This document shows, in pieces, positions 1-64,000 of a stretch of DNA of 64,000 bases; position 1 is the first letter of the stretch, and every line of letters starts with the position of its first letter. The notes under the pieces are model-generated. The model worked only from the letters and a program-made list of their open reading frames with translations. It was not told where the DNA came from and made no database searches. The translations under genes and the position numbers were made by a program. The stretch is from Candidatus Moraniibacteriota bacterium (GTDB lineage: Bacteria > Patescibacteriota > Minisyncoccia > Moranbacterales > UBA9337), in contig JAOUHN010000001.1 in NCBI GenBank assembly GCA_029865125.1, positions 1,360-65,359 on the forward strand. Reading direction: 5' to 3'.

Positions 1-1
1 T

Positions 2-190
2 TCCTCAGTTGAAGAGCTCATGAAAATACACAAAAAAAGAAATGACTCTGACAATTACAGATACAAAAAATATTACGGCAAAGATTGTTATGACAAAAAG
101 AATTTCGACTTTATCATCGACACCACAAATCTAACCCCGCAAGAAGCTTTGGAAAAAACGCTAGAGTACATCAAGACAAAACAATCCTAA
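2..190 (+). CDS. 3' end of a cytidylate kinase-like P-loop NMP kinase (partial; start lies outside the window)
   Basis: Frame-2 ORF ends at TAA 188-190. Tail ...DFIIDTTNLTPQEALEKTLEYIKTKQS resembles Cmk C-termini. Followed by a hairpin and T-run terminator. Confidence 0.4.
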   Translation, partial: SSVEELMKIHKKRNDSDNYRYKKYYGKDCYDKKNFDFIIDTTNLTPQEALEKTLEYIKTKQS

Positions 191-192
191 CC

Positions 193-224
193 AAAAAAAA
201 CAGGCGCTCAGCCTGTTTTTTTTG
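193..224 (+). terminator. Rho-independent terminator (CAGGC-GCTCA-GCCTG hairpin plus T8)
   Basis: A-run, a 5-bp GC stem, then TTTTTTTT read directly from the sequence. Confidence 0.6.
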
Positions 225-235
225 TTCCACTATTT

Positions 236-400
236 GTTCATGTTTCATGTTATACGCTTTATGTTATATGTTTCATGCTATATGTTTCATGTTATACGCT
301 TTATGTTATATGTTTCATGTTACGTGTTTCATGTCGTGTGTTTCATGCTTCATATTTCATGCTCCATGCTCCATGTTCCATGCATTATATATTTCCCGAT
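236..400. repeat. Heptanucleotide tandem array (ATGYTHY)n, about 24 units
   Basis: ATGTTTC ATGTTAT ACGCTTT ATGTTAT ATGTTTC ATGCTAT ... ATGCTCC ATGCTCC ATGTTCC. The period is 7, so it cannot be coding. The 222-431 ORF is an artefact of this repeat. Confidence 0.85.
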
Positions 401-484
401 ATCTTTCTCATATGTTAAAATAAAAAAATGAAAGCCTCCCTCTTGTGAGGATTACTTCGTTTAAGAAATAAACACAAAAACAAA

Positions 485-1447
485 ATGGGAAAAGTCTTAG
501 AAAGACAAAGGGTTAGAAAAACAAAATTGAGCGTAAACTCAATCATAGCGCTCACACTCGCACTATCATCAATTGCAATTATTGGAAATCTGATCTATGA
601 AAAAAACAAAAGTTTTCAAGAAGCTGAGGAATGTGATCAGGAGCTCCAAGAGAAAATCAAAGAAGATTTTGAAGAAAATGCCGTCACAGACATTCAAACC
701 ATTCAAAGTCAAATCAATATGGATGATTGGAAAAATTATCAAACATCTTGGTATGGATTCAAAATACAATACCCTTCCACATGGAAAAACCCTGTTCCAA
801 GAAGCGCTGACAGATATTCACTTGCGGAATATTATTATGAATTTCGGAGTCCTTTGGACAATCCCGGACTATACAGCGGATTTGATGTTGTTGTGTACAA
901 CGTCTCAAAAGTTGAAGAACTTTCCAATACAAATGAATTTCCAAAACTGAAAGATCCCGAAACAACCGAATCAACGTGTCAAACGCTCGATGGACACCTG
1001 CTAGAAACAGGAGAATATCCCGCCGAAGAAATCTACATCCCTTCGATCAATAGATGCTACAACCCTGTTTTGTTTTTCAGTGTCACAAAAGGAGATTACA
1101 TATTCAACATCGTTCCTAAAACAAAAGCTAATGTTGAACCTTCAGGTGACCCAATGAAGGAAATTTCCGATAGTATCCCTGAATTCTTTGCAGCTATTTC
1201 CACATTTGAAAACATCGACATCGTACGAGTAGCCAAACGTTCCACAGCTACCATAAAGTCGCCAAGGCCTGTTTCATACAAACTAGACTCACTTGGACGT
1301 TTTGTGTGTGAAAAGAAAAACGACAAACCCGGAAAAAGCAAAAAAGGGAAAGGGAAGCATCTTGATATGGAATGTTGTCTCGATCCAGATGAATACGCAA
1401 ATCCACATTGTTATTATGATCCAGAGAAATACGGAAAATATCTTTAA
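485..1447 (+). CDS. Hypothetical membrane-anchored protein (N-terminal TM helix, Lys/Cys-rich C-terminus)
   Basis: 320-aa ORF with ATG at 485. Hydrophobic segment SIIALTLALSSIAIIGNLIY. No recognisable catalytic motif. Confidence 0.6.
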   Translation: MGKVLERQRVRKTKLSVNSIIALTLALSSIAIIGNLIYEKNKSFQEAEECDQELQEKIKEDFEENAVTDIQTIQSQINMDDWKNYQTSWYGFKIQYPSTWKNPVPRSADRYSLAEYYYEFRSPLDNPGLYSGFDVVVYNVSKVEELSNTNEFPKLKDPETTESTCQTLDGHLLETGEYPAEEIYIPSINRCYNPVLFFSVTKGDYIFNIVPKTKANVEPSGDPMKEISDSIPEFFAAISTFENIDIVRVAKRSTATIKSPRPVSYKLDSLGRFVCEKKNDKPGKSKKGKGKHLDMECCLDPDEYANPHCYYDPEKYGKYL

Positions 1448-1495
1448 AACACTGGACAAAAGACTTGAAAGGCTATACACTGGCACTAATTAAAT

Positions 1496-2488
1496 GTGCA
1501 ATCAATGAGAAAAAATCTCATCAAAAATATTCAAAATTTTGCCTTTCAGCATGAACTTTGGAACAAAAATTCAAAAATCCTTGTTGGGGTTTCAGGCGGG
1601 CCGGACAGCGTGTGTCTTTTGAGTGTGCTTGTAACTCTTCAAAAAAAATATAATTTCAAAATTCACGTTGCTCATGTGAACTATGGACTGCGAAAAAAAG
1701 ATTCTGATGTTGATGAAAATTTTGTGAAACTTCTTTGCGAAAAAAATAATCTTGATTTCACTATTCTCAATGTCTCAAAAAAAGAGCTGGGAAACAATCC
1801 ATCTGAAAACAAAATGAGAGACGTTCGATATAATTTTTTTGAAAAAACCAGAAGACAGCTTGAATTCAATCTTATTGCTGTTGCTCACAATCAAGATGAT
1901 CAAGCAGAAACAATGCTCATGAGAATCATCCGCGGATCCGGGCTTCAAGGACTCAGAGCAATTCAACCGAAATTAGGGGTCATTATCCGCCCTCTGCTGG
2001 AAACTAGCAGAAAAGACATTGTGGCCTATCTCAAGCAAGAAAAGCTGTCCTATCGCATCGACAAAACAAACAAGGAGTCCGTTTTTCTTCGAAACAAAAT
2101 TCGAAACAAACTCATCCCCTATCTTGAAAAAAACTATAACCCCAAAATCAAACAAACCCTGTCTTCAAACGCATCCATCATCTCATGTGATTATGATGCG
2201 CTTTCCAAAAGCGCTCAAAAAAAGTTGCCCTCAATTTCATTTGAACTATCCAAAAAAAATGTCGCTTCTTTTGATTGTCAAAAATTCAATCAACTTCACA
2301 TTGCTTTTCAGCGACAAATTTTGAGAATTATTATTGAAACGCTAAAAAGTGATCTTAAAAAAATTGAAAATAGACACATCGAAGAGATCATCAAAATTTC
2401 AAAAAGCACCAAAAAGAAAAGTCAATTGGCCGATTTCAAAGGGTTGAAAATTAAGCGAAAGGGTGCTAAAATCTATATGAAAGTTTAA
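1496..2488 (+). CDS. tilS: tRNA(Ile)-lysidine synthetase TilS
   Basis: PP-loop motif GVSGGPDSVCLL (SGGxDS) near the N-terminus; about 330 aa. GTG at 1496, with an alternative ATG at 1505. Confidence 0.85.
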   Translation: MQSMRKNLIKNIQNFAFQHELWNKNSKILVGVSGGPDSVCLLSVLVTLQKKYNFKIHVAHVNYGLRKKDSDVDENFVKLLCEKNNLDFTILNVSKKELGNNPSENKMRDVRYNFFEKTRRQLEFNLIAVAHNQDDQAETMLMRIIRGSGLQGLRAIQPKLGVIIRPLLETSRKDIVAYLKQEKLSYRIDKTNKESVFLRNKIRNKLIPYLEKNYNPKIKQTLSSNASIISCDYDALSKSAQKKLPSISFELSKKNVASFDCQKFNQLHIAFQRQILRIIIETLKSDLKKIENRHIEEIIKISKSTKKKSQLADFKGLKIKRKGAKIYMKV

Positions 2489-2599
2489 AAATTTTAATTA
2501 TAATCATTTTTAAATATTAAAACTTTGAAAAAATAAAAAGGCACCTTGAGATGCTCGATTGTTTTCATGTCTTAATATTTTCATGATTTCATTTACACC

Positions 2600-4426
2600 G
2601 TGGACAAATTCATCAAAAATTTCATTATTCCGTCTCTCCTATTCTTTGTTCTTGTGTCTGGGATTCTTGTTCTCTATAAATCTCCCGATAAAAAACCAGA
2701 GAAAATATCCATCAGCAAACTTGCAGAGCAAATCAACAACGGACAAGTGTCTTCCATAGAAGTGAAAAACAATAAACTCAGCATTAATTTAAACGATGAG
2801 ACTCTTGAGGAGGCCGTCAAAGAATCTGAGAGCTCTCTTAGTGAATCTTTGAATAACTACGGCGTTGATCAGGAAAAACTTCGAAATATCAAGATTGAAG
2901 TGCAAGAAAACAGCTCCACAACTGTTTGGGCTGGAATGATTTTGCCTTTTCTTCTTCCATTTCTGCTAATTGCAGCTTTTTTCTGGTTTATGATGAAACA
3001 AGCCCAAAAAGGAAATTCTCAAGCAATGTCATTTGGTTCAAGTAGAGCCAGAATGACTGACCCTAAGGACAAAAAGAAGAGAACGATGTTTAAAGATGTT
3101 GCTGGAGCCAAAGAAGCCAAGGAAGAGCTGGGTGAAGTTGTTGATTTCTTAAAGCATCCGAAAAAATTTCTTGATATGGGAGCCAAAATTCCAAAAGGTG
3201 TTTTGCTTTTAGGCCCTCCTGGTACAGGAAAAACACTGATGGCCAAAGCGGTTGCTGGAGAAGCAGGCGTTCCATTTTTTAACATTAGTGGTTCCGAATT
3301 CGTGGAAATGTTTGTTGGTGTTGGAGCATCCAGAGTAAGAGATCTTTTCAAGCAAGCAAAGAAAAATGCACCTGCTATTGTTTTCATTGATGAAATCGAC
3401 GCTGTTGGAAGACATCGAGGCGCTGGACTTGGAGGAGGGCATGATGAAAGAGAGCAAACGCTAAATCAAATTTTAGTTGAAATGGATGGATTTGAAACGG
3501 AAACCAACATTATCGTTTTGGCAGCAACCAACAGACCTGATATTCTTGATCCTGCACTTCTAAGGCCGGGAAGATTTGACAGAAGAGTGACTTTGGATCT
3601 TCCAGATATCAATGAAAGAGAGGCTATTCTCAAAATACATGCTCAAAACAAAAATCTTGAAAAGGATGTTGAGCTCAAAAACATTGCGCAAAGAACTCCT
3701 GGATTTTCAGGAGCTGATCTTGGAAATCTTGTCAACGAAGCTGCGATTTTGAGTACTCGAAGAAACAAAAAAACCATCGGGATGCAAGAATTGAGAGAAT
3801 CCATCGAAAAGGTGATCATGGGGCCGGAAAGAAAAAGCAGGGTGATTAGTGAAAAAGAAAGAAAAATTGTAGCCTACCACGAAGCTGGTCATGCTCTCGT
3901 GGCTGCAAGTCTCAAAAATGCTGATCCTGTTCAAAAGGTTTCCATTATTGCCAGAGGAAGTGCTGGAGGATACACAATGTCAGTTCCAACAGAAGACAGA
4001 AGCCTTCACTCCAAGAGAGCATTTATCGATGAGCTAGCCACTCTTCTTGGTGGATATGTCAGTGAGGCTGCCACATTTAATGATGTCACCACAGGAGCAT
4101 CTAACGATCTTGAGAGAGCTACTCACATGGCAAGAAACATGGTGACTCGCTACGGAATGAGTGACCTCGGACCAAGAACATTTGGAAAAAAAGAAGAGCT
4201 TGTTTTCCTTGGAAAAGAAGTTAGCGAAGAAAAAGACTATTCTGAGCAAACCGCTCAAAAAATTGATGAGGCAGTTTCAATATTTATTAACAATGCAAAA
4301 GAAACGGCCCACAAAATCATCACCGAAAAGAAAGACTTGCTAGACAAAATATCCGATACACTTCTTGAGAAAGAAAATATTGAAAAAGAAGAATTTGACG
4401 AAATCATAAGTGGAATTAAGAAGTAG
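2600..4426 (+). CDS. ftsH: ATP-dependent zinc metalloprotease FtsH
   Basis: N-terminal TM helices, Walker A GPPGTGKT, second region of homology, and the zinc motif HEAGHA. 608 aa with a GTG start. Confidence 0.95.
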
Positions 4427-4437
4427 TCACAAAAAAT

Positions 4438-5388
4438 ATGACTCTCAAAAAAGATATCGAGAAATCTGTTGAATTAATGAAAGAAGCAATCCAAATTACC
4501 TGGAAAAATGGATATCTTTGGTGGTTTGGATTGGTCATTGCTATTAGTGAAGACTTAATTTATTTTGCAACAGGTGCTGCAGTAGACCAAAAGTCCCAAG
4601 AAGCACTTACTCAGCTCAATATTGCTCCTCTTATTGAATTAGTTAGGGTAATCAATCAAAATAAAGAAGAAGCTATTTTAGGGCTTATTTTAATATCTTC
4701 AATTCTAATTATTATTAACATCGCTTCTTATTCTTCAATATTAATATCTTTAAAAAGAATACTAAAAAACCAAGAAAGCACCTTGAAATCTAGCATCATC
4801 GAGGGAAGAAAATTCGTCAAAAAAATTATTGGATTTGAATTATCTCTAGCTATCTTTTTATTGTCAGTTCTCGTGATACTCGCTCTTCCAATCTATCTTC
4901 TCAAAAATGCTAACCTTCCCATCATAGCGGATTTCATGTTTCTCGGAGCCATTCTTATTTTCATTCCAATTGCAATAATTTCATATTTCACAAGAATATT
5001 TGGACATCTCTATTTGGTGCAACACCGTCTTAGCATCAAAGAATCATTTCGAAATGCTTATTCCGTTTTCAGCAATAACCTAAGATCATCTTTCACACTT
5101 TTTGCATCACTCATTATTATTTTGATGACTCTTACACTGTTTCTAGTATTGCTAGTTAATATTTTTTCTGCTATATTGTTACTCACTGGTTCAGAAGTAA
5201 TCGTAAAGCTAGGAATGGCTATCTTGATCATATTTGATATTATTGTCAAAGCTGCAATGATAGTATTTCAAAGAACTTTGTGGGTTATCTTTTTCAATAA
5301 GATCACAATTCGTAAAGATGACTTGAAAGAAAAAGTGCTCGCATCCGAACTTCAAGAATCCACTGCAATTGCAAAAGAGCAGGCATAA
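4438..5388 (+). CDS. Polytopic membrane protein of unknown function
   Basis: 316 aa with six or more hydrophobic helices; tightly follows ftsH. Confidence 0.6.
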   Translation: MTLKKDIEKSVELMKEAIQITWKNGYLWWFGLVIAISEDLIYFATGAAVDQKSQEALTQLNIAPLIELVRVINQNKEEAILGLILISSILIIINIASYSSILISLKRILKNQESTLKSSIIEGRKFVKKIIGFELSLAIFLLSVLVILALPIYLLKNANLPIIADFMFLGAILIFIPIAIISYFTRIFGHLYLVQHRLSIKESFRNAYSVFSNNLRSSFTLFASLIIILMTLTLFLVLLVNIFSAILLLTGSEVIVKLGMAILIIFDIIVKAAMIVFQRTLWVIFFNKITIRKDDLKEKVLASELQESTAIAKEQA

Positions 5389-5396
5389 GAAAAGTT

Positions 5397-5470
5397 GCGC
5401 GTGTAACTCAGCTGGCTAGAGTACTTCCTTGACATGGAAGAAGTCCCTGGTTCGAGTCCAGGTACGCGCA
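5397..5470 (+). tRNA. tRNA-Val (anticodon GAC)
   Basis: Cloverleaf: acceptor GCGCGTG/TACGCGC, D-arm ACTC-AGCTGGCTAG-AGT, anticodon stem CTTCC/GGAAG with loop TTGACAT, T-arm CCTGG-TTCGAGT-CCAGG. CCA is not encoded. Confidence 0.85.
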
Positions 5471-5477
5471 CAAAACA

Positions 5478-5513
5478 AAAACTACTCCGAACAATCGGGG
5501 TAGTTTTTTTTAA
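5478..5513 (+). terminator. Rho-independent terminator after tRNA-Val
   Basis: ACTACTCCGA-ACAA-TCGGGGTAGT hairpin followed by T8. Confidence 0.65.
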
Positions 5514-5525
5514 TCTTAACTATTG

Positions 5526-6503
5526 CTACCGAAGTGTACATCCACCAGAAGAAGAGGTTCTTCCAAGAGATCCGATTCCCAAATCTCCAAACAAACTTCC
5601 GTCTGGACTAAGATTTCCCAATTCATCTGATATATTTTGAAAACTACTACAAATCTTTTCGTTTATTGCTTGCTGCGCGTTTTTCTGAGCATTTCCAACT
5701 CCTTGCTTGATGACTGATGTCAAAATTTTTCCAACAGTCGCACCTACGACCCCGCCAACAGAATCGGCATTTGCTAATGACTCTCCTGACATAGCTAGTG
5801 AATCAGCTTGAATATCTTTTGTTAATGAACCAGGAGTCAAAACAGTTTTTCCATCACTACCAACAGTCGCTTTGTATCCATGATATGCAATCGCTTGGAT
5901 TTCTGCTTCTTTTTCGAGTTCTTCCTGTCTTTGAGATTTAATATCTTCCGCTATCAATGCATATGCGGGAGGAAAGTTATTTGGCTCAAAAAGAGCATCA
6001 AAAGCTGCCCATCCACCCTCTTCAATTGCATTTTGAACACTACAAGCGTATTCTTCAAAATCACTTTGCAGATTGCTCCAATCAACCACAATATCCGTAG
6101 ACTGCCTGGCTCCTGCTGAACGCCATTTTGTAAAATTGTCTTTGCCGCAACCAGAAGCATAGCCAGACGAAGAAGATCTTCCTCGATTTGTCACCGTGAA
6201 AAAATCATTCATATACATCGAAGACCTGGCTTTAGGAGAGGAAAACAAATATTCTTCCCAATCAGTAATGAATAATGCGCTTGTTTGAGTTGCTCCGGAT
6301 ATCAGATTGTTTACAGTATCATTGATCATTTCAATTGCTGCTGTTCTCAATGCACTAACCAATGCTTCTTTTACTTCATCAAAAATTCGTTGTGCAGCAA
6401 AATTAGCTGTAGTTTCTCCATACCAAGCCATGGATTTTTGAGTTGGCGCAAAGCAAAAAAACACCACAATAAAAACAATTACTATTTTCTGCATATAGTT
6501 CAT
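5526..6503 (-). CDS. Secreted hypothetical protein (N-terminal signal peptide)
   Basis: 325 aa. N-terminus MNYMQKIVIVFIVVFFCFAPTQKSMA; Gly/Ser-rich C-terminus; no known motif. Confidence 0.55.
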   Translation of the reverse strand: MNYMQKIVIVFIVVFFCFAPTQKSMAWYGETTANFAAQRIFDEVKEALVSALRTAAIEMINDTVNNLISGATQTSALFITDWEEYLFSSPKARSSMYMNDFFTVTNRGRSSSSGYASGCGKDNFTKWRSAGARQSTDIVVDWSNLQSDFEEYACSVQNAIEEGGWAAFDALFEPNNFPPAYALIAEDIKSQRQEELEKEAEIQAIAYHGYKATVGSDGKTVLTPGSLTKDIQADSLAMSGESLANADSVGGVVGATVGKILTSVIKQGVGNAQKNAQQAINEKICSSFQNISDELGNLSPDGSLFGDLGIGSLGRTSSSGGCTLR

Positions 6504-6509
6504 ATATTT

Positions 6510-7526
6510 TTATATTCCTAATCCAATTTCTTCAATTTGATCAAGCCCTAATTCATTCATTTTTCCTGAAATCTCATTTTGAAAATCTGCAAATAACGCT
6601 AACATATTTTGAGCTTTTCCCAGAGAAACTATGGATCCGATAGGGTCATCAGGATTAATTTCAACATTTTCTTTGAGTGTGATCGCTTTGTTCAAAAGTT
6701 TCAATCCTTTTTTGTGCATTTCAACCATATCTTCTGGAACCTCGATTTTTTCAAATTGTGTCAAAAAGTTATCACCTTTTTCAGCCATATTTTCAAAATA
6801 TTCCATTTTTGAAGAAACTCCTTCCAAACTTGAAAGAGATGAAATTTTTGAAATAATTTCATCCTCAAAACCACCCAAATCATCTGGTTTTGTTATTTTA
6901 TATGGAGAATTCTCCACTGCTAGATAATATACTGCTGTGACATATTTTTCATTATCTTCCTTTTTTTTTCTGGCTTGTTTTTCTTCGCTAAACTCAGAAT
7001 AATTTTGTTTTTTTATTTTTATTGAAGATTCATCAATTTCTTCAATTTCATCAAGATCATCAAAAGCGCTGTTTTCAGATAGGGCCCCCTCAACAAGCAT
7101 GTTTATATCATCTATCGTGGCTATATCTTCTTCATTATTATTTGAATCAGAAATCATTTCTGAAATCTTTTTTGCAATTTCCTGAGTGAGATTTGCATCG
7201 TTTTCATCTTCTTTGTTTTCCTCGTTACCATCCACAGAAGTCTTTGCTTTTTCTTGAACAATTTTGTCTCCTGGCGCCGGCTTTAGCGGATCATATCCAC
7301 TTTGAACCTCTGTTCCATCGGAATATCCATCACCATCGCTATCTTTATTATTAGGATCCGTTCCATACACAACTTCCTCATCATTTGAAAGACCGTCTTG
7401 ATCGAAATCAGCAAAAACACCCTCCGATGATGAAGAGTTGCTTTGCGCATATACAGAAAAACCAATTCCAAAGAAAAATAATACTAAAAAAATTCCAATA
7501 GATTTTTTTGTTTTCGATAAATTCAT
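6510..7526 (-). CDS. Secreted acidic protein with thrombospondin-type-3-like Ca-binding Asp repeats
   Basis: Signal peptide, then DQDGLSNDEE and DSDGDGYSDGTE repeats, then a long acidic region. Separated by 6 bp from the upstream ORF on the same strand, so a likely operon. Confidence 0.6.
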   Translation of the reverse strand: MNLSKTKKSIGIFLVLFFFGIGFSVYAQSNSSSSEGVFADFDQDGLSNDEEVVYGTDPNNKDSDGDGYSDGTEVQSGYDPLKPAPGDKIVQEKAKTSVDGNEENKEDENDANLTQEIAKKISEMISDSNNNEEDIATIDDINMLVEGALSENSAFDDLDEIEEIDESSIKIKKQNYSEFSEEKQARKKKEDNEKYVTAVYYLAVENSPYKITKPDDLGGFEDEIISKISSLSSLEGVSSKMEYFENMAEKGDNFLTQFEKIEVPEDMVEMHKKGLKLLNKAITLKENVEINPDDPIGSIVSLGKAQNMLALFADFQNEISGKMNELGLDQIEEIGLGI

Positions 7527-7592
7527 TTTTGTTTTACATAATCACAACCTCAATGCTATTATACTAAATAATAATCCAGTAAGCAAACAAGA

Positions 7593-9248
7593 ATGAAAAA
7601 ATTCCTCGATATAGCAGGCTCTCTTTTAACTGAGATAGAAAACAGCAAAACCAATCTTTCTATTTGGATCATTTCCTTCCTTGCACTAATCTCAATCAGA
7701 CTTCTGATCATCAGATTTTTGACTGAATCATGGGCCAAAGTTCCTCTGGCAAAAAAAGACTTGTGGTTTTTCTATGAATTTTCACACACATTTTTATTTT
7801 TTCTGATAACCTATCTTCTTTTTTTGATAATTTTGAAAAAACTACTGAAGTTATCTATTAAAAAAGTTTCCAATATTCTTTTATTTGGATATATCATCAT
7901 TCTCACGCCACCAGTGACAGATCACATTATTTCCAAAGGAAAAGGATTTTGGAGTTTCTATGAATTTGACAATCTATATGGACTTTTGATCAGATTTTTC
8001 ACTTTTTTTGGCTCCACTCCTGAATCTGGAATGACTTATGGCGTCAGAATTGGAGTGGCCATATCATTGCTATTCATCTTCATCTATGGATACGCAAAGA
8101 CAAAAAAAGTTCTCGCATCTTTGAAATTACTCCTTGTGTCCTATGTGATTTTCTTTATTCTTGGAACACTCCCATCATGGATCGCGATCCTGGTTCAAGG
8201 AGCAAGCAAAGGATTTCTTTCGGTAGATGCAATTGACACCGCACAAATGTTTTTGTCTCCTCCTTCAATATTTTCAAGGGAAGTCGGAGACACTCTGAGC
8301 GCCATAAGCGTCAAAATGAGTCTGGTTTTGACACCAGTTCTCATTCCAACAATTCTGCTCTCGTTCTATTCTGAATATTTTGAAAAAATAAAGCTGTTCA
8401 TGAAAAACATACGTGTGGCTCAAATTTTTCTTCATGTTGGAATGTTGCTCACTGGAATAGGACTTGCTATGATTTTTTCTCCAAGTGATTGGGATTTGAA
8501 TTTTTTCAATGCATTGGCAATATTGATTGCGATTCAAGCTGTTGTTCTTTCATGGATCACTTCCATTGTCGTTAATGACATTTTTGATCAGAAAATAGAT
8601 GAAATTTCAAACTCATCTCGACCACTTGTTCTCAAAAAGTTTTCTGTCGTTGAATATCAAGTAATTGGAATCGTCTCTTTTGTCTTAGCAATCCTTTCTG
8701 CCTATACCATAAGCACAAAAGTAGCCTTATTTCTTGTTGTATATCAATCACTCGCATGGCTATATTCCGCTGCGCCTTTTCGCCTCAAAAAATTCACTGT
8801 CATTTCAACTTTCATAAGCTCAGTTGCACTAATAATAATCATGTTTTGTGGATTCATATTAGTTTCTCCAACACAAACAATCACCAATCTTCCTCAAAGC
8901 ATCATCTTGCTACTTTTGATTTCTCTCACAATATCCCTCCCCGTCAAAGATCTCAAAGATATCAAGGGAGATGCGAAAGACAAAATTCGCACTATTCCTG
9001 TTGTTTTTGGAGAATATTGGGGGAAGGTTATCATTGCCAGTGGAATCTTTCTCTCATTCATCCTGAGTGTTTTCTTTTTGAATGAGTTTCAACTTCTCTG
9101 GTGGGCAGCCCTATTTGGAGGAATATCTTTTTGGGTGGTTCTTTATTCAAATCAAAATAAATACATCACTCACAGAAATATCAATTGGTGGCTTCTTTCG
9201 ATTCTTTTTGCCTACACTGTAATTCTCATCTTCACAGTGTTTGTATAG
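7593..9248 (+). CDS. UbiA-family prenyltransferase with a roughly 300-aa N-terminal polytopic membrane extension
   Basis: The C-terminal half carries the UbiA Asp-rich motifs NDIFDQKIDEISNSSRP and KDLKDIKGDAKD. 551 aa with more than 12 predicted TM helices. Confidence 0.65.
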   Translation: MKKFLDIAGSLLTEIENSKTNLSIWIISFLALISIRLLIIRFLTESWAKVPLAKKDLWFFYEFSHTFLFFLITYLLFLIILKKLLKLSIKKVSNILLFGYIIILTPPVTDHIISKGKGFWSFYEFDNLYGLLIRFFTFFGSTPESGMTYGVRIGVAISLLFIFIYGYAKTKKVLASLKLLLVSYVIFFILGTLPSWIAILVQGASKGFLSVDAIDTAQMFLSPPSIFSREVGDTLSAISVKMSLVLTPVLIPTILLSFYSEYFEKIKLFMKNIRVAQIFLHVGMLLTGIGLAMIFSPSDWDLNFFNALAILIAIQAVVLSWITSIVVNDIFDQKIDEISNSSRPLVLKKFSVVEYQVIGIVSFVLAILSAYTISTKVALFLVVYQSLAWLYSAAPFRLKKFTVISTFISSVALIIIMFCGFILVSPTQTITNLPQSIILLLLISLTISLPVKDLKDIKGDAKDKIRTIPVVFGEYWGKVIIASGIFLSFILSVFFLNEFQLLWWAALFGGISFWVVLYSNQNKYITHRNINWWLLSILFAYTVILIFTVFV

Positions 9249-9384
9249 ATTATTCACTCTGCTTGTTTCTCCATAAACCATCACATATGCTCTGTGTCAT
9301 CTCGAGCGAAACAAAATGAGAAACGAGTGAAGTGAAGTTAAGAGACCTCGCACTTTTGATTAACTGAGACCTTATCAAGCCACA

Positions 9385-9418
9385 AAAAAAATCCTGACGC
9401 CTCCGTCAGGATTTTTTG
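9385..9418. terminator. Bidirectional rho-independent terminator between convergent genes
   Basis: A8-TCCTGACG-CCTC-CGTCAGGA-T6. Confidence 0.7.
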
Positions 9419-9427
9419 CTATATATC

Positions 9428-9512
9428 ACATGTCCCATGCCCTATGTTTCGTGTTCCATGCTATATGTTCTATGCTCCATGTTATGTGCTGCATGCTCCA
9501 TGCTCTACGCTG
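9428..9512. repeat. Heptanucleotide (ATGYYYY)n array, about 12 units
   Basis: ATGTCCC ATGCCCT ATGTTTC GTGTTCC ATGCTAT ATGTTCT ATGCTCC ATGTTAT GTGCTGC ATGCTCC ATGCTCT. Confidence 0.8.
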
Positions 9513-9515
9513 CCT

Positions 9516-10337
9516 CTATTCATTCAGTGCTTCAAAAGCGTCTCTTAGCTTCTTCCAATTTTCAACCGAAAGCTCTTGAGCTCTTGTATAAATATTAAAC
9601 CCATTGTTTTCCAAAATATTTTGAACCACCACCTTTTCCAGATGAAGTCCATTGGCCAAATTGTTTAATAATGTTTTTCTCCTCGCAGAAAATCCGGCTT
9701 TGACAATTCTAAAAAATGCTTTGTTTTTTTCTTTGTCACGAACATCTTCTGAATTTTTCGGAATAATTCTCACAACAGCGCTGTCCACTTCCGGAACCGG
9801 CTCAAAACATTCTCTGTCCACTTCAATCAAAAACTCAACGTCTGCATAATATTGAACAGACACAGCCAAAATACTCATCTGTCCAGACTCCGCCAAAATC
9901 CTGTTGGCCACTTCAAGTTGCATCATGAGAATCATTTCCTTGGGTGGATTGTCTGATTCTAAAAACAAACGGATTATTTTTGAAGTGATGTAATATGGGA
10001 TATTGGCCACTACCTTGTATCCGTCATATTGATAGGGTGCCATCATGTCAGTAAGATTGATTGTCAAAATGTCACCGTGAACAACCTCAAAGCCTTCTTC
10101 ATCCTGAAACTTTTTCTCCAAACCTTCCACAAGATTTTTGTCCAGTTCAACTGCCACAACCTTCCTCACATATCTCATCAACTCCTGAGACAAAACTCCC
10201 TGCCCTGGACCGATTTCAAGCACAACATCATCCGGATCAAGATTGGCAGAAACAGCAATTCTTTCCACCACACTATTATCCTTCAAAAAATTCTGCCCCA
10301 ATGATTTTTTAGGCTTCGCCTTAAATTCTTTTTCCAT
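9516..10337 (-). CDS. rsmA: 16S rRNA (adenine1518/1519-N6)-dimethyltransferase RsmA/KsgA
   Basis: LGQNFLKD near the N-terminus, SAM-binding VLEIGPGQGVLSQEL, and the DxxxxNIPY motif. 273 aa. Confidence 0.9.
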   Translation of the reverse strand: MEKEFKAKPKKSLGQNFLKDNSVVERIAVSANLDPDDVVLEIGPGQGVLSQELMRYVRKVVAVELDKNLVEGLEKKFQDEEGFEVVHGDILTINLTDMMAPYQYDGYKVVANIPYYITSKIIRLFLESDNPPKEMILMMQLEVANRILAESGQMSILAVSVQYYADVEFLIEVDRECFEPVPEVDSAVVRIIPKNSEDVRDKEKNKAFFRIVKAGFSARRKTLLNNLANGLHLEKVVVQNILENNGFNIYTRAQELSVENWKKLRDAFEALNE

Positions 10338-10427
10338 ACTATTAAACTTAATTAACTATTTATAACAAACTCCTTTACCCCTCCCTCCTCGGGAGGAGGG
10401 GGTTGGGGGGAGGTGCGAAACGTCACA

Positions 10428-10769
10428 CTACTTCAAGCTTTCCAATATCTTAAAAATTACCCCGTCTAAATTATTATTTATTTCGTTATTCCAAAATCTC
10501 AAAACTTTTAAACCTTTTCTCTGCAAATACTCAGTTCTTTCAGTATCATAATTCTGATGCAAATCTTTTTTATGTTGACAGCCATCAATTTCAATAACCA
10601 AACCCTTCTCTTTGCAATAAAAATCTACAATATATTTCCCAAATGAATGCTGTCTCCGAAATTTATATCCTAATTGCTTTCTTTTCAATCTTGACCATAA
10701 AACTATTTCTTGGGGAGTAGAATTGTTTCTTAGTTTTTTTCTCAATTGTTTAGCCTTGCAATTATTCAT
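10428..10769 (-). CDS. DUF559 / Vsr-like endonuclease-domain protein
   Basis: 113 aa: ...LWSRLKRKQLGYKFRRQHSFGKYIVDFYCKEKGLVIEIDGCQHKK...RTEYLQRKGLKVLRFWNNEI matches the DUF559 pattern. Flanked by GC-rich hairpins. Confidence 0.75.
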   Translation of the reverse strand: MNNCKAKQLRKKLRNNSTPQEIVLWSRLKRKQLGYKFRRQHSFGKYIVDFYCKEKGLVIEIDGCQHKKDLHQNYDTERTEYLQRKGLKVLRFWNNEINNNLDGVIFKILESLK

Positions 10770-10869
10770 AAGTTTCTAACCCCTCCCTAACCCTCCCCTT
10801 CAAAGGGGAGGGGAATAAAAAACACATCTAACACAAAATTACTATAGCTACCGAACTAATTAACTAATT

Positions 10870-11253
10870 TTATCTTCTAGCATCCATTATCAAAAAGTCT
10901 GCAAAATCAAATGTAATTACTGCTACCCAAAAAATAAGGATGGCGGACCGAAAAACAAAAACATTTCCAATCATTAAAACAAGTAAAATATCTAGGATTA
11001 CAAATAACATTCCCACCACTAGCATAGAAAAAAATGTTGTGATATGTCCCCAAACTAGTGACTTTTGATCTTCTGAGTTCTTATAGCTATAGATAAAATT
11101 AGAAGTAATAGGAGCAATCACAATCAAGCCAACAAAAAGCAATAGTGTGTCCAGCTTATCCGTCGGCATCTTAATAATCTCATTTAAAGCAACAAAATAA
11201 AATGGAACCAAAAAAATATGGATTAATACATTTTTAATTATCAATAATTTCAT
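10870..11253 (-). CDS. Small integral membrane protein (four TM helices), unknown function
   Basis: 127 aa, very hydrophobic. Confidence 0.5.
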   Translation of the reverse strand: MKLLIIKNVLIHIFLVPFYFVALNEIIKMPTDKLDTLLLFVGLIVIAPITSNFIYSYKNSEDQKSLVWGHITTFFSMLVVGMLFVILDILLVLMIGNVFVFRSAILIFWVAVITFDFADFLIMDARR

Positions 11254-11313
11254 TGAGTTTTAATTTTATTAATTAATCAATAACTTAACAATACAATAAA
11301 TTGAAAATTCTTG

Positions 11314-12312
11314 CTAATTCTTCACTTCTTCCATTCGAATGTTGGCTACTCCTGCGCCAATTGAGGCGATTTTACTGAAAGCTAACTTGTCGAGATCAAT
11401 GATTCTGTCCGGAACGAATGGTCCACGATCATTGATGACAGCCACGATTGCTTTTCCATTATCTTTGTTTGTCACTCGAACGTAACTTCCTTTTGGAAGC
11501 CACGGGTTGGCTGCATAATATCCTGTAATTGAAGGATATTGATTTTTCAAGTGTTGTGGCTGGGCATACCAAGAAGCAAGGCCTGTGTGTTGTTTTCCGG
11601 TTTTGACATATGTTCCTTGAACCACTTCTTCCTTTTTTGGCTCCTTGATAACCTCGCTTCCCAAAAGCTTTCTGGAAATCTCCTTTCCATCATGATACAC
11701 AACACTATATTTCATTTCCGTCACCCCTTTCTCGCCCTTTTCTTTCACCACCTCTTTTCTCCAACTCATCTCCTCATCTTTTTTCACGATTTTTTCAAAA
11801 TCAATTTCTTTTTTGACAACCTCTTCCACTCTTTCCACCCTGGTCACCTTCACCTCCAATTCATCATAGGCAAAGGACTCTCTTGGCTCTGACAAAATGT
11901 CAAATTCGTCTAATTCCACTCTCGCACCCAAAACAGCACTTTCAACTGTATTTTCGAAAGTGAAGTCCTCAATCTCATTTCCATCTACCAAGATTTTAAT
12001 TTTTTTAGCTCTTTCAACAATCACTTTTGAGCCAGAAAATATTTTTGATTCTGATTGCGGATACACTCTGTCAATTTCTTCAAGTTTAACATTTTGTTCA
12101 ATCAAAAACTGTTCTACATTTTTTGCACTGGAAAGAACCATACTTTCAATTCCTCCATCACTAAAAATAACTTTCCTTTCTGTCGCACTCAAATCCAACT
12201 CTCTTGTATGAAAAAAAATATTTTTCACGACAAAAAAGCAAGTTATCAAAAAGATAATTCGCCCAAAATAATTTTTCTTTTTTGTTTTTTTATTTCTAAA
12301 ATCTCTTCGCAT
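11314..12312 (-). CDS. Membrane-anchored RlpA-like double-psi beta-barrel (3D-domain-type) cell-wall protein
   Basis: C-terminus TGLASWYAQP...TGYYAANPWLPKGSYVRVTNKDNGKAIVAVINDRGPFVPDRIIDLDKLAFSKI fits the RlpA/DPBB signature. N-terminal TM helix. Confidence 0.7.
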   Translation of the reverse strand: MRRDFRNKKTKKKNYFGRIIFLITCFFVVKNIFFHTRELDLSATERKVIFSDGGIESMVLSSAKNVEQFLIEQNVKLEEIDRVYPQSESKIFSGSKVIVERAKKIKILVDGNEIEDFTFENTVESAVLGARVELDEFDILSEPRESFAYDELEVKVTRVERVEEVVKKEIDFEKIVKKDEEMSWRKEVVKEKGEKGVTEMKYSVVYHDGKEISRKLLGSEVIKEPKKEEVVQGTYVKTGKQHTGLASWYAQPQHLKNQYPSITGYYAANPWLPKGSYVRVTNKDNGKAIVAVINDRGPFVPDRIIDLDKLAFSKIASIGAGVANIRMEEVKN

Positions 12313-12682
12313 AAGCTCTCTGCCTCTATTCTATCACCAAATTCAATATCATTCTACCTTTTCAACCATCCACATCACATTAATACTCATTTTTTTCAAA
12401 AGAAACTCATACGAAATGGAAACAAGGCAAAAATACTCGAAATGACCGCTGCTTTGTGTTTGAGATTGTGTTTTTTGTGATGAGTTATTTCATTGCAACT
12501 CAAAACATTCATCAATTCATCTTCAAATTGAGCAAAAAATATTCCTTTTCCAAACAAAATCACAATCGTCCACATTGAAAAAGAATTTTTCAAAATATGT
12601 CAAAAAAACGCCTAGGACGAGCATGCACTTCATCAATGTGTGTTTATATATCTCATGTATAGTTTTTTCCGTACAGCTCAGT

Positions 12683-14233
12683 TTATTCACTTTTAAAACG
12701 ATATTGAATAGACTCTGCAATGTGATTATCTCCAATTTCTTGTGATCCATCCAGATCAGCAATTGTTCTGGCCACTTTGATGAGTCGGAAATATGACCTG
12801 GCGCTGAGTCCCAATGAGGCTATGGCGTTTCGAAGAAGCATCTTACTGCTTTCCTTGAGAGGACAAAATTTCTTTATTTGATGAGAATTCATTTCACTGT
12901 TTGTGATGATATTTTCATTTTCAAATCTTTTCTCCTGGATTTTTCTGGCTAACTCCACTCTCCTCTGGATATCTTTGCTCGATTCACTAAGGCTTTCACT
13001 TTCCAACTTATCAATTTTAACTCTTGGAACCTCAATTTGAAGATCGATTCGGTCCATAATGGGTCCAGAAATTTTTCTTTGATATCTCGCAATTTGCGAA
13101 GGAGAACAAGAACACATTTTTTCCGGATCAGTTGCATTCCCACATGGACACGGATTCATTGCAGCCACCAAAGTGAATCTTGCTGGAAACTCCAAGGTTC
13201 CTTTTGCGCGAGAAACAGTGATAAGTCCGTCCTCCAATGGTTGTCTCAAGCTTTCCAAAACAACTCTTGAATATTCCGCAAACTCATCCAAAAACAAAAC
13301 TCCTCTGTGTGCCAAGCTTATTTCTCCTGGCTTAGGATAACTTCCTCCTCCAACCAAAGAAACTGCACTGGCACTGTGATGTGGCGCTCGAAACGGTCGA
13401 CTACTTACCAATGAAACACCTTTGGAGAGATTACCTGAAATGGAAAATATTTTTGTCACTTCCAGTGATTCTCCAAGTGTTAATCTCGGAAGAATTGTCG
13501 GCATCGTCTTTGCAAGCATGCTCTTTCCTGACCCAGGAGGACCGTTTAAAATGATATTGTGTCCACCAGAAGCTGCGATCTCCAAGGCTCTCTTCACATG
13601 TTCTTGTCCTCTCACGTGCGACATGTCAAAACCTCCTTTGACTTCTTCTGTGAAAAATTCCTTATTTTCATTTTCAAACGGAGTAATTTTTCTTTCTCCC
13701 ACAAAATGCTCCACCAACTCACTCAAGGTGCTGACAGGAAAAACCTGCACATCTCCAACAACACCAGCTTCAGGAGCGTTGTCATGCGGGACATAGATTT
13801 CTTCAAACCCCAACTTTTTTGCCATCAAGGCAATGGGTAACACTCCTTGAATTGAACGAACCTTTCCATCCAAAGAAAGTTCCCCGATAAAAATTCTTTT
13901 TTCAAAAGAAAAATCAATTTGATTCGTAGCCAAAAGAAATCCGAGTGCAACAGGAATGTCATAGATAGGACTATTTTTTGGCAAATCTGCCGGAGCAAGA
14001 TTGACAGTTACTCTTCCGCATTGATGTGGTGGCTTGAATCCACTATTCTTAATAGCACTACTCACTCTATCTCGAGATTCTTTGATTGACGTGTCTGCAA
14101 GTCCCACAATAGTGAAAGCATGAAGTCCACTTCCCAAAATGTCCACTTCAACTTCAACTACCTCACTATCCAGCCCAACAGTAGCTGCAGAAAATATTTT
14201 AGACGGCATATTAATTTGCTCACAAAAACCCAC
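12683..14233 (-). CDS. comM: Mg-chelatase-like AAA+ ATPase, YifB/ComM family
   Basis: Walker A ILNGPPGSGKSMLAK, Walker B LFLDEFAE, and an N-terminal Lon-like domain. 516 aa. Confidence 0.9.
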   Translation of the reverse strand: MGFCEQINMPSKIFSAATVGLDSEVVEVEVDILGSGLHAFTIVGLADTSIKESRDRVSSAIKNSGFKPPHQCGRVTVNLAPADLPKNSPIYDIPVALGFLLATNQIDFSFEKRIFIGELSLDGKVRSIQGVLPIALMAKKLGFEEIYVPHDNAPEAGVVGDVQVFPVSTLSELVEHFVGERKITPFENENKEFFTEEVKGGFDMSHVRGQEHVKRALEIAASGGHNIILNGPPGSGKSMLAKTMPTILPRLTLGESLEVTKIFSISGNLSKGVSLVSSRPFRAPHHSASAVSLVGGGSYPKPGEISLAHRGVLFLDEFAEYSRVVLESLRQPLEDGLITVSRAKGTLEFPARFTLVAAMNPCPCGNATDPEKMCSCSPSQIARYQRKISGPIMDRIDLQIEVPRVKIDKLESESLSESSKDIQRRVELARKIQEKRFENENIITNSEMNSHQIKKFCPLKESSKMLLRNAIASLGLSARSYFRLIKVARTIADLDGSQEIGDNHIAESIQYRFKSE

Positions 14234-14316
14234 ATCTCACTTTGCAATCAGTTGCAGGAATTCATTCTGATAATTTAACTTTACTTAGAAAACTATGAGC
14301 ATCTAATGCCTCTTTT

Positions 14317-14829
14317 TCACTTTTTTAATTTACTAATCCCCAATATCATCATTATAGCACCAAAGGAAATAAAAACATCTGCGATATTGAAAACAGGAAA
14401 TGATCCTATGCTAACAAAATCAGTGACACATCCAAAAGCAATTCTATCCGTCAAATTGGAAATACCTCCCCCTAAAAGAAAATAGAAATATTTGTTTTCA
14501 CACCAATCTACTCCAATCAATCCCCACAAAACAACCTTATTCTTTTTCTCTTCTAAAAATTTATACTTACTCTCATCTTGAATTCCTTTTTCTTTTGACT
14601 TTTGACTTTCGACTTTCGACTCATGCCCACAGGTACCAAAAAAGCAGCATCCCACAAAAATGACAAACAATACCCACAAAATGACAAACATCAAAGCGGG
14701 CAATTGAATTCCAAAAGCGATCCCTTCATTGCAAATATAAAATCCGCCCGTAGAGCGGATAATATATTTTGAAATCTGATCAATCAATAACACAAAACAA
14801 ACAATGGTCAATTTTTCAATTCTTCCCAT
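14317..14829 (-). CDS. lspA: Lipoprotein signal peptidase II (LspA) with a roughly 40-aa hydrophilic insertion
   Basis: Motifs GIAFG and FPVFNIADVFISFGAIMMILG (SPase II boxes). Insertion CGHESKVESQKSKEKGIQDESKYKFLEEKKNK. 170 aa. Confidence 0.75.
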   Translation of the reverse strand: MGRIEKLTIVCFVLLIDQISKYIIRSTGGFYICNEGIAFGIQLPALMFVILWVLFVIFVGCCFFGTCGHESKVESQKSKEKGIQDESKYKFLEEKKNKVVLWGLIGVDWCENKYFYFLLGGGISNLTDRIAFGCVTDFVSIGSFPVFNIADVFISFGAIMMILGISKLKK

Positions 14830-14846
14830 TTTGTTTATTGAAAAAA

Positions 14847-15200
14847 TTATTGATTACATTTCATGCATTTTTTCGCAGCAGGATAAATCTCCAATCTTTC
14901 TCTTCGAATAGCTTCGCCACACTCTTCACAAGCACCAAAGGTTCCGTTTTCAATTTTCTCCAAAGCACTTTTGATGTCTTTCAGTCTTTGTTCCAAACTA
15001 CTCTCCACTGAAATATTATCAACATATTCCTCAACCTCAGTTGCACTTTCATCTTTGTGTGTTCCCAACTCATCATGTCTAGTCTTAAAGTCATCTGAGT
15101 TTTCTGAAGGATTCGCAAATTTGCTCAATTCACTTCTCAGCTTGTCTCTTTCTTCTTCTAACATTTTTTTGAATTTTTCTTGCTCCTTTTCATCGAACAT
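14847..15200 (-). CDS. DksA/TraR-family C4 zinc-finger protein
   Basis: CEECGEAIRRERLEIYPAAKKCMKC four-Cys finger at the C-terminus with a coiled-coil N-terminus. 117 aa. Confidence 0.75.
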   Translation of the reverse strand: MFDEKEQEKFKKMLEEERDKLRSELSKFANPSENSDDFKTRHDELGTHKDESATEVEEYVDNISVESSLEQRLKDIKSALEKIENGTFGACEECGEAIRRERLEIYPAAKKCMKCNQ

Positions 15201-15295
15201 ATTTTTTGATTTTATTTCTTATTTAAATTTGCGGTTCACTAAAATTATTCAATTTCCGCTCACATTATTATAATATCAATAAAAAAAATTAATGT

Positions 15296-15681
15296 CTACT
15301 CGATAAAAATGCTTTCCAGGTGCTTTATTTTTTCACACCTTCGCTCTTCATCTAACCACACTGAAACTGCATCAAATCGATAATCACTTTCTGTCAGTTT
15401 ATTTTTCCTCAAATAAAAATTAGCAATTTTTTCCAGCTTGTGCAATTTCCTTCTGTCAATATTTTCTTCAGGAACAACCACTTCCCCAGGACGAACCATT
15501 CTTGTTTTCACCTCCACAAAAACAATACTATTTCCATCTTTGGCGATCACATCAATTTCTCCCAACCTTCTTCCTTGAGTATTTGAAAAATTAAACTCAA
15601 GAATCCTATAGCCTTTTTTCTTGAGATGTTTGGCCGCCAATTTCTCACCTAATTCTCCCGGACTATTTTCTTTTTTTCTCC
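15296..15681 (-). CDS. yraN: YraN-family (UPF0102) endonuclease
   Basis: GELGEKLAAKHLKKKGYRILEFNFS...GEIDVIAKDGNSIVFVEVKTR. The likely start is the internal Met (MIFWRK) at 15681; the ORF-track ORF extends to 15739. Confidence 0.75.
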
Positions 15682-15789
15682 AAAAAATCATAATTTTGGC
15701 GCATAATATAAAACATGAAACACTTCCTTGCAACTCCAACTACACTTCCTAATTTACTAATCAACTATTTCACTAATTAACTAAAATAA

Positions 15790-15815
15790 AAAAACACCCT
15801 TTCGGGAGTCCACTT
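15790..15815 (-). terminator. Minus-strand rho-independent terminator (CTCCC-GAAA-GGGTG plus T7)
   Basis: Read on the reverse strand: hairpin followed by TTTTTTT. It terminates a leftward transcript just upstream of the yraN promoter region. Confidence 0.5.
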
Positions 15816-16159
15816 TCCTCTTTTTCAAAAAATCTTTTCTTCAATGACCCGGTTCAAATGAGGTATTGAAACCGGGCGCGAGGCCCAATATATTAAAAAT
15901 GTGGCTGCGCCCGGGATTTCACATGTACTAACGTGAAAGCCGGAAACTTTTTAGCCTGGGTGAAGAGGCATCGAAAGTTATGAGCCACACGTACTTTATG
16001 TACATGTCTTTATTTGTCACTTGCCCTAGCTTGCAAATGATATCTTTTACTGTCTTAAGGTTTATTACCTTTTTTAAAGAACTTATTTTTTTGTTTTTCT
16101 TTTTGTTTTTTTTCTTTTTCTTTTTCTTTTTTATTTTTGTTTTTGTTTTTTTAGTTCCC

Positions 16160-16332
16160 TGACTAGGATCAGGGAGGTCTTAGCTAACATGCTAGCCTCT
16201 TTGTCACCGAAGTGACAAAAAGTTCAGCTAACACTATCTGCTAAGACCAGAAAAACAGTAAAAGATCTTTCAACCACAATTAGGGGGTAGTTGTGGCTGA
16301 AAAAACTTGCACCGTTTATGGTGTTTTTTCAA
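16160..16332 (+). ncRNA. Candidate structured sRNA ending in a terminator (nested helices)
   Basis: CCCTGA-ctag-GATCAGGG hairpin; long-range GGTCTTAGC...GCTAAGACC enclosing GTCAC-cgaa-GTGAC; CCACAA-N-GTTGTGG hairpin; terminal CACCGTTTATGGTG plus T6. No protein-coding potential. Class unknown; RNase P, tmRNA and SRP signature motifs were not found. Confidence 0.35.
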
Positions 16333-16583
16333 TTATCCGTGAATTTAATCCACAGGATTTTTATTTAGTTTTCAATGTTCTGCCCTCTCTCAACCTCACA
16401 ATACAATTATAACAAAAAAATGGGTCTTGGTCAACACTGAAATACCTGCAGTCCTTTATTTAAGCCATTTTTGACAACTTATAAAAACTTTGTCATTTTT
16501 CAGAAAACAGCATTTTTTTGTCATTACTTTGCCTTATTTGCGCCTTCATGTCAATTTTTCTCCCCAGCTTATCCACAGAAAAA

Positions 16584-18152
16584 CTATTGATTCATATTCA
16601 TTTCTGCATTCATATTTTCATCCTCATCACTTTGCGTTGTATCAATGTTATCATTTGGCATTATTGTTTCATTCTCCACTTCAATAACAGGACTATCTAA
16701 AATAACAGGACTATCTAACATCCTATCAATAATCGCTCGCATGGAATTTTTGCTTGTTGCAATTACCAAATATCCGTTCATGAATGAATAATCAACAGAC
16801 AAAGCATTGTTCGTATCGATATTAAAATATCTGATATTCATTCCTCTATATTCACTATCAGAAAAGTTAATATTTTCTCCTGCAGAACTGAGCCCGGTAG
16901 CAAAAAACTCAGGAATCATACCAGGAATATCAGACTCTGATGCCATCAAAAGATTTTTTAGATCATTTTTATTTTCCTCTGTAACTTTCATGGAGATTGA
17001 TACTCTATCCACTCCATTGTCTCTAAATAAGAATAAGGAAAAATTATCAGTCAATTTCTCCATGGTTTGATCTGAAAAATTAAATTTTGTGATCGCAAAA
17101 AAATTGCCGAGTTTCATATCCGCATATTTGTTATCTGCCAAAACAAATTCAAATGGACCTGATTCACCAGCAGGAAATTCAGCAAATATTCTTTTTATTT
17201 CATTTCCTATGGTTTCACTCGTAGCAGCTTCAATGTCAACATTCAAATAATTTGGCATAGTAAGAGAATACTTGAATTCTTCTTTGACCACTTCTTCTTC
17301 TACTTCCTCGGTAACAGCTTCTTTTTCAACTGCAATTTCTTCAACTTCTGCACCCTTCATAAAATAGAAATAATATCCACCAAAAGCTGCTCCTCCCACA
17401 ATAATCAAAATTACAACACTCACAAAAACTTTTCTCCAACCAACTCTGGGACCTGGCTTGAATTCTTCTACTGGTTCCTGAGATGGAATGTCAACAACTT
17501 CAGCTCTCATTTCTACAGGTGCAGGAGTCGCCAATATTTCTTCTTTCTGTTCTGGCTTTACCGTTGATTGCAAATCATCACCAAAAGCCCCCACAAATCT
17601 TCCTGGTTCTTCTTTTCCAAATACACTTTTTTCTTCCACTGGAAGTTCTTCAGTAACTGACGGCTCTGGATAGGCTAAGATATCTTTCTCTGGAGAAATT
17701 TTCTCTTCTTCTGCAACTTCAACTGGCTCTAGTTTGGAAATATCTCTTGCTGATCTCATGTCCATAGATGGTGCAGGTTTTGGGCTCCACCCTGCTAATT
17801 CTGGCTCTTTTATTTCAGCTACTTCTTCGATTGGTTCTTCTTCTTTGATTTCTTGAGCAAATGGAGATTCTGCGCCAATAACTTCTTTTGTGCTCTCGAT
17901 TTCTCTTTCCAAAAATGGACTGTCTTGAGCAAGAACACCTTTGCCACCACCCATTTCTTCTGAAGTTCCTAGAGCACTCATTGAAGTTTCCGCGACTTCT
18001 CCTGAAGATATTTTTCCGCCTCCCTTAGTCACTTCCAAATCACTTTTCATGGTAAAAAATTTAACATCACTTGAATTGATTTTTTCATCTCCAGCTCCAA
18101 AAGGAGATTTGGAATCTCCTCGGGATTGTTTTATGTTTGAATTATTATCCAT
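16584..18152 (-). CDS. Hypothetical bitopic membrane protein (acidic Glu/Pro-rich N-terminal half, one TM helix, folded C-terminal domain)
   Basis: 522 aa with a TM helix VFVSVVILIIVGGAAFGGYYFYF. Internal in-frame duplication LDSPVILDSPVI arises from a 15-bp direct repeat. Confidence 0.6.
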   Translation of the reverse strand: MDNNSNIKQSRGDSKSPFGAGDEKINSSDVKFFTMKSDLEVTKGGGKISSGEVAETSMSALGTSEEMGGGKGVLAQDSPFLEREIESTKEVIGAESPFAQEIKEEEPIEEVAEIKEPELAGWSPKPAPSMDMRSARDISKLEPVEVAEEEKISPEKDILAYPEPSVTEELPVEEKSVFGKEEPGRFVGAFGDDLQSTVKPEQKEEILATPAPVEMRAEVVDIPSQEPVEEFKPGPRVGWRKVFVSVVILIIVGGAAFGGYYFYFMKGAEVEEIAVEKEAVTEEVEEEVVKEEFKYSLTMPNYLNVDIEAATSETIGNEIKRIFAEFPAGESGPFEFVLADNKYADMKLGNFFAITKFNFSDQTMEKLTDNFSLFLFRDNGVDRVSISMKVTEENKNDLKNLLMASESDIPGMIPEFFATGLSSAGENINFSDSEYRGMNIRYFNIDTNNALSVDYSFMNGYLVIATSKNSMRAIIDRMLDSPVILDSPVIEVENETIMPNDNIDTTQSDEDENMNAEMNMNQ

Positions 18153-18226
18153 GATTTTATAAATTTAAAAGCAACTTAAACAAGTTGCTTTTATTTTACA
18201 ATAATATTGATTTATTGCCAAATGAC

Positions 18227-20341
18227 TCATTCTTTTTTGGCATCTTTCATAGACAAATTTATTCTTCCTTGTCGATCAATTTCTTTCACTTTCACCGAAA
18301 CAATGTCTCCGACTTTCACCATATCTTCAACCTTCTCAACTCTCTTTTCAGAAAGCTCTGAGATGTGAATCAATCCTTCTTGTCCAGGCAGCACTTCTGC
18401 AAATGCACCAAAATTCATAATCTTTGTCACTCTCGCACTAAATGTTTCTCCGGCCTTAACTTCTCGAGTCAAGTTTTCAATCCATTCCTGCGCTTTCAGT
18501 GCAGATGTTTCATCAGGTGATGTCACAAAAACTCTTCCATCATCTTCAATATCAATTTGAACTCCGGTTTCATCAATAATCTCATTGATTACTTTTCCTC
18601 CTGGTCCAATGACATCACGAATTTTATCCGGATTAATCTTGATGATAATAATTCGAGGAGCATATGGTGACATATTTTCTCGAGGAGCAGCAATTGTTTC
18701 TTTCATTTTTTCAAGAATATGCATTCTTCCCTCACGAGATTGACTAAGTATTTTTTTGAGCATTTCAGTTGTGACTCCTGCAACTTTCACATCCATTTGA
18801 ACGGCTGTAATTCCTTTCTCACTTCCCGTTGCCTTGAAATCCATATCTCCATAATGATCTTCTAGCCCTTGGATATCGCTAAGAATTCGATAATTTTCAG
18901 GTTTCTTTTGATCAATGACAATTCCCATTGCGATTCCACTCACAGGTCTTTTGATCGGAACACCCGCGTCCAAAAGAGCCAGTGTTGAACCACAAGTTGA
19001 ACCCATTGATGAAGATCCGTTGCATGCAAGCACCTCACTAACCAACAAAATAGTATATGGAAATTCATCTTTAGAAGGAAGCACTGGAATCAACGCCTTT
19101 TCAGCAAGTGCTCCGTGTCCAATTTCTCTTCTTCCTGGACCACGCATGAATCTCACTTCTCCGACTGAGTAAGGAGGGAAATTATAGTGATGGATATATC
19201 TTTTCTTTGTATCCACTTCCATGGTATCAATGATTTGCTCATCTCCAGGGGAACCTAAAGTCGCTACTGTCATTACTTGAGTTTCTCCTCTATTGAAAAG
19301 TCCTGTTCCGTGAGTTCGTGGCAAAATCCCAACCTCACACCAAACATCTCTGATTTCTTCCATTTTTCTTCCATCAGGACGTACACCTTTTTCCAATACA
19401 TGGCTATGAACAACCTCATCAGAAGCATCTTCAAAAACTAATTCAGCAATTGCTTTGAATCTTTTCTCATTTTCAGGATATTTTTCTTCAATATGAGCAT
19501 TAATTTTTTCAGTAATAACCTTTGAAGCTTTTTTCACTTCTTTTTTATCAGCTTGATATAATGCTTTTTCCAATCCCGCAGCAAATGCAAGGTCTCTAAT
19601 TTCTTTTTCAAATTCAGGAGTTCCTTCCAAAAGTTCAACCTCCACTTTTTCTTTTCCAACTTCCTTTTGAATATCTTCAATGAAAGTGGCAATTTTTTTG
19701 ACAGCATCGTGAGCAAATTCAAAAGCCTCCAACATTTTTTCCTCTGGAACTTCTTTTGCTCCAGCTTCAATCATGTTAATACTATCTTTTGTTCCAGCCA
19801 CAATCAGATCAAGATCGCCTGATCCTGATTCTTCTTCTGATTTCACAGGATTCAAGATAAGCTCACCGTCAACCATTCCAACTTTCACAGCACCAATAGG
19901 ACCACTCCATGGAATATTTGAAATTGAAAGAGCTGTTGAAGCTGCAATCATTGAAACAATATCCGGATCACTTTCTCCATCAATAGAAAGCACGGTGATA
20001 ATCACCTGCACTTCATTTCTCATTCTATGATTAAAAAGAGGTCGGATTGTTCTATCCACCACGCGACCAGTAAGAACCGCTTCATCAGAAGGACGTCCCT
20101 CTCTTTTGATGAAACGTGAACCCTTAATTTTTCCAGCAGCATAATATCGCTCCTCGTAATCTACCATCAAAGGAAAATAATTCATTCCTTCTGAAACCTT
20201 GTCACTCATCACAGCAGTGGCCAAAACCATTGTGTCGCCATAGCGAACAGTAACTGCTCCACTAGCTTGACCAGCAAGAGCACCGGTTTCCACCTTCAAC
20301 TCTCTTCCCGCAATTTGAAGAGTCCATTGTTTCTTTTTCAT
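18227..20341 (-). CDS. pnp: Polyribonucleotide nucleotidyltransferase (PNPase)
   Basis: Two RNase PH domains, a KH domain and a C-terminal S1 domain (...GDIVSVKVKEIDRQGRINLS). The likely start is MKKKQWTL at 20341; the ORF-track ORF extends to 20413. Confidence 0.95.
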   Translation of the reverse strand: MKKKQWTLQIAGRELKVETGALAGQASGAVTVRYGDTMVLATAVMSDKVSEGMNYFPLMVDYEERYYAAGKIKGSRFIKREGRPSDEAVLTGRVVDRTIRPLFNHRMRNEVQVIITVLSIDGESDPDIVSMIAASTALSISNIPWSGPIGAVKVGMVDGELILNPVKSEEESGSGDLDLIVAGTKDSINMIEAGAKEVPEEKMLEAFEFAHDAVKKIATFIEDIQKEVGKEKVEVELLEGTPEFEKEIRDLAFAAGLEKALYQADKKEVKKASKVITEKINAHIEEKYPENEKRFKAIAELVFEDASDEVVHSHVLEKGVRPDGRKMEEIRDVWCEVGILPRTHGTGLFNRGETQVMTVATLGSPGDEQIIDTMEVDTKKRYIHHYNFPPYSVGEVRFMRGPGRREIGHGALAEKALIPVLPSKDEFPYTILLVSEVLACNGSSSMGSTCGSTLALLDAGVPIKRPVSGIAMGIVIDQKKPENYRILSDIQGLEDHYGDMDFKATGSEKGITAVQMDVKVAGVTTEMLKKILSQSREGRMHILEKMKETIAAPRENMSPYAPRIIIIKINPDKIRDVIGPGGKVINEIIDETGVQIDIEDDGRVFVTSPDETSALKAQEWIENLTREVKAGETFSARVTKIMNFGAFAEVLPGQEGLIHISELSEKRVEKVEDMVKVGDIVSVKVKEIDRQGRINLSMKDAKKE

Positions 20342-20525
20342 AAAACTTTTTTCACTTTCAGCAAGAATTTGAAACATGAAATGTAATCTAAAAAAATTTA
20401 GTTCGCATTTCAAGCTTCAATCACATCTCTCTTCGAGAGATATCAACCTTGCTGAAATAAATATTAAATACTTAACTGACTTTACTATATTTCAATTCCA
20501 ACCATTAGTCAATTAAAGATCAAAT

Positions 20526-20575
20526 GGCATAGAACATAGAGCACGTAACATACAGCACAGAACATGAAACGCGCA
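20526..20575. repeat. Heptanucleotide array, reverse orientation (GRAACAT-type units)
   Basis: AGAACAT AGAGCAC GTAACAT ACAGCAC AGAACAT GAAACGC is the reverse complement of the ATGYTHY family. Confidence 0.75.
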
Positions 20576-20576
20576 A

Positions 20577-20610
20577 CAAAAAAACAGGGTTGCGCAAACC
20601 CTGCTTTTTG
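20577..20610. terminator. Bidirectional terminator (A7-CAGGGTT-GCGCA-AACCCTG-T5)
   Basis: Sits 3' of the RRM gene on the minus strand. Confidence 0.65.
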
Positions 20611-20641
20611 TATTTTGAAATATTTTGATTTCGAAGAAATC

Positions 20642-20920
20642 TTATCTATCAAAATCTCTCTTAGGTCTCTCTTCCATAGGACGAGCCTCATTAACGGTAA
20701 TGTTTCTTCCATCGAAGTCTTTACCATCAAACATTTCAATAGCTGCTTGAGCTTCTTCATCTGTTGACATTTCAACGAATCCGAAACCTTTTGAACGACC
20801 AGTTGCTCTATCCATAATTACGATAGCTGATTCAACTGTTCCAGCTGCTGAGAAAGCTTCTTTCAATGCATCTTCAGTAGTTGCATATGGAAGTCCTCCT
20901 ACATATAGTTTCTTTGCCAT
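20642..20920 (-). CDS. RRM-type RNA-binding protein
   Basis: RNP-2 LYVGGL and RNP-1 KGFGFVEM; 92 aa. About 270 bp of untranslated leader lies upstream. Confidence 0.85.
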   Translation of the reverse strand: MAKKLYVGGLPYATTEDALKEAFSAAGTVESAIVIMDRATGRSKGFGFVEMSTDEEAQAAIEMFDGKDFDGRNITVNEARPMEERPKRDFDR

Positions 20921-21154
20921 AACGATTTTTTCTTACTTTTAATTAGTGAGCGCGTGATAAACATTTTTCCTTAAAATACGTTCACTTGGATATGTCAATT
21001 TGCGCAAAAATCGCCAACCCAAAGAAACCAACTAATGAAAAACTTACACTTACTCTTACGCGTACAGTATACACTATCGCGCCTCAAAAGTCAATGGCTA
21101 CGCCCACTGGCAATGTCTGAATTCAAATACTCGTACTTATTACATTCCCAGTGA

Positions 21155-21190
21155 TTCATGCTATATGTTCTATGTTATATGCTACGTGAC
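21155..21190. repeat. Heptanucleotide array (short)
   Basis: ATGCTAT ATGTTCT ATGTTAT ATGCTAC. Confidence 0.6.
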
Positions 21191-21192
21191 TA

Positions 21193-22605
21193 TTAATATC
21201 TATAATGATCCGCTTTATATGGTCCATTCATTGAAACTCCCAAATATTCAGCTTGCTCCTTTGTCATTTTTGTAAGCTTCACTCCTAATTTTTCAAGATG
21301 AAGTCTTGCAACTTCTTCATCAAGAATCTTTGGCAAAGTGAAGACTCCAATTTCATAATCATTTTCCCAAAGCTCAATTTGAGCCAAAACTTGATTTGTG
21401 AAAGATGCGCTCATCACAAAACTTGGGTGTCCTGTTGCATTTCCAAGATTCACAAGCCTTCCACGAGACAGAAGAATGATTGAGTGCCCATCAGGAAAAA
21501 CAAACTTGTCCACTTGAGGTTTGATGTTGATTTCCTTGATTTTCGGATATTTTTCTAGAGCTTCCACTTGAATTTCATTATCAAAATGTCCAATATTACA
21601 AACAATTGCCTCGTCTTTCATTTTTTCCATGTGATCAATTCTGATGATATCCTTGTTTCCTGTTGTTGTCACAAAAATGTCACCTTCTTTCACAGCTTTC
21701 TCAAGTGTTGTCACTTCAAATCCTTCCATTGCTGCTTGAAGAGCACAGATTGGGTCAATTTCGGTCACAATAACTCTAGCGCCAAAACCTTTCATGCTTT
21801 GAGCGCATCCTTTTCCAACATCACCATATCCACAAACAACAACGATTTTTCCAGCAATCATCACATCTGTTCCGCGCTTGATTCCATCCGCCAAACTTTC
21901 TTTGCAACCATACAGATTGTCAAACTTACTCTTCGTTACAGAATCATTTACGTTGATCGCAGGGAAAAGAAGCTCTCCTTTTTCAAAAATTTGATACAGT
22001 CTGTGAACTCCTGTTGTAGTCTCCTCTGAAACTCCTCGAAGCTCTTCAGCTATTCTGCTCCAATAAGTCTTGTCTTCCTTATACTTTCTCACAATGACGC
22101 TCATCAACTCTCTTTCTTCCTCGTTTTTTATTTTTTTCACATCACTGATGTTCGTTGGACTTTCTTCAATCTTCACTCCTTTGTGAATCATGAGTGTTGC
22201 ATCTCCTCCGTCATCAACAATCAAATTTGGACCTTTTCCTTTTCCAAAATCAAGTGCTTTTTCAGTGCACCACCAATATTCCTCAATTGTTTCTTCTTTC
22301 CAAGCAAAAACAGGAATTCCAGCAGCCGCAATTGCAGCAGCAGCATGATCTTGGGTTGAAAAAATATTGCAAGATGCCCATCTCACATCCGCTCCAAGTT
22401 CTACAAGTGTTTCAATGAGAACTGCCGTTTGAATTGTCATATGAAGACTTCCGGTAATCCTTGCACCTTTCAAAGGTTTTTTCTTTCCATATTTCTCACG
22501 CACAGCCATAAGTCCCGGCATTTCTTTTTCAGCCATTTCAATTTCTTTGCGTCCATATTCTGCCAAACTCATGTCTTTCACTTTGTAATTCTTTGTTTCG
22601 TCCAT
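21193..22605 (-). CDS. ahcY: S-adenosyl-L-homocysteine hydrolase (adenosylhomocysteinase)
   Basis: NAD-binding [40 protein letters not shown], with SAHH N-terminal and C-terminal signatures. The ORF-track ORF extends to 22629; the start at MDETKNYKV is assumed. Confidence 0.9.
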
Positions 22606-22688
22606 TGCTTTATATTTAGTAATTAGCAATCCGTAACTAATAACTAGGAATTCCTAGGAAAACCATATTACCGATTACTGATTACGCG

Positions 22689-23684
22689 TTACGAGTTACT
22701 TATTTTATACTTCTCAATCTCTCCATGATATTTCTCATCCATTCTTGCTCCTGGACTTGCCACCACGAGTGCGGCCAAATGGCTGGCAATTTTCCCTGTC
22801 TCATCCATATTGATTCCATTTACAATCCCATGAAGAATTCCAGCTGCATACATGTCTCCCGCTCCATTTGTGTTCACTTCTTCAATTACATAGGGGTCAA
22901 TTCTGTGAAGCATTCCATTTGATTTGATGATACTTCCTTTTTTTCCAAGTTTCACAATTGCCATGTCACACATGCTTGCAATTTCATGCACCGCTCCTTC
23001 AGAATCAAGTCCTGTAAATTTCTTAGCTTCATCCTCATTGGCAAATACAATGTCTACATGCCTGTCCACCACTTCCTTGAAAAGATCTCCGGTTCGCTCA
23101 ATGAGCCCTGGATCCGAAAGATCCAAACTAATCTTTGCTCCATTTTCCCTGGCAATCTCGATTGCTCGAAACATTGCTTCTCTGGTCAACGGATCTTCCA
23201 ATTGATATGCCTCCACATGAAGAACCTTTCCGCTCTTAATGTCATCTTCCAAAATATGTTCATCTCTGATGGCTGCTGCTGCACCCAAGTGCGTGGCAAA
23301 TGTTCTTTCTCCATCTGGAGTAATGAAAGTGATTGCGTGACCCGTTGCGTGATCATCGTGCTTGTGAAGCGCACCACAGATTCCATCCTTGCAAACTTGT
23401 GCTTCATAAATTTCCCCGTGCTCATCATCACCCAAAACTCCAATGAGCGCTGTCTTGTTTCCCAAAAGACTGGTTCCTGCAATCGTGTTTGCAGCGCTTC
23501 CACCGCTCACAATGTCTTTTTTGTGGTTCTTGATATACTCTAAAATTCTGTCACTGTCTTCTTTTGTGATCAGATTCATTCCTCCCTTCTCAAAACCAAG
23601 CGCTCGGAGCACTTTTTCTTCAACATTCACAATTATATCCAAAAGCGGGCTTCCAATGCCCACCACATCATGTTTTTTGTTCAT
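22689..23684 (-). CDS. PfkB-family carbohydrate/nucleoside kinase (possibly adenosine kinase, given the ahcY neighbour)
   Basis: C-terminal PfkB signature NTNGAGDMYAAGILHG and an N-terminal GG motif. 331 aa with a roughly 60-aa insertion. Confidence 0.75.
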   Translation of the reverse strand: MNKKHDVVGIGSPLLDIIVNVEEKVLRALGFEKGGMNLITKEDSDRILEYIKNHKKDIVSGGSAANTIAGTSLLGNKTALIGVLGDDEHGEIYEAQVCKDGICGALHKHDDHATGHAITFITPDGERTFATHLGAAAAIRDEHILEDDIKSGKVLHVEAYQLEDPLTREAMFRAIEIARENGAKISLDLSDPGLIERTGDLFKEVVDRHVDIVFANEDEAKKFTGLDSEGAVHEIASMCDMAIVKLGKKGSIIKSNGMLHRIDPYVIEEVNTNGAGDMYAAGILHGIVNGINMDETGKIASHLAALVVASPGARMDEKYHGEIEKYKISNS

Positions 23685-23756
23685 TTGTTTTCTATTAAGA
23701 AATACTTAAACATGTTCTAGTGTACCACACTCATAAAATATGCCAAATCCGAGTCA

Positions 23757-23792
23757 CGGAACATGAAACACATAACATAAAACATGCACCAC
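23757..23792. repeat. Heptanucleotide array, reverse orientation
   Basis: GGAACAT GAAACAC ATAACAT AAAACAT GCACCAC. Confidence 0.6.
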
Positions 23793-23867
23793 AAAATTCA
23801 TTGACACGCTAACAAATTTACCCTATATTATCAACAATCCCAAAACTCAGCTGATAAGAGGTGCTCT

Positions 23868-24113
23868 ATGTATTTTATTACAGGCAGTTTAACTCAATCC
23901 GGAACAGGAAACTATTTTTTGGAGGCTATTTATGCGCCAAATCATCCTGAATCTCAGGATGTTGCCTCCATCTATCACAAAACTCGCCAGGATACAAACG
24001 AAAGAAAAACCTGGGGATGTGACGACAAAAAAAGAAATGTCATCGGGATTCAGATGCACGGCAAAAACGGCACCAGAATGGTGTTTTTCCCCAGAGCAAT
24101 AAGCTCTAAGTAG
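23868..24113 (+). CDS. Small hypothetical protein (81 aa)
   Basis: ORF followed by terminator GAGCC-GTGG-GGCTC plus T7 (24175-24196). No homology recognised. Confidence 0.35.
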   Translation: MYFITGSLTQSGTGNYFLEAIYAPNHPESQDVASIYHKTRQDTNERKTWGCDDKKRNVIGIQMHGKNGTRMVFFPRAISSK

Positions 24114-24210
24114 CCAGCACCCTTTGAGCAAAAACTAATCACACGACAATACAAAAACCCCGCAGCTCGAACCAGAGCCGTGGGGCTCTTTTTTTATCTC
24201 CATCTTTTCT

Positions 24211-24239
24211 CTCAAATCTCAACTCTCCCATCTCAAATA
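24211..24239. repeat. 29-bp perfect direct repeat (copy 1), TCTCAAATCTCAACTCTCCCATCTCAAAT
   Basis: Identical to 24931-24959; together they flank the 720-bp gene. Confidence 0.9.
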
Positions 24240-24952
24240 CACCTCTTCACCAAATCTCTCAATTCACAATCTTCAAGCTCTTTCAAAATTCTGTCATGCG
24301 TTCCTTCAATCTTTTTTCTGACCTCATCATCCTTTTGAAGCTTAGCAAATTCTTCTCGCATCTTTTTCCACAACTCTTCTCCGATTCCCATGTCAAGCCA
24401 CAAACCCTCATAATCCTCAATGCCTAGCTTTTTCTTGCTAGCATACATGCCAACAGTCAACTCATAGTGCTCTTTGAGTTTTTGAGTGTCCTCGCTGTTG
24501 GGAATTTGGGTTACCAAAACACCTTCTTTGATGGCCTCAAAGTCAACTTTCTCAAAATCAAACATGTCTTGAATCATTTTTGCCGCAGAAAATGCAATCC
24601 AAACGCTGTTTCCAGCCGCAATTTCAGAAAAAGACATTCCCAAAATTTCTTCCATGATGTTTCCTTGAGCCAAGTCCAAAGCCAAATGAGTGTACCAGCC
24701 TTTTCTAAAGTCACTGTCTCCATACTCAAACTCCTCAAACACAGGATGGGCCAATCTCCGATCAATCCCGGTGACATATCTGCTATCCGGATACACTGAA
24801 CCTGAGACGTATTCTTTCAAATCATTCACGCCCATCCTTTCTTTCAATTCCAGTGCAAATCTAATGTGTGATGCTTGCAACGCCATACGATTATTTTTAA
24901 AATTAATCCTCCGTATTTTCCTTTTTCCTATCTCAAATCTCAACTCTCCCAT
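24233..24952 (-). CDS. Hypothetical cytoplasmic protein (239 aa)
   Basis: No recognisable motif. The N-terminal 8 codons lie within a 29-bp repeat, so the true start may be the internal MALQASH. Confidence 0.5.
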   Translation of the reverse strand: MGELRFEIGKRKIRRINFKNNRMALQASHIRFALELKERMGVNDLKEYVSGSVYPDSRYVTGIDRRLAHPVFEEFEYGDSDFRKGWYTHLALDLAQGNIMEEILGMSFSEIAAGNSVWIAFSAAKMIQDMFDFEKVDFEAIKEGVLVTQIPNSEDTQKLKEHYELTVGMYASKKKLGIEDYEGLWLDMGIGEELWKKMREEFAKLQKDDEVRKKIEGTHDRILKELEDCELRDLVKRCI

Positions 24953-24959
24953 CTCAAAT
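24931..24959. repeat. 29-bp perfect direct repeat (copy 2)
   Basis: Identical to 24211-24239. Confidence 0.9.
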
Positions 24960-26147
24960 CTATTTCCTCCCTGTCATTCCCTTTCCGACAAAATAGCTGA
25001 GTGCTGCCACAACAAACATGCTGAGAGCTGCCAAGATGAAGCTGGTGTGAAAAACATTGACCAACACCGCAAGAACCCCGAACAAAATGGCATTGGCAAA
25101 CATGTGCGATGTGTTCATATACATTGATGCTGAAAGAGTATCAACTTTCTCTCCTTTTTCAAAAATGTTGCTGTCCAATGGAAGCGCTACGAAAATAGTG
25201 AAAAATCCAATCAAAAACACGCTAATATAATAGAAGTAGCTATTATCCACAAACAGTCTCGAAATCCAAACCACCGCAATAGCCATGCTCGCCATTGCCA
25301 TGATAGTGTTTCTTTTTTCTTTTTTGGTTTTACTGGCAATATAGATGAAAAATACCGCTGTCACAGAAACAATGATTGGAAGCACTGCCACAGATTCCAC
25401 TGTCACAAAAAGCAAATAAATAAAAATCGGCCACAAAATGCTTTCGGTCGTATTGTGAAATGTGATGAAAATTGAAGCAACATAATCACGTGTCACATCC
25501 CAAGTAGAAAAAAATTCTTTGTAACTCTTCTGTTTTCTCTTTGGCTTGTCATCAATCTCTTTGATTTTGACCAAAGGCACAATGGACACAGCCAAAATCA
25601 ATGCGCTCGCAAGCAAAAGTGCTTCTCGACCCCAAGAAATCAAAACAACTGCTCCAAGTGCTGGTGCAACCATTCCTGCCACTCTCCTCACCATCCTCAA
25701 TGTTCCAGCGTCTTTTGAAACATCCTCATCGTTTTTGCTACATTTCATGAAGAGATACAAATGAGCCACCCAATAGAAGGTGTCATAGAGTGCTGCAAAA
25801 AGAGCAATCAAAACCAACAAAGGCCAGTTTCCTGCACTCAACGCAAAGAGTCCCACAAAAAATGCCACTGCAAAAGCAGATCCCCAAACAACAACCCACT
25901 TAGCCCCAATTTTCCTGGTCAAATACCTGGCAAAAAAATTCAAAGGGGTGTCAAAGAGATTAAACAAGAAATAGTAAATCATCACTTCTCCAATGCCGTA
26001 GCCAATCTGCAAAAGAAAGATTGGAACAAAAATGGAAACCATTGAAGTTGCGAAAGTGTGAAGCCAAACAGAAAACTCAAACAACCAAAAATCTGAATGA
26101 ATGAGCCTTTGAATGGACTGCCTATGATGAAAATGAAATAACTGCAT
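24960..26147 (-). CDS. Major-facilitator-superfamily-like transporter (12 TM helices)
   Basis: 395 aa with two six-helix halves and the loop motif GTLRMVRRVAGMVAPALG. Confidence 0.65.
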   Translation of the reverse strand: MQLFHFHHRQSIQRLIHSDFWLFEFSVWLHTFATSMVSIFVPIFLLQIGYGIGEVMIYYFLFNLFDTPLNFFARYLTRKIGAKWVVVWGSAFAVAFFVGLFALSAGNWPLLVLIALFAALYDTFYWVAHLYLFMKCSKNDEDVSKDAGTLRMVRRVAGMVAPALGAVVLISWGREALLLASALILAVSIVPLVKIKEIDDKPKRKQKSYKEFFSTWDVTRDYVASIFITFHNTTESILWPIFIYLLFVTVESVAVLPIIVSVTAVFFIYIASKTKKEKRNTIMAMASMAIAVVWISRLFVDNSYFYYISVFLIGFFTIFVALPLDSNIFEKGEKVDTLSASMYMNTSHMFANAILFGVLAVLVNVFHTSFILAALSMFVVAALSYFVGKGMTGRK

Positions 26148-26253
26148 TTTTTGTTTTTTTAAAACTAATTAACTTTTCAAGTATACCACATCCCGCACCC
26201 TCATCCATTACTGCCTATTATCAAATATTCTCTTTTTTATATTATTCAAAAAA

Positions 26254-26325
26254 CACTGTCATCCTGAACTTGCTTTGCCTCGCCTTGGGCGGGATTCAGG
26301 ATCCCGTCATAACAGCGCAACTCAG
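26254..26325. repeat. REP-like dispersed element, copy A (TGTCATCCTGAAC...TTCAGGATCCC hairpin)
   Basis: Shares the core with the copies at 45288, 47305 and 54318; this copy has a 22-bp insertion in the loop. Confidence 0.8.
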
Positions 26326-26580
26326 CTATATCACCCCAAAATAACTTCATCAAATATAAAATAGGTATAACTTTACCTAAATTATACCTATTTTATACCT
26401 ATTTATCTTTCCCCGCTTTTGCTCAAAAAACACCTACTTTCACTTATTTTCAACGGCTCATACGGTCGTGTGAGCCGTTGAAATCCCGAGTTTTGCCTCA
26501 TTTTTCCCATTTTTGAGAAAATAAAAACGAGGTGCCGGGGAATTTCCCTAACACCTCGTTCAAGCCTTTCTGGCTTATTT

Positions 26581-26985
26581 TTATCGAATCGTCCACCAAA
26601 GGGCTTTCTCTCCGTATCGAGCCACAAAACCTCTGTCTTCCTTTAATAAACCCTCAATCAATGGGATCAACTCATTCATGCAATCAAACAATTGATTGTT
26701 TTTTGAGCTAATATCCAGTATTTTATCGCCAATATAGAGAAGTGCCTCTACAACGCGACCTTGATACAGTATCCTAACCATAATCGGACCCATCAAGGAA
26801 GGGTCACTACACCCCCCAGCAATGTATCTGGCAACGTCATTCGAATCATGCGCCTCATGAATCACGCAAGGAGTAGCTCTATTTTTAGCCATGTCAATCC
26901 TCCTTTTAGCCCCTTCTATCTCTTCTTCAGTTCGACCTCTGACCATGCATCCCCCTCTATAGGTTTCGTCTTTATTTACTAGCAC
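26581..26985 (-). CDS. Hypothetical protein on a short higher-GC segment
   Basis: 134-aa ORF with roughly 48% GC against roughly 33% in the surroundings. Two strong hairpins lie 3' of it (26452-26482 and 26527-26560). Confidence 0.4.
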   Translation of the reverse strand: MLVNKDETYRGGCMVRGRTEEEIEGAKRRIDMAKNRATPCVIHEAHDSNDVARYIAGGCSDPSLMGPIMVRILYQGRVVEALLYIGDKILDISSKNNQLFDCMNELIPLIEGLLKEDRGFVARYGEKALWWTIR

Positions 26986-27061
26986 TTGTTAGTGCTCTAT
27001 TTGCCAAAAACACTTTTTTCAAAGTGAGGTTCTATTCTGTTACAATATTCAATTTTTGTCA

Positions 27062-27097
27062 AACAAAAAACACCCTGCTTTGTCGGGGTGTTTTTTG
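27062..27097. terminator. Bidirectional terminator (ACACCC-N9-GGGGTGT flanked by A and T runs)
   Basis: Directly readable from the sequence. Confidence 0.65.
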
Positions 27098-27115
27098 TTC
27101 TGTTCCAAGTATGTT

Positions 27116-28291
27116 TTATTTCTCAGCCAATTTTCTTCTAAGTTCCTCTAATTCTGCCTCTTGTCGCGCAATTATTTCTTTCTTTTTCTTATCTTCTTTT
27201 TTTAGATTCTCATTTTCTTCAGTCAAGCTATCAATTTTTTCCTGATCACTTCTTCCGGAGCGATAAATTGACTCAGTGAGTCTTTCCTTTTCATCTTCTG
27301 ATTCAGCTCTTCTTTCTTGATCCTTTTCCTTATTAACACTCATTTCCTTATCAGAAATACTAATCATCTTTTCAATAACATTCACTAATAATTCCTCATA
27401 TCCTTTGCCTTCAATATTTTCACCATCTAAAACATCCCTCAAAGCATCCTTCAAAATTGCCACCCCACCGCTAATGCTCGCTTTGAAACGAAAATCCCGT
27501 GGCCACGAGTCTGTGTCGAAACCTATTTTATCATAGGCTGCTTTCTGTTCATCATTAGAAAAATCCTGAACATCATCCATATCCAAACTTCCAACGTCCT
27601 CTTGGATTTTTTCAATAACATATTCAATAAACGTCCTATCTTTCACATTTTCTCCATCTATTCCAACAAAATCACTTTTTTCATTGAGTGATTTGCTCGC
27701 CTTAATCGCACACATAAATTCATCTCCTGATCTTCTTGCTGGATAAAACTTAATTCCAGATTCTCTCAACCACATTGCAGTTTTCCCTCCATTGAAAACA
27801 TCCGCGATTTTTTTCAAGAACAAGTCACCCGCATCATGCTTTCCTAGTGCATGATCATTGACTGATTTGAGGCCATCCACGTCAAAAAAAATCATGGCGC
27901 TTTTGCTCAAATCCTCAAAAGATCCCTCCCTGCTTTCAATTAAGTTGTCATCTACAAGCTCCAGAAGCTCCGCTTTGAGAAAATTGAAATTGGCAATTCC
28001 AATTCGATCATCATAATAATTCGCAAGAGCGTCCAAAACAAACCATCTGGAAGTTTTTCGCAAAGCCCCTTCATTTACCTCCATCTCCCTTAGCTCTTTT
28101 ACCCTGTTACTAATAATCTCAACAGCCCCCTCAGGAAGACTACACCTTACTTCAAGATCCTTCAAAATCTTTTCAATTTTCACCTCTTCTCTATCCCTTT
28201 TCTTTGTCATCCCTTCAACTAACTGTTCTATTTTTTCATCTCTCTCGGGAACATTTTCTGCACTAGGCATCATTCCTTGTTCTTTCATCAT
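27116..28291 (-). CDS. GGDEF-like nucleotidyl cyclase domain protein with degenerate SGDEF motif, N-terminal helical domain and C-terminal coiled coil
   Basis: IFFDVDGLKSVND ... GKHDAGDLFL ... YPARRSGDEFMCAIK matches the GGDEF palm-domain order D-x-D-x-[FL]-K-x-x-N-D / GHxxGD / RxGG[DE]EF. The C-terminus is charged and heptad-repeat-like. Confidence 0.6.
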   Translation of the reverse strand: MMKEQGMMPSAENVPERDEKIEQLVEGMTKKRDREEVKIEKILKDLEVRCSLPEGAVEIISNRVKELREMEVNEGALRKTSRWFVLDALANYYDDRIGIANFNFLKAELLELVDDNLIESREGSFEDLSKSAMIFFDVDGLKSVNDHALGKHDAGDLFLKKIADVFNGGKTAMWLRESGIKFYPARRSGDEFMCAIKASKSLNEKSDFVGIDGENVKDRTFIEYVIEKIQEDVGSLDMDDVQDFSNDEQKAAYDKIGFDTDSWPRDFRFKASISGGVAILKDALRDVLDGENIEGKGYEELLVNVIEKMISISDKEMSVNKEKDQERRAESEDEKERLTESIYRSGRSDQEKIDSLTEENENLKKEDKKKKEIIARQEAELEELRRKLAEK

Positions 28292-28356
28292 ATTTTCTTA
28301 TTTTATCTTATCATTAATATTCTACCACAAAACGAAAATTTCAGTGATTCTAGGAC

Positions 28357-29250
28357 CTATCTCTTTGATTCAAGCACACCGTTTCTAGTGCTTCCATTTT
28401 TTCTCCATTCGCTACATTTCAAAACCTTGTCCCCACCCTGAAAACACTTATTATAGGAATCTAGACGACCCTCATACAAATAACTTTCTGCGTCAACAAT
28501 TTCCCCATGCATATACAAATGCCTCGAATCTTTCCCAAATGGCCCGCAAGCATCAAAAGTCCTGGCGTCAGCATTTTCAACTTTGACTCGACATCCCTCT
28601 GCTGTTTTTCCAATTTCTTCTGTTCCAATGTAATACACATTCTTTCCATCACTCGCATAATCATTGCTGCACTCAAACAAACTGAAGTTTTCAAGCAATG
28701 GGTATTGTTTGTTGTCACAATAATAATGTTTGTTGTCCAAACCACGATTAGACTCCGCATCCATCACAACAAAGGACTTCGGGTCAGAACCATCAAAAGC
28801 AATCAATTCTTTTGAATTATTCAAAAACACCTTGTCTCCATCATCAAAAAATGAATTGCATTTCCCTTCTCCCACCATGCTAAACTCAGAGGCCTCCACA
28901 TCGTCAACTACTGTCAACGCATTGAATACATATCCATTGCCATCACTTCTATCATCAAGAAAAAAAACTTTTTCATTGTCTCTTGCTATCATTCCACTGC
29001 AGCCAACCGCTTCAAATGAGTCCACTTGTGCTTGAGGAATGGTTTTGACAAGTGGCAACGCTGACTGCATGCCAAAACGACTCATGTCAAAATGAATCAG
29101 ATACCTGTCCACATAATACACCTTAAAAGAATCCTTATAATACCCTGCTTTTCCTATCTTCTCCTTGCCAAAAGGAGTGAAGACATAGGCAGCAACCAGT
29201 GCCACCACAGAGACCGCAATCAAATAGAACACCCATCCTCTTTTGTTCAT
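28357..29250 (-). CDS. Membrane-anchored DKNYY-type repeat protein
   Basis: N-terminal TM helix; repeated D(G)KN(V/Y)YY...ADxxTF units (DGKNVYYIGTEE..ADARTFDA; DNEKVFFLDD; GDKVFLNN; DNKHYYCDNK). Confidence 0.55.
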   Translation of the reverse strand: MNKRGWVFYLIAVSVVALVAAYVFTPFGKEKIGKAGYYKDSFKVYYVDRYLIHFDMSRFGMQSALPLVKTIPQAQVDSFEAVGCSGMIARDNEKVFFLDDRSDGNGYVFNALTVVDDVEASEFSMVGEGKCNSFFDDGDKVFLNNSKELIAFDGSDPKSFVVMDAESNRGLDNKHYYCDNKQYPLLENFSLFECSNDYASDGKNVYYIGTEEIGKTAEGCRVKVENADARTFDACGPFGKDSRHLYMHGEIVDAESYLYEGRLDSYNKCFQGGDKVLKCSEWRKNGSTRNGVLESKR

Positions 29251-29388
29251 AGCGAAAGATTTTAAATTTTACTTTTCTATTCTACCATAAAACGAAAAAC
29301 CGAGCATGAATGGTGTTGTTGACAAAAACTGAAATTTGTATATAATGAAGTGTAGCTTTTGTGGTTTTTTTATTACCCAAAAAATTAT

Positions 29389-29462
29389 AGCGGGGTGGAG
29401 CAGTCTGGCAGCTCGTGTGGCTCATAACCACAAGGTCGCAGGTTCGAATCCTGCCCCCGCAA
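29389..29462 (+). tRNA. tRNA with CAU anticodon (Met or Ile2-lysidine; A1·A72 mismatch, A11:U24)
   Basis: Acceptor AGCGGGG/CCCCGCA, anticodon arm TGTGG-CTCATAA-CCACA, T-arm GCAGG-TTCGAAT-CCTGC. Confidence 0.8.
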
Positions 29463-29518
29463 CACGAAGAATTGAGAGTGAGTTTTACAAGGAGTGAAAA
29501 ATACTCCTGGGCATATTT

Positions 29519-29592
29519 GCCAGGGTAGCTCAGTTGGTTAGAGCGCGGGACTCATAAGCCCGAGGTCGTGAGTTCAACTCTCACTCCTGGTA
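29519..29592 (+). tRNA. Second tRNA with CAU anticodon
   Basis: GCCAGGG-TA-GCTC-AGTTGGTTA-GAGC-G-CGGGA-CTCATAA-GCCCG-AGGTC-GTGAG-TTCAACT-CTCAC-TCCTGGT-A. Confidence 0.8.
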
Positions 29593-29595
29593 CAA

Positions 29596-29668
29596 AAAAC
29601 ATACAGCACATAACATGCAACATGCAGCAATTTTTTTGTTCTATGTTTCATGAGATGTGTTTCATGAA
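29596..29668. repeat. Heptanucleotide array between tRNAs (both orientations)
   Basis: AAAACAT ACAGCAC ATAACAT GCAACAT GCAGCAA ... ATGTTTC ATGAGAT GTGTTTC ATGAATA. Confidence 0.7.
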
Positions 29669-29675
29669 TAAACAC

Positions 29676-29749
29676 GGGGGCGTAGCTCAGCTGGTTAGAG
29701 CGATTGCCTGTCACGCAATAGGTCGAGGGTTCGAGTCCCTTCGCTCCCG
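29676..29749 (+). tRNA. tRNA-Asp (anticodon GUC)
   Basis: GGGGGCG-TA-GCTC-AGCTGGTTAG-AGC-G-ATTGC-CTGTCAC-GCAAT-AGGTC-GAGGG-TTCGAGT-CCCTT-CGCTCCC-G; discriminator G. Confidence 0.85.
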
Positions 29750-29945
29750 CAGAAGAAACTTGAAACAGAGTCGCCTTAGCTCTGTTTTAAGTTTTCTATT
29801 AGACAGAAAAGGATGAAAAGGGTATTTTAAAAAGACACCTGATCCTTTTCTTCAAGCATCCATAAGGTAAAAGCTCTTTGTAATAGAAAAGGTTTTTAGT
29901 TAGTAGCTATTGTCATCCTTTATTATCAACAGTGAAAAGACACAT

Positions 29946-30428
29946 TTAGCAAAAAATGCTTCCCATTATGTTCTGAAAAAAAACTAACTTATTTTTATAA
30001 AAAACCTGCTCCTTAGCAATGAAATAGCTCCAGTCACCATTTTTTTCAAAGACGTATTTCCAATCCTCAATTTCATATTTTTCAGGACCTCTAAGAGGAT
30101 TATTTTCATCAGTATTTCTAAGGGCTTCTTTTAGAAAAGCATAAGATTGATCTGGTTTTACTAAATCGTTTTCAATAAATTGTCCTTGATAAGCCATTGT
30201 CCAAAATGGCTTATTTTTATAGAAAACAATCTCTTTTCCGGGTGGAAAAATGTGGCCAGAATAGCTATCGTAATAAAGCCAATCATCTTTGGAAAATGAA
30301 TATTCAGTGTGTCCCAACATCTTTACCTTCTTACATCTGGTTAATGCTCTGTCTTCATCGGTTCCGGCATAAGTTTTTGAATGAGCTAAAAATAAAAATT
30401 TTTTAAACGCAGCTTCTTTTTTTATCAT
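29946..30428 (-). CDS. Hypothetical protein (160 aa, Trp/Tyr-rich)
   Basis: ORF only; divergent from the radical SAM operon. Confidence 0.45.
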   Translation of the reverse strand: MIKKEAAFKKFLFLAHSKTYAGTDEDRALTRCKKVKMLGHTEYSFSKDDWLYYDSYSGHIFPPGKEIVFYKNKPFWTMAYQGQFIENDLVKPDQSYAFLKEALRNTDENNPLRGPEKYEIEDWKYVFEKNGDWSYFIAKEQVFYKNKLVFFQNIMGSIFC

Positions 30429-30554
30429 TGACTTAGATTGAATTTAATGCTATATTTTTTTATCGAGCTCCTTAAGCCCGATAGTATCTTAATAATAGAA
30501 TAAACGTGAGAATAAGGCAATAAGCCAAAAACAAAGTCTTAGAGGAGATGATTT

Positions 30555-31523
30555 ATGACGAAACGAAAGAATGTGGTATGGAACTTAACTAAACTGTGTC
30601 CATTTGGATGCACCTTCTGCTGTGTGTCAGCAACTTACGTTAAAGGTTTTAAACAAGTTTTTTCTGTCAATGATGATACGCCTGTGATTGAAAGTGAATT
30701 ATCCTTCAACAAACAGTTGCAAGTAATTGATCAATTGGATGCTGAAAAGTTTAGGATCGACTTTTCAGGAGGAGATGTATTGATAAATCCACGAAACATT
30801 GATCTAATTATCTTGGCGTCTGAAAAATTTGGAGCGGAAAATATTGGGTTAAGCATCCCTGGCACATTTACAACTCCAAATAATTTAAGTAAGTTAACTG
30901 GAAGGATTAATGATGTTGAGATTACGATGGATACTACGCCGGATATAAATTATTCTTATCGTCCGCTAAATTATGCTGAACACGCTTCTGATGCTATAGC
31001 AAGATTGGTAGACGCAGGATTTTTTGTTGGAGTACAAACCGTGTTGCGCAGGGAAAATATGTTTAAAGAGACGATTAAAAGACTACACAAGCACTTATTG
31101 CTGCTTGGGGTAAAAAAATGGAGTTTTTTAAAATTTGCTCCTGTGGGAAGAGGCTATAGTAAGTGTGAAAATCATCCCAGTGACGAAGAATACCGTAAAT
31201 TTTCTGACGTCATAAAACACGTAACCCTGAACTCAATGATTGAGGTACATTATCAATACCTGATGCCGTTGAGTCCTGCAAGAGACTTTTATTGTCGTGC
31301 AATTAAAGATTCTATCGGCATTGCGCCAGACGGGACTGTAAGTTCTTGCTTTTGGGCTTTTAATCAAAATGGAAAACCTTTTGATGATGTTGTGTTAGGC
31401 AAGGTTCCAGAGGATAACATCCTTGATATTTTGAAATCTGAAAAAGCAAGAGAATGGCTTTCATATGGTAAAACCAAAAATTATTGTCCCCTTAAAAAAA
31501 TTCTCAGAGGAGGAGTGATATGA
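30555..31523 (+). CDS. Radical SAM enzyme (CxxxCxxC) with C-terminal Cys-containing SPASM/twitch-like region
   Basis: N-terminal LCPFGCTFCC (Cx3Cx2C), FSGGDVL (GGE-like SAM motif), and C-terminal SSCFWAF...NYCP. 322 aa. Confidence 0.75.
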   Translation: MTKRKNVVWNLTKLCPFGCTFCCVSATYVKGFKQVFSVNDDTPVIESELSFNKQLQVIDQLDAEKFRIDFSGGDVLINPRNIDLIILASEKFGAENIGLSIPGTFTTPNNLSKLTGRINDVEITMDTTPDINYSYRPLNYAEHASDAIARLVDAGFFVGVQTVLRRENMFKETIKRLHKHLLLLGVKKWSFLKFAPVGRGYSKCENHPSDEEYRKFSDVIKHVTLNSMIEVHYQYLMPLSPARDFYCRAIKDSIGIAPDGTVSSCFWAFNQNGKPFDDVVLGKVPEDNILDILKSEKAREWLSYGKTKNYCPLKKILRGGVI

Positions 31524-32494
31524 ATTATGCATTGATGACTTTTCTTTACAATTTTTTTGACCTAGGTTGCTTTTTATGGAGCATGCAACTTTTCGGACTA
31601 AAAGAAGGGTCCATTATTTTTGTCTTTGCAAAAATTGGAAGACTCTCTGTAGAAACCATCAAAGTAAAGTCGTTCCACATTGTTTTTGGAGTATTCTTCT
31701 TCGGAATAGTTTTGGGAATAATCTCCGTGTACACTACCTGGTTATTTACTTGCCTAGGAGCCCCTTTTGTTATATTTGGCATATCCAAAATAAGGGAATA
31801 TTTTGGGATATTAGAAAAACCGCCCAGAAGGTACAAAATACTATCCAGAATGGTAGGGTTTTGTTTGGCTCCACTATTTAACTTTTGGGTTTTAATTCCA
31901 TTTTTTTGCTATTTAGCTTTTAGCTTGCGCAATCAAAATGAGATTAAAAGTGAGAGGAGAGCACCCCTTTTCCCTTATTTAGAACAACACGAATGGCAAT
32001 ATACATTACTAATCACTCATCAGATTCATTATTTTGCATACGCATTTCTGGTGCCGTACACAGCATGTGCCATTTTCAACGTAAATATCATGTTTGCTGG
32101 AATCATTTTTTTTATTGGTTGGGGCGCATATAACCTGTACGAAAAAATTCTAGCGCATAAATTAAAATACGTTGCTTATGGGCACTTCATTGCCGGATTT
32201 GGAGTTTGCATCATATTATTCTTTCAGCAAAGCTTACTGGCGTTAATTATCGGTTGGTTTATAACTGGAATTGGTGGTGGAACTTTTTATATTATAAAAA
32301 GTAAGCTACCAGATGACATCGGGAAAGCAGAAGTTGTAGAGCTTTGGGGTCAGTTACTCGGAATGGCCTTATTTGCTATAGGAGTAAATTTCGCAAATAG
32401 TAGTTATCTCTATTTTTCTGCTATAATATTTGCAACCGCAACATCCGTAATCGCATTATTTTTAGAGAAAGACTATGTCAGAAATAACAGCTAA
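31520..32494 (+). CDS. Polytopic membrane protein (8-10 TM helices), unknown function
   Basis: Start overlaps the upstream stop (ATGA) and its 3' end overlaps the next gene by 20 nt, indicating translational coupling. Confidence 0.6.
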   Translation: MNYALMTFLYNFFDLGCFLWSMQLFGLKEGSIIFVFAKIGRLSVETIKVKSFHIVFGVFFFGIVLGIISVYTTWLFTCLGAPFVIFGISKIREYFGILEKPPRRYKILSRMVGFCLAPLFNFWVLIPFFCYLAFSLRNQNEIKSERRAPLFPYLEQHEWQYTLLITHQIHYFAYAFLVPYTACAIFNVNIMFAGIIFFIGWGAYNLYEKILAHKLKYVAYGHFIAGFGVCIILFFQQSLLALIIGWFITGIGGGTFYIIKSKLPDDIGKAEVVELWGQLLGMALFAIGVNFANSSYLYFSAIIFATATSVIALFLEKDYVRNNS

Positions 32495-33275
32495 AACAAT
32501 AATTACCAAGAGTAAGCTTCCAGAAGTGGACTACTGTTTTAATCCCTACATCGGCTGTACTCATCGTTGTGCCTATTGCTATGCCAGGTTTATGAGTAGA
32601 TTCACTGGGCACACAAACGAAAAATGGGGCACCTATCTGGATTGGAAGATTAATGCCCCAGAACTCTTAAGAGAGGAGGCTTCTCGAATCAAAAAAAAGG
32701 GCGGTGTGGTTATTCTTGGCAGTGTAACTGATTGCTATCAACCCATAGAAAGCAAGCTTGAGTTGACACGTAAGTGTCTGGAAGTGTTTTTGGAATACCA
32801 GATCCCAATTTCTATCCTTACAAAAAGTAGTCTGGTTGAGCGAGATTTTGACTTACTCAGTCAGCTTAAATATTGTGAGATAGGGATTAGCTTAAGTATT
32901 CTTAACAAAGAACAACAAAAAGCTCTCGAGCCCGGAGCTTCGAGTCCAATGGAGCGAATTAGGGTTCTGAAAAGAGCTTTCGATTTAGGCTTAAACACCT
33001 ATGCCTTTATTGGGCCAATTCATCCATTCCTTGGAGAAACGGAGAAGGTTATTAGGGAAGTTTGTCCATATGTTAATTTCATTATGGGTGAAATTCCAAA
33101 TCTCCGTTGTGGCAACTGGAAAGACTTTAGTCAAACATTGAAAGAGCTAAAGATTAATCCAGTAGATTATAGAAAAGTCGCCGAAAGCGATGAATTTTAT
33201 AAAAAAGCCGATGGACTGCTTAAAAAATTGTGCGAAGAATGTTCCGTAGAATATAGAGGCACATTTAAGCACTAG
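32475..33275 (+). CDS. SplB-family (DNA-repair-photolyase-like, COG1533-type) radical SAM protein
   Basis: FNPYIGCTHRCAYCYARF matches the NPYxGCxxxCxYC[YF]A signature. 266 aa. Confidence 0.75.
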   Translation: MSEITAKTIITKSKLPEVDYCFNPYIGCTHRCAYCYARFMSRFTGHTNEKWGTYLDWKINAPELLREEASRIKKKGGVVILGSVTDCYQPIESKLELTRKCLEVFLEYQIPISILTKSSLVERDFDLLSQLKYCEIGISLSILNKEQQKALEPGASSPMERIRVLKRAFDLGLNTYAFIGPIHPFLGETEKVIREVCPYVNFIMGEIPNLRCGNWKDFSQTLKELKINPVDYRKVAESDEFYKKADGLLKKLCEECSVEYRGTFKH

Positions 33276-33290
33276 GCTCTTAAATTTAAC

Positions 33291-33335
33291 GCTCCCCAGT
33301 AAGATGTATCTTACTGGGGAGTTTTATTTTTGGGT
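33291..33335 (+). terminator. Operon terminator (CCCCAGTAAGAT-GTA-TCTTACTGGGG plus T-rich tail)
   Basis: A 12-bp perfect stem. Confidence 0.7.
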
Positions 33336-33714
33336 AATCAATAAAACAAATCTGTCGAGGTTAATAGCTTAAAATTTTCTTTATTTTCAAGCAAAAAAGT
33401 TCGAACTTCGTTCACTTGTCCCCGCAAACGAATTGAGGCTTTTTTAAGCCTCTTTTTTGATACAAAATTTTGGACAAAGATACAGACTCGAATTTTTAAA
33501 GCGAACAAGAAGAAAGAAACTCTGATTCAAAAAATGAGCCTAATTTATTGATTTCCTCTTGTTTTTTTGAAAAATTCCTTCATACTAAAGGCGCTAAGTT
33601 AGTCAGAGAAGCACGGCTCAAAAAGACAACTAACTCCTTAAAGCAAATGACTGAAAAGAGGCTGAAAAATGAGTGCCATAATAATAGTGTGCTTAAAACA
33701 CAGCAGTAACATTT

Positions 33715-34203
33715 ATGACTATTAAAAAATATATAATTTCTGCAGGATTGATATTTAATAAAAAAAATCAAATTCTTTTAGTCAAACACACCCCAGAGTT
33801 TGGATCGGATTATTATTGGACTGTCCCTGGGGGCTCGGCTAACGAGAATGAAGATAAGATAACCGCTCTGTTAAGAGAAGTCAAAGAGGAAACAGGAGTT
33901 GATATATGTAAAATAAGCAAACTTGTTTACAAAGTTAAGCACATTAATTACAAAAGAGAGTGGGATCATGACATTTACACTTATAAAATTGATAATTGGA
34001 AGGGTGACTTGGTGATAAATGATCCCGATAATGACACAGTTGATTTGAAATGGTTTGATATAGATAAAGCAATTAATGTGCTTAAGAAAAATCCATTTAG
34101 AGTTATAAAAGAGCCGTTGATTGATTATCTAATTGGAAAAGAACGAATAAAAAACTGGGATTATTTAGAAGATAAAAACGGAAAAATAGCGCGCATTTTA
34201 TAA
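33715..34203 (+). CDS. NUDIX hydrolase
   Basis: Nudix box GGSANENEDKITALLREVKEETGV (GX5EX7REVXEEXG). 162 aa. Confidence 0.85.
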   Translation: MTIKKYIISAGLIFNKKNQILLVKHTPEFGSDYYWTVPGGSANENEDKITALLREVKEETGVDICKISKLVYKVKHINYKREWDHDIYTYKIDNWKGDLVINDPDNDTVDLKWFDIDKAINVLKKNPFRVIKEPLIDYLIGKERIKNWDYLEDKNGKIARIL

Positions 34204-34364
34204 AAAGCCTATTTTAGGGATAGTTTTGTTTAAGTGCTAGCTTATTTTTTATTCCCCCAAAACCAACCTCTCTCACAACAAAAAAGTGAATAAGATGAAA
34301 TACATAGGTAACACTATAAATTTAGTAAAATTAAAAAATAATAACTTAAAATAATTAAAATTCC

Positions 34365-34562
34365 ATACCTGTCATTCCGGAAAATATATTTTTCAGTCTG
34401 AGTAATCGAAAACTTGAAAAATAGTTTATCCGGAATCTACGCTAACAATAGCCCCAGAATTACTATATCATCTCAGATTATATACAGCGTAGATTCCGGA
34501 TAAGTTAATTTCTTTGAGCTCGATTACTCGCTCAAGAAATTATACTTTCCGGAATGACAAGA
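34365..34562. repeat. Roughly 200-bp nested imperfect palindrome (MITE-like long hairpin)
   Basis: Perfect outer inverted repeat TGTCATTCCGGAAA (34368-34381 with 34546-34559). Perfect inner inverted repeat TATCCGGAATCTACGCT (34428-34444 with 34485-34501). Arms are colinear with equal 43-nt spacers of about 65% identity (GAGTAATCGA / TCGATTACTC). Confidence 0.8.
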
Positions 34563-34633
34563 TAAAGAGAAAGGCTTCAATTAATTCTTAAACTTAGTAT
34601 ACCATGCGTGCTATTTTAATACTCAAGAGAAAA

Positions 34634-34807
34634 TGAAGGTGATTGCTAATCTCACGGACAAATATCTGAATGAAAAAAGCATAACACCTTCTAAAGTTTT
34701 AGAGTTCATGGGATGCGCACCTGCGGCCATAAAGCAAATTGAATCCGGAATCACCCTCCAGGATCCCTATGTAAAGTTTCTTATGCTGATCGTTAAAAGT
34801 GATTAAA
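34634..34807 (+). CDS. Possible small ORF (57 aa) next to the palindrome
   Basis: MKVIANLTDKYLNEKSITPSKVLEFMGCAPAAIKQIESGITLQDPYVKFLMLIVKSD. Contains a CAGGATCCC repeat-core fragment. Weak support. Confidence 0.2.
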
Positions 34808-35055
34808 ATCACACGACAAATACAAATCTTTACTTCCACCTAGAACATAGATTAACATCTTAGTTCCAGGCGGTTTTTTATTTCCCAAAAACCAATTTCT
34901 CACACAACAAAAAAGGCTTCGGGGTTTGAATTCGGGGTTTGACGTTTAGCATTGACATTTCTTCTTTTTTGGCCTATCCTGGACTATCTGATTTAATTCC
35001 ACCACACCGCGCAATACTTTATCAATCCAATTATTTCTGCTACCATATAAACATT

Positions 35056-36216
35056 ATGAAAACTTTTTTACTTCGTTATCAAAAAAAAATCGTCTTCTCT
35101 GCGCTAGCTTTATTATTGCTTGCGCTTTTTGGCATTGGCGCTTTTTGGGTTGATTCCAAAACTCACCCTTTTTCTTCCAAGCAACAATCCATTGAAAATA
35201 CTCAGGTCGATTCACCCAGCATAACTCCTGAAATTGAGATCCTCCCCTCAACACCCGAAGCTCCTGAAGAATCAATGGATGCTCCAACTGAAGAATTAGT
35301 GGAAGAATCAACCGAGGAGACTACTCTTGAAAATGAAGAGGGAGAAGAAGAATTGGCAACCACAGAGGAGCTAGAAATGTTGCCACCTGTCACAAAAACT
35401 CATGGATCAGACGAACTTCGAATTGGTTTTTTGACGGATCTTCATGCAAGATCCAATGCTGGGATTCCAGAATCTAATCGAGTCATCAAGCCATTCTTTA
35501 AAAACATAATCACTTCTTTTGTCACACAAATGAATAATGATTTCGGGGCTGACTTCTTGCTTCTCAATGGAGATGTAATTGAAGGAACAGGAAGAAATGC
35601 CACTGTTGGAATGGGCGAGTTGAAATCACTGAAAAAATTGTTCGATCTCACTCAAATCAAAAAATATTGGGTCATCGGGAATCACGATGTTCGCGCTGTG
35701 AACAAAAAACAATGGCAGCAAGCACTTGAAATTGACTATTTGTACGACTACTTTGATAAAGGTGACTACAGAATCATCATGCTGGATAGTAATTTTGATG
35801 ACCTAGACAAAAACATCGCACCTGGAGATTATTTTACTCGAGGAGGTGTTTCTCAAAAACAACTTCAATGGCTAGAAAGAGCTTTGGACACAAAAAAAAC
35901 AAAGATTGTTTTCATGCACCACCCTCCGCTTAAAAATATCGGGATTCATCCTGATTCAGGATTACTCTACAATGCCCCTGAGCTTCAAGAGATCTTTTCA
36001 AAAAACGAAGTAACCGCTGTATTTTTCGGACATCTTGAATATTCCTATCAAAGCGAAGTGAATGGTGTCAAATATTTCATGATTCCCGGCGCCACAAAAA
36101 ATGAGAACTACCAAGGAACTTTTGCAGAAATCAAAATCAAAAACCAGACTATTGAACTAACTCTCAACTATCTCGACAAAAGTGGATTCTATAAATCAAA
36201 AAAGGTTTTTAACTAA
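35056..36216 (+). CDS. Calcineurin-like metallophosphoesterase with N-terminal signal-anchor
   Basis: Motifs GFLTDLHAR (GDxH), LLNGDVIEG (GDxx), VIGNHDV (GNH[DE]), FMHHPP and FGHLEY. Start taken at MKTFLL (ATG 35056). Confidence 0.8.
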   Translation: MKTFLLRYQKKIVFSALALLLLALFGIGAFWVDSKTHPFSSKQQSIENTQVDSPSITPEIEILPSTPEAPEESMDAPTEELVEESTEETTLENEEGEEELATTEELEMLPPVTKTHGSDELRIGFLTDLHARSNAGIPESNRVIKPFFKNIITSFVTQMNNDFGADFLLLNGDVIEGTGRNATVGMGELKSLKKLFDLTQIKKYWVIGNHDVRAVNKKQWQQALEIDYLYDYFDKGDYRIIMLDSNFDDLDKNIAPGDYFTRGGVSQKQLQWLERALDTKKTKIVFMHHPPLKNIGIHPDSGLLYNAPELQEIFSKNEVTAVFFGHLEYSYQSEVNGVKYFMIPGATKNENYQGTFAEIKIKNQTIELTLNYLDKSGFYKSKKVFN

Positions 36217-36235
36217 ACCCACCTCTATTTCAGTT

Positions 36236-36272
36236 TAAACAAAAACAAGGTTTTACACCTTGTTTTTGTTTT
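36236..36272. terminator. Bidirectional terminator (ACAAGGT-TTTAC-ACCTTGT)
   Basis: Lies between the convergent phosphoesterase and pilC. Confidence 0.65.
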
Positions 36273-36291
36273 TCCAAAAATATTTTTCAAT

Positions 36292-37512
36292 CTAATTAAT
36301 GTTTTCCATAAGACCATACATTGGTTGAAGCATGGCTACTGCAAAGAATCCAACGGCACTTCCCATGACAACCATAAGCACTGGCTCGATCACAGAAGAA
36401 AGGTTTTTTGTGATCTGATTTACTTCCTCCTCATAGAACTCCGCTAATTTCAAAAACATAGACTCACTTTTTCCTGTCTCTTCTCCAACCTCAGCCATTT
36501 GACCCACCAATGGAGGAAATATTTTCTTGTTCGAATTGATAATACTACTCAAAGAAACACCTTTTTGAATGTCTTCGGAAGCTTTGGCTAAAACACTCTT
36601 ATATTCATAATTTGAAAGAGTATTAGAAATAATGTCTAGCGCATCAAGAACTGACACACCACTCTTGAGAAGAGAGCTATAGATTCTGGAAAATCTAGCA
36701 CAATTCACCTTAATAACAATATTCTTCGTTATTGGAGCATTCAACACCAAAAAGCTCAGTGTTTTTTTTCCAGGAACGGTTCCCAAAAAAATTTTCAAAA
36801 ATATTCCTCCGACTACAACCGCAATGGCAATAGCAACGAGATTATTTCTGAGCAGATCACTCGCATCCACAATGAATTGAGTGCTGGCTGGAAGCTCTAC
36901 ATCCATGTCAGCAAATACTCCTGTGATTTTAGGAAGAATATACGTGAGCATCAAAACTCCAACACCACTCATAGCCACAACAATCACAGCTGGATACATC
37001 ATCGCCCCCTTCACTTTGCTCCGAAGCGCGCTTTCTTTTTCAAGCTGAATTGCAACAATTGTGAGTACTTCTTCCAAATTTCCTCCGATTTCTCCAACTC
37101 GCACCATGTTTACAAATAAATCATCAAACGCGTTTGGATGTTCTGCCATTGATTCACTCAAACTTTTTCCCGCTTGAATGTCTTTATACATCTTTGCCAG
37201 GATTCCTTTGAAAGTCTTGTTCTGTACCTGAACTGAAAGATTGTCCAATGCTTTTCCGATGCTGAGCCCTGATTCAACCATCACGGCAAGATTTCTTGCA
37301 AATATCATCTTTTCCTTAAGCGGAACAGAAAACAAATTGAAATTCATCTTAGTTTTGATTCCTTTTTCCTGGTCTTTAGACTCTTGAATTGAAGTCACCA
37401 AAAAACCCTCGGCCTTAATTTGAGCAACCGCTGATTGTTCAGTTTTTGCTACGATTTCTCCCCCTTTGGTCTTTCCATCATAGCTTTTTGCTGTATACAA
37501 AAACTTTGCCAT
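36292..37512 (-). CDS. pilC: Type IV pilus / T2SS inner-membrane platform protein (PilC/GspF family)
   Basis: Two GspF-type repeats with three TM helices. 406 aa. Confidence 0.9.
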   Translation of the reverse strand: MAKFLYTAKSYDGKTKGGEIVAKTEQSAVAQIKAEGFLVTSIQESKDQEKGIKTKMNFNLFSVPLKEKMIFARNLAVMVESGLSIGKALDNLSVQVQNKTFKGILAKMYKDIQAGKSLSESMAEHPNAFDDLFVNMVRVGEIGGNLEEVLTIVAIQLEKESALRSKVKGAMMYPAVIVVAMSGVGVLMLTYILPKITGVFADMDVELPASTQFIVDASDLLRNNLVAIAIAVVVGGIFLKIFLGTVPGKKTLSFLVLNAPITKNIVIKVNCARFSRIYSSLLKSGVSVLDALDIISNTLSNYEYKSVLAKASEDIQKGVSLSSIINSNKKIFPPLVGQMAEVGEETGKSESMFLKLAEFYEEEVNQITKNLSSVIEPVLMVVMGSAVGFFAVAMLQPMYGLMENIN

Positions 37513-37533
37513 ATTTTTTTACCCTACACTAAA

Positions 37534-39318
37534 TTATTCCTTTGTTACTCTCAACACCTCTTCTACGGAAGTAATTCCTTGAAGTGCTTTCAAAAATCCG
37601 TCTTCAACCATGGTTGACATTCCATTTTCTTTAGCTTGCTTCTCAATAACTTCCGTTGCAGCGGCCTGTGAAACCAATTTTCTAATCGATTCATCCATTT
37701 CCAAAACCTCATAGATTCCCATTCTTCCTTTATATCCGTCACTACATCTCTCACATCCTTTTTTCCTAAAAAAACTAACCGTTGTCCATGTGTCTTTTGG
37801 TTTTATCTTTCCCTTGAGCGCATCAGCACTCTTAACAAATTCTAGAATTTCATCCATATTATAACTATCTCGAAGTGTAGCAAGTTCTTTTTCGTTTATC
37901 TTATATTCTTCGCGACATTCTGGACATAGTTTTCGAACCAAACGTTGCGCGATTATAACATTTACCGTTGAAGCTACCAAAAAGGGCTCCGCACCCATAT
38001 CCAAAAGACGAGGAAGTGTAGCTGCAGCACTATTTGTGTGAAGAGTGGAGAGAACCAAATGACCTGTCATAGCAGCATGCATGGCAATTTCCATAGTTTC
38101 TTGATCGCGAATTTCTCCAACCATGATAATATCCGGATCTTGACGAAGAAGCGAACGCAAAGTAGCTGCAAAAGTAAGATTTATCTTAGGCTTAATTTGA
38201 GTTTGATTCACTCCGCTCATTCGATATTCAACAGGATCTTCCGCAGTACTAATGTTTACTTCAGGAACATTCAAAATATCCAAAACGGTATACAGAGTGG
38301 TTGTTTTTCCGGATCCCGTAGGTCCAGTCACCAAAATCATTCCGTTTGGCTTATTAATTTCTCTATGAATAATCTCAAGTGGTCTTGGCTGAAATCCCAT
38401 CATTTCCAAAGTGAGACCCTTGGAAGACTCATCCAAAAGACGCATTACGATCTTTTCTCCATCAAAAATAGGAAGGATGCTAACACGAAAAGAAATTTTA
38501 TACCCCTCTTTTTCAATTTTAAATCTTCCGTCTTGAGGAAGTCTGTGTTCATCTAACTTTAAGTTAGATAAAACCTTAATTCTCGCTACAATTCCCGGCA
38601 AAACCTGCTTTGGAAGAGTCATGGCTTCGTGCAAAATTCCATCAATACGATAACGAACGCGCACTTCTTTTTCATCTGGCTCAATGTGAATATCACTTGC
38701 TGACTGCAAAATAGCATGCTTAAGAAGTGTGTCCACCACACGCACAACAGGAAGATCTTCTGCAACCTTTGCCAAATTTTGATCCTTATCATCACCTTCC
38801 TCATCACCTTCTTTGCGAATACCTGTTGTAACTCCCTCCAAATCCTGCGAATCAGTGTCGATAATATCTCCAAATTCTGCTTTTAAACTCTTTTCATATT
38901 GCTTAATCGCAGCCTCTAGCGCTTCTCTTGAAGCAATACAAGGAACGATTTTGAGTCCTGTCTTTTTCTTAATAAAATCAATGGTTTGCAAGTCATCCGG
39001 GTGAAGCATTGCCACTCTCAATTCTCCTCCTGTCTTTTCAAATGCAACAATGTTGTGTTTTTTTGCAATGGGCTCAGGAATAATTTGCAAAATTTCCGGA
39101 TCAATTTGATTTTTTCCCAAATCGACATATGGAATTCCCAAAATATAAGCACGCATTTTCCCCAACTCTGCCTCATCCACAAGCTCCGCTTCCAGCAACA
39201 AGTCACCGAGTTGCTTCCCGGTTTTTTCTGCATCTTGAAATTTTTGCTCCAAAACCTTCGGATCTACTAATTCTGCATCCAAAAGGAATTCTTTTAACTG
39301 TTGATTTCCGATTCTCAT
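37534..39318 (-). CDS. pilB: Type IV pilus assembly ATPase (PilB/GspE family)
   Basis: Walker A GPTGSGKTTTLY, Asp and His boxes, tetracysteine CPEC...CERC, and an N-terminal GSPII domain. 594 aa. Confidence 0.95.
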   Translation of the reverse strand: MRIGNQQLKEFLLDAELVDPKVLEQKFQDAEKTGKQLGDLLLEAELVDEAELGKMRAYILGIPYVDLGKNQIDPEILQIIPEPIAKKHNIVAFEKTGGELRVAMLHPDDLQTIDFIKKKTGLKIVPCIASREALEAAIKQYEKSLKAEFGDIIDTDSQDLEGVTTGIRKEGDEEGDDKDQNLAKVAEDLPVVRVVDTLLKHAILQSASDIHIEPDEKEVRVRYRIDGILHEAMTLPKQVLPGIVARIKVLSNLKLDEHRLPQDGRFKIEKEGYKISFRVSILPIFDGEKIVMRLLDESSKGLTLEMMGFQPRPLEIIHREINKPNGMILVTGPTGSGKTTTLYTVLDILNVPEVNISTAEDPVEYRMSGVNQTQIKPKINLTFAATLRSLLRQDPDIIMVGEIRDQETMEIAMHAAMTGHLVLSTLHTNSAAATLPRLLDMGAEPFLVASTVNVIIAQRLVRKLCPECREEYKINEKELATLRDSYNMDEILEFVKSADALKGKIKPKDTWTTVSFFRKKGCERCSDGYKGRMGIYEVLEMDESIRKLVSQAAATEVIEKQAKENGMSTMVEDGFLKALQGITSVEEVLRVTKE

Positions 39319-39379
39319 TTTGTTTTTATTTTTTTATAAGATGCCGATATGTGTCTAGAATAGCTTGCATTTGCAAAAA

Positions 39380-39751
39380 CTAACTCATGATGGATCTTAT
39401 TTTTTCCACAATTTCTTGCAACTTATAATCTCCTTTTACTAAATAGTTAGTAGCACCGAGCTCCAGTGCTTTCTCAATATTATCTAAACCAGCCAAATTA
39501 GTCAGAATTACAACAGGAATATCTTTGATTTTCTCATCTTTTTTTATTTCCGCCAAAACTTCATATCCATTCTTTCGAGGAAGCACAATATCAAGCAAAA
39601 TCAAATCAGGCAACTCTTTCTTTGCAACCTTAACTCCCATTTCACCATCTGATGCAGCCATTGCTTCGAAATCTTCTTTTTTCAAAAATTCCATCAATGT
39701 ATCTCTCAGTATAGCGTCATCTTCTATTAACAATATTTTATTTTTTTTCAT
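39380..39751 (-). CDS. Stand-alone response-regulator receiver (CheY-like)
   Basis: ILLIEDD...DLILLDIVLP...K; 123 aa with no output domain. Confidence 0.85.
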   Translation of the reverse strand: MKKNKILLIEDDAILRDTLMEFLKKEDFEAMAASDGEMGVKVAKKELPDLILLDIVLPRKNGYEVLAEIKKDEKIKDIPVVILTNLAGLDNIEKALELGATNYLVKGDYKLQEIVEKIRSIMS

Positions 39752-39759
39752 ATTTTTCC

Positions 39760-40725
39760 TTATCTCTGGGCATCTTTCTTATTTATTGGAAAAGAAAAGC
39801 AAAACAAACTTCCCACATGTTCAATTGACTTGAACCACATATCACCACCAGATTGATCGATTGTATTTTTAGCAATATATAACCCCAATCCAGTTCCTGA
39901 TGTTCGAAGCTTCACTGCATTCTCACTTCTAAAAAACTTTTCAAAAATGTTATCCTGCTGATCTTCTGGGATTCCTACTCCATTATCCTTCACGCAGCAA
40001 ACAACTTTATTTTTTTCTTTTCTCAAAGTCACCTCAACAAAGCCGTCTCGATCCGCATATTTAATCGCATTGGAAATTAAATTTTCAATTACAATTGCAA
40101 TTCTTCTCTTATCTCCCGTAATAGACGGAATTTCTTTGTCAATAATCACATTTATCTTAGCCCCGAATTTTTTGGCCAAATCCTTATTATTCGCAACTAC
40201 CTCTTCAACAAGCTTATCTAATTCTATTTTTTCATTTGCCAAAAAAAGGTTTCCTTGATCAATTCGAGCAACATCCAGCAGGTCTTTCACAAGTCGACTC
40301 ATTTCATCATTAGCAGAAACAATCCTGCTAATAATCTTTTCTTGTTCCTCATTCAATCCCTCTCTGTGCTTGAGAAGCAACAACTCAGCTGCCCAACTCA
40401 CTTTGGAAAGTGGAGTTTTCAATTGATGAGAAGCAATGGAAACAAATTCTGACTTCATCTTATTTGCCTGCGCTACCACTTCAAAATTTCGAATAACCAC
40501 ACTACCTAGAGCAAAAATAATCGCAACTGTCAAAGCTTCCGTAACCACTAGTGTTTCTACGGATCTATTGTCTCGAAGAAGATAATATAAAATCAACATT
40601 GAAGAAATACTCACCACTCCCATCATGATAAACATGAGGCTCGGAGCTTGCCAAACGCTTACTCCAAGATTTTCTGCCTGCTTTTTTATATTAAACTCAT
40701 TTGCAAGTCTTCGTGCTAATTTCAT
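39760..40725 (-). CDS. Membrane sensor histidine kinase
   Basis: H-box SHQLKTPLS, N-box, G-boxes DNGVGIP and GTGLGLYIAK; two N-terminal TM helices. Confidence 0.85.
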   Translation of the reverse strand: MKLARRLANEFNIKKQAENLGVSVWQAPSLMFIMMGVVSISSMLILYYLLRDNRSVETLVVTEALTVAIIFALGSVVIRNFEVVAQANKMKSEFVSIASHQLKTPLSKVSWAAELLLLKHREGLNEEQEKIISRIVSANDEMSRLVKDLLDVARIDQGNLFLANEKIELDKLVEEVVANNKDLAKKFGAKINVIIDKEIPSITGDKRRIAIVIENLISNAIKYADRDGFVEVTLRKEKNKVVCCVKDNGVGIPEDQQDNIFEKFFRSENAVKLRTSGTGLGLYIAKNTIDQSGGDMWFKSIEHVGSLFCFSFPINKKDAQR

Positions 40726-40894
40726 TTATTTTTGTTTTTATTTTTATCTCTCGCTAATATCACCCGTTCAATTTTTTCATGCTATGTTATGAAAATATTA
40801 TACCACAATTTTATTTAAAAACATAACACAAAAAAATCCCTTGCTAGCAAGCAAGGGATTTTTTGTTTTCCATTTTCTTTTTTAGATCTCAAGA

Positions 40895-42583
<1,689 letters not shown>

Positions 42584-42588
42584 TTACT

Positions 42589-42615
42589 TTAGCACTCTTG
42601 CTTTCCAAGTGCTAA
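42589..42615 (-). promoter_or_regulatory. CIRCE element (HrcA operator), TTAGCACTT-N9-GAGTGCTAA on the groEL strand
   Basis: Reverse strand reads TTAGCACTT GGAAAGCAA GAGTGCTAA, 38 nt upstream of the groEL start. Confidence 0.85.
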
Positions 42616-42660
42616 TTCATATTATTAAATTTTATTTTTCTCGTCAAGAAGGCTCTGGAA

Positions 42661-42692
42661 ACATGAAGCATAGAGCATAAAACATGGAACAC
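42661..42692. repeat. Heptanucleotide array (reverse orientation)
   Basis: ACATGAAGCATAGAGCATAAAACATGGAACAC. Confidence 0.55.
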
Positions 42693-42744
42693 AAATCAAA
42701 ACTCATCAGTTAGCTTACACGTACGTGCTGCATATCCTATACTA

Positions 42745-42753
42745 CCCCCCCCC
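42745..42753. repeat. C9 homopolymer tract
   Basis: Nine consecutive C in an AT-rich intergenic region. Confidence 0.9.
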
Positions 42754-42773
42754 AATCAACTTTGCAGACCTCA

Positions 42774-42860
42774 ATAACTTTACGGACTTTATGGACTTTA
42801 CGGACTTTATGGACTTTACGGACTTTACGGACTTCCAGGACTTTATGGACCTTACGAACC
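42774..42860. repeat. 9-bp tandem repeat (ACTTTAYGG), about 9 units
   Basis: actttacgg actttatgg actttacgg actttatgg actttacgg actttacgg acttccagg actttatgg accttacga. Confidence 0.9.
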
Positions 42861-42863
42861 CTA

Positions 42864-43916
42864 TTATTGTCCCACTCTAAATTCAATAACGTCTCCATCT
42901 GCAACAACATAGTCCTTTCCGACTGACTTCAATTTTCCAACCTCTTTTGCTTTTGATCGAGAACCGGCTTTCATTAAATCATCAAAAGAGACCACTTCTG
43001 CACAAATAAACTTATCTTTAAAATCATTGTGAATTGCAGTCCCGGCTTCTGGAGCGGTCCATCCTTTTTTGATTGTCCATGCTCTTGTTTCCATTTTTCC
43101 TGTAGTAAGAAAAGTGATGAGTCCCAAAAGCTCATAAGACTTAACGATCAAATTATCCATATTTGAACTCAATCCCAACTCTTCCTTCTCTTCGTGAGTC
43201 ATCTCATCCAATTCTTCTTCCAGTTTAATATCCAGCTTCACATGCGGTCTGTTTTCTAGCTCATCTCCGAGCTTTATATCAATATCAGAAACATTATAAA
43301 CATACAAAAACGGCTTTATTGTGAGAAGCGCCAATTCTCTCACTGCAATTTTTGTAAATTCATCTTTCATGTTTAATTCGGCTTTATTTGCCAACTTTCC
43401 AGTTTCAAGCACAGCCTTTATTCCCTTGGTCACTTCCAATTTTGCATTCGCTTCTTTGTCCCCAGTCTTTGCTTCTCTTTCAAGCCTTTCAATTCTCTTG
43501 TTGACTGTTTCAAGATCAGCCAAAATGAGCTCTGTGTTGATCACATCAATGTCATCCACCGGATCAATTTTGTTGTGAACATGTATGATATTTGGATTTT
43601 CAAAAACACGCACAACTTCAACAATTGCGTCAACTTCGCGGATGTTAGCCAAAAACTTATTTCCAAGACCTTCTCCTTCAGAGGCCCCTTTCACAAGTCC
43701 TGCAATGTCCACAAATTCAACAATAGCCGGCACAAGCTTTTCACTCCCAGACATCGCTGAAAGCTTAGCCAATCTTTCATCTGGAACCTCAACAACGCCT
43801 ACATTTGGTTCAATGGTGCAAAAAGGATAATTATTAATATCAACAGCTTTTTTGGTCAAAACCTTAAACAGCGTAGACTTTCCAACATTTGGAAGTCCAA
43901 CAATTCCAATTTTCAT
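42864..43916 (-). CDS. ychF: Ribosome-binding ATPase YchF (Obg-family GTPase with C-terminal TGS domain)
   Basis: G1 [15 protein letters not shown]4 NKID, and the C-terminal TGS/MoaD-like ...[15 protein letters not shown] at 43916. Confidence 0.9.
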
Positions 43917-44002
43917 ATATATCAAATTTAAAATTTAAAATTCTCAATTTAAAATCAATTTTCAAATTCTCTAATTTTCAATTGATCATTATTGAGGATC
44001 TC

Positions 44003-44662
44003 CTATATTAAATGCATTATAACCTCTTCAAAATCATTTGCTACTGCGTCAGCGTGCCGAACTACTTTGTCTCGTCGCACATTCTCAGTGAAAGCAATGA
44101 ATTTTTCAACACTTGCGCATTCTTTTGTTTGACAATCAGTCCATCCATCACCTACCATAACAGCTTTCTGATCCAATTCTAATTCATTAATTTGTTTGAT
44201 CTTGCCACCTTCTTGAGACATAAAATTGTCTTTGTTAACGCCACACACACAGTCATTCTCATCAAAAACAAACTCGTTAGCCAAAATATTTTCTCTCGCA
44301 ATTCCCAGTTTTTCTGCAGTTGGGACAATCAAATCAACAAATCCTCCTGAGATAATGTAAATCTTACCCGCATTCTCTCTAAAAAAATCCGCGTTTCGGA
44401 TCACAGAATCAGAAATATTGTCCAAGATATGCTGCGCAGCCTCAGAAATAATGCGCTTGTCAGCACTGACAAGCTGAATCCTTCTTTCCAGTGACTCCGA
44501 AAAAGAAATTGCCCCTTCCATTCCGAGATTCGTAAGCTCAATAATCTCCTTCACCTTCCTGTCTTTCTCAGCGTCTCCCTCCAAAGCCTTCTTTGCAAGC
44601 TCATCTAAGCCCTCCACTTTGGAAATAGTGCTATCAAAATCTAAAATCAAATACTTCTCCAT
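44003..44662 (-). CDS. HAD-superfamily phosphatase (phosphoserine-phosphatase-like)
   Basis: Motif I LILDFDSTI (DxDxT), motif II, and motif IV VGDGWTD. 219 aa. Confidence 0.7.
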   Translation of the reverse strand: MEKYLILDFDSTISKVEGLDELAKKALEGDAEKDRKVKEIIELTNLGMEGAISFSESLERRIQLVSADKRIISEAAQHILDNISDSVIRNADFFRENAGKIYIISGGFVDLIVPTAEKLGIARENILANEFVFDENDCVCGVNKDNFMSQEGGKIKQINELELDQKAVMVGDGWTDCQTKECASVEKFIAFTENVRRDKVVRHADAVANDFEEVIMHLI

Positions 44663-44671
44663 ATACTTTCT

Positions 44672-44727
44672 TTTTCTTCCCCTCTTTCACTCAAGGGAAA
44701 TCCGCCAACTGACGGAGAGGAGGGGTT
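44672..44727. repeat. GC-rich hairpin (CCCCTC...GAGGAGGGG)
   Basis: Same CCCTCC/GGAGGG family as the hairpins flanking DUF559. Confidence 0.5.
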
Positions 44728-44898
44728 TTATTTTACATTCCTATCTCAAATCACAAATCTCATCTCTCAAATCTTATTGTTACTTGTAAAAAAGGAAATG
44801 TCAATGTAAGATACTAATTGCAAGTAAAAAGTAATATTTGATTTTCTATTTTTAATTGAAAAAATTTAGACATCGAAAATTGACTCTTAAATTTTAAA

Positions 44899-45177
44899 TT
44901 GAAAATTGAAAATTTTACGCTTATGTTAGACAAAATGAAACAACTGTATCAAATGAAAAAAATGCTTGAAGGTATCGCTTCAACAGAAGACTACAAAGGA
45001 GTGAAGGTAACCGTCAATGGTTCCATGAAAGTTTTGAGCGTTGAAATCAGTGACCAAGCCCGAGAAAGTCAGGATTTGGAAAAAAACATCGTCAAATCAA
45101 TCAACAACGCGATGAAGAACGTTCAGAAGAAGATGCAAAAGGAAATGAAAGCCGGAAATCTAGAAATGCCGTTTTAA
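44899..45177 (+). CDS. ybaB: Nucleoid-associated protein YbaB/EbfC family
   Basis: MKQLYQMKKMLEGIASTEDYKGVKVTVNGSMKVLSVEISDQA...; 92 aa. The start may be the internal MLDKMKQ. Confidence 0.75.
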   Translation: MKIENFTLMLDKMKQLYQMKKMLEGIASTEDYKGVKVTVNGSMKVLSVEISDQARESQDLEKNIVKSINNAMKNVQKKMQKEMKAGNLEMPF

Positions 45178-45225
45178 GACTAGCAATCAGTAATTCATAA
45201 CTGGTAACTAGAAATTGAAATAAAA

Positions 45226-45262
45226 AAAATAGAGCGTTTGCTGCAGTAGTACAGCAAACGCT
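45226..45262 (+). terminator. Terminator hairpin (AGAGCGTTTGCTG-N-CAGCAAACGCTCT)
   Basis: A 13-bp stem followed by TTTAATAT. Confidence 0.6.
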
Positions 45263-45287
45263 CTTTAATATATCCTTCAACCTCCCG

Positions 45288-45350
45288 TTGCTTGTCATCC
45301 TGAACTTGGTTCAGGATCCCGTAATACTAGCACGCACTCAGTTTTACTTC
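45288..45350. repeat. REP-like dispersed element, copy B
   Basis: CTTGTCATCCTGAACTTGGTTCAGGATCCCGTAATACTAGCACGCACTCAG. Confidence 0.85.
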
Positions 45351-45489
45351 TAAATTCTCACCTTCTAATTCCCATTCCCAAATTCGCATATTCATGAATT
45401 CTCAGCTTCCTCGCGCGTACTAATTTGGCAATAATGCACAAAAAGTATAGAATACATATGCTTAAGAAATAAACATTTATCAAAAAACT

Positions 45490-46842
45490 ATGCTAGACAC
45501 AATTTTCAAAGCCTACGACGTTCGAGGAATCTATCCGGAACAAATCAATGAAGACATCGCCTATAAGATTGGACGTGCTTTTGTTCGCTTTTTGGGGGCC
45601 AAAAAGGTGGTGATTGGATGCGACATCCGAGAATCCAGCCCAGCCCTTTTTGAAAAATTGCAACAAGGAATCGTTGACGAAGGTGCGGATGTATATGACC
45701 TAGACCTTGTGACCACTCCAATGCTGTACTACGCATCTGGAAAACTAGACGTGGACGGAGGAATCATTCTCACCGCTTCTCACAACCCAGGGGAATACAA
45801 TGGAATGAAGTTTTGCAGAGCTGAGGCTGTTCCAATCGGAGAAAACAGTGGGCTTTTGGACATCAAAGAAATTGTTGCCAACGGAAAATTTCCGGAACCT
45901 ACTGAAAGAGGAACGATCATCAAAAAAGATATCAAAGATGAATTCATTGACTATCTTGCCTCTTTCATGAACATTGGGGACAAAAAATTCAAGGTTGTGG
46001 CTGATTTTGCCAACGCCATGAGTATTCTCGAAATCGGACTATACAAAAAATTTGAAAAAAACATTGAACTTATCACTCTTTTTGACGAATTTGACAGCAC
46101 TTTCCCAAATCATGAGGCCAACCCGCTCAAAACAGAAACATTAAAAGACCTTCAAGCAGTAGTGTCTTCTCAAAAAGCTGACATCGGAATCGCCTATGAC
46201 GGAGACGGAGACAGAGCTGGGTTTGTGGATGAAAAAGGAGAAGTTATTTCTATGGATCTCACAACAGCTCTAATCGCAAAGGTGATTCTTGAAAAACACC
46301 CTGGAGCAAAAATCCTATATGATCTTCGCTCCTCAATGTCTGTGAAGGAAGTAATTGAAGAAAACGGAGGAGTTGCTGGAGAATGTCGTGTTGGTCACGC
46401 TCTTATCAAAAAACAAATGCTCGAAGAAAATGCAATTTTTGCTGGAGAATTGTCAGGACACTACTATTTCCAAGAAAACTTCCGCGCAGAAGCAGGGTCA
46501 TTGCCAATGGTGTATCTTTTGAATCTCATGGCTGAAACAGGAAAATCTATTTCTGAATTAGTTGCCGACGTGAAAAGATACTATCACAGCGGAGAAATTA
46601 ACAGCGAGGTCAAAGACAAGGACGCGATTATTGCCACTTTAAAGGAAAAATATGCCGCTGGAGAAATCACAGAGCTCGATGGAGTGAAAATCAGTTTCTG
46701 GAGCAACAAACAAGGAGAACGCTGGTGGCTCAATGTTCGCCCTTCCAACACAGAACCCGTTCTCAGACTCAATCTTGAAGCTGACAACCAGGAACTAATG
46801 GAACAAAAAAGAGACGAGATCTTGGCAATCATCAGAGGATAA
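45490..46842 (+). CDS. Phosphomannomutase/phosphoglucomutase (alpha-D-phosphohexomutase family)
   Basis: Active site TASHNPGEYNGMKF and metal-binding DGDGDR. 450 aa. Confidence 0.9.
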   Translation: MLDTIFKAYDVRGIYPEQINEDIAYKIGRAFVRFLGAKKVVIGCDIRESSPALFEKLQQGIVDEGADVYDLDLVTTPMLYYASGKLDVDGGIILTASHNPGEYNGMKFCRAEAVPIGENSGLLDIKEIVANGKFPEPTERGTIIKKDIKDEFIDYLASFMNIGDKKFKVVADFANAMSILEIGLYKKFEKNIELITLFDEFDSTFPNHEANPLKTETLKDLQAVVSSQKADIGIAYDGDGDRAGFVDEKGEVISMDLTTALIAKVILEKHPGAKILYDLRSSMSVKEVIEENGGVAGECRVGHALIKKQMLEENAIFAGELSGHYYFQENFRAEAGSLPMVYLLNLMAETGKSISELVADVKRYYHSGEINSEVKDKDAIIATLKEKYAAGEITELDGVKISFWSNKQGERWWLNVRPSNTEPVLRLNLEADNQELMEQKRDEILAIIRG

Positions 46843-46858
46843 CAAAAAAATATTTAAC

Positions 46859-46890
46859 AAAGCCTGCAATTGCAGGCTTTTTAATTTGAC
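46859..46890 (+). terminator. Terminator (AAGCCTGCAATTGCAGGCTT plus T5)
   Basis: Perfect palindrome followed by a T-run. Confidence 0.7.
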
Positions 46891-46969
46891 AAAAATCTAA
46901 TCTCATACAACAATTAAGTACCAGAAAAACAGCTCTTTATTCGCTAATCTCAACGAAAGCGAGGGTATC

Positions 46970-47215
46970 ATGTTTAAAATTCATCTTTGTCATGTACCTA
47001 CTGGAATTGGCATTATTGCAAAGCAAAAAAATATCAATGAAAATACTGTTCCCTCCGTTATCCTTGGATTTATCGATCATTTCAGGCAAAGCTTTCCTGG
47101 CGCAACAATACGTCCAGAGGAAGTAGTTGTCATGGTTCCGCAGCAGAAACCCCCGCCATTGCCAGCGCTCAACACTAAGCCTTTGCCACACAGTTGGATG
47201 ACTTTGTCACACTAA
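46970..47215 (+). CDS. Hypothetical small protein on a higher-GC patch
   Basis: SD-like GAGGG lies 5 nt before the ATG. Pro-rich with no homology. An alternative ORF is on the opposite strand. Confidence 0.3.
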   Translation: MFKIHLCHVPTGIGIIAKQKNINENTVPSVILGFIDHFRQSFPGATIRPEEVVVMVPQQKPPPLPALNTKPLPHSWMTLSH

Positions 47216-47304
47216 TCAAAGCTCCAACAACCAGCGATTCCCTTCATCTCACCTGAAGGCTGAATCGCTGTTTTTTTACCTACAAACTCACATCCACCAA
47301 AAAA

Positions 47305-47352
47305 CACTGTCATCCTGAATTTAGTTCAGGATCCCCAAATACTAGCACCCAA
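47305..47352. repeat. REP-like dispersed element, copy C
   Basis: CACTGTCATCCTGAATTTAGTTCAGGATCCCCAAATACTAGCACCC. Confidence 0.85.
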
Positions 47353-47420
47353 TTCTATTATCTTCCATTTCTCACCTCTCCTGTCTCAAATCTATCTTCT
47401 CATTCGTAATTCGTATATAT

Positions 47421-47475
47421 AAAAAAAGCCCGGCCAGTAGTCCTCAACTACCAACCGGGTCTAAAATTTTTTGGA
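47421..47475 (-). terminator. Terminator for fabZ (GC hairpin plus T-run on the minus strand)
   Basis: Reverse strand: GACCCGGTTGGTAGTTGAGGACTACTGGCCGGGC plus T7. Confidence 0.55.
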
Positions 47476-47488
47476 AAAATGCAAAAAC

Positions 47489-47947
47489 TCAGCCAAAAAC
47501 CTGATCAACGTTCACAAAGGATCCCGAAAATTTTGCACTGGCAATCAATTTGTCGTCCACATAAGCTTTTCCGGACAAAAAATACTTGCCCATTTTTACT
47601 TTTTCGATTTTCACCTCATACACAATGCGATCCCCGGGTTTCACCATTCCCTTAAAACGTGAGTCGCTCACCCCACTAAGAATTGGCAGCTTTTGACCCA
47701 CTTGACTGGGATTATGAAGGTAATAAAGCAACGCGCTTGTTTGCGCCATTCCTTCCACAGTCCACAACCCTGGAAAAATAGGATGTCCGGGAAAATGGCC
47801 CTGAACCAACGGTTCGTTTACGGACACATTTTTTTCTGCCCTGATGAACTCGTCATTAAACTCAATCACTTTCTCGACAAGCAAAATCGGGGGTTTATGC
47901 GGAAGAGTTGATAAAATCTCCTGAATTCCAATTGTTTTCTTTGACAT
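47489..47947 (-). CDS. fabZ: 3-hydroxyacyl-ACP dehydratase FabZ
   Basis: LPHKPPILLVEKV...NEPLVQGHFPGHPIFPG (hot-dog fold, catalytic His). Start at 47947 with the RBS GAGGTGA; the ORF-track ORF extends to 48016. Confidence 0.9.
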   Translation of the reverse strand: MSKKTIGIQEILSTLPHKPPILLVEKVIEFNDEFIRAEKNVSVNEPLVQGHFPGHPIFPGLWTVEGMAQTSALLYYLHNPSQVGQKLPILSGVSDSRFKGMVKPGDRIVYEVKIEKVKMGKYFLSGKAYVDDKLIASAKFSGSFVNVDQVFG

Positions 47948-48093
47948 TATATCACCTCGCAAAAAGATTAATCTAAAAATCGAATAGTCCCACTTGCTCG
48001 CAAGCCATTGCGACACAAATTACCAAAAATACGATAGTGCCAATCATGCTGGCGTTTTTTAGTATCCAATTCACGATGATCCTCCTTTTATGG

Positions 48094-48252
48094 TTAAAGT
48101 TGTCCAAACCAGGCAACTATACTGTACAGGAATTCTTTTACGGCCTTGAAAAAACCCAGGCGATAAAACAAATCTGTTAATCCAGCCCAAAAAAGAGCTG
48201 TGAACACCAAAACGCCTATTCTTCCCAAACGTTTTTCTTTATTCGGCTCCAT
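48094..48252 (-). CDS. Small membrane protein on a high-GC patch
   Basis: MEPNKEKRLGRIGVLVFTALFWAGLTDLFY...; roughly 50% GC. Confidence 0.35.
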   Translation of the reverse strand: MEPNKEKRLGRIGVLVFTALFWAGLTDLFYRLGFFKAVKEFLYSIVAWFGQL

Positions 48253-48631
48253 TTGCGCCTCCCTTGTCCGAATTGAAAAAAACATACCCACCCCAATACC
48301 GTCGGGGCTTTTGGTTGCTCTTCGATTGCTTGACTTCAACGATCAATTCGTTGACGTCGATGACCTTCCATCCATCCGCATTGCGTTCTCCAAATTCATA
48401 TTGAACATACCCCAGCATAGCCAGGATGCAACAAAAAGCGAGAATTTGCCATGTCCGTATCCCTTCGTCGGTGAACTCAAATAGTCTGTGTGTAACCGCG
48501 ACCAATAAAATCGCAATCGCAACTACGCCTATCCAGATCCAACCAGGGATCATGAAAAGCTTAAACAAGCCCATACCGCAATACAGGGCCACCAACAAAA
48601 GAATTCCTCCTCCAATCAGATACTTTTTCAT
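48239..48631 (-). CDS. Membrane protein (three TM helices) on a high-GC patch
   Basis: 130 aa. Composition is atypical for the window. Confidence 0.45.
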   Translation of the reverse strand: MKKYLIGGGILLLVALYCGMGLFKLFMIPGWIWIGVVAIAILLVAVTHRLFEFTDEGIRTWQILAFCCILAMLGYVQYEFGERNADGWKVIDVNELIVEVKQSKSNQKPRRYWGGYVFFNSDKGGANGAE

Positions 48632-48658
48632 CGTCTGCTCCTTTCTTGAAAAAATTAA

Positions 48659-49645
48659 CTATTGTAGAAATCCCACCTTATTTTTCACCTCATCCATCTT
48701 GTTTTTCGCAATGGATGAAACTTTTTTTGCATTTTCCAAAAGAAGTTCAATGACTTCCTCATCTTTCAAAGAGCTATACTTTTCCTGAAATGGAATTATG
48801 AACTCTAAAACAGTTTCTGTCAATCCTTTTTTGAATTCTCCAAACCCTTTTCCTTCATATTCCGCGACAATTTCTTCTGGGCTTTTTCCTGAAAATGAAG
48901 AATATATGTTGATCAAGTTTTGAATCGCTGGCCTGTCGTCACTGTAGGTGATGTCTGACCCACTGTCAGTGACCGCTCTTTTGATTTTTTTCTCAACAAT
49001 TTCCGGCGAATCCAAGAGCGAGATGTAGTTCATTTCAGAAGTTGCAGATTTGCTCATTTTCTTGGCTGGATCATCAAGCCCCATCACTCGCATTGTTTCT
49101 TTCTTGAGATGACCCTTTGGAACCACAAAAGTGTCCCCAAACCGCTTGTTAAACCTTCTTGCAAGAGTTCTGGCAAGCTCAATGTGCTGCATTTGATCCT
49201 CTCCCACAGGCACCACCTCAGTGTCATACAACAAAATGTCTGCTGCCATGAGAACCGGATAATCAAAAAGTCCAACTCTTGCGCTCTCTAGCCCATCTTT
49301 CTGAGACTTATCCTTAAACTGGGTCATCTTCTCAAGCTCACTCATTCCCGTGATTGTGTTGAGAATCCATGCCAACTCAGCGTGCTCACTCACTTGCGAC
49401 TGGACATAGATTGTTGATTTTTTCGGGTCAATCCCCGCTGCCAAATACACCTTAGCCACTTCCAAAGTCTTTCTTCGAAGTTCTTCTGGATCTTGAGAAA
49501 CTGTGATTGCATGAAGGTCAACAATGCAAAAAATTGACTCGAACTCATCTTGAAGATCAACCCAATTCTTGATCGCACCCAAATAATTCCCAATATGCAC
49601 GTCTCCACTTGGCTGAACTCCTGAAAAAATCCTTTTTTTACTCAT
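48659..49645 (-). CDS. trpS: Tryptophanyl-tRNA synthetase
   Basis: HIGH motif FSGVQPSGDVHIGNYLGA and KMSKS motif KKMSKS. Start at 49645. Confidence 0.92.
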   Translation of the reverse strand: MSKKRIFSGVQPSGDVHIGNYLGAIKNWVDLQDEFESIFCIVDLHAITVSQDPEELRRKTLEVAKVYLAAGIDPKKSTIYVQSQVSEHAELAWILNTITGMSELEKMTQFKDKSQKDGLESARVGLFDYPVLMAADILLYDTEVVPVGEDQMQHIELARTLARRFNKRFGDTFVVPKGHLKKETMRVMGLDDPAKKMSKSATSEMNYISLLDSPEIVEKKIKRAVTDSGSDITYSDDRPAIQNLINIYSSFSGKSPEEIVAEYEGKGFGEFKKGLTETVLEFIIPFQEKYSSLKDEEVIELLLENAKKVSSIAKNKMDEVKNKVGFLQ

Positions 49646-50083
49646 AAATATACGAATTACGAATCCGCTACAAATATACAAATGTACGAATTACTAATTT
49701 AAAATTATTTTTTTCAATCTCTTTCTTTTCACAAAGAGTTTTTAAATAAAAATTTTCACAAAAAATCCCGAGGGAGAGATGATTTTCCCAAAAAATGCGT
49801 GAGTCAGCACAAGTGTTATACGTATGTAAACGGAGTGGAGCATTTTTTGTTAGAAAATCGCGCCCGCCCCGTCTTTCGCGAATGACAGGGCCCGAGCATT
49901 TTTTTGAAAAATTTTATTTAAAAACCCTACCATCATCCTACCTCAAACCACCCATCAAATCAACAGCGACAGCAGTCAAACCCTATCGACAAGCACTTTT
50001 GAATATGCTAATCTACATAAAGAAAGTATCGATTGCATATGAAAAAATAATTTACCAATCAAACATTAAAATTACAAAATAAG

Positions 50084-50743
50084 ATGAACATTCAATACTA
50101 CGGGCATTCTTGCTTCAAAATCACAACAAAACCAGAAGGACGCGGAGCTGAAGACATTTCTCTTTTCATTGATCCATTTGAAAAAGAAGTGGGACTAAAG
50201 CCACCACAAGGACAAGCTGACATTGTCCTCATCTCTCATGGACATTTTGATCACAACAATACCAGCTCATTGAAAGGAGAGCCTGTGATCATCAACACTC
50301 CTGGAGAATTTGCGGTCAAAGGATTGCACATTATTGGTCTCGATACATTTCATGACAAAAGCGAAGGAGCTGAAAGAGGGCGAAATACGGTTTTTATCAT
50401 TGAAACCGAGGATTTACGCATTTGTCACATGGGAGACATTGGAACAGAGCCGACTCCTGAGCAACTTGATGAAATCGGAGAAGTTGATGTTTTGATGATT
50501 CCTGTTGGAGGAACATTCACACTGGATGGGAAAGAAGCCATGAAACTTGTTCACAAAATTGAGCCCAAAACAGTGATCCCAATGCACTACAAAACAAAAG
50601 ACAGTAAAATATCCGACATTCAAGACGAAAAAGAATTCTGTGACGAAATGGGAAACTGTCCGAAAGAAAAAATAAACAAAATCACACTGAAAAAGAAAGA
50701 TTCGGAAGAAAAGGGTATGGAAATTGTTCTTATGACTGCCTAA
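50084..50743 (+). CDS. Metallo-beta-lactamase-fold hydrolase
   Basis: LISHGHFDH (HxHxDH), with downstream His and Asp ligands. 219 aa. Confidence 0.8.
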   Translation: MNIQYYGHSCFKITTKPEGRGAEDISLFIDPFEKEVGLKPPQGQADIVLISHGHFDHNNTSSLKGEPVIINTPGEFAVKGLHIIGLDTFHDKSEGAERGRNTVFIIETEDLRICHMGDIGTEPTPEQLDEIGEVDVLMIPVGGTFTLDGKEAMKLVHKIEPKTVIPMHYKTKDSKISDIQDEKEFCDEMGNCPKEKINKITLKKKDSEEKGMEIVLMTA

Positions 50744-50760
50744 AAACAATTTGAGAAAAA

Positions 50761-51045
50761 ATGGACATCAACAAAAAAATTGAAGAGATAAGACAAAAAC
50801 CAGAGCACGTTCGCATGCAATATGTTTTGTTTTGCGTAGGAGCGTCCATGCTCATTCTTTTTTCTTTCTGGTTATTTTCCTTAAAAAGCACTTTGTCCGG
50901 CGCATTCTCTGGGAATACTCAGAGTGAAGGCACATGCTCAGGTGGAGACAAAACGTGCTCCACTCCATCCAAATCACAAGATTCATCCGGTTCCTCAGAA
51001 AATATTCCCAAAAAATCCATAAATGACCTGATTATTCCAGAATAA
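50761..51045 (+). CDS. Small membrane-anchored hypothetical protein
   Basis: 94 aa with one TM helix and a Ser/Cys-rich tail. Confidence 0.4.
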   Translation: MDINKKIEEIRQKPEHVRMQYVLFCVGASMLILFSFWLFSLKSTLSGAFSGNTQSEGTCSGGDKTCSTPSKSQDSSGSSENIPKKSINDLIIPE

Positions 51046-51173
51046 AAAACAAAAATATATTCTTGAAAAATAATCGTGCACAGCAAGTGCACCGTTGTTT
51101 GTTTGTTTGTCTTTTTTTGCTATTCTCATAGCAAAAAAACATAAACAAATAAAAGTAAAGATTCAAAAAAAAT

Positions 51174-53603
51174 ATGAAAGATAACATCAAACCACAACCG
51201 ATCGTTCAAGAAGTGCAACAATCCTATCTTGATTATGCCATGAGTGTCATCGTATCTCGCGCCCTTCCGGACGTTAGAGATGGACTGAAGCCTGTTCACA
51301 GAAGAATTCTGTATTCCATGTGGAAAACAGGACTCAGGCCAAGTGCAAAATTCAGAAAATCTGCAACCGTAGTTGGAGAAGTGCTTGGAAAATATCACCC
51401 ACATGGTGATAGTGCAGTATACGACTCCATGGTTCGTATGGCTCAAAGCTTCTCACTTCGATACCCTTTGATTTGGGGACAAGGTAACTTTGGTTCAATG
51501 GATGGAGACAGCGCAGCTGCTTATCGTTACACAGAGGCAAAGCTCAACAAAATCGCAGAAGAAATGCTTTTCGATATCGAAAAAGAAACTGTAAATTTTG
51601 TTCCAAATTTCGATGGATCTCACAAAGAGCCTTCTGTTTTGCCTGCCAAGCTTCCTCAATTGCTCTTGAACGGAACTATGGGAATCGCTGTTGGAATGGC
51701 AACCAACATCCCTCCACACAACCTAAATGAATTAGTTGATGCCATAGGTCACTTAATTGAAAATCCAAAAGCCAGCATTGATGATCTCATGCAATTTATC
51801 AAAGGTCCTGATTTTCCAACAGGAGGAGTGATCTACAACACCAAAGAAATCAGAGAAGCCTACGCTACAGGAAAAGGAAAAATCACCGCAAGAGCAAAGG
51901 CCACAATTGAAGAAAAGAAGGCGGGTCAATTTCAAATTGTCATTAACGAAATTACCTATGCAACCAACAAGGCAACTCTTTTGATGAAAATAGCCCAACT
52001 AGTCAAAGACGGAAAAATTCAAGGAATCAAAGATCTCCGAGATGAATCTGACAAAGATGGAGTGAGAATTGTAGTGTATCTAAAAAAGGATGCTTATCCT
52101 CAAAAAATTCTCAATAAGCTATATAAAGCAACTGATCTTCAAAAGAATTTCAACATGAACATGTTGGCGTTAGTCAACGGAATTGAGCCTCAAATTCTCA
52201 ACCTCAAGGCAGTTTTGGAACATTTCATCACTCATCGGGTGGAAGTTGTAACCAGAAGAACTCAGTTTGATCTTCAGAAAGCAAAAGAAAGAGCTCATAT
52301 TCTCGAAGGATTGAAAAAAGCGCTTGATCACATTGATGCAGTCATTGAAACAATCAAGAAATCAAAAAACAGAGAGGTTGCTCACAAAAATTTGATGCAG
52401 AACTTCAAGCTGTCTGACATTCAAGCCACCGCTATCTTGGAAATGAAACTTCAGACACTTTCTGGACTTGAAAGAAAAAAGATTGAAGACGAACTGAAAG
52501 AAAAAATGAAGCTTATTGCAGAACTTGAAGCGATTCTTCAAAGTGAAACCAAAATTCGAAACATCATCAAAAAAGAACTTCTTGAATTGAAAGAAAAATA
52601 TGGTGATGCTCGAAAAACCAGAGTGATCAAATCTGGAATCACTGAATTCAAGCAAGAAGATCTTGTTCCAAATGAAGAGGCTATCATCACTCTTTCTCAA
52701 GATGGCTACATCAAAAGAATGCAACCATCCGTCTATAAGGTTCAAAAGAGAGGTGGAAAAGGTGTGATCGGTGCCAGCACTAAAGAGGGCGATATCATCA
52801 ACCAAGTAAACTCAATTATGTCTCACGATGAACTCATGTTCTTCACAGACAGCGGAAAAGTGTATCAAACCAAAGCCTATGAAATTCCAGAATCATCAAG
52901 AACCGCAAAAGGACAGTCTATCGCAAACTTCCTAGAACTATCCAACAAAGAAAGAATCACAGAAGTAATAGCCTACAACAAAAGCGATAACTACAAATAT
53001 CTATTCATGGCAACAGAAAAAGGGCTCATCAAAAAAGTAAAAATTGATGATTTCGCAAATGTTCGCCGAAGTGGCCTCATTGCCATCAACTTGAATAAAG
53101 ATGATAAACTTGGATGGGTAAAGCCAACCACAGGAACCGACAATATCATCATCACAACAGCCAATGGACAAGCGATACGATTCAAAGAAGCTGACACGAG
53201 AGCCATGGGAAGAAATGCAACTGGAGTTCGCGGAATAAAATTGAAAGGAGAGGACAAGGTTGTTGGAATGGACGCGGTGCTTTCCACTCAAAAAGGTAAC
53301 CAATTATTGATTATCACACAAAAAGGATATGGAAAAAGAGCTAACCTGTCATTATACAAGATTCAAAAACGAGGCGGATCTGGAATAAAAACCGCAAAAA
53401 TCACTCCAAAAACAGGAACTATCGCAGGAGCAACCATTGTCAACACTGAAGACCTGGACAGAGATGTGATCATAACATCCACCAGAGGTCAGATCATCCG
53501 AATTCCACTCAAGAGCTTCTCCACCCTAGGAAGAGCTACTCAAGGAGTCCGAATGATGAGACTAAAAGCAGATGACCACGTAGCAGCTTCAACAGTGCTA
53601 TAG
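51174..53603 (+). CDS. gyrA: DNA gyrase subunit A
   Basis: [24 protein letters not shown], the catalytic Tyr region [11 protein letters not shown], and the GyrA box VQKRGGKGV. 809 aa. Confidence 0.95.
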
Positions 53604-53679
53604 TCCTTGAGCTAACTTTCTGAGAACAATAAAAAGTTATTTACTAAGTGAATAGCTTTTTATTATATCCGAGTAATTC

Positions 53680-53875
53680 AAAGTGCAAAATGCAAAAATC
53701 AAAACCACATTTCAAAGATCAAAACTCTCCATTACCCTATGCATTCTCTAAAAAAATAACTTTTCATAATTAACAAATGAATTCACTGATTTGATATGAC
53801 TACCTGATTTAAAGGTTTTTAGTTGTACATTGTGATTTTGAGTTTTGATCTTTGAGCTTTGATTTGAATTATCCT
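53680..53875 (+). promoter_or_regulatory. Inverted-repeat leader upstream of rpsO (possible S15 autoregulatory structure)
   Basis: CAAAGATCAAAACTC (53713-53727) pairs with GAGTTTTGATCTTTG (53838-53852), with further AAATCAAA/TTTGATTT pairing. Confidence 0.4.
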
Positions 53876-53978
53876 CTTGCCAAAAAAGAAAATTAATGTT
53901 AACGTACAAGTGTAATTTAACTTATAAGGCATGCATTGGTTTTCGGGAATACGGAACGAATGTTTAGCTGAAAAACGT

Positions 53979-54248
53979 ATGGCGCTTACAAAAAAGCAAA
54001 AAGACACAGTAACAAAGGGAGTAAAGAGACACGAAACTGACAGTGGTTCTCCAGAATATCAAATTGCCCTTTTTACTGAGAAGATCAAAAAGCTAACTAC
54101 TCACCTAAAGAAGAACAAGAAAGATTTTCATTCAAGACGTGGTCTTTTGAAAATGGTTTCAAAGAGAAAGAAGCTTATGGGATATCTTCAAAAAACTGAT
54201 GAGAAATCATACAAGAAACTTATCAAAAAACTTGAACTAAAAGGATAA
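53979..54248 (+). CDS. rpsO: 30S ribosomal protein S15
   Basis: MALTKKQK...LTTHLKKNKKDFHSRRGLLKMVSKRKKLMGYL; 90 aa from the internal Met. Confidence 0.93.
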   Translation: MALTKKQKDTVTKGVKRHETDSGSPEYQIALFTEKIKKLTTHLKKNKKDFHSRRGLLKMVSKRKKLMGYLQKTDEKSYKKLIKKLELKG

Positions 54249-54317
54249 AACTTCAAATATACTTTAAAGCGAATGATTTTCATTCGCTTTAATTGTCTAG
54301 AGACCAACCTGCCGCCA

Positions 54318-54368
54318 TTTGTCATCCTGAGCTTGATTCAGGATCCCTAAGTCCTAGCACACACTCGG
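54318..54368. repeat. REP-like dispersed element, copy D
   Basis: TTTGTCATCCTGAGCTTGATTCAGGATCCCTAAGTCCTAGCACACACTCGG. Confidence 0.85.
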
Positions 54369-54470
54369 CACCATACTGAGATTCTGAAACAAATTCAGAA
54401 TGACACAAAGATGCACGGTTCACACAAAAAACAAATTTCACTAAATAAACTTAGTATTTAATAAAACAAT

Positions 54471-54968
54471 ATGTCAAAATTCAAAGAACAACGCGTAGGA
54501 ATGCTAGTGGACATTCAAAATCTCTACTACAGCGCTCGCGTAATCTACAAAAAGAAAGTAAACTTCAAAAACATTCTCACAGAAGGAGTTTCTGACAGAA
54601 AGCTGATCAGAGCAATCGCCTATGGAATCAAAACACTCGAAGGATCCGAAGAAAAATTCCTTGAAGCAGTTGAAAAACATGGATTTGAAATCAAAACCAA
54701 AGATCTCCAAATTTTTCCGGGGGGAGCAAAAAAAGGAGATTGGGATGTTGGGATCGCAGTAGATGCAATCAAAATGTCCAAGAGTCTCGATGTTATCATC
54801 TTGGTCTCTGGAGATGGAGACTTCATTCCACTCGTTGAATATATCCAAAACACAACGGGTTGTCGTGTGGAAGTAATCGCTTTCAAAGAATCAGGAAGCT
54901 CCAAGCTCATCGAAGTGGCAGATGACTTCATAGACCTGTCATCCAACAAGAAAAAGTTCTTGATTTAA
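54471..54968 (+). CDS. NYN-domain (LabA-like, PIN-related) protein
   Basis: MLVDIQNLYYS...GDWDVGIAVDA...ILVSGDGDF; 165 aa. Confidence 0.8.
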   Translation: MSKFKEQRVGMLVDIQNLYYSARVIYKKKVNFKNILTEGVSDRKLIRAIAYGIKTLEGSEEKFLEAVEKHGFEIKTKDLQIFPGGAKKGDWDVGIAVDAIKMSKSLDVIILVSGDGDFIPLVEYIQNTTGCRVEVIAFKESGSSKLIEVADDFIDLSSNKKKFLI

Positions 54969-54975
54969 ACTATCA

Positions 54976-55010
54976 ACAAAAAACTACTCATCAAATGAGT
55001 AGTTTTTTGT
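54976..55010. terminator. Bidirectional terminator (ACTACTCAT-CAA-ATGAGTAGT)
   Basis: A6 upstream and T6 downstream. Serves both the NYN gene and tRNA-Leu. Confidence 0.7.
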
Positions 55011-55016
55011 TATTCT

Positions 55017-55100
55017 GGTGCCGCGGGAGAGACTCGAACTCTCACGGGTTGCCCCACCAGTTCCTAAGACTGGCGTGTATACCAATTTCACCACCGCGGC
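55017..55100 (-). tRNA. tRNA-Leu (anticodon UAG), class II, CCA encoded
   Basis: Reverse strand: GCCGCGG-TG-GTGA-AATTGGTAT-ACAC-G-CCAGT-CTTAGGA-ACTGG-TGGGGCAACCCGT-GAGAG-TTCGAGT-CTCTC-CCGCGGC-A-CCA. Confidence 0.85.
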
Positions 55101-55401
55101 GTAATAAAAACCTGGGTTCACAGGTTTTTTCAAGTACCCTACGAGTGTAATACAATTTTTCAAACTTTGCAAGAGCCCCAAATTACGAATGTATGAATGA
55201 AAGAATATAAGCATTTAGGCATAATCCTAAATTCTCAACTTCCTATCCCAATACCTGGGCAATCCGCATCACTTCTTCCTTGAGCGCCCCATCATTCTCA
55301 TATTCCCCGCTTCAAACTTCTTTTTAATCAAAAAGCAAGCGCTTGTCCTACAAAAACAAACACTTGCTATATATCACCTCCCCGAAATAAAGAACTTTCC
55401 C

Positions 55402-56241
55402 TTAATGCTTAATCGACTCAAGCCCAACGCTTTTGACCCAAAAGCCGGTCTCGTCGTCTCGTTCGATGGAAACCGTCGAACCGACATTTTCCATCGTGGC
55501 CTTCCATTTTCGAAGATCGGCATACTCCCGATCATCAAAATGGACTGGCCGACCTTCCCTTTGGGCCAGCAATGCCCGACACATCATGTCGGCTGCCAAC
55601 CACTCGGCCTGTTCCTCGAGAGTGGCCTTGGAGTACTCAATGCTCCAATGCCAGCCCTCTTGGACAAACCCAGTCAAAAGGGTCGAGGGGTCGACCTGAC
55701 CCGGGAAAAATAGCTGGGTCCTGCCAGCAAATTTTCCCGAAGTCGCTGTGACGGAAATTCCGCGATAAACGCGGATTTCGTCAAAGCCCTCAGTTAGTTC
55801 CGGCAGATTATCGGCCAACTGACTGGCCATCTGCCGAATAGTATCCTCCGGGAGGGTCGCTTTCTTGCCCTGAGCCGCCCGCTTTTGCTGGCGCTCAAGG
55901 CAAACCTCCAGTGGTGTGTCCATCAGGACCGCCACCACTCGGGAAGCATGTGGCTTTCCAGCCAGGATGTTGTCCCGACGCCATTTCCGAATAATATTCG
56001 TGGCATCAAAAACGACATCCCGGCCAGCCTTGAGACTGCCGGCAATTTCTTGCCTAGCAATCTCGAAAGCCCTGTCAGACCCAACTCGGTGCTTCACCCG
56101 AATATCATCCGGGCAAATCACCGTCGCCTCGGTTGTTTCGGCAATCCATTTCGCATGAAACGACTTGCCAGAACCGGGGATGCCGACCATGAACCAAAAG
56201 GTTGGCCCTGTCATTTCTGGCATCAATCCTCCTTTTTCCAA
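55402..56241 (-). CDS. P-loop polynucleotide-kinase-like (AAA_33/zeta-like) kinase with C-terminal domain of unknown function; high GC
   Basis: Walker A MVGIPGSGKS and an FDATN motif; 279 aa. Roughly 55% GC against roughly 33% for the window. Confidence 0.65.
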   Translation of the reverse strand: MEKGGLMPEMTGPTFWFMVGIPGSGKSFHAKWIAETTEATVICPDDIRVKHRVGSDRAFEIARQEIAGSLKAGRDVVFDATNIIRKWRRDNILAGKPHASRVVAVLMDTPLEVCLERQQKRAAQGKKATLPEDTIRQMASQLADNLPELTEGFDEIRVYRGISVTATSGKFAGRTQLFFPGQVDPSTLLTGFVQEGWHWSIEYSKATLEEQAEWLAADMMCRALLAQREGRPVHFDDREYADLRKWKATMENVGSTVSIERDDETGFWVKSVGLESIKH

Positions 56242-56430
56242 TAAACCCGGAATTTGAATTTTTATTCCAAAGAACTCCTCTCATCTTTGAAACACCAATT
56301 TATTGGTATCTCAATAATGAGTTTCAAACGCCGCGCCGTTTGAACTGATTTTAACCCTTTTTTAAATTAAAGAACTATTTACCACACGCGGGTGACACAC
56401 AAATCAGTCCTCAGACCATATTGTTCCGTC

Positions 56431-56922
56431 TCAGAAAACATGGTCGCCTCCTTCGCCATTAAAGATTCGTATTGATGAGCGAAACTCTTCTTCATCCCGC
56501 TCCTCCTCATCATCAACTGAAGGACCGACTTGCAGTCGATCCCATTCGTAGTCGGTCACGGGAATCACTGGGCGAGCATCCCAAGTGACTCTTTCTGGGG
56601 GATAGACTTCAGTCCAGATAAATTCATCATCTGGGCTGAAATCAACGAATACCACCTTATAGGTGGTTCCGTCGAATGCTACAGCCTCCACGGTTTTTCT
56701 TTTTGCCTTCACCTCCTTCCGATATAGTATATCTATATCGTCCCGATACTGTTCATGATACTCCGCCAAGAGCATTCCCTCGATAAAGGACCTCTTGACA
56801 TCTTCGTCTTCTACGGTGTAGAGGACGTGAACGGTAGCAACCGCTCTCTCATGAAAAGCACACGGGTCAAAGTCCAGCCCAAGATCGAGCATCTTCGCTA
56901 CCTGCGCAGCTATTTTGCTCAT
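56431..56922 (-). CDS. Hypothetical acidic protein, high GC
   Basis: 163 aa with no motif; acidic C-terminal stretch DDEEERDEEEF. Confidence 0.5.
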   Translation of the reverse strand: MSKIAAQVAKMLDLGLDFDPCAFHERAVATVHVLYTVEDEDVKRSFIEGMLLAEYHEQYRDDIDILYRKEVKAKRKTVEAVAFDGTTYKVVFVDFSPDDEFIWTEVYPPERVTWDARPVIPVTDYEWDRLQVGPSVDDEEERDEEEFRSSIRIFNGEGGDHVF

Positions 56923-56949
56923 AAACCAGGGTTATTCTCAGTTTTAGAA

Positions 56950-57155
56950 ACAAATGAAGCGAGCATCTTTTTCATAACCATTCCCTCCTCAGAAAATTTT
57001 GCCCAAAAACGGGCGTTAAACTTTGCTCAAAACGAGCCTTTCTGTTACGAACCTAAAACAACTTTTTTGAAATTATCTTGGGTTCGTAGCAGAAGCCTGA
57101 AAGAAAATATATGATTTTCTCGGATAAATATTTTTTGATTCAAAGAACTTTTCAA
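56950..57155. repeat. Roughly 175-bp direct repeat, copy 1 (contains a conserved hairpin)
   Basis: About 85% identical to 61736-61910; the 3' 50 nt are identical (AAATATATGATTTTCTCGGATAAATATTTTTTGATTCAAAGAACTTTTC). Confidence 0.9.
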
Positions 57156-57228
57156 CTATAAGCTTTCAATAAATTCAAAAGCTTAATAATCGGCAGGAGA
57201 ACGGATCGCTGTCCATTCTCCTGCTTTC

Positions 57229-58107
57229 CTACATTCTTCTTGCTATAGCGGCCTGCCTTACCGCTAGGCTAGAGGAGGAAGAGGTCACATTGGCGAGCTC
57301 AAAGACTCGCTTCACGCACCTCTCCGCCTCCTCACGAGACAAATGCGGTCCTAGTCCAATTCCTTCGCGCAAATACCACTCGCGCGGGGATAGAAGACTG
57401 AAACCTGCATCTGCTACTTTTTCCCGCCAACCATCCTCGGGTAGAATTTCTTCGTTTTCTTTCCCGATATAATGTCGGCGTGAGGCCTCCGGCATCCATG
57501 AACTCATCCGAGCATCGCAATACCGGAGACCTTTGACCGAGATCTCGCTATATCCGAGCTTGTGTAACTCGGACAGGAATCCGAGATCGGAAACTCCTGC
57601 TATATACGGATGCGCTATTGGCAAGGCGCGCACTCCATACTCTTTTGCCAATGCGAGAGTTTCGAGGTGCTGTTGCACCGAAACTCTTTCGATTGGTAAA
57701 TGGTTGCCCGTAATCCCGACTACTAAAAACAGATTGTGATATTGGGCGAGCTGTGCCATTTGCCAACGGCTTGCCGGCCACTTTGACACTAAAGTGACCA
57801 GTTTTGTCCGGGACGCCACCTGCTCAAGAAAATATTGCAAGTAGTAGTCGATTTTTGGCCAGAGAGGATCAGTGATGGCAGTAAATCCGACAAAATCCCC
57901 CTCAAGCACTTCCCAAGGAAAGTTGAAAAAGCGACGTTCAACTTCATTGTTTTCAATGATCCAAGGTGGCACATTGATATATGTGCATGCCTTGTTGATA
58001 CCCGCCACTGGATTTTGATTCCAGACTTCACGGCGGGTATCATGCTCGGTGATGAAACAGTATTTACAAGCCACTGGGCAAGCCGGATTTCCAGCAATGA
58101 ATTTCAT
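57229..58107 (-). CDS. SplB-like radical SAM protein, high GC
   Basis: N-terminal AGNPACPVACKYCFIT (Cx3CxYC[F]); 292 aa. Overlaps the upstream ORF by 4 nt. Confidence 0.7.
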   Translation of the reverse strand: MKFIAGNPACPVACKYCFITEHDTRREVWNQNPVAGINKACTYINVPPWIIENNEVERRFFNFPWEVLEGDFVGFTAITDPLWPKIDYYLQYFLEQVASRTKLVTLVSKWPASRWQMAQLAQYHNLFLVVGITGNHLPIERVSVQQHLETLALAKEYGVRALPIAHPYIAGVSDLGFLSELHKLGYSEISVKGLRYCDARMSSWMPEASRRHYIGKENEEILPEDGWREKVADAGFSLLSPREWYLREGIGLGPHLSREEAERCVKRVFELANVTSSSSSLAVRQAAIARRM

Positions 58108-59261
58108 TTTCTGTTTCCTTTGAAAAAATTTAATAATTCAGTCGGCATACACCCAACTGAACCTTTGTTTGGATACAACTCGCTCACGCAGTACTTGCAC
58201 CCAAAACAATTATCCAGCTGACGCGCCCAGACAAACCAAGAGTTTATGCAATGAATTGACATCTTCGTCAGTTCTTGCATTTTCGTGACATGCCCGACAT
58301 CCTTTCTTGCTCCGTCCACCATACCCGGCTTCACACAAAGCGTTCCACCAAGCACGAACCGACAAAAAGTCAAATCACCAAGGGTTTCGGCATTGTGAAC
58401 CATTACTCGCGGTTGCCTTTGTACGAAACAAGTCGTGCAACACGACTGACATTCTAACCTATTGTCAGTCTGAAACCCACAGACTTGCCTTGAGGCTGGT
58501 TGGTATTCAATATCATATCCAACCTGCCTGAGCCAGATCAAAACTTCCTGATCAGGCTCAACCGGACCACATGTTCCACGTAAGGGACATCCGATCGCCT
58601 CACAGCGCACTAATTGGGGTGAGCCCCAGTATGGATTGAGTGGCTTCTCCCGTCCAGTGAGATATGAAACAGCACAGTTCACTCTCGTGAACAACCGGAT
58701 TCCGTTCTCTTTCGCAACCCGCAAAATCTGATCAAATCCAGTCATCTGTTTCACACGCAAAACCCAGTCTATCGCATTGTCAGGGTTAACCGCCTCTACG
58801 AGAGAAGCGTCTCCGCGAAATCCTGAGACACAGGCCACTTTGCATCCCACTGCCTGAAGGCGAGTGAAAATGCGATTGATTACCTCCTCACTAGTGTTGT
58901 AAGGAGGAATGAGCGGCCGCACTGCTGCAAAACATTTAACTCCTGCTTCCCGAAGATTACGGAGTGTCTCATACCGATGATCGTGTCCGACTTTTTCAAA
59001 TCCGTCAGGAAGCTCACTAATGGAAACCATCACGACAAGCCCAGAAAGATTCAAAAAAGCTAACTCGTTTGCGCGAGATGGACCAATTGATCCTTTGGTG
59101 ATAACACTCACTGGGCCAGTGTGACCCGCCTCAGCCAATAACCGCAACTTCCTCATAGTGTCCTCCCACTGCAAAGTGGGGTCACCATAGTAACAATTTA
59201 TAGATACCGGCATAGACAGCAAAGCCCTTATTATCTTTTTCATAACGCCCTCCTGCGTCAT
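58104..59261 (-). CDS. Cys-rich protein of unknown function (multiple CxxC/CxxCxxC clusters), high GC
   Basis: 385 aa, translationally coupled to the radical SAM gene. C-terminal NCFGCKYC and CQSCCTTC clusters. Confidence 0.55.
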   Translation of the reverse strand: MTQEGVMKKIIRALLSMPVSINCYYGDPTLQWEDTMRKLRLLAEAGHTGPVSVITKGSIGPSRANELAFLNLSGLVVMVSISELPDGFEKVGHDHRYETLRNLREAGVKCFAAVRPLIPPYNTSEEVINRIFTRLQAVGCKVACVSGFRGDASLVEAVNPDNAIDWVLRVKQMTGFDQILRVAKENGIRLFTRVNCAVSYLTGREKPLNPYWGSPQLVRCEAIGCPLRGTCGPVEPDQEVLIWLRQVGYDIEYQPASRQVCGFQTDNRLECQSCCTTCFVQRQPRVMVHNAETLGDLTFCRFVLGGTLCVKPGMVDGARKDVGHVTKMQELTKMSIHCINSWFVWARQLDNCFGCKYCVSELYPNKGSVGCMPTELLNFFKGNRK

Positions 59262-59360
59262 TATTTATATCAAAGAACCTCTAACATTAAATTCTTGCGC
59301 ACAATTGCGCTTTTGGAAAAACCAATTTTGCGTCCCCAAAAGCGCAATCAAGCGCTTATT

Positions 59361-60737
59361 TTATCTTTTTGTTATCTCCTTGATAGCCAAGATGAACCTC
59401 TCAACATCCTCATTGGTATTGCACAAAGAAAATGAAGCTCTGATAAATCCCGGCACCGCGCTTTTCTTTTCGTTTTTAATATTCTCAATAATTTCTTTTT
59501 CATCTTCAATCCTTAGCAACTTTCGAATCACATTATAAACACAGAAACTTCCATATCTTACACCAATACCGAATTCACTGTTCAATCTCTCTGCAACTTT
59601 TTTTGAATTCATACCTTTGATATTAAAAGGCAATACCGTATTTAAATGCTTTTCTGATACATATAACTCAATCTTTGGATTTGATTTTAAATAATCAAAA
59701 GCTTTCTTGGTTAGTTTTTTTTCATAACTTTCAATATTTTCAATCCCAATATTTCTCAATTCTTCTAATGCATACATCATTGACACCGCTCCAACCGCAT
59801 TGGGCGTCCCAGGATCATGAGCTAGCTGATTCTTATATCTCAGAAATTCACCTTCTTTAGTTATGTATGGCAAATTTCCACCACCGATCTCATAAGAAAT
59901 AAATTTGTCAAAGAAATTTTTCGGTCCAATCAAGAATCCTCCGCCATAAGGAGCATAGAACTTATGACCCGATGCCGCCAAAAAGTCGATTCCCATTTTC
60001 TGCATATCTATTTTATGGTGTTGAATGAATTGACAAGCGTCCACAATAAAATACGCCCCGTGTTTATGAACAATTTCTCCAATTTTTTTAATATCAGGAC
60101 AATAACCGGTTGCATTTGATGAGGCGGTCAACACAAAAGCTTTGATTTTATTAGTACTCAAAATATTTTCAATACTTTTCAAATCAAATTCAAACTCATT
60201 ATTAACATCATATTGCACAACCTGCTTTCTTCCTTCTTTTTGAATTTTTTCACTAACATTATCCATTTCAGATAAATCAAACTGCTTCTTGCCTATTTTT
60301 TTAATCCCCTCAGCTTTGATCCAAGGAAGCCACGAGGAAGAATGTTCTATTCCAGAAACAGCTACTTTTCCCTCCAAAAATGAAAAATAATGTGCAGCCG
60401 CATTCATTGCACCTGTTGTATTTCCCGTAAAAACAACGTAATCGCTCTTAGGAGCATTAACAAATTTTTTTATAACATCCCTACTTTTTTCATAAATATC
60501 TGTAGAAATTTTTGATTTTATTCCTGCACCTCTATGAACAGACCCGTAACTAGATAAATATTCATCAACTTTTTTCTGAACAGCTCTAAAGGGAGGTGTT
60601 GTAGCAGCATTATCTAAATTAACATAACGAACAACCCCAAGTTTACTTGTTTCAACTTGGTAATTATGAATTTTACTCAAAAATAATTTCTTTGGATTAA
60701 TTTTCATATAAAAAAATATTAATAATTTTCTCTTCAT
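59361..60737 (-). CDS. Class V aminotransferase / cysteine-desulfurase-like PLP enzyme (AT-rich, native composition)
   Basis: PLP-Lys motif ASGHKFYAPYGGGFL, an N-terminal NLDNAATTP, and a C-terminal GSFC loop. 458 aa. Confidence 0.75.
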   Translation of the reverse strand: MKRKLLIFFYMKINPKKLFLSKIHNYQVETSKLGVVRYVNLDNAATTPPFRAVQKKVDEYLSSYGSVHRGAGIKSKISTDIYEKSRDVIKKFVNAPKSDYVVFTGNTTGAMNAAAHYFSFLEGKVAVSGIEHSSSWLPWIKAEGIKKIGKKQFDLSEMDNVSEKIQKEGRKQVVQYDVNNEFEFDLKSIENILSTNKIKAFVLTASSNATGYCPDIKKIGEIVHKHGAYFIVDACQFIQHHKIDMQKMGIDFLAASGHKFYAPYGGGFLIGPKNFFDKFISYEIGGGNLPYITKEGEFLRYKNQLAHDPGTPNAVGAVSMMYALEELRNIGIENIESYEKKLTKKAFDYLKSNPKIELYVSEKHLNTVLPFNIKGMNSKKVAERLNSEFGIGVRYGSFCVYNVIRKLLRIEDEKEIIENIKNEKKSAVPGFIRASFSLCNTNEDVERFILAIKEITKR

Positions 60738-60895
60738 CTCAAATCTTATTCGTATATTTGTAAATTTGTGAAAAATTTGTAATTCATATACTAAATAAGA
60801 TCTGAGAAAAGGGATAGAGCAGGCAAGCGCTGTTGCGTGCTCTATCTGTTGTGAGAGAGTTTAGTTTAGGCACTCTCTCGGAAGCCTTGAAATAT

Positions 60896-61732
60896 TTATC
60901 CTTTTACAACTACCCCGGCAAACCCACGAGTGGGATTGCCATAGGCATTTCCGATCCGATTTGGGAGTGAGTTTCCCCACCCCATAAACCGATTGACGAT
61001 CTCGGGCGTCGTATGTCCGCCGAGAACAATTTTCTTGTTCCCGGTTGGGTTCCGGTCGCGATCGACATCGTCGATCATGGCAATGTAGGCCTCGCCCGTT
61101 ACCAATGCCGCCTCAGGCAGTTCATCGATTAAACCGGCCTCGCGAAGATCGCGGACACCGTCCACGACCTTTGCCTCCTGAAGCTTGTCTTTGGCCTTGG
61201 CGATAAACTCCCGAATTTTTTCTTCATCTGCCTTTTGGGCAGTTCGAGGGTTAGTGGCATAAAATGCCGCCTTCCCCTTGATGCGAAACTCTAAAAACTC
61301 CTCCGGGTCAATCCCAGAGCAACGCCCAGCATAGGCATCCGCTGGGCAATGGTCACCGGCAGCAACCAATTCCAGCTGATGAGTACGCTCCACACCAAGG
61401 ATGGCGCAAAGCTGCCCCAAGGAGGAAGCGTCCCAGTACCGGTCGGCCCCGAGACCATAACCGAAATCGCCAGGATTGTGGTGGTCGCAAATGCCAACCA
61501 CCGACATGGAGCCGGCACAGTTCGGGTTGACCTCGAATATAATTACCTGTTGAACAAGAGCGAAATCACCCTCGTCAACAACGTAACCATCTGCCTGGTA
61601 AGCATTGCCCCCGTGGACTTTCGTCCCGGAGACAGTTGCTGTGGCCAGCACACATCCCGCTTCACGGGCCACATTGCGTGCTGCTTGCTCTTCGTTATCT
61701 TGGCCACCGAAAACTACCATTGTATTTTTCAT
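60896..61732 (-). CDS. Hypothetical protein, high GC
   Basis: 278 aa with roughly 57% GC. No recognised motif (contains CDHHNPGD). Confidence 0.5.
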   Translation of the reverse strand: MKNTMVVFGGQDNEEQAARNVAREAGCVLATATVSGTKVHGGNAYQADGYVVDEGDFALVQQVIIFEVNPNCAGSMSVVGICDHHNPGDFGYGLGADRYWDASSLGQLCAILGVERTHQLELVAAGDHCPADAYAGRCSGIDPEEFLEFRIKGKAAFYATNPRTAQKADEEKIREFIAKAKDKLQEAKVVDGVRDLREAGLIDELPEAALVTGEAYIAMIDDVDRDRNPTGNKKIVLGGHTTPEIVNRFMGWGNSLPNRIGNAYGNPTRGFAGVVVKG

Positions 61733-61735
61733 CGC

Positions 61736-61910
61736 TTTTCCTCCTCGGGAAATATTTGCCCAAAAGCGGGCGTTAATTTTGCTCGAAAATGAGCTCTTCT
61801 ACTACGAGCCCAAAACAACTTTTTTAAAATTATCTTGAGTTCGTAGTAGAAGCTTGAAGGAAAATATATGATTTTCTCGGATAAATATTTTTTGATTCAA
61901 AGAACTTTTC
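61736..61910. repeat. Roughly 175-bp direct repeat, copy 2
   Basis: See copy 1. The internal hairpin shows compensatory changes between copies. Confidence 0.9.
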
Positions 61911-61969
61911 TCTCTGGTCAAAATAACCAAGAGATTCTTGAGTCCAACCACAAGGATTGTTCCCAAAAA

Positions 61970-62000
61970 TAAAAAGCTTTCCAACCGGAAAGCTTTTTGC
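61970..62000. terminator. Bidirectional terminator (AAGCTTTCC-AACC-GGAAAGCTT)
   Basis: A 9-bp perfect stem with A and T runs on either side. Confidence 0.65.
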
Positions 62001-62792
62001 ATGACTCTTCAAGAGAAACTAAACACGACTAAAGTCCTCGAGAAAAGTCTTGCAAGAAACCTTCCTATTCGCCTGCATTGAAGCGAAGCTTTGTCGTGTT
62101 TTAGTTGTTATCAAAATACTGTTATAATAAACTCACTATTCTTCTTCCGAAGAATGGATGATCCGCCTATCTTTTTAGATCCTGTATTAAACAGGCTCCA
62201 TAGCCGGGACCAGTCCATTCATCGCAATGGATGAATAAATTGTAGGGTTACCGGGTTTCGGAATAGCCCGAGATCAATTGAACTTTGTCAATCACTATCT
62301 CAAACTGAGACACCACCCGGATTTTTATGAACTATCCTCTGCATTGAGAGGAGGTGATCTTTTAATATCACTGGATTGAAACTTATTATTCTAAGATTCA
62401 ACACCGCTAATATCAATGTGACTGCCTGTTGCCATAACTGTTTTTCTCATCTTGACTCATTACTATACCATAGCTTTACAAAATTGTCAATAGTTTGTGA
62501 ATGCATTTGACTATCTATCCTACTTTGGCTTAATACGGCCCTTTGTTCAGGAAGCATTCTGTCACAATGCATTCACAAATATTTGACACTATGTTTTCCA
62601 CTTAATTATCAATGTTCTTTTGTTCTCTTAATCACCCAGCCCTTACTGCCTTTTCTCATCTTGACTAGTCAGTATAGCATGCTATCACAATATTGTCAAT
62701 ACCCTGTGACTGCTTTTTCCAACATTTCAGTATTATGGCTTAAATTAGGCTTATATCTCATTTTATTTTGCTTTAAAAATATTCACGATTGT

Positions 62793-62821
62793 TTGACAAT
62801 AGGCAAAAACAAGAGTATAAT
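62793..62821 (+). promoter_or_regulatory. Consensus sigma70-type promoter (TTGACA-17-TATAAT) oriented toward the TrmB-like gene
   Basis: TTGACA at 62793-62798, a 17-bp spacer, and TATAAT at 62816-62821. Confidence 0.6.
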
Positions 62822-62928
62822 AGAAGCATAACTTATTTTCTTTCTATATAAGCGCCAAGTAAGACTCCCCATTAAAAAGCACTGTCAAAGAGTCACGTTT
62901 ATATAAAAATAGCCAAAAAAACAAAATT

Positions 62929-63717
62929 ATGTATGAAAAAATCCTGTCCGTTGCCGGACTTTCCCCAAAAGAAGCCGAGATATATGAAATTCTCCTAAAT
63001 ATCGGACAAGCCGAAGCAAGTGAGATATTCAAGCAAACTACCTATAAAAGAGGTTTATTATACAAGATTTTAGAGCAACTTATCGAAAAAGGGCTAATTG
63101 TTAAAATAGAAAAACCCCGCAAACCGGCCGTTTTCAGGGTAGAGCATCCCAACAAAATAACCGAGATGCTTGATTTGCAAGCACAAAAGGTAACTTACTA
63201 CAAAAAAAGTATTGAGGATTTGATGCCGCAGCTGATTTCCAACTATAATTTAGCCTTTCATAAGCCTGGAATCAGGTTTTTTGAAGGAAAAGAAGGCGTG
63301 AGAAGGGTTCTTGATGATACCCTCACCGCCAAAGAAACTATTTATACCTATGTTGACATGGAAGCCATTGTCGAACATATCAATGACATAAACAAGGCTT
63401 ATGTCAAAAAAAGAGAGAAATTGGACATCAAAAAAAAAGGAATCGTTCTAGACTCCCCTTTTACCCGAAAACTACTCAAGAATTATCATACTAGTGTCAC
63501 TGACACCAGATTCATGGACCACACTAAATATTCCTTCAGCTCTATAATGCAGATATATGACGACCGCGTTGCTTATATCTCCCTATCGGAAGATAGCTTC
63601 ACTTCAATCATCATCCAAGACAAAAACATTTATCAAATGCACAAACAAATCTTTGAATTCAACTGGCAAAATGCCAAAACCTATGAAGAGCTTACGCCTC
63701 TTTCTAAAGCGCAATAG
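62929..63717 (+). CDS. TrmB-family transcriptional regulator (N-terminal wHTH)
   Basis: MYEKILSVAGLSPKEAEIYEILLNIGQAEASEI...LLYKILEQLIEKGLIVKIE; 262 aa with a TrmB-like C-terminal domain. Confidence 0.75.
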   Translation: MYEKILSVAGLSPKEAEIYEILLNIGQAEASEIFKQTTYKRGLLYKILEQLIEKGLIVKIEKPRKPAVFRVEHPNKITEMLDLQAQKVTYYKKSIEDLMPQLISNYNLAFHKPGIRFFEGKEGVRRVLDDTLTAKETIYTYVDMEAIVEHINDINKAYVKKREKLDIKKKGIVLDSPFTRKLLKNYHTSVTDTRFMDHTKYSFSSIMQIYDDRVAYISLSEDSFTSIIIQDKNIYQMHKQIFEFNWQNAKTYEELTPLSKAQ

Positions 63718-63995
63718 ACACTCTTCTGGTCCTGGCTAAAAAAATATCTCGTGATCACAAAATGCTTCTTGTTCACCAACTCGTCAAGAAGCTTTCTTGT
63801 TTCATTTTCCCCAATGGGAAGAAACAGCACCATCCTGGAATCATCTTCGTTGTATGCATTCCCAAGATTATTTTGCATATGATATTCGGCAACATCTGCC
63901 TGAGACATCTTCTTGAAAAAATAATCCTTGCCCTGTCGTTCTTTTGCAAGACTAAATGTATATTCCCCCTCATACTCATATGCTCTAGTGGCCAC
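63681..63995 (-). CDS. Hypothetical protein (may extend beyond the window edge)
   Basis: ORF on the minus strand overlapping the 3' end of the TrmB gene. Low information. Confidence 0.3.
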   Translation of the reverse strand: MATRAYEYEGEYTFSLAKERQGKDYFFKKMSQADVAEYHMQNNLGNAYNEDDSRMVLFLPIGENETRKLLDELVNKKHFVITRYFFSQDQKSVYCALERGVSSS

Positions 63996-64000
63996 AAATC

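What the first reader, a model, noticed from the sequence alone, without database searches (positions are those of the whole stretch)
15740..16583. 840-bp noncoding island with convergent terminators, strong stem-loops and an 80-nt polypyrimidine tract (candidate sRNA locus)
In a compact genome this is an unusually large gap between two minus-strand genes. It contains a minus-strand terminator (15790-15815), a minus-strand-readable structured segment (15840-15990, including the CCGGGCGC...GCGCCCGG stem and the CCGGTTCAAATGAGGTATTGAAACCGG hairpin), and a roughly 85-nt T-rich low-complexity tract (16075-16160). There is also a plus-strand structured unit (16160-16332) with nested helices and a terminal hairpin plus T6. 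I could not match RNase P, tmRNA or SRP signatures, so these may be 6S-like or novel sRNAs.
Basis: seen in the sequence. Interest (0 to 1): 0.6.

Follow-up and report, generated by a model that had tools for sequence, protein, structure and literature searches.

The report
Novel large structured RNA in Moranbacteria
The "empty" 0.9-kb gap holds one gene for a roughly 600-nucleotide folded RNA that makes no protein, is conserved in over 100 relatives of this tiny-genome bacterium, and matches no known RNA family, so it is probably a new kind of cellular RNA of unknown role.

Summary
They belong to one gene, not to two convergent units. The 892-bp gap (15692-16583) holds a single minus-strand non-coding RNA gene of about 614 nt (15787-16400). 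It has a near-consensus extended -10 promoter (16434-16406) and an intrinsic terminator (15811-15787). The same RNA, 398-618 nt long, sits at the same syntenic place (pnp, DUF3352-like membrane protein, RNA, yraN) in 61 species-level genomes, mostly Moranbacteria and other Parcubacteria. It is also in 102 metagenome contigs and in no viral contig. On 59 sequences, 69 base pairs are 90% paired, against 77% when shuffled and about 40% when slid, and 54 pairs show compensatory changes. Forty-three independent metagenome sequences keep the helices. One strand can pair with either of two partners, and both helices covary. Rfam 15 at E<=10 and ARAGORN give no RNase P, tmRNA, SRP, 6S, OLE, ROOL or GOLLD match. 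Function is unknown. I favour an abundant trans-acting RNA that binds or sequesters a protein or the ribosome.

The parts
15787..16400 (-). The RNA gene itself, about 614 nt. The 5' end is estimated from the -10 element and the 3' end from the terminator U-run.
   Evidence: Conservation starts at the promoter and stops at the terminator in 5- and 59-sequence alignments. Fold z = -9.1. Covariation supports the helices.
16406..16434 (-). Sigma-70 promoter: -35 TTGACC (16434-16429), 17-nt spacer, extended -10 TGtTATAAT (16414-16406).
   Evidence: Matches 11 of 12 consensus positions plus TG. The same TTGAC-N17-TGnTATA(A/C)T is present in 61 of 62 loci.
16316..16400 (-). 5' leader with the conserved UUGAAAA motif and a lineage-specific inserted hairpin (16335-16358).
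   Evidence: Alignment A2, columns 1-113. Length is variable between species.
16306..16315 (-). A1 (ACGGUGCAAG), the upstream partner of strand B. This is alternative helix 1.
   Evidence: A1:B is 82.4% paired and 8 of 10 pairs show compensatory change. Mean duplex energy is -15.6 kcal/mol, against -8.9 for cross-species controls.
16267..16302 (-). Hairpin H1 with the invariant C-rich loop (16280-16290). The loop reads CUACCCCCUAA here and UUUCCCCCUAU in the consensus.
   Evidence: 97.7% paired, with CG<->UA covariation at the base. The loop is unpaired in the MFE of 59 of 59 species. The motif retrieved 61 genome loci and 102 metagenome loci.
16253..16265 (-). Strand B (UCUUUUACUGUUU), which pairs with either A1 or A2.
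16177..16248 (-). Hairpin H2. It is variable in length and is expanded here with a UUCG-capped extension.
   Evidence: 8 of 8 consensus pairs show compensatory change and about 91% are paired.
16156..16175 (-). Hairpin H3 (UCCCUGAUCCUAGUCAGGGA).
   Evidence: Present in the window MFE. Homologous CCGCCUCC...GGAGGACC hairpins occur in most relatives but are absent in the compact clade. Not quantified, because the alignment is poor here.
16085..16152 (-). A-rich single-stranded tract (core AAAACAAAAAYAAAAA ... AAAAYAAAAAUAAAAA), expanded in this genome.
   Evidence: The core is nearly invariant across 59 plus 43 sequences. It is unpaired in 47 of 59 MFEs. It is built from the same hexamers that are 5-6-fold enriched upstream of start codons in these genomes.
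16059..16082 (-). GUUCUUU (segment C) plus the small GG..CC hairpin.
   Evidence: C can pair with AGAGAAC of A2 (87% of cells), but almost only through one-sided changes. The small hairpin covaries at 3 of 3 pairs.
16043..16055 (-). A2 (AGACAGUAAAAGA), the downstream partner of strand B. This long-range helix closes the domain that holds H2, H3 and the A tract.
   Evidence: B:A2 has 13 pairs, 87% paired, 11 with compensatory change. It is 86% paired in the independent set. It is present in the window MFE.
16017..16040 (-). Variable hairpin H5.
   Evidence: Window MFE. A variable hairpin occupies the same place in relatives.
15921..16007 (-). Long arm closed by helix X:Y (15986-16007 with 15921-15937) and capped by the conserved UCACCC loop (15956-15964).
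   Evidence: X:Y is 92% paired and 16 of 17 pairs are compensatory. It is better supported than the two local hairpins: 94% against 84% and 82%. The loop is unpaired in 45 of 59 MFEs.
15872..15914 (-). Hairpin H8 (CCGGGCGC...GCGCCCGG), with an AU-rich loop and an invariant GGGC.
   Evidence: The 11-pair main helix is 87% paired with 10 compensatory pairs. It is 94% paired in the independent set.
15848..15876 (-). 3' hairpin CCCGGUUUCAA...UUGAACCGGG. It shares CCCGG with the 3' strand of H8.
   Evidence: Sequence. Relatives have CCCGG...CCGGG with a different interior. Not quantified.
15787..15811 (-). Intrinsic terminator (GGACUCCCGAAAGGGUG plus U7).
   Evidence: A GC hairpin plus U-run lies at the aligned position in the relatives.
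16569..16577 (+). Perfect DnaA box TTATCCACA, about 170 nt upstream of the transcription start. It may be a regulatory element of the RNA promoter.
   Evidence: Boxes with at most 1 mismatch lie at -195 to -160 in about 40 of 60 loci, often as a tandem pair 11 bp apart. Density is 2.8 per kb against 0.5 per kb in the rest of the loci.
15705..15733 (-). Promoter-like site for yraN (TTGCAA-17-TATATT) between the RNA terminator and the yraN ATG at 15691.
   Evidence: consensus match only. It suggests that yraN need not depend on read-through.

Best explanation
The gap encodes one independently transcribed, highly structured non-coding RNA. It is about 614 nt here and 398-618 nt in relatives. It defines a family not present in Rfam and is confined to Moranbacteria and some neighbouring Parcubacteria (Patescibacteria/CPR).

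Shown:
- It has its own near-consensus extended -10 promoter and an intrinsic terminator.
- It has a multi-arm fold supported by covariation.
- It has three invariant exposed elements: loop UUUCCCCCUAU on hairpin H1, loop UCACCC on the X:Y arm, and a single-stranded A-rich tract AAAACAAAAAYAAAAA.
- It has a bistable element. Strand B (CUUCUACUGUUC) pairs either with an upstream copy (A1) or a downstream copy (A2) of ACGGUAGAAG. Both helices covary with B and have similar energies.

Inferred (about 0.3 for this part):
- The RNA is abundant and acts in trans as a ribonucleoprotein scaffold or decoy.
- Its exposed C-rich loops and A-rich tract bind single-strand RNA-binding domains of the translation-initiation or RNA-decay machinery. 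Candidates are bS1 or the 30S subunit, which here must recognise A-rich start regions that lack a Shine-Dalgarno sequence, and the KH/S1 module of PNPase, encoded two genes upstream.
- The A1/B/A2 exchange opens or closes the domain that carries the A tract.
For: Gene-like signals:
- The promoter is in 61 of 62 loci.
- A terminator lies at the aligned position.
- No gene is called in the gap in 5 contigs.

Structure:
- 69 pairs are 90.2% paired, against 76.8% shuffled and 38-43% slid.
- 54 pairs and 563 cells show a change on both sides, and 0 of 500 shuffles reach the observed values.
- Independent metagenome sequences keep the helices: H1 98%, B:A2 86%, X:Y 90%, H8 94%.
- The minus strand folds with z = -9.1, the plus strand with z = -5.1.

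Distribution:
- 61 species-level genomes, 102 metagenome contigs and 0 viral contigs carry the motif.
- Synteny is constant.

Bistability:
- A1:B has 8 of 10 pairs with compensatory change, and B:A2 has 11 of 13.
- Mean duplex energies are -15.6 and -18.3 kcal/mol, against -8.9 and -10.8 for cross-species controls.
- A1:B appears in the full-length MFE of 30 of 59 species and B:A2 in 5 of 59, including the window.

Exposed elements:
- Loop 1 is unpaired in 59 of 59 MFEs, the A tract in 47 of 59 and loop 2 in 45 of 59.

Resemblance to start regions:
- GGAGG occurs upstream of only 18 of 460 genes.
- Positions -11 to -2 are 42-50% A.
- ACAAAA, AACAAA, AAACAA and ATAAAA are 5-6-fold enriched there.
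- PMC9297842 reports that the anti-SD motif was detected in only 48% of Parcubacteria 16S rRNAs.

Independence from yraN:
- In L048 an IS element and other genes separate the intact RNA from yraN.
Against: - There is no expression data.
- No partner has been identified.
- The resemblance of the A tract to start regions could simply reflect A-rich intergenic composition.
- Adjacency to pnp may only reflect gene order frozen within one clade.
- No conserved site complementary to the loops lies nearby, which says nothing about distant targets.
- H1 is invariant on both strands. This could instead mean a tertiary or catalytic role, or recognition at the DNA level.
- The alignment comes from MAFFT, not from a structural aligner. 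Helices H3 and H5, the inner part of the X:Y arm and the 3' hairpin are not quantified.
Confidence: 0.8

Rival explanations
1. It is a giant cis-acting leader (riboswitch or attenuator) that controls read-through into the downstream yraN-dksA/traR-lspA-comM genes. On this reading the alternative helices act as the switch.
For: - It lies on the same strand, directly upstream of yraN in nearly all loci.
- A terminator sits just before yraN. In L003 only about 16 nt separate the U-run from the ATG.
- Mutually exclusive helices are typical of riboswitches.
Against: - At 400-600 nt it is several times the size of known leaders.
- The alternative helices lie 250-450 nt upstream of the terminator and do not involve it.
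- In L048 an IS element, convergent genes and a TrmB-like gene lie between the intact RNA and yraN.
- In L025 the dksA/traR match lies about 1.7 kb downstream of the RNA instead of the usual ~0.5 kb, implying inserted DNA.
- Promoter-like sites for yraN exist downstream of the terminator in the window and in the compact clade.
Confidence: 0.07
2. It is a highly divergent form of a housekeeping RNA (RNase P RNA, tmRNA, SRP RNA or 6S RNA) that the standard models miss in CPR bacteria.
For: - It has a strong promoter, appears once per locus and is universally conserved within the clade.
- The window has a GAGGAAAG string near the 3' end that recalls RNase P CR-I.
- None of these RNAs is found elsewhere in the 64-kb window.
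Against: - No hit to any of those Rfam models appears even at E<=10, in the window or in two compact homologues.
- ARAGORN finds no tmRNA.
- The GAGGAAAG string lies in a variable segment and is absent from relatives.
- There is no P4-type pseudoknot motif, no tRNA-like ends or T-loop, no GGAA-capped SRP domain IV, and no 6S-type single hairpin with a central bubble.
- The window covers only about 5-10% of a CPR genome, so absence of those genes from it means little.
Confidence: 0.04
3. It is a DNA-level element, either a replication origin or a DnaA-box cluster, with the AT-rich tract as an unwinding element. On this reading it is not an RNA.
For: - Conserved DnaA boxes lie about 170-195 nt upstream, often as a tandem pair 11 bp apart.
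- A 68-nt tract of almost pure A/T is present.
Against: - GC skew does not change sign here, and the genes on both sides run the same way.
- Helices keep pairing through G-U wobbles, which would be C-A mismatches on the other strand, and through compensatory changes. This is selection at the RNA level.
- The compact clade keeps the RNA but lacks the boxes.
- DnaA boxes are not enriched in the window overall.
Confidence: 0.03
4. It is two separate convergent small RNAs: a minus-strand one at 15840-15990 and a plus-strand one at 16160-16332. Each has its own terminator, and a spacer lies between them.
For: - A terminator-like hairpin plus T6 lies on the plus strand at 16309-16324.
- Both strands fold better than shuffled sequence.
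Against: - The plus-strand hairpin is not conserved.
- No plus-strand promoter is conserved.
- The long-range helix B:A2 joins the two 'units' across the A tract and covaries.
- The minus strand folds much better: z = -7.1 against -3.4 for 16155-16400, and -4.5 against -2.2 for 15780-16080.
Confidence: 0.03
5. It acts as a base-pairing regulator in the manner of RNAIII, RsaE or RoxS. Its C-rich apical loops would pair with G-rich or Shine-Dalgarno regions of a small set of mRNAs.
For: - Two invariant C-rich loops sit on long hairpins and are always unpaired.
- A minority of genes do carry strong GGAGG or GGGGG leaders.
- There is a weak, sub-threshold Rfam resemblance to RsaE: 20.4 bits against a cut-off of 79.
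Against: - Shine-Dalgarno sequences are rare here, 18 of 460 genes.
- No conserved complementary site is found in about 560 kb of related loci.
- The invariance of the H1 stem and the A tract is not explained.
- This rival shares the 'independent RNA gene' part with the main explanation and differs only in mechanism.
Confidence: 0.15

Closest known systems
OLE RNA (ornate, large, extremophilic; Rfam RF01071)
   Same: - It is a highly structured bacterial ncRNA of about 600 nt.
- It is a stand-alone gene.
- It sits next to a gene for a membrane protein. Here that is a DUF3352-like single-pass protein, which stays adjacent even when the other neighbours change.
   Different: - No sequence or structure match appears at E<=10.
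- The taxon differs: Bacillota against Patescibacteria.
- The neighbouring protein is unrelated to OapA, and its cytoplasmic part is acidic.
- No functional link has been shown.
ROOL, GOLLD, raiA and HEARO (other large ncRNAs found by comparative genomics)
   Same: - It is large, has a multi-helix architecture with many covarying pairs, and its biochemical role is unknown.
- Repeated self-complementary segments could in principle support multimerisation.
   Different: - No Rfam match.
- It is not phage-associated, with 0 viral contigs.
- It occupies a fixed chromosomal position in one clade.
- No nuclease or ORF partner is present, unlike HEARO with IscB.
CrcZ/CrcY and CsrB/RsmZ (protein-sponge RNAs)
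   Same: - The size is similar (about 400 nt) and it has a strong promoter of its own.
- It carries conserved single-stranded A-rich motifs that resemble the translation-initiation regions of the organism's mRNAs. That is the logic by which CrcZ titrates Hfq/Crc.
   Different: - The CrcZ model scores 16.4 bits against a cut-off of 95, which is noise.
- There is one long tract rather than six dispersed motifs.
- No Hfq, Crc or CsrA link is known.
- The rest of the RNA is far more structured.
Staphylococcus RNAIII and RsaE/RoxS
   Same: It is a multi-hairpin RNA of about 500 nt that displays conserved C-rich apical loops.
   Different: - No homology: the RsaE model scores 20.4 bits against a cut-off of 79.
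- The host uses few Shine-Dalgarno sequences.
- No targets were found.
6S RNA
   Same: It is an abundant, promoter-driven, conserved ncRNA proposed to work by mimicking a nucleic-acid substrate of a core machine.
   Different: - 6S is a single hairpin of about 180 nt with a central bubble.
- This RNA is 400-620 nt with several arms.
- No Rfam match.
Bacterial Y RNA (Rsr/Y RNA/PNPase complex)
   Same: It is an ncRNA that could tether or modulate PNPase through its KH/S1 domains. pnp is two genes upstream in most loci.
   Different: - Y RNAs are about 100 nt with a tRNA-like module and need Rsr.
- No rsr gene was seen here.
- The link to PNPase is inference only.

Membership tests
RNase P RNA (bacterial types A and B) | Match to the Rfam covariance models; the P4 pseudoknot with conserved regions CR-I (GAGGAAAGUCC) and CR-V. 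| tested here: not met
   No hit at gathering or at E<=10 in the window, L052 or L024. The window's GAGGAAAG lies in a non-conserved segment.
tmRNA | tRNA-like acceptor and T arm, a tag reading frame, and detection by ARAGORN or Rfam. | tested here: not met
   ARAGORN finds only 5 tRNAs in the window. There are no Rfam tmRNA hits.
SRP RNA (4.5S or long form) | Domain IV with a GNAR-capped helix and conserved symmetric and asymmetric loops; Rfam models. | tested here: not met
   No hit at E<=10.
6S RNA | A single extended hairpin of about 150-200 nt with a large central bubble; Rfam RF00013. | tested here: not met
   No hit at E<=10. The length is 398-618 nt and the consensus fold has several arms.
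OLE, ROOL, GOLLD, HEARO and raiA large ncRNAs | Match to the family covariance model. | tested here: not met
   None is listed at E<=10. No viral copies.
CrcZ-type sponge RNA | Match to RF01675; several A-rich Hfq/Crc-binding motifs; shown binding to Hfq. | tested here: not met
   16.4 bits against a cut-off of 95. An A-rich tract is present. Binding cannot be tested here.
Riboswitch or transcription-attenuation leader | An alternative structure that includes or excludes the terminator, and obligate coupling to the downstream gene. | tested here: not met
   The alternative helices A1:B and B:A2 lie 250-450 nt upstream of the terminator. In L048 the RNA is uncoupled from yraN.
Chromosomal replication origin or DnaA-box cluster | A DnaA-box cluster next to an AT-rich unwinding element, a change in GC-skew sign, and diverging gene orientation. 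| tested here: not met
   Boxes are present upstream. There is no skew switch and the genes run co-directionally. Covariation is at the RNA level.
Independent bacterial ncRNA gene (generic) | Own promoter and terminator, no conserved ORF, a conserved secondary structure with covariation, and a detected transcript. | tested here: inconclusive
   Promoter, terminator and covariation criteria are met. No gene is called. Transcript detection cannot be tested with these tools.

The most novel reading that the evidence does not exclude
This RNA is a CPR-specific global regulator that works by mimicry. Its invariant A-rich tract imitates the start regions of this lineage's mRNAs, which lack a Shine-Dalgarno sequence. 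Its C-rich loops engage KH/S1-type domains. The abundant RNA would then titrate 30S/bS1 or PNPase. A built-in two-state switch (A1:B against B:A2) would turn the decoy on and off. This would be a '6S RNA for translation or RNA decay' in bacteria with minimal genomes.
Probability: 0.15. Interest if true: 0.9.

Novelty: categorically new. Interest (0 to 1): 0.72.

Why it matters
- Large bacterial RNAs with intricate conserved folds are rare. When solved, they have turned out to be ribozymes, ribonucleoprotein cores or self-assembling particles.
- CPR/Patescibacteria have genomes of about 1 Mb stripped of many 'essential' functions. Yet this clade keeps 0.4-0.6 kb of non-coding sequence under strong structural selection, driven by a near-perfect promoter.
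- The family offers a concrete, testable object. It has defined ends, three invariant exposed elements and a covariation-supported two-state helix.
- It could help study how these uncultivated bacteria regulate translation or RNA turnover. Many Parcubacteria lack the anti-Shine-Dalgarno motif (PMC9297842).
- The family should also be added to RNA family databases so that such gaps are annotated.

Tried and rejected
- Rfam at gathering score on the whole window and on 4 relatives gave only tRNAs.
- Rfam at E<=10 on the gap and on two compact homologues gave only noise.
- ARAGORN found no tmRNA.
- Replication-origin idea: DnaA boxes are not enriched in the window as a whole and GC skew does not switch. 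The conserved boxes upstream of the promoter are kept as a side finding.
- Coding potential: only short unconserved ORFs, and no gene called in 5 contigs. The 60-aa plus-strand ORF at 15980-16162 is poly-Phe read through the T tract.
- Local hairpins for the two CAUGUA...UACAUG segments: rejected in favour of the long-range X:Y helix.
- A search for conserved sites complementary to the C-rich loops in about 560 kb of related loci found none.
- A crude all-against-all covariation scan for extra pseudoknots gave nothing convincing.
- A pairing of the 5' UUAAAA with the 3' U-tail predicted by RNAalifold has no covariation and was dropped.
- Viral contigs: 0 hits.
- Six literature searches and a term search inside the P finder RNase P paper found no description of this RNA.
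- I did not build a covariance model or predict the structure of the neighbouring protein. Neither would have changed the verdict.
Full report
**1. The observation**

The window has about 36-38% G+C and is densely coded. Two genes flank the gap:
- a 522-aa gene (16584-18152, minus strand), which has an acidic N-terminal half, one transmembrane helix and no Pfam hit;
- yraN/UPF0102.

Gene callers placed no gene between them in the source contig or in four relatives. The yraN CDS is 15296-15691, so the gap is 15692-16583 = 892 bp.

- the T-rich run at 16086-16152;
- the GC-rich stem and the CCGGTT...AACCGG hairpin;
- a hairpin plus U7 on the minus strand at 15811-15787;
- a terminator-like hairpin plus T6 on the plus strand at 16309-16324.

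**2. Strand and boundaries**

A near-consensus promoter lies on the minus strand at 16434-16406 (TTGACC, 17 nt, TGtTATAAT). The sequence from about 16400 to 15787 folds much better as minus-strand RNA (-189.9 kcal/mol, z = -9.1) than as plus-strand RNA (-159.8 kcal/mol, z = -5.1). The two halves behave the same way.

**3. Conservation**

Homologues of the poorly conserved 522-aa protein (26-41% identity) led to four related contigs. All show the same order: pnp, membrane protein, a 690-890-bp gap, yraN, dksA/traR-type zinc finger, lspA, comM.

The gaps align from the promoter to the terminator, with long invariant blocks. The most conserved block, CACANNTNCCCCCTANTTGTGRTTG, gave:
- 61 loci in one-genome-per-species GTDB contigs, mostly named Moranbacteria, Parcubacteria or Patescibacteria;
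- 102 metagenome contigs;
- no viral contig.

NCBI places Candidatus Moraniibacteriota in the Parcubacteria group of the Patescibacteria.

In 61 of 62 loci with enough upstream sequence, a TTGAC-N17-TGnTATA(A/C)T promoter precedes the RNA. RNA length from the inferred start to the terminator is 398-618 nt. Synteny is nearly constant.

The membrane-protein gene stays adjacent even where other neighbours moved, and in the distant locus L013 it is a recognisable DUF3352 protein. In L048 the intact RNA is separated from yraN by a DDE-transposase gene (an insertion-sequence element), convergent genes and a TrmB-like gene.

**4. Structure**

I aligned 59 full-length sequences (A2). RNAalifold was run on the full alignment and, with RIBOSUM scoring, on its gap-reduced form. 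My own counts followed. Together they give this fold, 5' to 3':

| Element | Description |
|---|---|
| Leader | Variable, contains UUGAAAA |
| H1 | Hairpin with the invariant loop UUUCCCCCUAU |
| H2 | Variable hairpin |
| H3 | Hairpin, absent in the compact clade |
| A tract | Single-stranded A-rich tract |
| Small hairpin | Short GG..CC hairpin |
| B:A2 | Long-range helix that closes the domain holding H2, H3 and the A tract |
| H5 | Variable hairpin |
| X:Y arm | Long arm closed by a 15-17-bp helix and capped by the loop UCACCC |
| H8 | GC-rich hairpin (CCGGGCGCUG...CAGCGCCCGG) with an AU-rich loop |
| 3' hairpin | CCCGG...CCGGG |
| Terminator | GC hairpin plus U-run |

Counts on 69 pairs:
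- 90.2% of cells are paired, against 76.8% after shuffling and 38-43% with partners slid.
- 54 pairs and 563 cells show changes on both sides.
- The covariation score is 0.404 against 0.180.
- 0 of 500 shuffles reach any of the observed values.

X:Y is clearly better supported than the two local hairpins its palindromic halves could form: 94% against 84% and 82% paired, and 122 against 22 and 14 compensatory cells.

Positions dominated by G-U fix the strand, for example columns 173/647 (UG:40) and 116/173 (GU:45).

Forty-three further non-redundant RNAs from metagenomes were added to the alignment without changing it. They keep the helices: H1 98%, B:A2 86%, X:Y 90%, H8 94%, H2 91%.

H3, H5, the inner part of the X:Y arm and the 3' hairpin are seen by eye and in single-sequence folds. 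They were not quantified, because MAFFT aligns those variable parts poorly.

**5. A two-state element**

Strand B (consensus CUUCUACUGUUC; window 16253-16265) is complementary to two copies of ACGGUAGAAG:
- A1 lies upstream (16306-16315), where pairing extends H1.
- A2 lies downstream (16043-16055), where pairing closes the central domain.

The two helices exclude each other, and both follow B through its changes. A1:B has 8 of 10 pairs with compensatory change and B:A2 has 11 of 13.

Mean duplex energies are -15.6 kcal/mol (A1:B) and -18.3 kcal/mol (B:A2). Partners taken from another species give -8.9 and -10.8.

In full-length minimum-energy folds, A1:B appears in 30 of 59 species and B:A2 in 5, including the window. 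The two states are therefore close in energy.

This could be a regulated switch, a co-transcriptional folding intermediate, or a strand swap between molecules. I cannot tell which.

**6. Invariant exposed elements and the host's start regions**

Loop 1, the A-tract core (AAAACAAAAAYAAAAA, then a short U run or an inserted hairpin, then AAAAYAAAAAUAAAAA) and loop 2 are nearly invariant across about 100 sequences. They are predicted unpaired in 59, 47 and 45 of 59 species. The window's tract is an expanded version.

Across 460 predicted genes in these loci:
- GGAGG occurs upstream of only 18.
- Positions -11 to -2 are 42-50% A.
- The hexamers ACAAAA, AACAAA, AAACAA and ATAAAA are 5-6-fold enriched upstream of start codons.

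The window shows this directly, for example ...AAAAACAAAATG. The tract is made of the same words. Tsurumaki et al. detected the anti-SD motif in only 48% of Parcubacteria 16S rRNAs (PMC9297842). This resemblance is suggestive only, since A-rich words are also typical of intergenic DNA.

**7. What it is not**

- Rfam 15 gives nothing at gathering scores. At E<=10 it gives only noise for the window gap and two compact homologues. RNase P, tmRNA, SRP, 6S, OLE, ROOL, GOLLD, HEARO and raiA are all absent from those lists.
- ARAGORN finds no tmRNA.
- The window's GAGGAAAG, which recalls RNase P CR-I, lies in a non-conserved stretch.
- It is not a replication origin. GC skew stays negative on both sides, the flanking genes are co-directional, and selection acts on RNA pairing.
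- It is not phage-borne.
- Six literature searches and a term search inside one RNase P annotation paper found no description of it.

**8. How it most likely works**

Shown:
- It is an independent RNA gene with a strong promoter.
- It has a conserved multi-arm fold.
- It has three invariant single-stranded elements.
- It has a bistable helix.

Inferred:
- It acts in trans as an abundant ribonucleoprotein RNA.
- C-rich tetranucleotides are classic KH-domain ligands, and A/U-rich single strands are S1-domain ligands (established knowledge of those domains).
- PNPase, which carries KH and S1 domains, is encoded two genes upstream.
- bS1 and the 30S subunit must recognise A-rich leaders that lack a Shine-Dalgarno sequence in this lineage.

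I therefore favour a decoy or scaffold for one of these machines, gated by the A1/B/A2 exchange. I give that mechanism only about 0.3. Base-pairing through the C-rich loops (RNAIII-like) is the main mechanistic alternative. A catalytic or self-assembling role cannot be excluded.

**9. Verdict**

- The family is new to Rfam and to the literature I could search.
- It is of real interest as a large structured RNA in minimal-genome bacteria.

Noticed in passing
window 16569-16577 (+); loci L003-L069, about -195 to -160 from the RNA start: Conserved DnaA boxes (TTATCCACA, at most 1 mismatch) lie just after the stop codon of the membrane-protein gene. They are often a tandem pair 11 bp apart and occur in about 40 of 60 loci (2.8 per kb against 0.5 per kb background). 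The compact-RNA clade lacks them. They may mark DnaA control of the RNA promoter or a DnaA-box cluster.
   Followed up: partly
window-wide; 460 genes in the window and loci L003-L069: Shine-Dalgarno motifs are rare (GGAGG upstream of 18 of 460 genes). Start codons are preceded by A-rich, G-poor sequence, typically AAAACAAAATG. A few genes keep perfect GGAGG at the proper spacing.
   Followed up: partly
window 240-383 and 9429-9511 (also 20527-20565, 21158-21181): Intergenic arrays with 7-nt periodicity built on CATG (for example TTCATGTTATATGTTTCATGCTATATG...). Each of the two sequenced arrays (240-383 and 9429-9511) lies directly after a strong bidirectional terminator hairpin. Function is unknown. 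They could be iterons, protein-binding arrays or a genome-specific repeat.
   Followed up: no
window 16683-16718: A perfect 18-bp tandem duplication lies inside the 3' end of the 522-aa gene and encodes LDSPVI twice.
   Followed up: no
window 42777-42856: A 9-nt unit (ACTTTACGG) is repeated about 9 times at 83% identity. I did not check whether it is coding.
   Followed up: no
L048 2828-6324: A DDE transposase gene (DUF772/DDE_Tnp_1), two small ORFs and a TrmB-like regulator gene are inserted between the RNA and yraN. The RNA is left intact.
   Followed up: yes
loci L014, L015, L031, L033, L035, L039, L040, L050, L053, L054, L057, L067, L069: Genome records titled Bdellovibrionales, Micavibrio or Bathyarchaeia carry this Moranbacteria-type locus, most of them with the same synteny (none was detectable in L031). 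This points to mislabelled or contaminated bins.
   Followed up: no
window 16584-18152 (-); L013 1153-2709 (-): The gene always upstream of the RNA encodes a single-pass membrane protein with a long acidic N-terminal region. Pfam does not recognise it here, but the distant homologue in L013 matches DUF3352. It is the neighbour most constantly linked to the RNA.
   Followed up: partly
L002 (SRR7133727 contig, 10547 nt): This independent assembly of the same sequence ends about 40 nt after the RNA terminator. This may be coincidence or a coverage break.
   Followed up: no

Follow-up and report, generated by a model that had tools for sequence, protein, structure and literature searches.

CGTC-tagged REP hairpins in a Patescibacteria genome and their recurrence in phages and other bacterial phyla

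CGTC-tagged REPs are a widespread class of small intergenic hairpin repeats (Di Nocera, De Gregorio & Rocco 2013, BMC Genomics 14:522, PMC3733652). They are defined by a tag (CGTC, TGTC or CCTC), an 8-9 bp stem that opens with A-T pairs, a loop of 4-5 nt, with longer exceptions noted, and a 3-nt tail of consensus CCA, and CGTC often takes the form TGTC (PMC3733652). Their dimers mostly carry the tags outside ('HH') and have spacers of 20-100 bp, and the repeats lack an association with tyrosine transposases even in species that encode such genes (PMC3733652). The superfamily includes Rickettsia RPE-4/6 and Neisseria dRS3, the latter a CGTC-1 member of ~700 copies with the sequence ATTCCC-N8-GGGAAT, which is targeted by the Nf1 prophage integrase (PMC3733652). 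Patescibacteria are not among the five phyla listed for these repeats (PMC3733652). Analyzing the window, a stretch of 64,000 nt from contig JAOUHN010000001.1 of a Candidatus Moraniibacteriota bacterium, we found that its dispersed repeats belong to the CGTC-tagged REP superfamily, and hence to a known kind in a new host phylum. The first-pass annotation had reported four REP/BIME-type repeats. All four lie where it had placed them, on the plus strand, and its REP/BIME-type reading holds, as the repeats carry the defining features of CGTC-tagged REPs and form inverted dimers as in BIMEs and REPINs. Its count of four members falls short, since the window holds seven: the four copies, a TCTGAA hairpin and an inverted pair of long-loop TCCGGA hairpins (type B).

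Positions 26257 to 26325, plus strand: copy 1, with TGTC at 26257-26260 and stem arms at 26261-26268 and 26295-26302.
Positions 34370 to 34443, plus strand: left arm of the inverted type B pair, with a TGTC tag, stem ATTCCGGA/TCCGGAAT and tail CTACGC.
Positions 34486 to 34559, minus strand: right arm of the inverted type B pair, with tag, basal stem and tail as in the left arm.
Positions 45278 to 45341, plus strand: copy 2, with TGTC at 45293-45296 and stem arms at 45297-45305 and 45309-45317.
Positions 47299 to 47352, plus strand: copy 3, with TGTC at 47308-47311 and stem arms at 47312-47319 and 47325-47332.
Positions 54305 to 54368, plus strand: copy 4, with TGTC at 54320-54323 and stem arms at 54324-54330 and 54338-54344.
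Positions 54380 to 54405, minus strand: fifth member (the TCTGAA hairpin), right half of a dimer, facing copy 4 at a distance of 34 nt.

The four plus-strand copies have in common a TGTC tag, a ATCCTGAA(C)/(G)TTCAGGAT hairpin, a CCC tail and a CTAGCAC-type extension. The core pattern matched six times in the window, compared to 0.02 matches expected from 100 dinucleotide shuffles, none of which reached six; two of the six matches come from reading copies 2 and 3, which are palindromic, on the minus strand. The proposed shared tail, CCC-N6-CTAGCAC-N-CACTC, is intact in copies 2-4, whereas copy 1 has a degenerate form of it. Copy 1 combines an 8-bp stem (ATCCTGAA/TTCAGGAT) and a CCC tail with an eroded extension (CAGCGCA-ACTCAG), and the 22-bp loop insertion ascribed to it is borne out: its loop measures 26 nt instead of 3-5 nt (~22 nt extra) and folds into an inner CTCGCC/GGCGGG hairpin. 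Copy 2 has the 5' flank CAACCTCCCG, a 9-bp stem (ATCCTGAAC/GTTCAGGAT), a TTG loop and a CCC tail, downstream of which runs GTAATA-CTAGCAC-G-CACTCAG. In copy 3, the flank AAAAAACAC, also present in copy 1, precedes an 8-bp stem with the loop TTTAG, a CCC tail and CAAATA-CTAGCAC. Copy 4 carries the flank CAACCTGCCG, a stem of 7-8 bp (ATCCTGA(G)/(T)TCAGGAT) and a CCC tail. The repeated unit thus reaches 9-16 nt 5' of the tag, with CAACCTSCCG in copies 2 and 4 and CAAAAAACAC in copies 1 and 3.

Copy 1 is a singleton, while copy 4 and the fifth member form a heterodimer at 54320-54405 with the tags outside. The halves lie 34 nt apart, with the stretch that follows the tail of copy 4 (TAAGTC-CTAGCAC-A-CACTCGG) serving as spacer, and the fifth member consists of a TGTC tag, the stem ATTCTGAA/TTCAGAAT, a TTTGT loop and a CTC tail. 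The type B hairpins, with a unit length of 66 nt, form a second dimer (34370-34559), in which 42 nt separate the arms and the tags again lie outside. The left arm has a 47-nt loop that folds as an extended hairpin (-12.7 kcal/mol as DNA, z = -4.5), the right arm has an inner hairpin unlike that of the left (-18.5 kcal/mol, z = -6.8), and for the pair in its entirety (195 nt) the fold reaches -44 kcal/mol (z = -9.4). A possible eighth member at 9294-9350 (TGTCATCTCGAGCG...) was not counted because it does not fold (z = +1.3).

Upon comparison with the published definition, TGTC precedes the stem in all seven members, all stems open AT...AT and measure 7-9 bp, and the base after the stem is C throughout (CCC in copies 1-4, CTC in the fifth member, CTA in type B); CCA tails occur in sister hairpins of the phage loci. 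Loops span 3-7 nt in four of the seven members, 26 nt in copy 1 and 47 nt in both type B arms, with inner hairpins in these long loops. Both dimers have their tags outside, with spacers of 34-42 nt, and the elements are dispersed at about 1 per 9 kb, with all seven located between called genes, in agreement with the intergenic placement noted at first pass. Other identities fit less well. The tag is TGTC in all members instead of the GTAG/GTGG of classical REPs, the target-site duplication expected of MITEs does not occur at the approximate boundaries, and, unlike integron attC sites, CCTGAAC/GTTCAGG do not fit RYYYAAC/GTTRRRY and no integrase gene lies nearby. Resemblances to attC sites, MITEs, CRISPR repeats and the tRNA T-arm were dropped upon reading the sequence. 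A literature search with the raw sequence strings returned only primers from unrelated papers.

At two sites, the elements prove to be absent from close relatives whose GyrA is 85-90% identical. The corresponding blocks, both with approximate boundaries, are as follows.

Positions 45266 to 45420, no strand assigned: block of ~150 nt holding copy 2, missing from the ybaB-glmM spacer of the relative L090.
Positions 54296 to 54462, no strand assigned: block of ~165 nt holding the dimer and its flanks, inserted in the spacer that separates the NYN gene from the conserved terminator hairpin of rpsO.

In alignment, the ybaB-glmM gap measures 148 nt in L090 and 312 nt here, and the rpsO-NYN spacing in three relatives is only 61-79 nt. 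The same types of element occur elsewhere in relatives, with the CCTGAA/TCTGAA heterodimer at other loci in L089 and L079 and the long-loop dimer composite at a different locus in L090. At least two window elements are probably recent insertions, while for any one site a loss in the relatives is possible, and the empty sites together with the same element types at other places in the relatives show that the elements come and go as mobile DNA does. Filled/empty alignments of the two blocks revealed neither a target-site duplication at the approximate boundaries nor a sharp insertion boundary, so that recombination or gene conversion, instead of transposition, could also be the route of insertion.

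The first-pass annotation had assigned the repeats a sequence of their own, which turned out not to be the case. This 25-nt hairpin, in many cases identical at every base (GTCATCCTGAACTTGTTTCAGGATC), recurs in phage contigs, across several bacterial phyla and in metagenomes. Identical hairpins were found in 60 viral stretches and at least 120 metagenome loci, the latter with a GC content of 21-58%, and identical 25-mers in Bacteroidota, Gamma- and Alphaproteobacteria, Saccharibacteria and Patescibacteria genomes; the CCTGAA+TCTGAA pairing is likewise present in at least 120 metagenome loci. The tag at related loci reads CGTC or TGTC. Among GenBank phages (INPHARED), only one weak match was obtained, to an Azobacteroides phage. 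In the phage contigs, essentially the same hairpin lies inside structural operons, the elements are arrayed head to tail and confined to a single strand, and sister hairpins with the exact dRS3-type stem (GTC-ATTCC...GGAAT-C) adjoin the CCTGAA hairpins; in the window, the C-rich strand carries all four CCTGAA copies. Phages L020, L023 and L039 have genes that are 85-94% identical and differ in the hairpin content between those genes.

Covariation showed the hairpin itself to be under constraint. Among 399 candidates gathered by their flanks only, 207 had all eight Watson-Crick pairs, with the background peaking at 3-4. For 78 distinct 25-mers, paired cells amounted to 81.9% compared to 67% in shuffles, and double changes numbered 99 compared to 31, a count that none of 500 shuffles reached. 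The covarying stem pairs are the six that remain beyond the two basal pairs (A-T, T-A), and covariation also extends across the loop, between positions 1 and 4 (C-G or T-A). A test for the folding strand gave a mixed answer, with 10 G.T versus 7 A.C mismatches; the TTTCGAG-type subfamily was the only one with a clear asymmetry (44 tandem G.A mismatches versus 5 C.T).

A search for a partner enzyme yielded no candidate in the DNA covered. The window plus 2.4 kb contained no transposase-type Pfam domain, Y1_Tnp had no match in the window, and the RAYT partner suggested at first pass was found neither in these ~66 kb nor at ~200 other loci, in line with its not being expected for this superfamily (PMC3733652). 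No gene family recurred beside the elements in the ~200 loci, where the largest cluster of neighboring genes was an rfbB-like sugar epimerase from one Roseivirga MAG.

Taken together, the repeats probably are CGTC-tagged REP hairpins that behave as small, non-autonomous intergenic DNA, either mobile or subject to rapid turnover of another kind, a reading drawn for this genome from 64 kb plus 2.4 kb. Whole units, consisting of a hairpin with its flank or a dimer with its spacer, are present where close relatives have empty sites, and the same composite units recur at unrelated sites and in unrelated genomes, phages included. We propose that a protein provided in trans may recognize a unit in the form of a folded single strand, as the tag, the basal pairs and the geometry of the loop are conserved while the stem sequence is free, a pattern that points to an enzyme that reads structure plus tag, for which RAYT acting on GTAG REPs may serve as a model. 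Phages may help to carry the elements from host to host. The near-identity of the hairpin across phyla could also reflect selection by a conserved host factor rather than mobility. Any effect on neighboring genes, such as protection of RNA 3' ends or a recombination hot spot, would be secondary.

An alternative is that the elements work at the RNA level, as 3' UTR hairpins that shield the 3' ends of mRNAs, act as terminators or insulate neighboring cistrons, which we consider unlikely. Such roles have been proposed in the REP literature, and Di Nocera et al. argued that many REPs are transcribed (PMC3733652). Copies 2-4 do lie downstream of genes, as the earlier annotation held for all four copies. 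The description fits copy 1 poorly, as it sits 256 nt past the upstream stop and 110 nt ahead of the next start, antisense to both flanking genes, which are on the minus strand. One dimer in L089 has a stop codon on one side and a terminator-like hairpin on the other, and in several phage contigs hairpins sit between co-directional genes, directly ahead of ribosome-binding sites. Against this, copies 2, 3 and 4 begin 27-37 nt beyond terminator-like hairpins in a terminator scan and are thus probably outside the main transcript: the tag of copy 2 begins 28 nt past the ybaB terminator-like hairpin (45231-45264), and copy 3 is flanked by two convergent ones (47232-47270 on the plus strand and 47459-47429 on the minus strand). 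The same scan called none of the elements themselves. The suggestion of a stabilizer or terminator role gains no support from their position. With no T-run 3' of the hairpins, where CCCGTAATA and similar sequences are found instead, and with separate terminator-like hairpins upstream, the elements are ruled out as intrinsic terminators; the stems are A/T-rich and fold at -6 to -8 kcal/mol as DNA. The same genes occur in relatives without the elements, and in Rfam only tRNAs reached the gathering score in the window; at E <= 10, nothing lay over the elements in 45150-54500, and only a generic miRNA-hairpin match appeared in 34300-34640.

The arrangement relative to genes further argues against an RNA-level role. 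Element orientation in the window is mixed, and the check for strand and positional bias proposed at first pass revealed, with crude ORF calls, neither a 3'-of-gene preference among 79 classifiable metagenome dimers nor a strand preference, the two halves coming first about equally often (31 vs 28). The 79 dimers lie in 59 same-direction, 11 convergent and 9 divergent gaps, no different from the background of all intergenic gaps at the same loci (358/58/57), and their median distances from the upstream stop and the downstream start are 54 and 47 nt, respectively. Adjacency to terminators is seen for copies 2-4 within the window. As a general targeting rule it was rejected, given that a terminator-like hairpin within 60 nt (<=60 nt) accompanied 8% of 104 metagenome dimers and 7.9% of random windows.

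A bolder version of the mobile-DNA reading is conceivable, though it, too, seems unlikely to us: the CGTC hairpin might be a pan-bacterial, phage-carried replicator, copied by an enzyme that reads the folded single strand, rather than a lineage-bound REP. This idea stems from the near-invariant 25-nt hairpin and its preferred heterodimer partner, which are kept in phages and in hosts of 21-58% GC. The enzyme would read the tag, the two basal pairs and the loop with its cross-loop pair and one extruded base. The one-strand phage arrays and the C-rich-strand copies in the window would fit insertion that is tied, as in IS200/IS605, to one of the template strands of the replication fork.

It is quite unlikely that the elements are primarily recombination targets, that is, sites at which a site-specific recombinase or integrase docks and whose spread is a by-product of its activity. 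The precedent is dRS3, which as a CGTC-1 member is the integration target of the filamentous prophage Nf1, and both the presence of elements in phage genomes and the variation of hairpin arrays between otherwise syntenic phages are what recombination hot spots would produce. Yet no integrase or IS110-type gene is present in the window or recurs beside the elements, no mobile element was seen to interrupt any of the seven window copies, and the role alone would leave the multiplication of the hairpins unexplained. Even less probable is a classical REP/REPIN population sustained by a RAYT (an IS200-like Y1 transposase) whose gene lies in another part of the genome. The architecture is alike in its unpaired tag, hairpin and inverted dimers, and the ~66 kb inspected are part of a genome assumed, as for CPR bacteria, to be ~1 Mb. 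The tag, however, is TGTC instead of GTAG, CGTC repeats are not tied to tyrosine transposase genes (PMC3733652), and REPIN-RAYT systems are described as lineage-specific and vertically inherited, unlike a hairpin common to phyla and phages. Chance likeness or ordinary look-alike terminators, suggested by short A/T-rich elements near terminators in a 38% GC genome, can be dismissed given the match count, the conserved unpaired flanks and tail, the covariation, the missing T-run and the alignment to relatives, in which the adjoining canonical terminator hairpins are kept where the elements are absent.

Reading the repeats as CGTC-tagged REPs that turn over as mobile DNA mainly tidies their annotation, since they belong to a described superfamily and are not a private invention of this genome. 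Two side results could be of greater consequence. The repeats extend CGTC REPs to the candidate phyla radiation, whose tiny genomes with few mobile elements sharpen the question of what copies such repeats without a dedicated transposase. Moreover, finding essentially the same hairpin across many phyla and within structural operons of phages makes phage carriage a concrete route, and the filled and empty sites, together with the strand-biased phage arrays, provide material for finding the missing enzyme.

Among known systems, the window members agree with CGTC-tagged REPs in tag, basal pairs, tail length, HH dimers, heterodimers and the lack of an adjacent transposase gene; going by the text description in PMC3733652 only, the nearest class is that with an 8-bp stem and a 5-nt loop (CGTC-2). 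They differ in their host phylum, Patescibacteria, in a CCC/CTC instead of a CCA tail, in the very long structured loops of some members (26 and 47 nt) and in a conserved CTAGCAC extension past the tail. With Neisseria dRS3/NIME, they share the logic of tag plus basal stem (GTC-ATTCC...GGAAT-C) as well as arrays, mosaics and variable spacers, whereas the window stems (CCTGAA/TCTGAA/TCCGGA) are distinct and occur sparsely instead of in large arrays, with no phage integration seen at the window copies. The GTAG REPs and REPINs of E. coli and Pseudomonas likewise consist of a hairpin with four conserved, unpaired nucleotides on its 5' side, form intergenic inverted doublets that can fold as a single long hairpin and vary in presence among relatives; they differ in the tag, in the RAYT, which was not found here, and in being lineage-specific. 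Finally, Rickettsia RPE-4 (CGTC-4) and RPE-6 (CGTC-1) belong to the same superfamily and also reside in small genomes (PMC3733652), but RPEs often lie inside genes, whereas all seven window copies are intergenic.

We re-read the same unit at all four places where the first-pass annotation had described REP-like copies, and its core pattern matched six times in the window, where dinucleotide shuffles predict 0.02 matches, which bears out the four-copy description (two of the six come from copies 2 and 3, which are palindromic and so also match on the minus strand). On the plus strand, copies 1-4 run through an unpaired TGTC, an arm ATCCTGA(A/G)(C/T), a short loop and the complementary arm, followed by CCC, six variable bases and CTAGCAC-N-CACTC, a tail that is degenerate in copy 1. 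The loop of copy 1 measures 26 nt versus 3-5 nt in the other copies, and folds into an inner hairpin. Upon combining the core-pattern scan with a hairpin search anchored on GTCAT, we found three additional members, giving seven in all:

26257-26325, plus strand: copy 1
34370-34443 (plus strand) and 34486-34559 (minus strand): type B inverted pair, basal stem ATTCCGGA/TCCGGAAT, 47-nt structured loops
45278-45341, plus strand: copy 2
47299-47352, plus strand: copy 3
54305-54368, plus strand: copy 4
54380-54405, minus strand: fifth member, a hairpin with stem ATTCTGAA facing copy 4 over 34 nt

All seven share the TGTC, a stem with AT at its start and AT at its end, and a following C, while the remaining stem sequence varies among them with complementarity kept. 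The repeated unit extends 9-16 nt 5' of the tag, with a flank CAACCTSCCG common to copies 2 and 4 and CAAAAAACAC common to copies 1 and 3. Both window dimers carry their tags outside, and the one at 54320-54405 is a heterodimer of a CCTGAG and a TCTGAA stem. An eighth candidate (9294-9350) was dropped, as it did not fold. GC skew on the plus strand is negative across the window (1-64000; -0.03 to -0.28), and the C-rich plus strand is also the tagged strand of all four tail-bearing CCTGAA hairpins, a number too small to test. Several other repeats and leaders were seen:

24204-24253, 24925-24974, 44738-44787 and 47357-47406: intergenic CTCAAATCT-rich motif, one copy directly after REP copy 3
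239-383, 9452-9511, 20527-20583, 21151-21188, 23755-23796, 29598-29666 and 42660-42698, both orientations: intergenic tandem arrays of YATGYTN units (e.g. ATGTTTCATGTTAT) with a 7/14-nt period, often just past gene ends or beside the tRNA cluster
42777-42856: ACTTTAYGG, a 9-nt unit, in about nine tandem copies that separate the stop codon of ychF from the start of groEL (both on the minus strand)
56968-57153 and 61725-61910, minus-strand sense: two copies, ~90% identical, of a ~170-nt leader

The ~170-nt leaders immediately precede two distinct genes on the minus strand (ORFs 56431..56922 and 60896..61732), adjoin radical-SAM genes and conserve the hairpins CTACGAACC...GGTTCGTA and GCCCG-TTTTT-GGGC; they match no Rfam family and are candidate cis-regulatory leaders.

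By their anatomy, the window hairpins belong to the CGTC-tagged REPs, a superfamily that Di Nocera, De Gregorio and Rocco defined (PMC3733652), so that the earlier REP-like reading was broadly right. As described in that paper, CGTC-tagged REPs have a 3-nt tail, form dimers mostly with tags outside and spacers of 20-100 bp, lack an associated transposase gene, include Neisseria dRS3 and Rickettsia RPE-4 and RPE-6, and occur in Proteobacteria, Chlorobi, Bacteroidetes, Spirochaetes and Thermotogae. Compared with that description, the window members differ in their tail (CCC/CTC here, CCA there), in the CTAGCAC extension and, for three of them, in a long structured loop. They matched no Rfam family. 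The window belongs to a metagenome contig of 81.8 kb. Its GyrA has 100% identity to a protein assigned by NCBI to a Candidatus Moranbacteria MAG, the nearest GyrA relatives after that one are labeled Patescibacteria or Moranbacteria, and the gene content is ordinary housekeeping. Among the CPR papers listed in a full-text search for extragenic palindromes, none contained the REP term, and a 2025 REP survey leaves the Patescibacteria/CPR group unmentioned, which hints weakly that REPs had not previously been described in Patescibacteria.

We found the hairpin to be under structural constraint. Among 399 candidates gathered from all fetched loci by their flanks alone (GTCAT ... ATC), 207 formed 8 of 8 Watson-Crick pairs, against a background peak at 3-4 pairs. 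In the 78 distinct 25-mers, 81.9% of cells were paired versus 67% after shuffling, both-side changes amounted to 99 cells versus 31, no shuffle attained the observed values, and shifting the partner by one column brought pairing below 50%. Loop bases 1 and 4 covary (C-G in 31, T-A in 13, G.T-type wobble in 6); as positions 1/4 can pair in 52 of the 78 and positions 1/5 in just 25, the predicted loop is probably a two-base turn with one base extruded. Among the 25-mers from all loci, one subfamily (TTTCGAG/TTTCGAC stems; phage contigs L020, L023 and L039) retains tandem G.A mismatches in the tagged-strand stem, with 44 G.A/A.G versus 5 C.T/T.C, an asymmetry that would favor folding of the tagged strand only.

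Comparison with close relatives showed that units are gained or lost. In three relatives (GyrA 85-90% identical), the rpsO terminator hairpin is kept and the NYN gene follows directly; the gap measures 61-79 nt versus 222 nt in the window, where an additional ~165-nt block contains the copy 4 dimer. Likewise, ybaB and glmM are separated by 148 nt in relative L090 and by 312 nt in the window, the additional block containing copy 2. Neither target-site duplication nor a sharp boundary was visible between filled and empty sites at these two loci. At sites other than those in the window, the relatives carry elements of the same types: in L089, a CCTGAA/TCTGAA heterodimer 3' of the gene for the CCA-adding enzyme; in L090, one singleton and a TCCGGA dimer of the long-loop type. 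The arms of the long-loop dimer are unlike one another, yet each matches its L090 counterpart, indicating that the ~190-nt composite moves as a whole, in the manner of REPINs.

These units are also present in phages and in several phyla; the hairpin, a member of a known superfamily, is hence not private to this genome as the "own sequence" claim had it. The pattern GTCATCCTGAA-N(3-33)-TTCAGGATC gave 90 matches in 60 viral-contig stretches, mostly the exact 25-mer with loops CTTGT, CTCGT, TTTAT and similar. The CTAGCAC-tail pattern matched in Flavobacteriaceae, Roseivirga, Chitinophagales, Vibrio, Pseudoalteromonas, Alphaproteobacteria, Rhodospirillales, Saccharibacteria and one Patescibacteria MAG, and the CCTGAA + TCTGAA heterodimer in at least 120 metagenome stretches, with GC of 21 to 58% and widely variable spacers among the matches listed. 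Hairpin conservation combined with free spacers, across genomes this diverse, speaks for horizontal spread, for selection acting on the hairpin, or for both. Phage contigs with terminase and Mu-like head genes (L020, L023 and L039, also L004, L009, L031, L033 and L047) contain CGTC hairpins with many stems (TCCCGA, TCCTGC, TTCGAG, TTGCGAG, CCTGAA) in head-to-tail arrays, every one on the strand antisense to genes; head-to-tail arrangements were termed negligible in PMC3733652. Over all viral loci, 51 hairpins were antisense and 22 sense to genes (crude ORF calls), and phages with 85-94% identical genes had unlike intergenic hairpin content. A Flavobacteriaceae MAG (M30B78) and a Roseivirga MAG (M30B27) contain arrays (L063, L065, L081) in which a CGTC dimer with a conserved CTAGCAC-containing spacer is repeated as up to 13 tandem units, the period being 146, 165 or 177 nt; these arrays adjoin rfbB-like sugar epimerase genes. 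A partial head copy (GTCATCC or GTCATCCTGAAC) plus ~10 nt is often found 5' of a full hairpin (L078 35-55; the heterodimer locus L079 about 5020; L037 8391-8435; L063-L069), a stutter that might be a footprint of how copies arise.

The reading of the elements as RNA stabilizers or terminators was weakened by their position and strand. Copies 2, 3 and 4 start 28, 37 and 27 nt past terminator-like hairpins, and thus probably lie outside the main transcripts, and copy 1 is antisense to both flanking genes. A general association with terminators was ruled out for the metagenome dimers, as 8% of those listed had a terminator-like hairpin within 60 nt versus 7.9% of random windows. With crude ORF calls, classifiable dimers listed fell into 59 same-direction, 11 convergent and 9 divergent gene gaps versus 358, 58 and 57 for all intergenic gaps in the same loci, showing no enrichment at convergent gene ends; neither orientation was preferred (either half first, 31 vs 28), nor were 3' positions (median 54 nt from the upstream stop, 47 nt to the downstream start). 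The first-pass annotation, which placed its copies 3' of genes, had stated that its reading would be refuted by a total of just four copies combined with a lack of positional bias: copies are in fact many, but no bias beyond intergenic location was seen. Effects on RNA are a possible secondary role.

Specialists may find most to follow in the host phylum, which is new for these elements, in the distribution of one hairpin among phyla and phages, in the clean contrast of filled with empty sites, and in phage arrays that keep to one strand. The window and the 2.4 kb past its start contained no transposase-type domain, and clustering of 412 element-flanking ORFs from all loci gave no recurrent neighbor family except phage structural genes, which come from related phages, and the rfbB-like epimerase. 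This agrees with the 2013 conclusion that no dedicated transposase accompanies CGTC repeats (PMC3733652). We propose that a protein supplied in trans would recognize the folded single strand by its tag, two basal pairs and loop geometry, and would copy or move the unit, while phages would help carry elements from host to host. Such a protein would resemble the RAYTs that act on GTAG REPs, and, by analogy with dRS3, which is a recombination target of the Nf1 integrase, the elements may have a secondary role as recombination targets.

What the first reader, a model, noticed from the sequence alone, without database searches (positions are those of the whole stretch)
27116..28291. GGDEF-like cyclase with SGDEF motif in a reduced-genome context
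The palm-domain motif order is D-V-D-G-L-K-x-x-N-D, then G-K-H-D-A-G-D, then A-R-R-S-G-D-E-F. The first glycine of GGDEF is replaced by Ser. The domain is flanked by an N-terminal helical region and a charged coiled-coil tail, with no obvious sensor or TM segment. c-di-GMP signalling components are sparse in such small genomes. No PilZ or EAL/HD-GYP partner is visible in this window.
Basis: partly seen in the sequence, partly recalled or inferred. Interest (0 to 1): 0.5.

Follow-up and report, generated by a model that had tools for sequence, protein, structure and literature searches.

The report
Divergent SGDEF diguanylate cyclase, Moranbacteria
The gene encodes a genuine but very divergent GGDEF-type enzyme, most likely a maker of the bacterial signal c-di-GMP, from a small protein family found mainly in ultra-small Patescibacteria; it is a new member of a well-known enzyme class, not a new kind of system.

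Summary
ORF 27116-28291 (-) encodes a 391-aa soluble protein with DVDGLKSVND (137-146), GKHDAGD (150-156) and ARRSGDEF (185-192) in that order.

The interpretation also holds, though sequence alone is weak. Pfam GGDEF scores 21.5 bits, below its 23.8 cut-off, and single-sequence PDB search finds nothing significant. The case rests on three other results:
- A profile of 85 relatives hits only GGDEF cyclases in the PDB (best E 2e-11).
- The metal, guanine and phosphate residues D137, N145, E191 and K321 are invariant in the family; D156 is kept in 70/85.

Ser at the first motif position is invariant in close homologs and has active precedents (ECA3270, MbaA). There is no RxxD I-site, TM segment or known sensor domain.

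The organism is a Candidatus Moranbacteria MAG. The family has about 145 clusters at 50% identity, and the named members are mostly Patescibacteria.

No EAL, HD-GYP or PilZ lies on about 77 kb of the contig. A PilB with an MshEN-family N-domain lies 9 kb away, but it fails the c-di-GMP-binding motif.

Verdict: a likely active, stand-alone diguanylate cyclase of modest interest.

The parts
27116..28291 (-). Complete gene for the 391-aa SGDEF protein (OEV93_00150)
   Evidence: ORF list. The identical protein is in public records from two samples.
28016..28261 (-). N-terminal four-helix region (residues 11-92), no match to any Pfam family; candidate regulatory or interaction module
   Evidence: AlphaFold helices 11-34, 39-48, 54-69 and 74-92. 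Conserved positions among close homologs include L43, E47, P53, A56, I60, R63 and D87. No Pfam hit.
27926..27988 (-). Helix 102-122 immediately before the GGDEF core, in the position of the dimerising stalk helix of other cyclases
   Evidence: AlphaFold model. The best Foldseek hit is the stalk-plus-GGDEF protein SiaD, and coiled-coil DgcB also matches.
27302..27919 (-). GGDEF-fold catalytic domain (residues ~125-330)
27854..27883 (-). DVDGLKSVND (137-146): metal-binding D137, K142, guanine-reading N145
   Evidence: D137 and N145 are kept in 85/85 family members, K142 in 84/85 and D146 in 82/85. The motif aligns with DLAGFKAIND of the T. maritima cyclase 4urs.
27824..27844 (-). GKHDAGD (150-156): H152, G155 and the second guanine-reading residue D156
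   Evidence: G155 in 85/85, H152 in 76/85, D156 in 70/85 with N 9, T 5 and Q 1 in the rest.
27716..27739 (-). ARRSGDEF (185-192): active-site hairpin with Ser188 in place of the first Gly
   Evidence: G189 and E191 in 85/85, D190 in 84/85, F192 in 79/85. Position 188 is G 52, S 23, H 5, T 3, A 2. It is invariant Ser in the close homologs.
27632..27700 (-). Family-specific beta-hairpin insertion after the SGDEF strand (residues ~198-220, DFVGIDGE motif)
   Evidence: Model strands 205-209 and 215-220. K205, D207, F208 and G210-E214 are invariant in close homologs.
27464..27478 (-). SISGG (272-276), the counterpart of the canonical T-v-S-i-G strand
   Evidence: S274 in 75/85 and G276 in 81/85. 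Model strand 272-279.
27317..27355 (-). SDKEMSVNKEKDQ (313-325): counterpart of the canonical ADxxxYxAKxxGR helix. K321 is the phosphate-binding Lys. Q325 sits where relatives have Lys.
   Evidence: K321 in 85/85, D314 in 74/85. Position 325 is K in 75/85 and Q in the query. HMMER aligns this stretch with ADMRMYKAKEM of 4urs, though at a sub-significant domain score of -1.9.
27122..27247 (-). Charged C-terminal helix (349-390), a coiled coil or single helix, not conserved across the family
   Evidence: Model helix 349-390. SYNZIP1-like at E 0.015. It is absent from or replaced in homologs P0004-P0007.
27064..27090 (-). Terminator-like hairpin (CACCC-loop-GGGTG plus a T-run) 26 nt after the stop codon
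   Evidence: Read directly from the sequence.
28319..28327 (-). Extended -10-like element TGGTAGAAT, 28 nt upstream of the ATG
   Evidence: Read directly from the sequence. Inference only; the scan lists a different, weak 9/12 site at 28314-28287.

Best explanation
The gene encodes a stand-alone cytoplasmic diguanylate cyclase from a divergent GGDEF subfamily that is centred on Patescibacteria.

Proposed mechanism:
- Each GGDEF domain binds one GTP with Mg2+. D137 and E191 hold the metal and D190 acts in catalysis.
- N145 and D156 read the guanine. K321 contacts the phosphates.
- Two domains, brought together by the helix before the domain (102-122) and perhaps by the C-terminal helix, join two GTP into c-di-GMP.
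- Ser188 replaces the first Gly of the motif without abolishing activity.
- There is no RxxD I-site, so the product does not feed back allosterically.
- Control would come from the uncharacterised N-terminal four-helix region, from a partner protein, or from expression of what looks like a monocistronic gene.

What is shown: the fold, the motif order and the residue conservation. What is inferred: catalysis, dimerisation, the product and the regulation. The downstream receptor is unknown.
For: Fold:
- The AlphaFold model has pLDDT 90.2 and pTM 0.84.
- The Foldseek top 50 hits are all GGDEF cyclases.

Sequence:
- Pfam GGDEF E 2.2e-4, and several NCBIfam diguanylate cyclase models hit the same stretch.
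- The 85-member family profile hits 42 PDB chains, all GGDEF, best E 2e-11.
- 64 of 85 members match PF00990.

Catalytic residues:
- D137, N145, G155, G189, E191 and K321 are invariant in 85 members that are only 22-48% identical.
- K142, D146 and D190 are above 95%. D156 is at 82%.
- This pattern indicates selection for nucleotide chemistry.

The guanine-specifying N145/D156 pair is intact in the query.

SGDEF has active precedents: ECA3270 (PMC3974145) and MbaA (PMC8079147).

The gene is cellular. It sits among housekeeping genes (gyrA, PNPase, GroEL, FtsH) in a Moranbacteria MAG.
Against: - No activity data exist for any member of this family.
- The query scores below the curated cut-offs of Pfam (21.5 against 23.8) and TIGR00254 (21.5 against 37.4).
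- The first Gly is replaced. The reverse change (A to S) inactivated V. cholerae VCA0965, so tolerance depends on context.
- Position 325 is Lys in 75/85 relatives and in all six close homologs, and is the counterpart of the second phosphate-binding basic residue. It is Gln in this protein.
- No phosphodiesterase or proven receptor was found on about 77 kb of the contig.
- The nearby PilB N-domain fails the c-di-GMP motif.
- Dimerisation is not tested.
Confidence: 0.6

Rival explanations
1. It is a catalytically dead GGDEF domain that serves as a scaffold, a GTP sensor or a protein-interaction module, as in other degenerate GGDEF proteins.
For: - The motif is non-canonical (SGDEF). Q325 sits where the family has Lys.
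- The protein scores below the Pfam and TIGRFAM thresholds.
- No partner enzymes or receptors were seen on the contig.
- Long helical flanks would suit a scaffold.
Against: - Every residue needed for metal, base and phosphate binding except position 325 is retained, and these residues are invariant across a family that has diverged to about 22% identity. Dead domains usually lose them.
- There is no RxxD I-site through which a degenerate domain would bind c-di-GMP.
- SGDEF enzymes are active in two studied cases.
Confidence: 0.17
2. It is an active GGDEF-fold enzyme that makes a different product, such as cGAMP or c-di-AMP as Hypr-GGDEF enzymes do, or a linear dinucleotide.
For: - The subfamily is very divergent and carries its own conserved motifs (GLK, DF, IPxxFKF, YRxGR) and a hairpin insertion.
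- In 15 of 85 members the D156 position is N, T or Q. In Hypr-GGDEF enzymes this position is changed to Ser to relax base specificity (established knowledge, from memory).
- The first motif position varies among G, S, H, T and A.
Against: - The query itself keeps both guanine-reading residues, N145 and D156.
- All its structural neighbours are c-di-GMP enzymes.
- Nothing in the sequence points to adenine recognition.
Confidence: 0.12
3. It is a non-GGDEF palm-domain protein, such as a class III adenylyl/guanylyl cyclase, a Cas10 or mCpol-like oligoadenylate synthase, or a polymerase palm, and only mimics the motif.
For: Single-sequence searches are weak: phmmer against the PDB gives no significant GGDEF hit, and Pfam is below threshold.
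Against: - The profile search hits GGDEF only.
- There is no PADLOC defence-system match and no CRISPR or defence context.
Confidence: 0.02

Closest known systems
GGDEF-domain diguanylate cyclases (Pfam PF00990; e.g. PleD, WspR, T. maritima TM1788, DgcZ)
   Different: - Ser replaces the first Gly, and GLK replaces the usual xFK.
- Two residues are inserted before H152.
- A roughly 20-residue beta-hairpin insertion follows the SGDEF strand, and the loop before the SxG strand is longer.
- There is no RxxD I-site.
- Gln sits at the second basic phosphate position.
- The protein scores below curated model cut-offs.
Active SGDEF enzymes: Pectobacterium atrosepticum ECA3270 and Vibrio cholerae MbaA
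   Same: They share the first-position Gly-to-Ser substitution in an otherwise intact active-site motif. Both are reported to synthesise c-di-GMP (PMC3974145; PMC8079147).
   Different: MbaA is a membrane-embedded polyamine receptor with a periplasmic domain and an EVL (EAL) domain; the architecture of ECA3270 was not examined here. The present protein is soluble, has no recognisable sensor domain and has no EAL domain. No sequence comparison with either protein was made here.
Stalk or coiled-coil GGDEF cyclases (P. aeruginosa SiaD 7e6g, C. crescentus DgcB 6ttr, GCN4-WspR fusion 3i5c)
   Same: A long helix directly precedes the GGDEF domain. These proteins are among the best structural matches. 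In them the helix dimerises and sets the catalytic geometry (established knowledge).
   Different: This protein has an additional four-helix N-terminal region with no known family. It also has a second, C-terminal charged helix that is missing from several close homologs.

Membership tests
GGDEF domain / diguanylate cyclase (PF00990, TIGR00254) | Score at or above the curated model cut-off | tested here: not met
   PF00990 scores 21.5 bits against a gathering score of 23.8, covering profile positions 30-93 of 161. TIGR00254 scores 21.5 against 37.4. The E-values (about 2e-4) are still suggestive, and 64/85 family members match PF00990 at E<=0.01, best 2e-11.
GGDEF domain / diguanylate cyclase (PF00990, TIGR00254) | GGDEF fold (palm-like beta-alpha-alpha-beta-beta-alpha-beta core with the motif on a beta-hairpin) | tested here: met
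GGDEF domain / diguanylate cyclase (PF00990, TIGR00254) | Active-site motif GG[D/E]EF | tested here: inconclusive
   The motif is SGDEF. G189, D190, E191 and F192 are kept and the first Gly is Ser. This variant is known to be active in ECA3270 and MbaA, but tolerance depends on context.
GGDEF domain / diguanylate cyclase (PF00990, TIGR00254) | Metal-binding acidic residues (PleD D327 and E370/E371 equivalents) | tested here: met
   D137 and E191 are kept in 85/85 and D190 in 84/85. The alignment to the solved cyclase 4urs places D137 on the DLAGFK Asp. PleD numbering is from memory.
GGDEF domain / diguanylate cyclase (PF00990, TIGR00254) | Guanine-specifying Asn and Asp (PleD N335 and D344 equivalents) | tested here: met
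   N145 is kept in 85/85. D156 is present in the query and in 70/85 members.
GGDEF domain / diguanylate cyclase (PF00990, TIGR00254) | Phosphate-binding Lys and Arg on the C-terminal helix (PleD K442 and R446 equivalents) | tested here: inconclusive
   K321 is kept in 85/85. Position 325 is Lys in 75/85 and in all six close homologs, but Gln in the query.
GGDEF domain / diguanylate cyclase (PF00990, TIGR00254) | RxxD allosteric I-site five residues before the motif (common, not obligatory) | tested here: not met
   The sequence before the motif is ESGIKFYPARRSGDEF, with no RxxD. The family consensus also lacks it.
GGDEF domain / diguanylate cyclase (PF00990, TIGR00254) | Synthesis of c-di-GMP from two GTP by a dimer | not testable with these tools
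   This needs an enzyme assay or heterologous expression. Oligomeric state was not predicted.
MshEN-type c-di-GMP receptor (for the nearby PilB, 37534-39318 -) | Two 24-residue motifs RLGxxLLxxGLLxxxxLxxxLxxQ separated by 5 residues | tested here: not met
   The Pfam MshEN domain is present (69.8 bits) and the 24+5+24 layout is recognisable. Each half matches only 7 of 11 positions of the relaxed motif from PMC5013675: Arg is Gln in both halves, the turn Gly is Glu in both, and the final Gln is Ala or Ile.

The most novel reading that the evidence does not exclude
This GGDEF clade is centred on Patescibacteria and has no recognisable sensor domain. Its members largely fall below curated model cut-offs, and their first motif residue drifts among G, S, H, T and A. 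The novel reading is that this clade is the principal cyclic-dinucleotide synthase of many ultra-small episymbiotic bacteria, that it signals through a receptor that is not PilZ, canonical MshEN or EAL (for example the divergent PilB N-domain that drives type IV pili and host attachment), and that some members make a product other than c-di-GMP.
Probability: 0.1. Interest if true: 0.55.

Novelty: new member of a known kind. Interest (0 to 1): 0.28.

Why it matters
The family falls at or below the thresholds of Pfam and NCBIfam, and most members are labelled hypothetical. Censuses of c-di-GMP signalling in Patescibacteria therefore probably undercount cyclases.

If the enzyme is active, it gives a handle on second-messenger control in organisms with roughly 1-Mb genomes that depend on attaching to hosts. 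It also adds natural S, H and T variants at the first GGDEF position for structure-function work. Beyond that, it is an ordinary member of one of the most abundant bacterial signalling families.

Tried and rejected
- **PADLOC defence models:** only noise (E 0.035), so there is no defence-system reading.
- **Single-sequence phmmer against the PDB:** no significant GGDEF hit. Only the coiled-coil tail scored, against SYNZIP1 at E 0.015.
- **Second word-indexed homolog search with the 85-sequence profile:** it added only one protein, P0081, and was largely wasted.
- **The search for related loci with the broad alignment:** The narrower alignment used the pattern [ILF][FY]FD[VLI]DGLK, so it sampled only the DxDGLK sub-clade. 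Most of the 80 loci returned were canonical GGDEF genes with partial matches.
- **afdb50 fold library:** not available.
- **Conserved operon partner:** none found. Only the MFS transporter and an RRM protein are shared with the closest long contig (L001), which is ordinary synteny between relatives. The 134-aa ORF downstream has no counterpart there.
- **The nearby PilB as an MshEN-type c-di-GMP receptor:** the domain is present but the binding motif is not.
- **An apparent 9/11 match starting at residue 2 (RIG...):** rejected as out of register with the helix-turn-helix layout.
- **DHH motif at about 61486:** the 278-aa ORF has no Pfam match, so it is not a recognisable pGpG or cyclic-dinucleotide phosphodiesterase.

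Full report
**1. The observation**

The window holds an ATG-started ORF of 391 codons at 27116..28291 on the minus strand. The identical protein is deposited as hypothetical protein OEV93_00150 of a Candidatus Moranbacteria MAG and was assembled from two independent samples.

- Two further GGDEF-type motifs follow: SISGG (272-276) and SDKEMSVNKEKDQ (313-325).
- No segment is hydrophobic enough for a membrane helix (highest 19-residue Kyte-Doolittle mean 0.70).
- The tail is 26% Glu and 16% Lys.
- The window is chromosomal DNA of a small-genome bacterium. It carries gyrA, PNPase, GroEL, a YchF GTPase and tRNA synthetases; FtsH lies on the adjoining part of the contig. GC content is 38%.

**2. 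Is it a GGDEF domain?**

Sequence evidence from the single protein is weak.
- Pfam GGDEF gives 21.5 bits (E 2.2e-4), below the 23.8 gathering score, and covers only profile positions 30-93.
- TIGR00254 is also below its cut-off.
- phmmer against all PDB sequences gives no significant cyclase hit.

Three independent lines settle the matter.
- **Family evidence.** An exhaustive phmmer search of 1.8 billion representatives found 145 clusters at E<=1e-3 and 81 at E<=1e-10. Most are 320-450 aa and match over nearly full length. A profile of 85 of them hits 42 PDB sequences, every one a GGDEF protein, best E 2e-11 to the Thermotoga maritima cyclase. 64 of the 85 match PF00990 individually.
- **Model quality.** An AlphaFold model built on that alignment is confident (pLDDT 90.2, pTM 0.84).

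**3. Is the active site intact?**

The 85 family members are only 22-48% identical to the query. Conservation at the key positions is as follows:

| Position | Conservation | Role (PleD equivalent, numbering from memory) |
|---|---|---|
| D137 | 85/85 | metal (D327) |
| K142 | 84/85 | K332 |
| N145 | 85/85 | guanine (N335) |
| D146 | 82/85 | |
| G155 | 85/85 | |
| D156 | 70/85 (N 9, T 5, Q 1) | guanine (D344) |
| G189 | 85/85 | motif |
| D190 | 84/85 | catalysis (E370) |
| E191 | 85/85 | metal (E371) |
| F192 | 79/85 | motif |
| G276 | 81/85 | |
| K321 | 85/85 | phosphate (K442) |

The HMMER alignment to the solved T. maritima enzyme supports these equivalences for the N-terminal half of the domain. 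It places FDLNGLKAVND on VDLAGFKAIND and GGDEF on GGDEF. It also places SDkrMkenK on ADMRMYKAK, but that second stretch scores below significance (-1.9).

The second refutation condition, loss of the metal-binding Asp, is not met either.

Two deviations remain.
- Position 188 is Ser. It is invariant in the seven close homologs. Family-wide it is G 52, S 23, H 5, T 3 and A 2.
- Position 325, the counterpart of the second basic phosphate ligand, is Lys in 75/85 members and in all six close homologs but Gln in this protein.

There is no RxxD I-site before the motif.

The literature shows that SGDEF can be active. ECA3270 of Pectobacterium atrosepticum retains cyclase activity (PMC3974145). The SGDEF domain of V. 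cholerae MbaA is required for c-di-GMP synthesis in vivo (PMC8079147). The same paper on VCA0965 notes that an A-to-S change inactivated that enzyme, so tolerance depends on context.

**4. Anatomy**

From the model:
- four N-terminal helices (11-92) with no Pfam match;
- a short strand (99-101);
- a helix (102-122) that leads directly into the GGDEF core, in the position of the dimerising stalk helix of SiaD, DgcB and WspR-type enzymes, which are among the best structural matches;
- the core (about 125-330), which contains a family-specific beta-hairpin insertion (205-220, conserved DFxGIDGE) and a longer loop with a conserved DVQDFS;
- a short helix carrying a conserved IYRxGR;
- a 42-residue charged helix (349-390).

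The last helix is not a family feature. P0005 and P0007 stop before it, and P0004 and P0006 have a short CxxC tail instead.

**5. Context**

The gene looks monocistronic. A TGGTAGAAT element lies 28 nt before the ATG, and a CACCC/GGGTG hairpin with a T-run follows the stop codon. Both were read and are inference.

Neighbours:
- a DKNYY-family membrane-anchored protein upstream;
- a 134-aa orphan ORF and an MFS transporter downstream.

Only the MFS and an RRM protein recur next to the closest long-contig homolog, which is ordinary synteny. No conserved partner gene emerged.

No EAL, HD-GYP or PilZ was found in the window or on about 77 of the 81.8 kb of the contig.

About 9 kb away lies a histidine kinase, response regulator, PilB and PilC cluster. 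Its PilB has a Pfam MshEN-family N-domain. The published c-di-GMP-binding motif is two 24-residue RLGxxLLxxGLLxxxxLxxxLxxQ units with a 5-residue spacer (PMC5013675). The layout is recognisable here, but each half matches only 7 of 11 positions of the authors' relaxed motif: the stacking Arg, the turn Gly and the terminal Gln are all replaced. This PilB is therefore at best an unproven candidate receptor.

**6. Distribution**

Named relatives are from the Patescibacteria group, Moranbacteria or unclassified MAGs. Among GTDB species representatives, full-length relatives were found in:
- a Patescibacteria single-cell genome;
- a Moraniibacteriota MAG;
- another Patescibacteria MAG;
- three low-GC (30-37%) contigs binned as Gammaproteobacteria, Bdellovibrionales and Micavibrio.

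That scan used a narrow peptide pattern, so the survey is incomplete.

c-di-GMP enzymes are not unheard of in this radiation. Diguanylate cyclase genes were reported as enriched in sediment-attached ultra-small MAGs (PMC9938205). The contig of homolog P0007 also carries a canonical MASE3-PAS-GGDEF protein.

**7. Interpretation**

| Explanation | Confidence |
|---|---|
| Active stand-alone diguanylate cyclase that dimerises through its flanking helices and is not feedback-inhibited | 0.60 |
| Catalytically dead scaffold or sensor domain | 0.17 |
| Active enzyme with an altered product | 0.12 |
| Non-GGDEF palm protein | 0.02 |

- The dead-domain reading is disfavoured by the invariance of the catalytic residues and the absence of an I-site.
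- The altered-product reading is hinted at by N, T or Q at the D156 position in 15/85 relatives and by HGDEF/TGDEF variants, but the query itself keeps N145 and D156.
- The non-GGDEF reading is effectively excluded.

**8. Novelty and score**

The kind of thing, a GGDEF diguanylate cyclase including the SGDEF variant, is well known. What is new is membership. This is an uncharacterised, very divergent subfamily centred on Patescibacteria, with its own N-terminal module and insertions, and it escapes curated models. I rate it a new member of a known kind with modest interest (0.28). Its main practical consequence is that c-di-GMP censuses in ultra-small bacteria likely undercount cyclases.

Noticed in passing
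window 29946-33275; L083 3251-5467: A DUF5680 gene, a radical-SAM/SPASM gene, a 324-aa protein with no Pfam match and a second radical-SAM gene lie about 2-5 kb from the SGDEF gene. Two radical-SAM genes plus DUF5680 also lie about 3 kb from a distant (27% identical) family member in another Patescibacteria genome. This may be deep synteny or a functional link.
   Followed up: partly
window 36292-40725 (-): A cluster of histidine kinase, response regulator, PilB-type ATPase (MshEN-family N-domain) and PilC. A response-regulator, PilB and PilC arrangement also lies about 6 kb from the homolog in L001. The PilB N-terminus keeps the 24+5+24 layout but not the c-di-GMP-contacting residues.
   Followed up: yes
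L006 5512-7101; L007 2688-4286: More distant family members carry HGDEF (PAHHHGDEF / PTHHHGDEF), with His at the first motif position. Others carry TGDEF or AGDEF. 15 of 85 members have N, T or Q at the guanine-reading D156 position.
   Followed up: partly
L005 3955-7173: A 224-kb contig binned as 'uncultured Gammaproteobacteria' (locus GC 37%) carries two tandem paralogs of this family. Contigs binned as Bdellovibrionales and Micavibrio (30-31% GC) also carry members. This could be real occurrence in predatory or host-associated lineages, or mis-binning.
   Followed up: no
window 29389-29750 (+): A cluster of two tRNA-Met (CAT) genes and one tRNA-Asp gene sits between the DKNYY gene and the DUF5680 gene. 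A perfect TTGACA-16-TATAAT promoter-like site lies just upstream at 29319-29346.
   Followed up: no
window 28357-29250 (-): The gene immediately upstream encodes a 297-aa DKNYY-family protein with a hydrophobic N-terminal segment. It ends 65 nt before the SGDEF start codon. It is not conserved next to homologs.
   Followed up: partly
alignment A1, C-termini of P0004 and P0006: Two close homologs replace the charged C-terminal helix with a short CxxC tail (CPVCGNKIRR, CPQCGYDAKS). Two others lack any tail.
   Followed up: no
window 6001-30000 and 36001-50000: GC skew is strongly negative (-0.2 to -0.35) across most of the window. This coincides with long runs of minus-strand genes.
   Followed up: no
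window 16584-18152 (-), 57229-59261 (-), 60896-61732 (-): Several sizeable ORFs (522, 292, 385 and 278 aa) have no significant Pfam match or only a very weak one. A 760-aa gene with no Pfam entry overlaps the window's right end, at about 63681-65963 (-).
   Followed up: no
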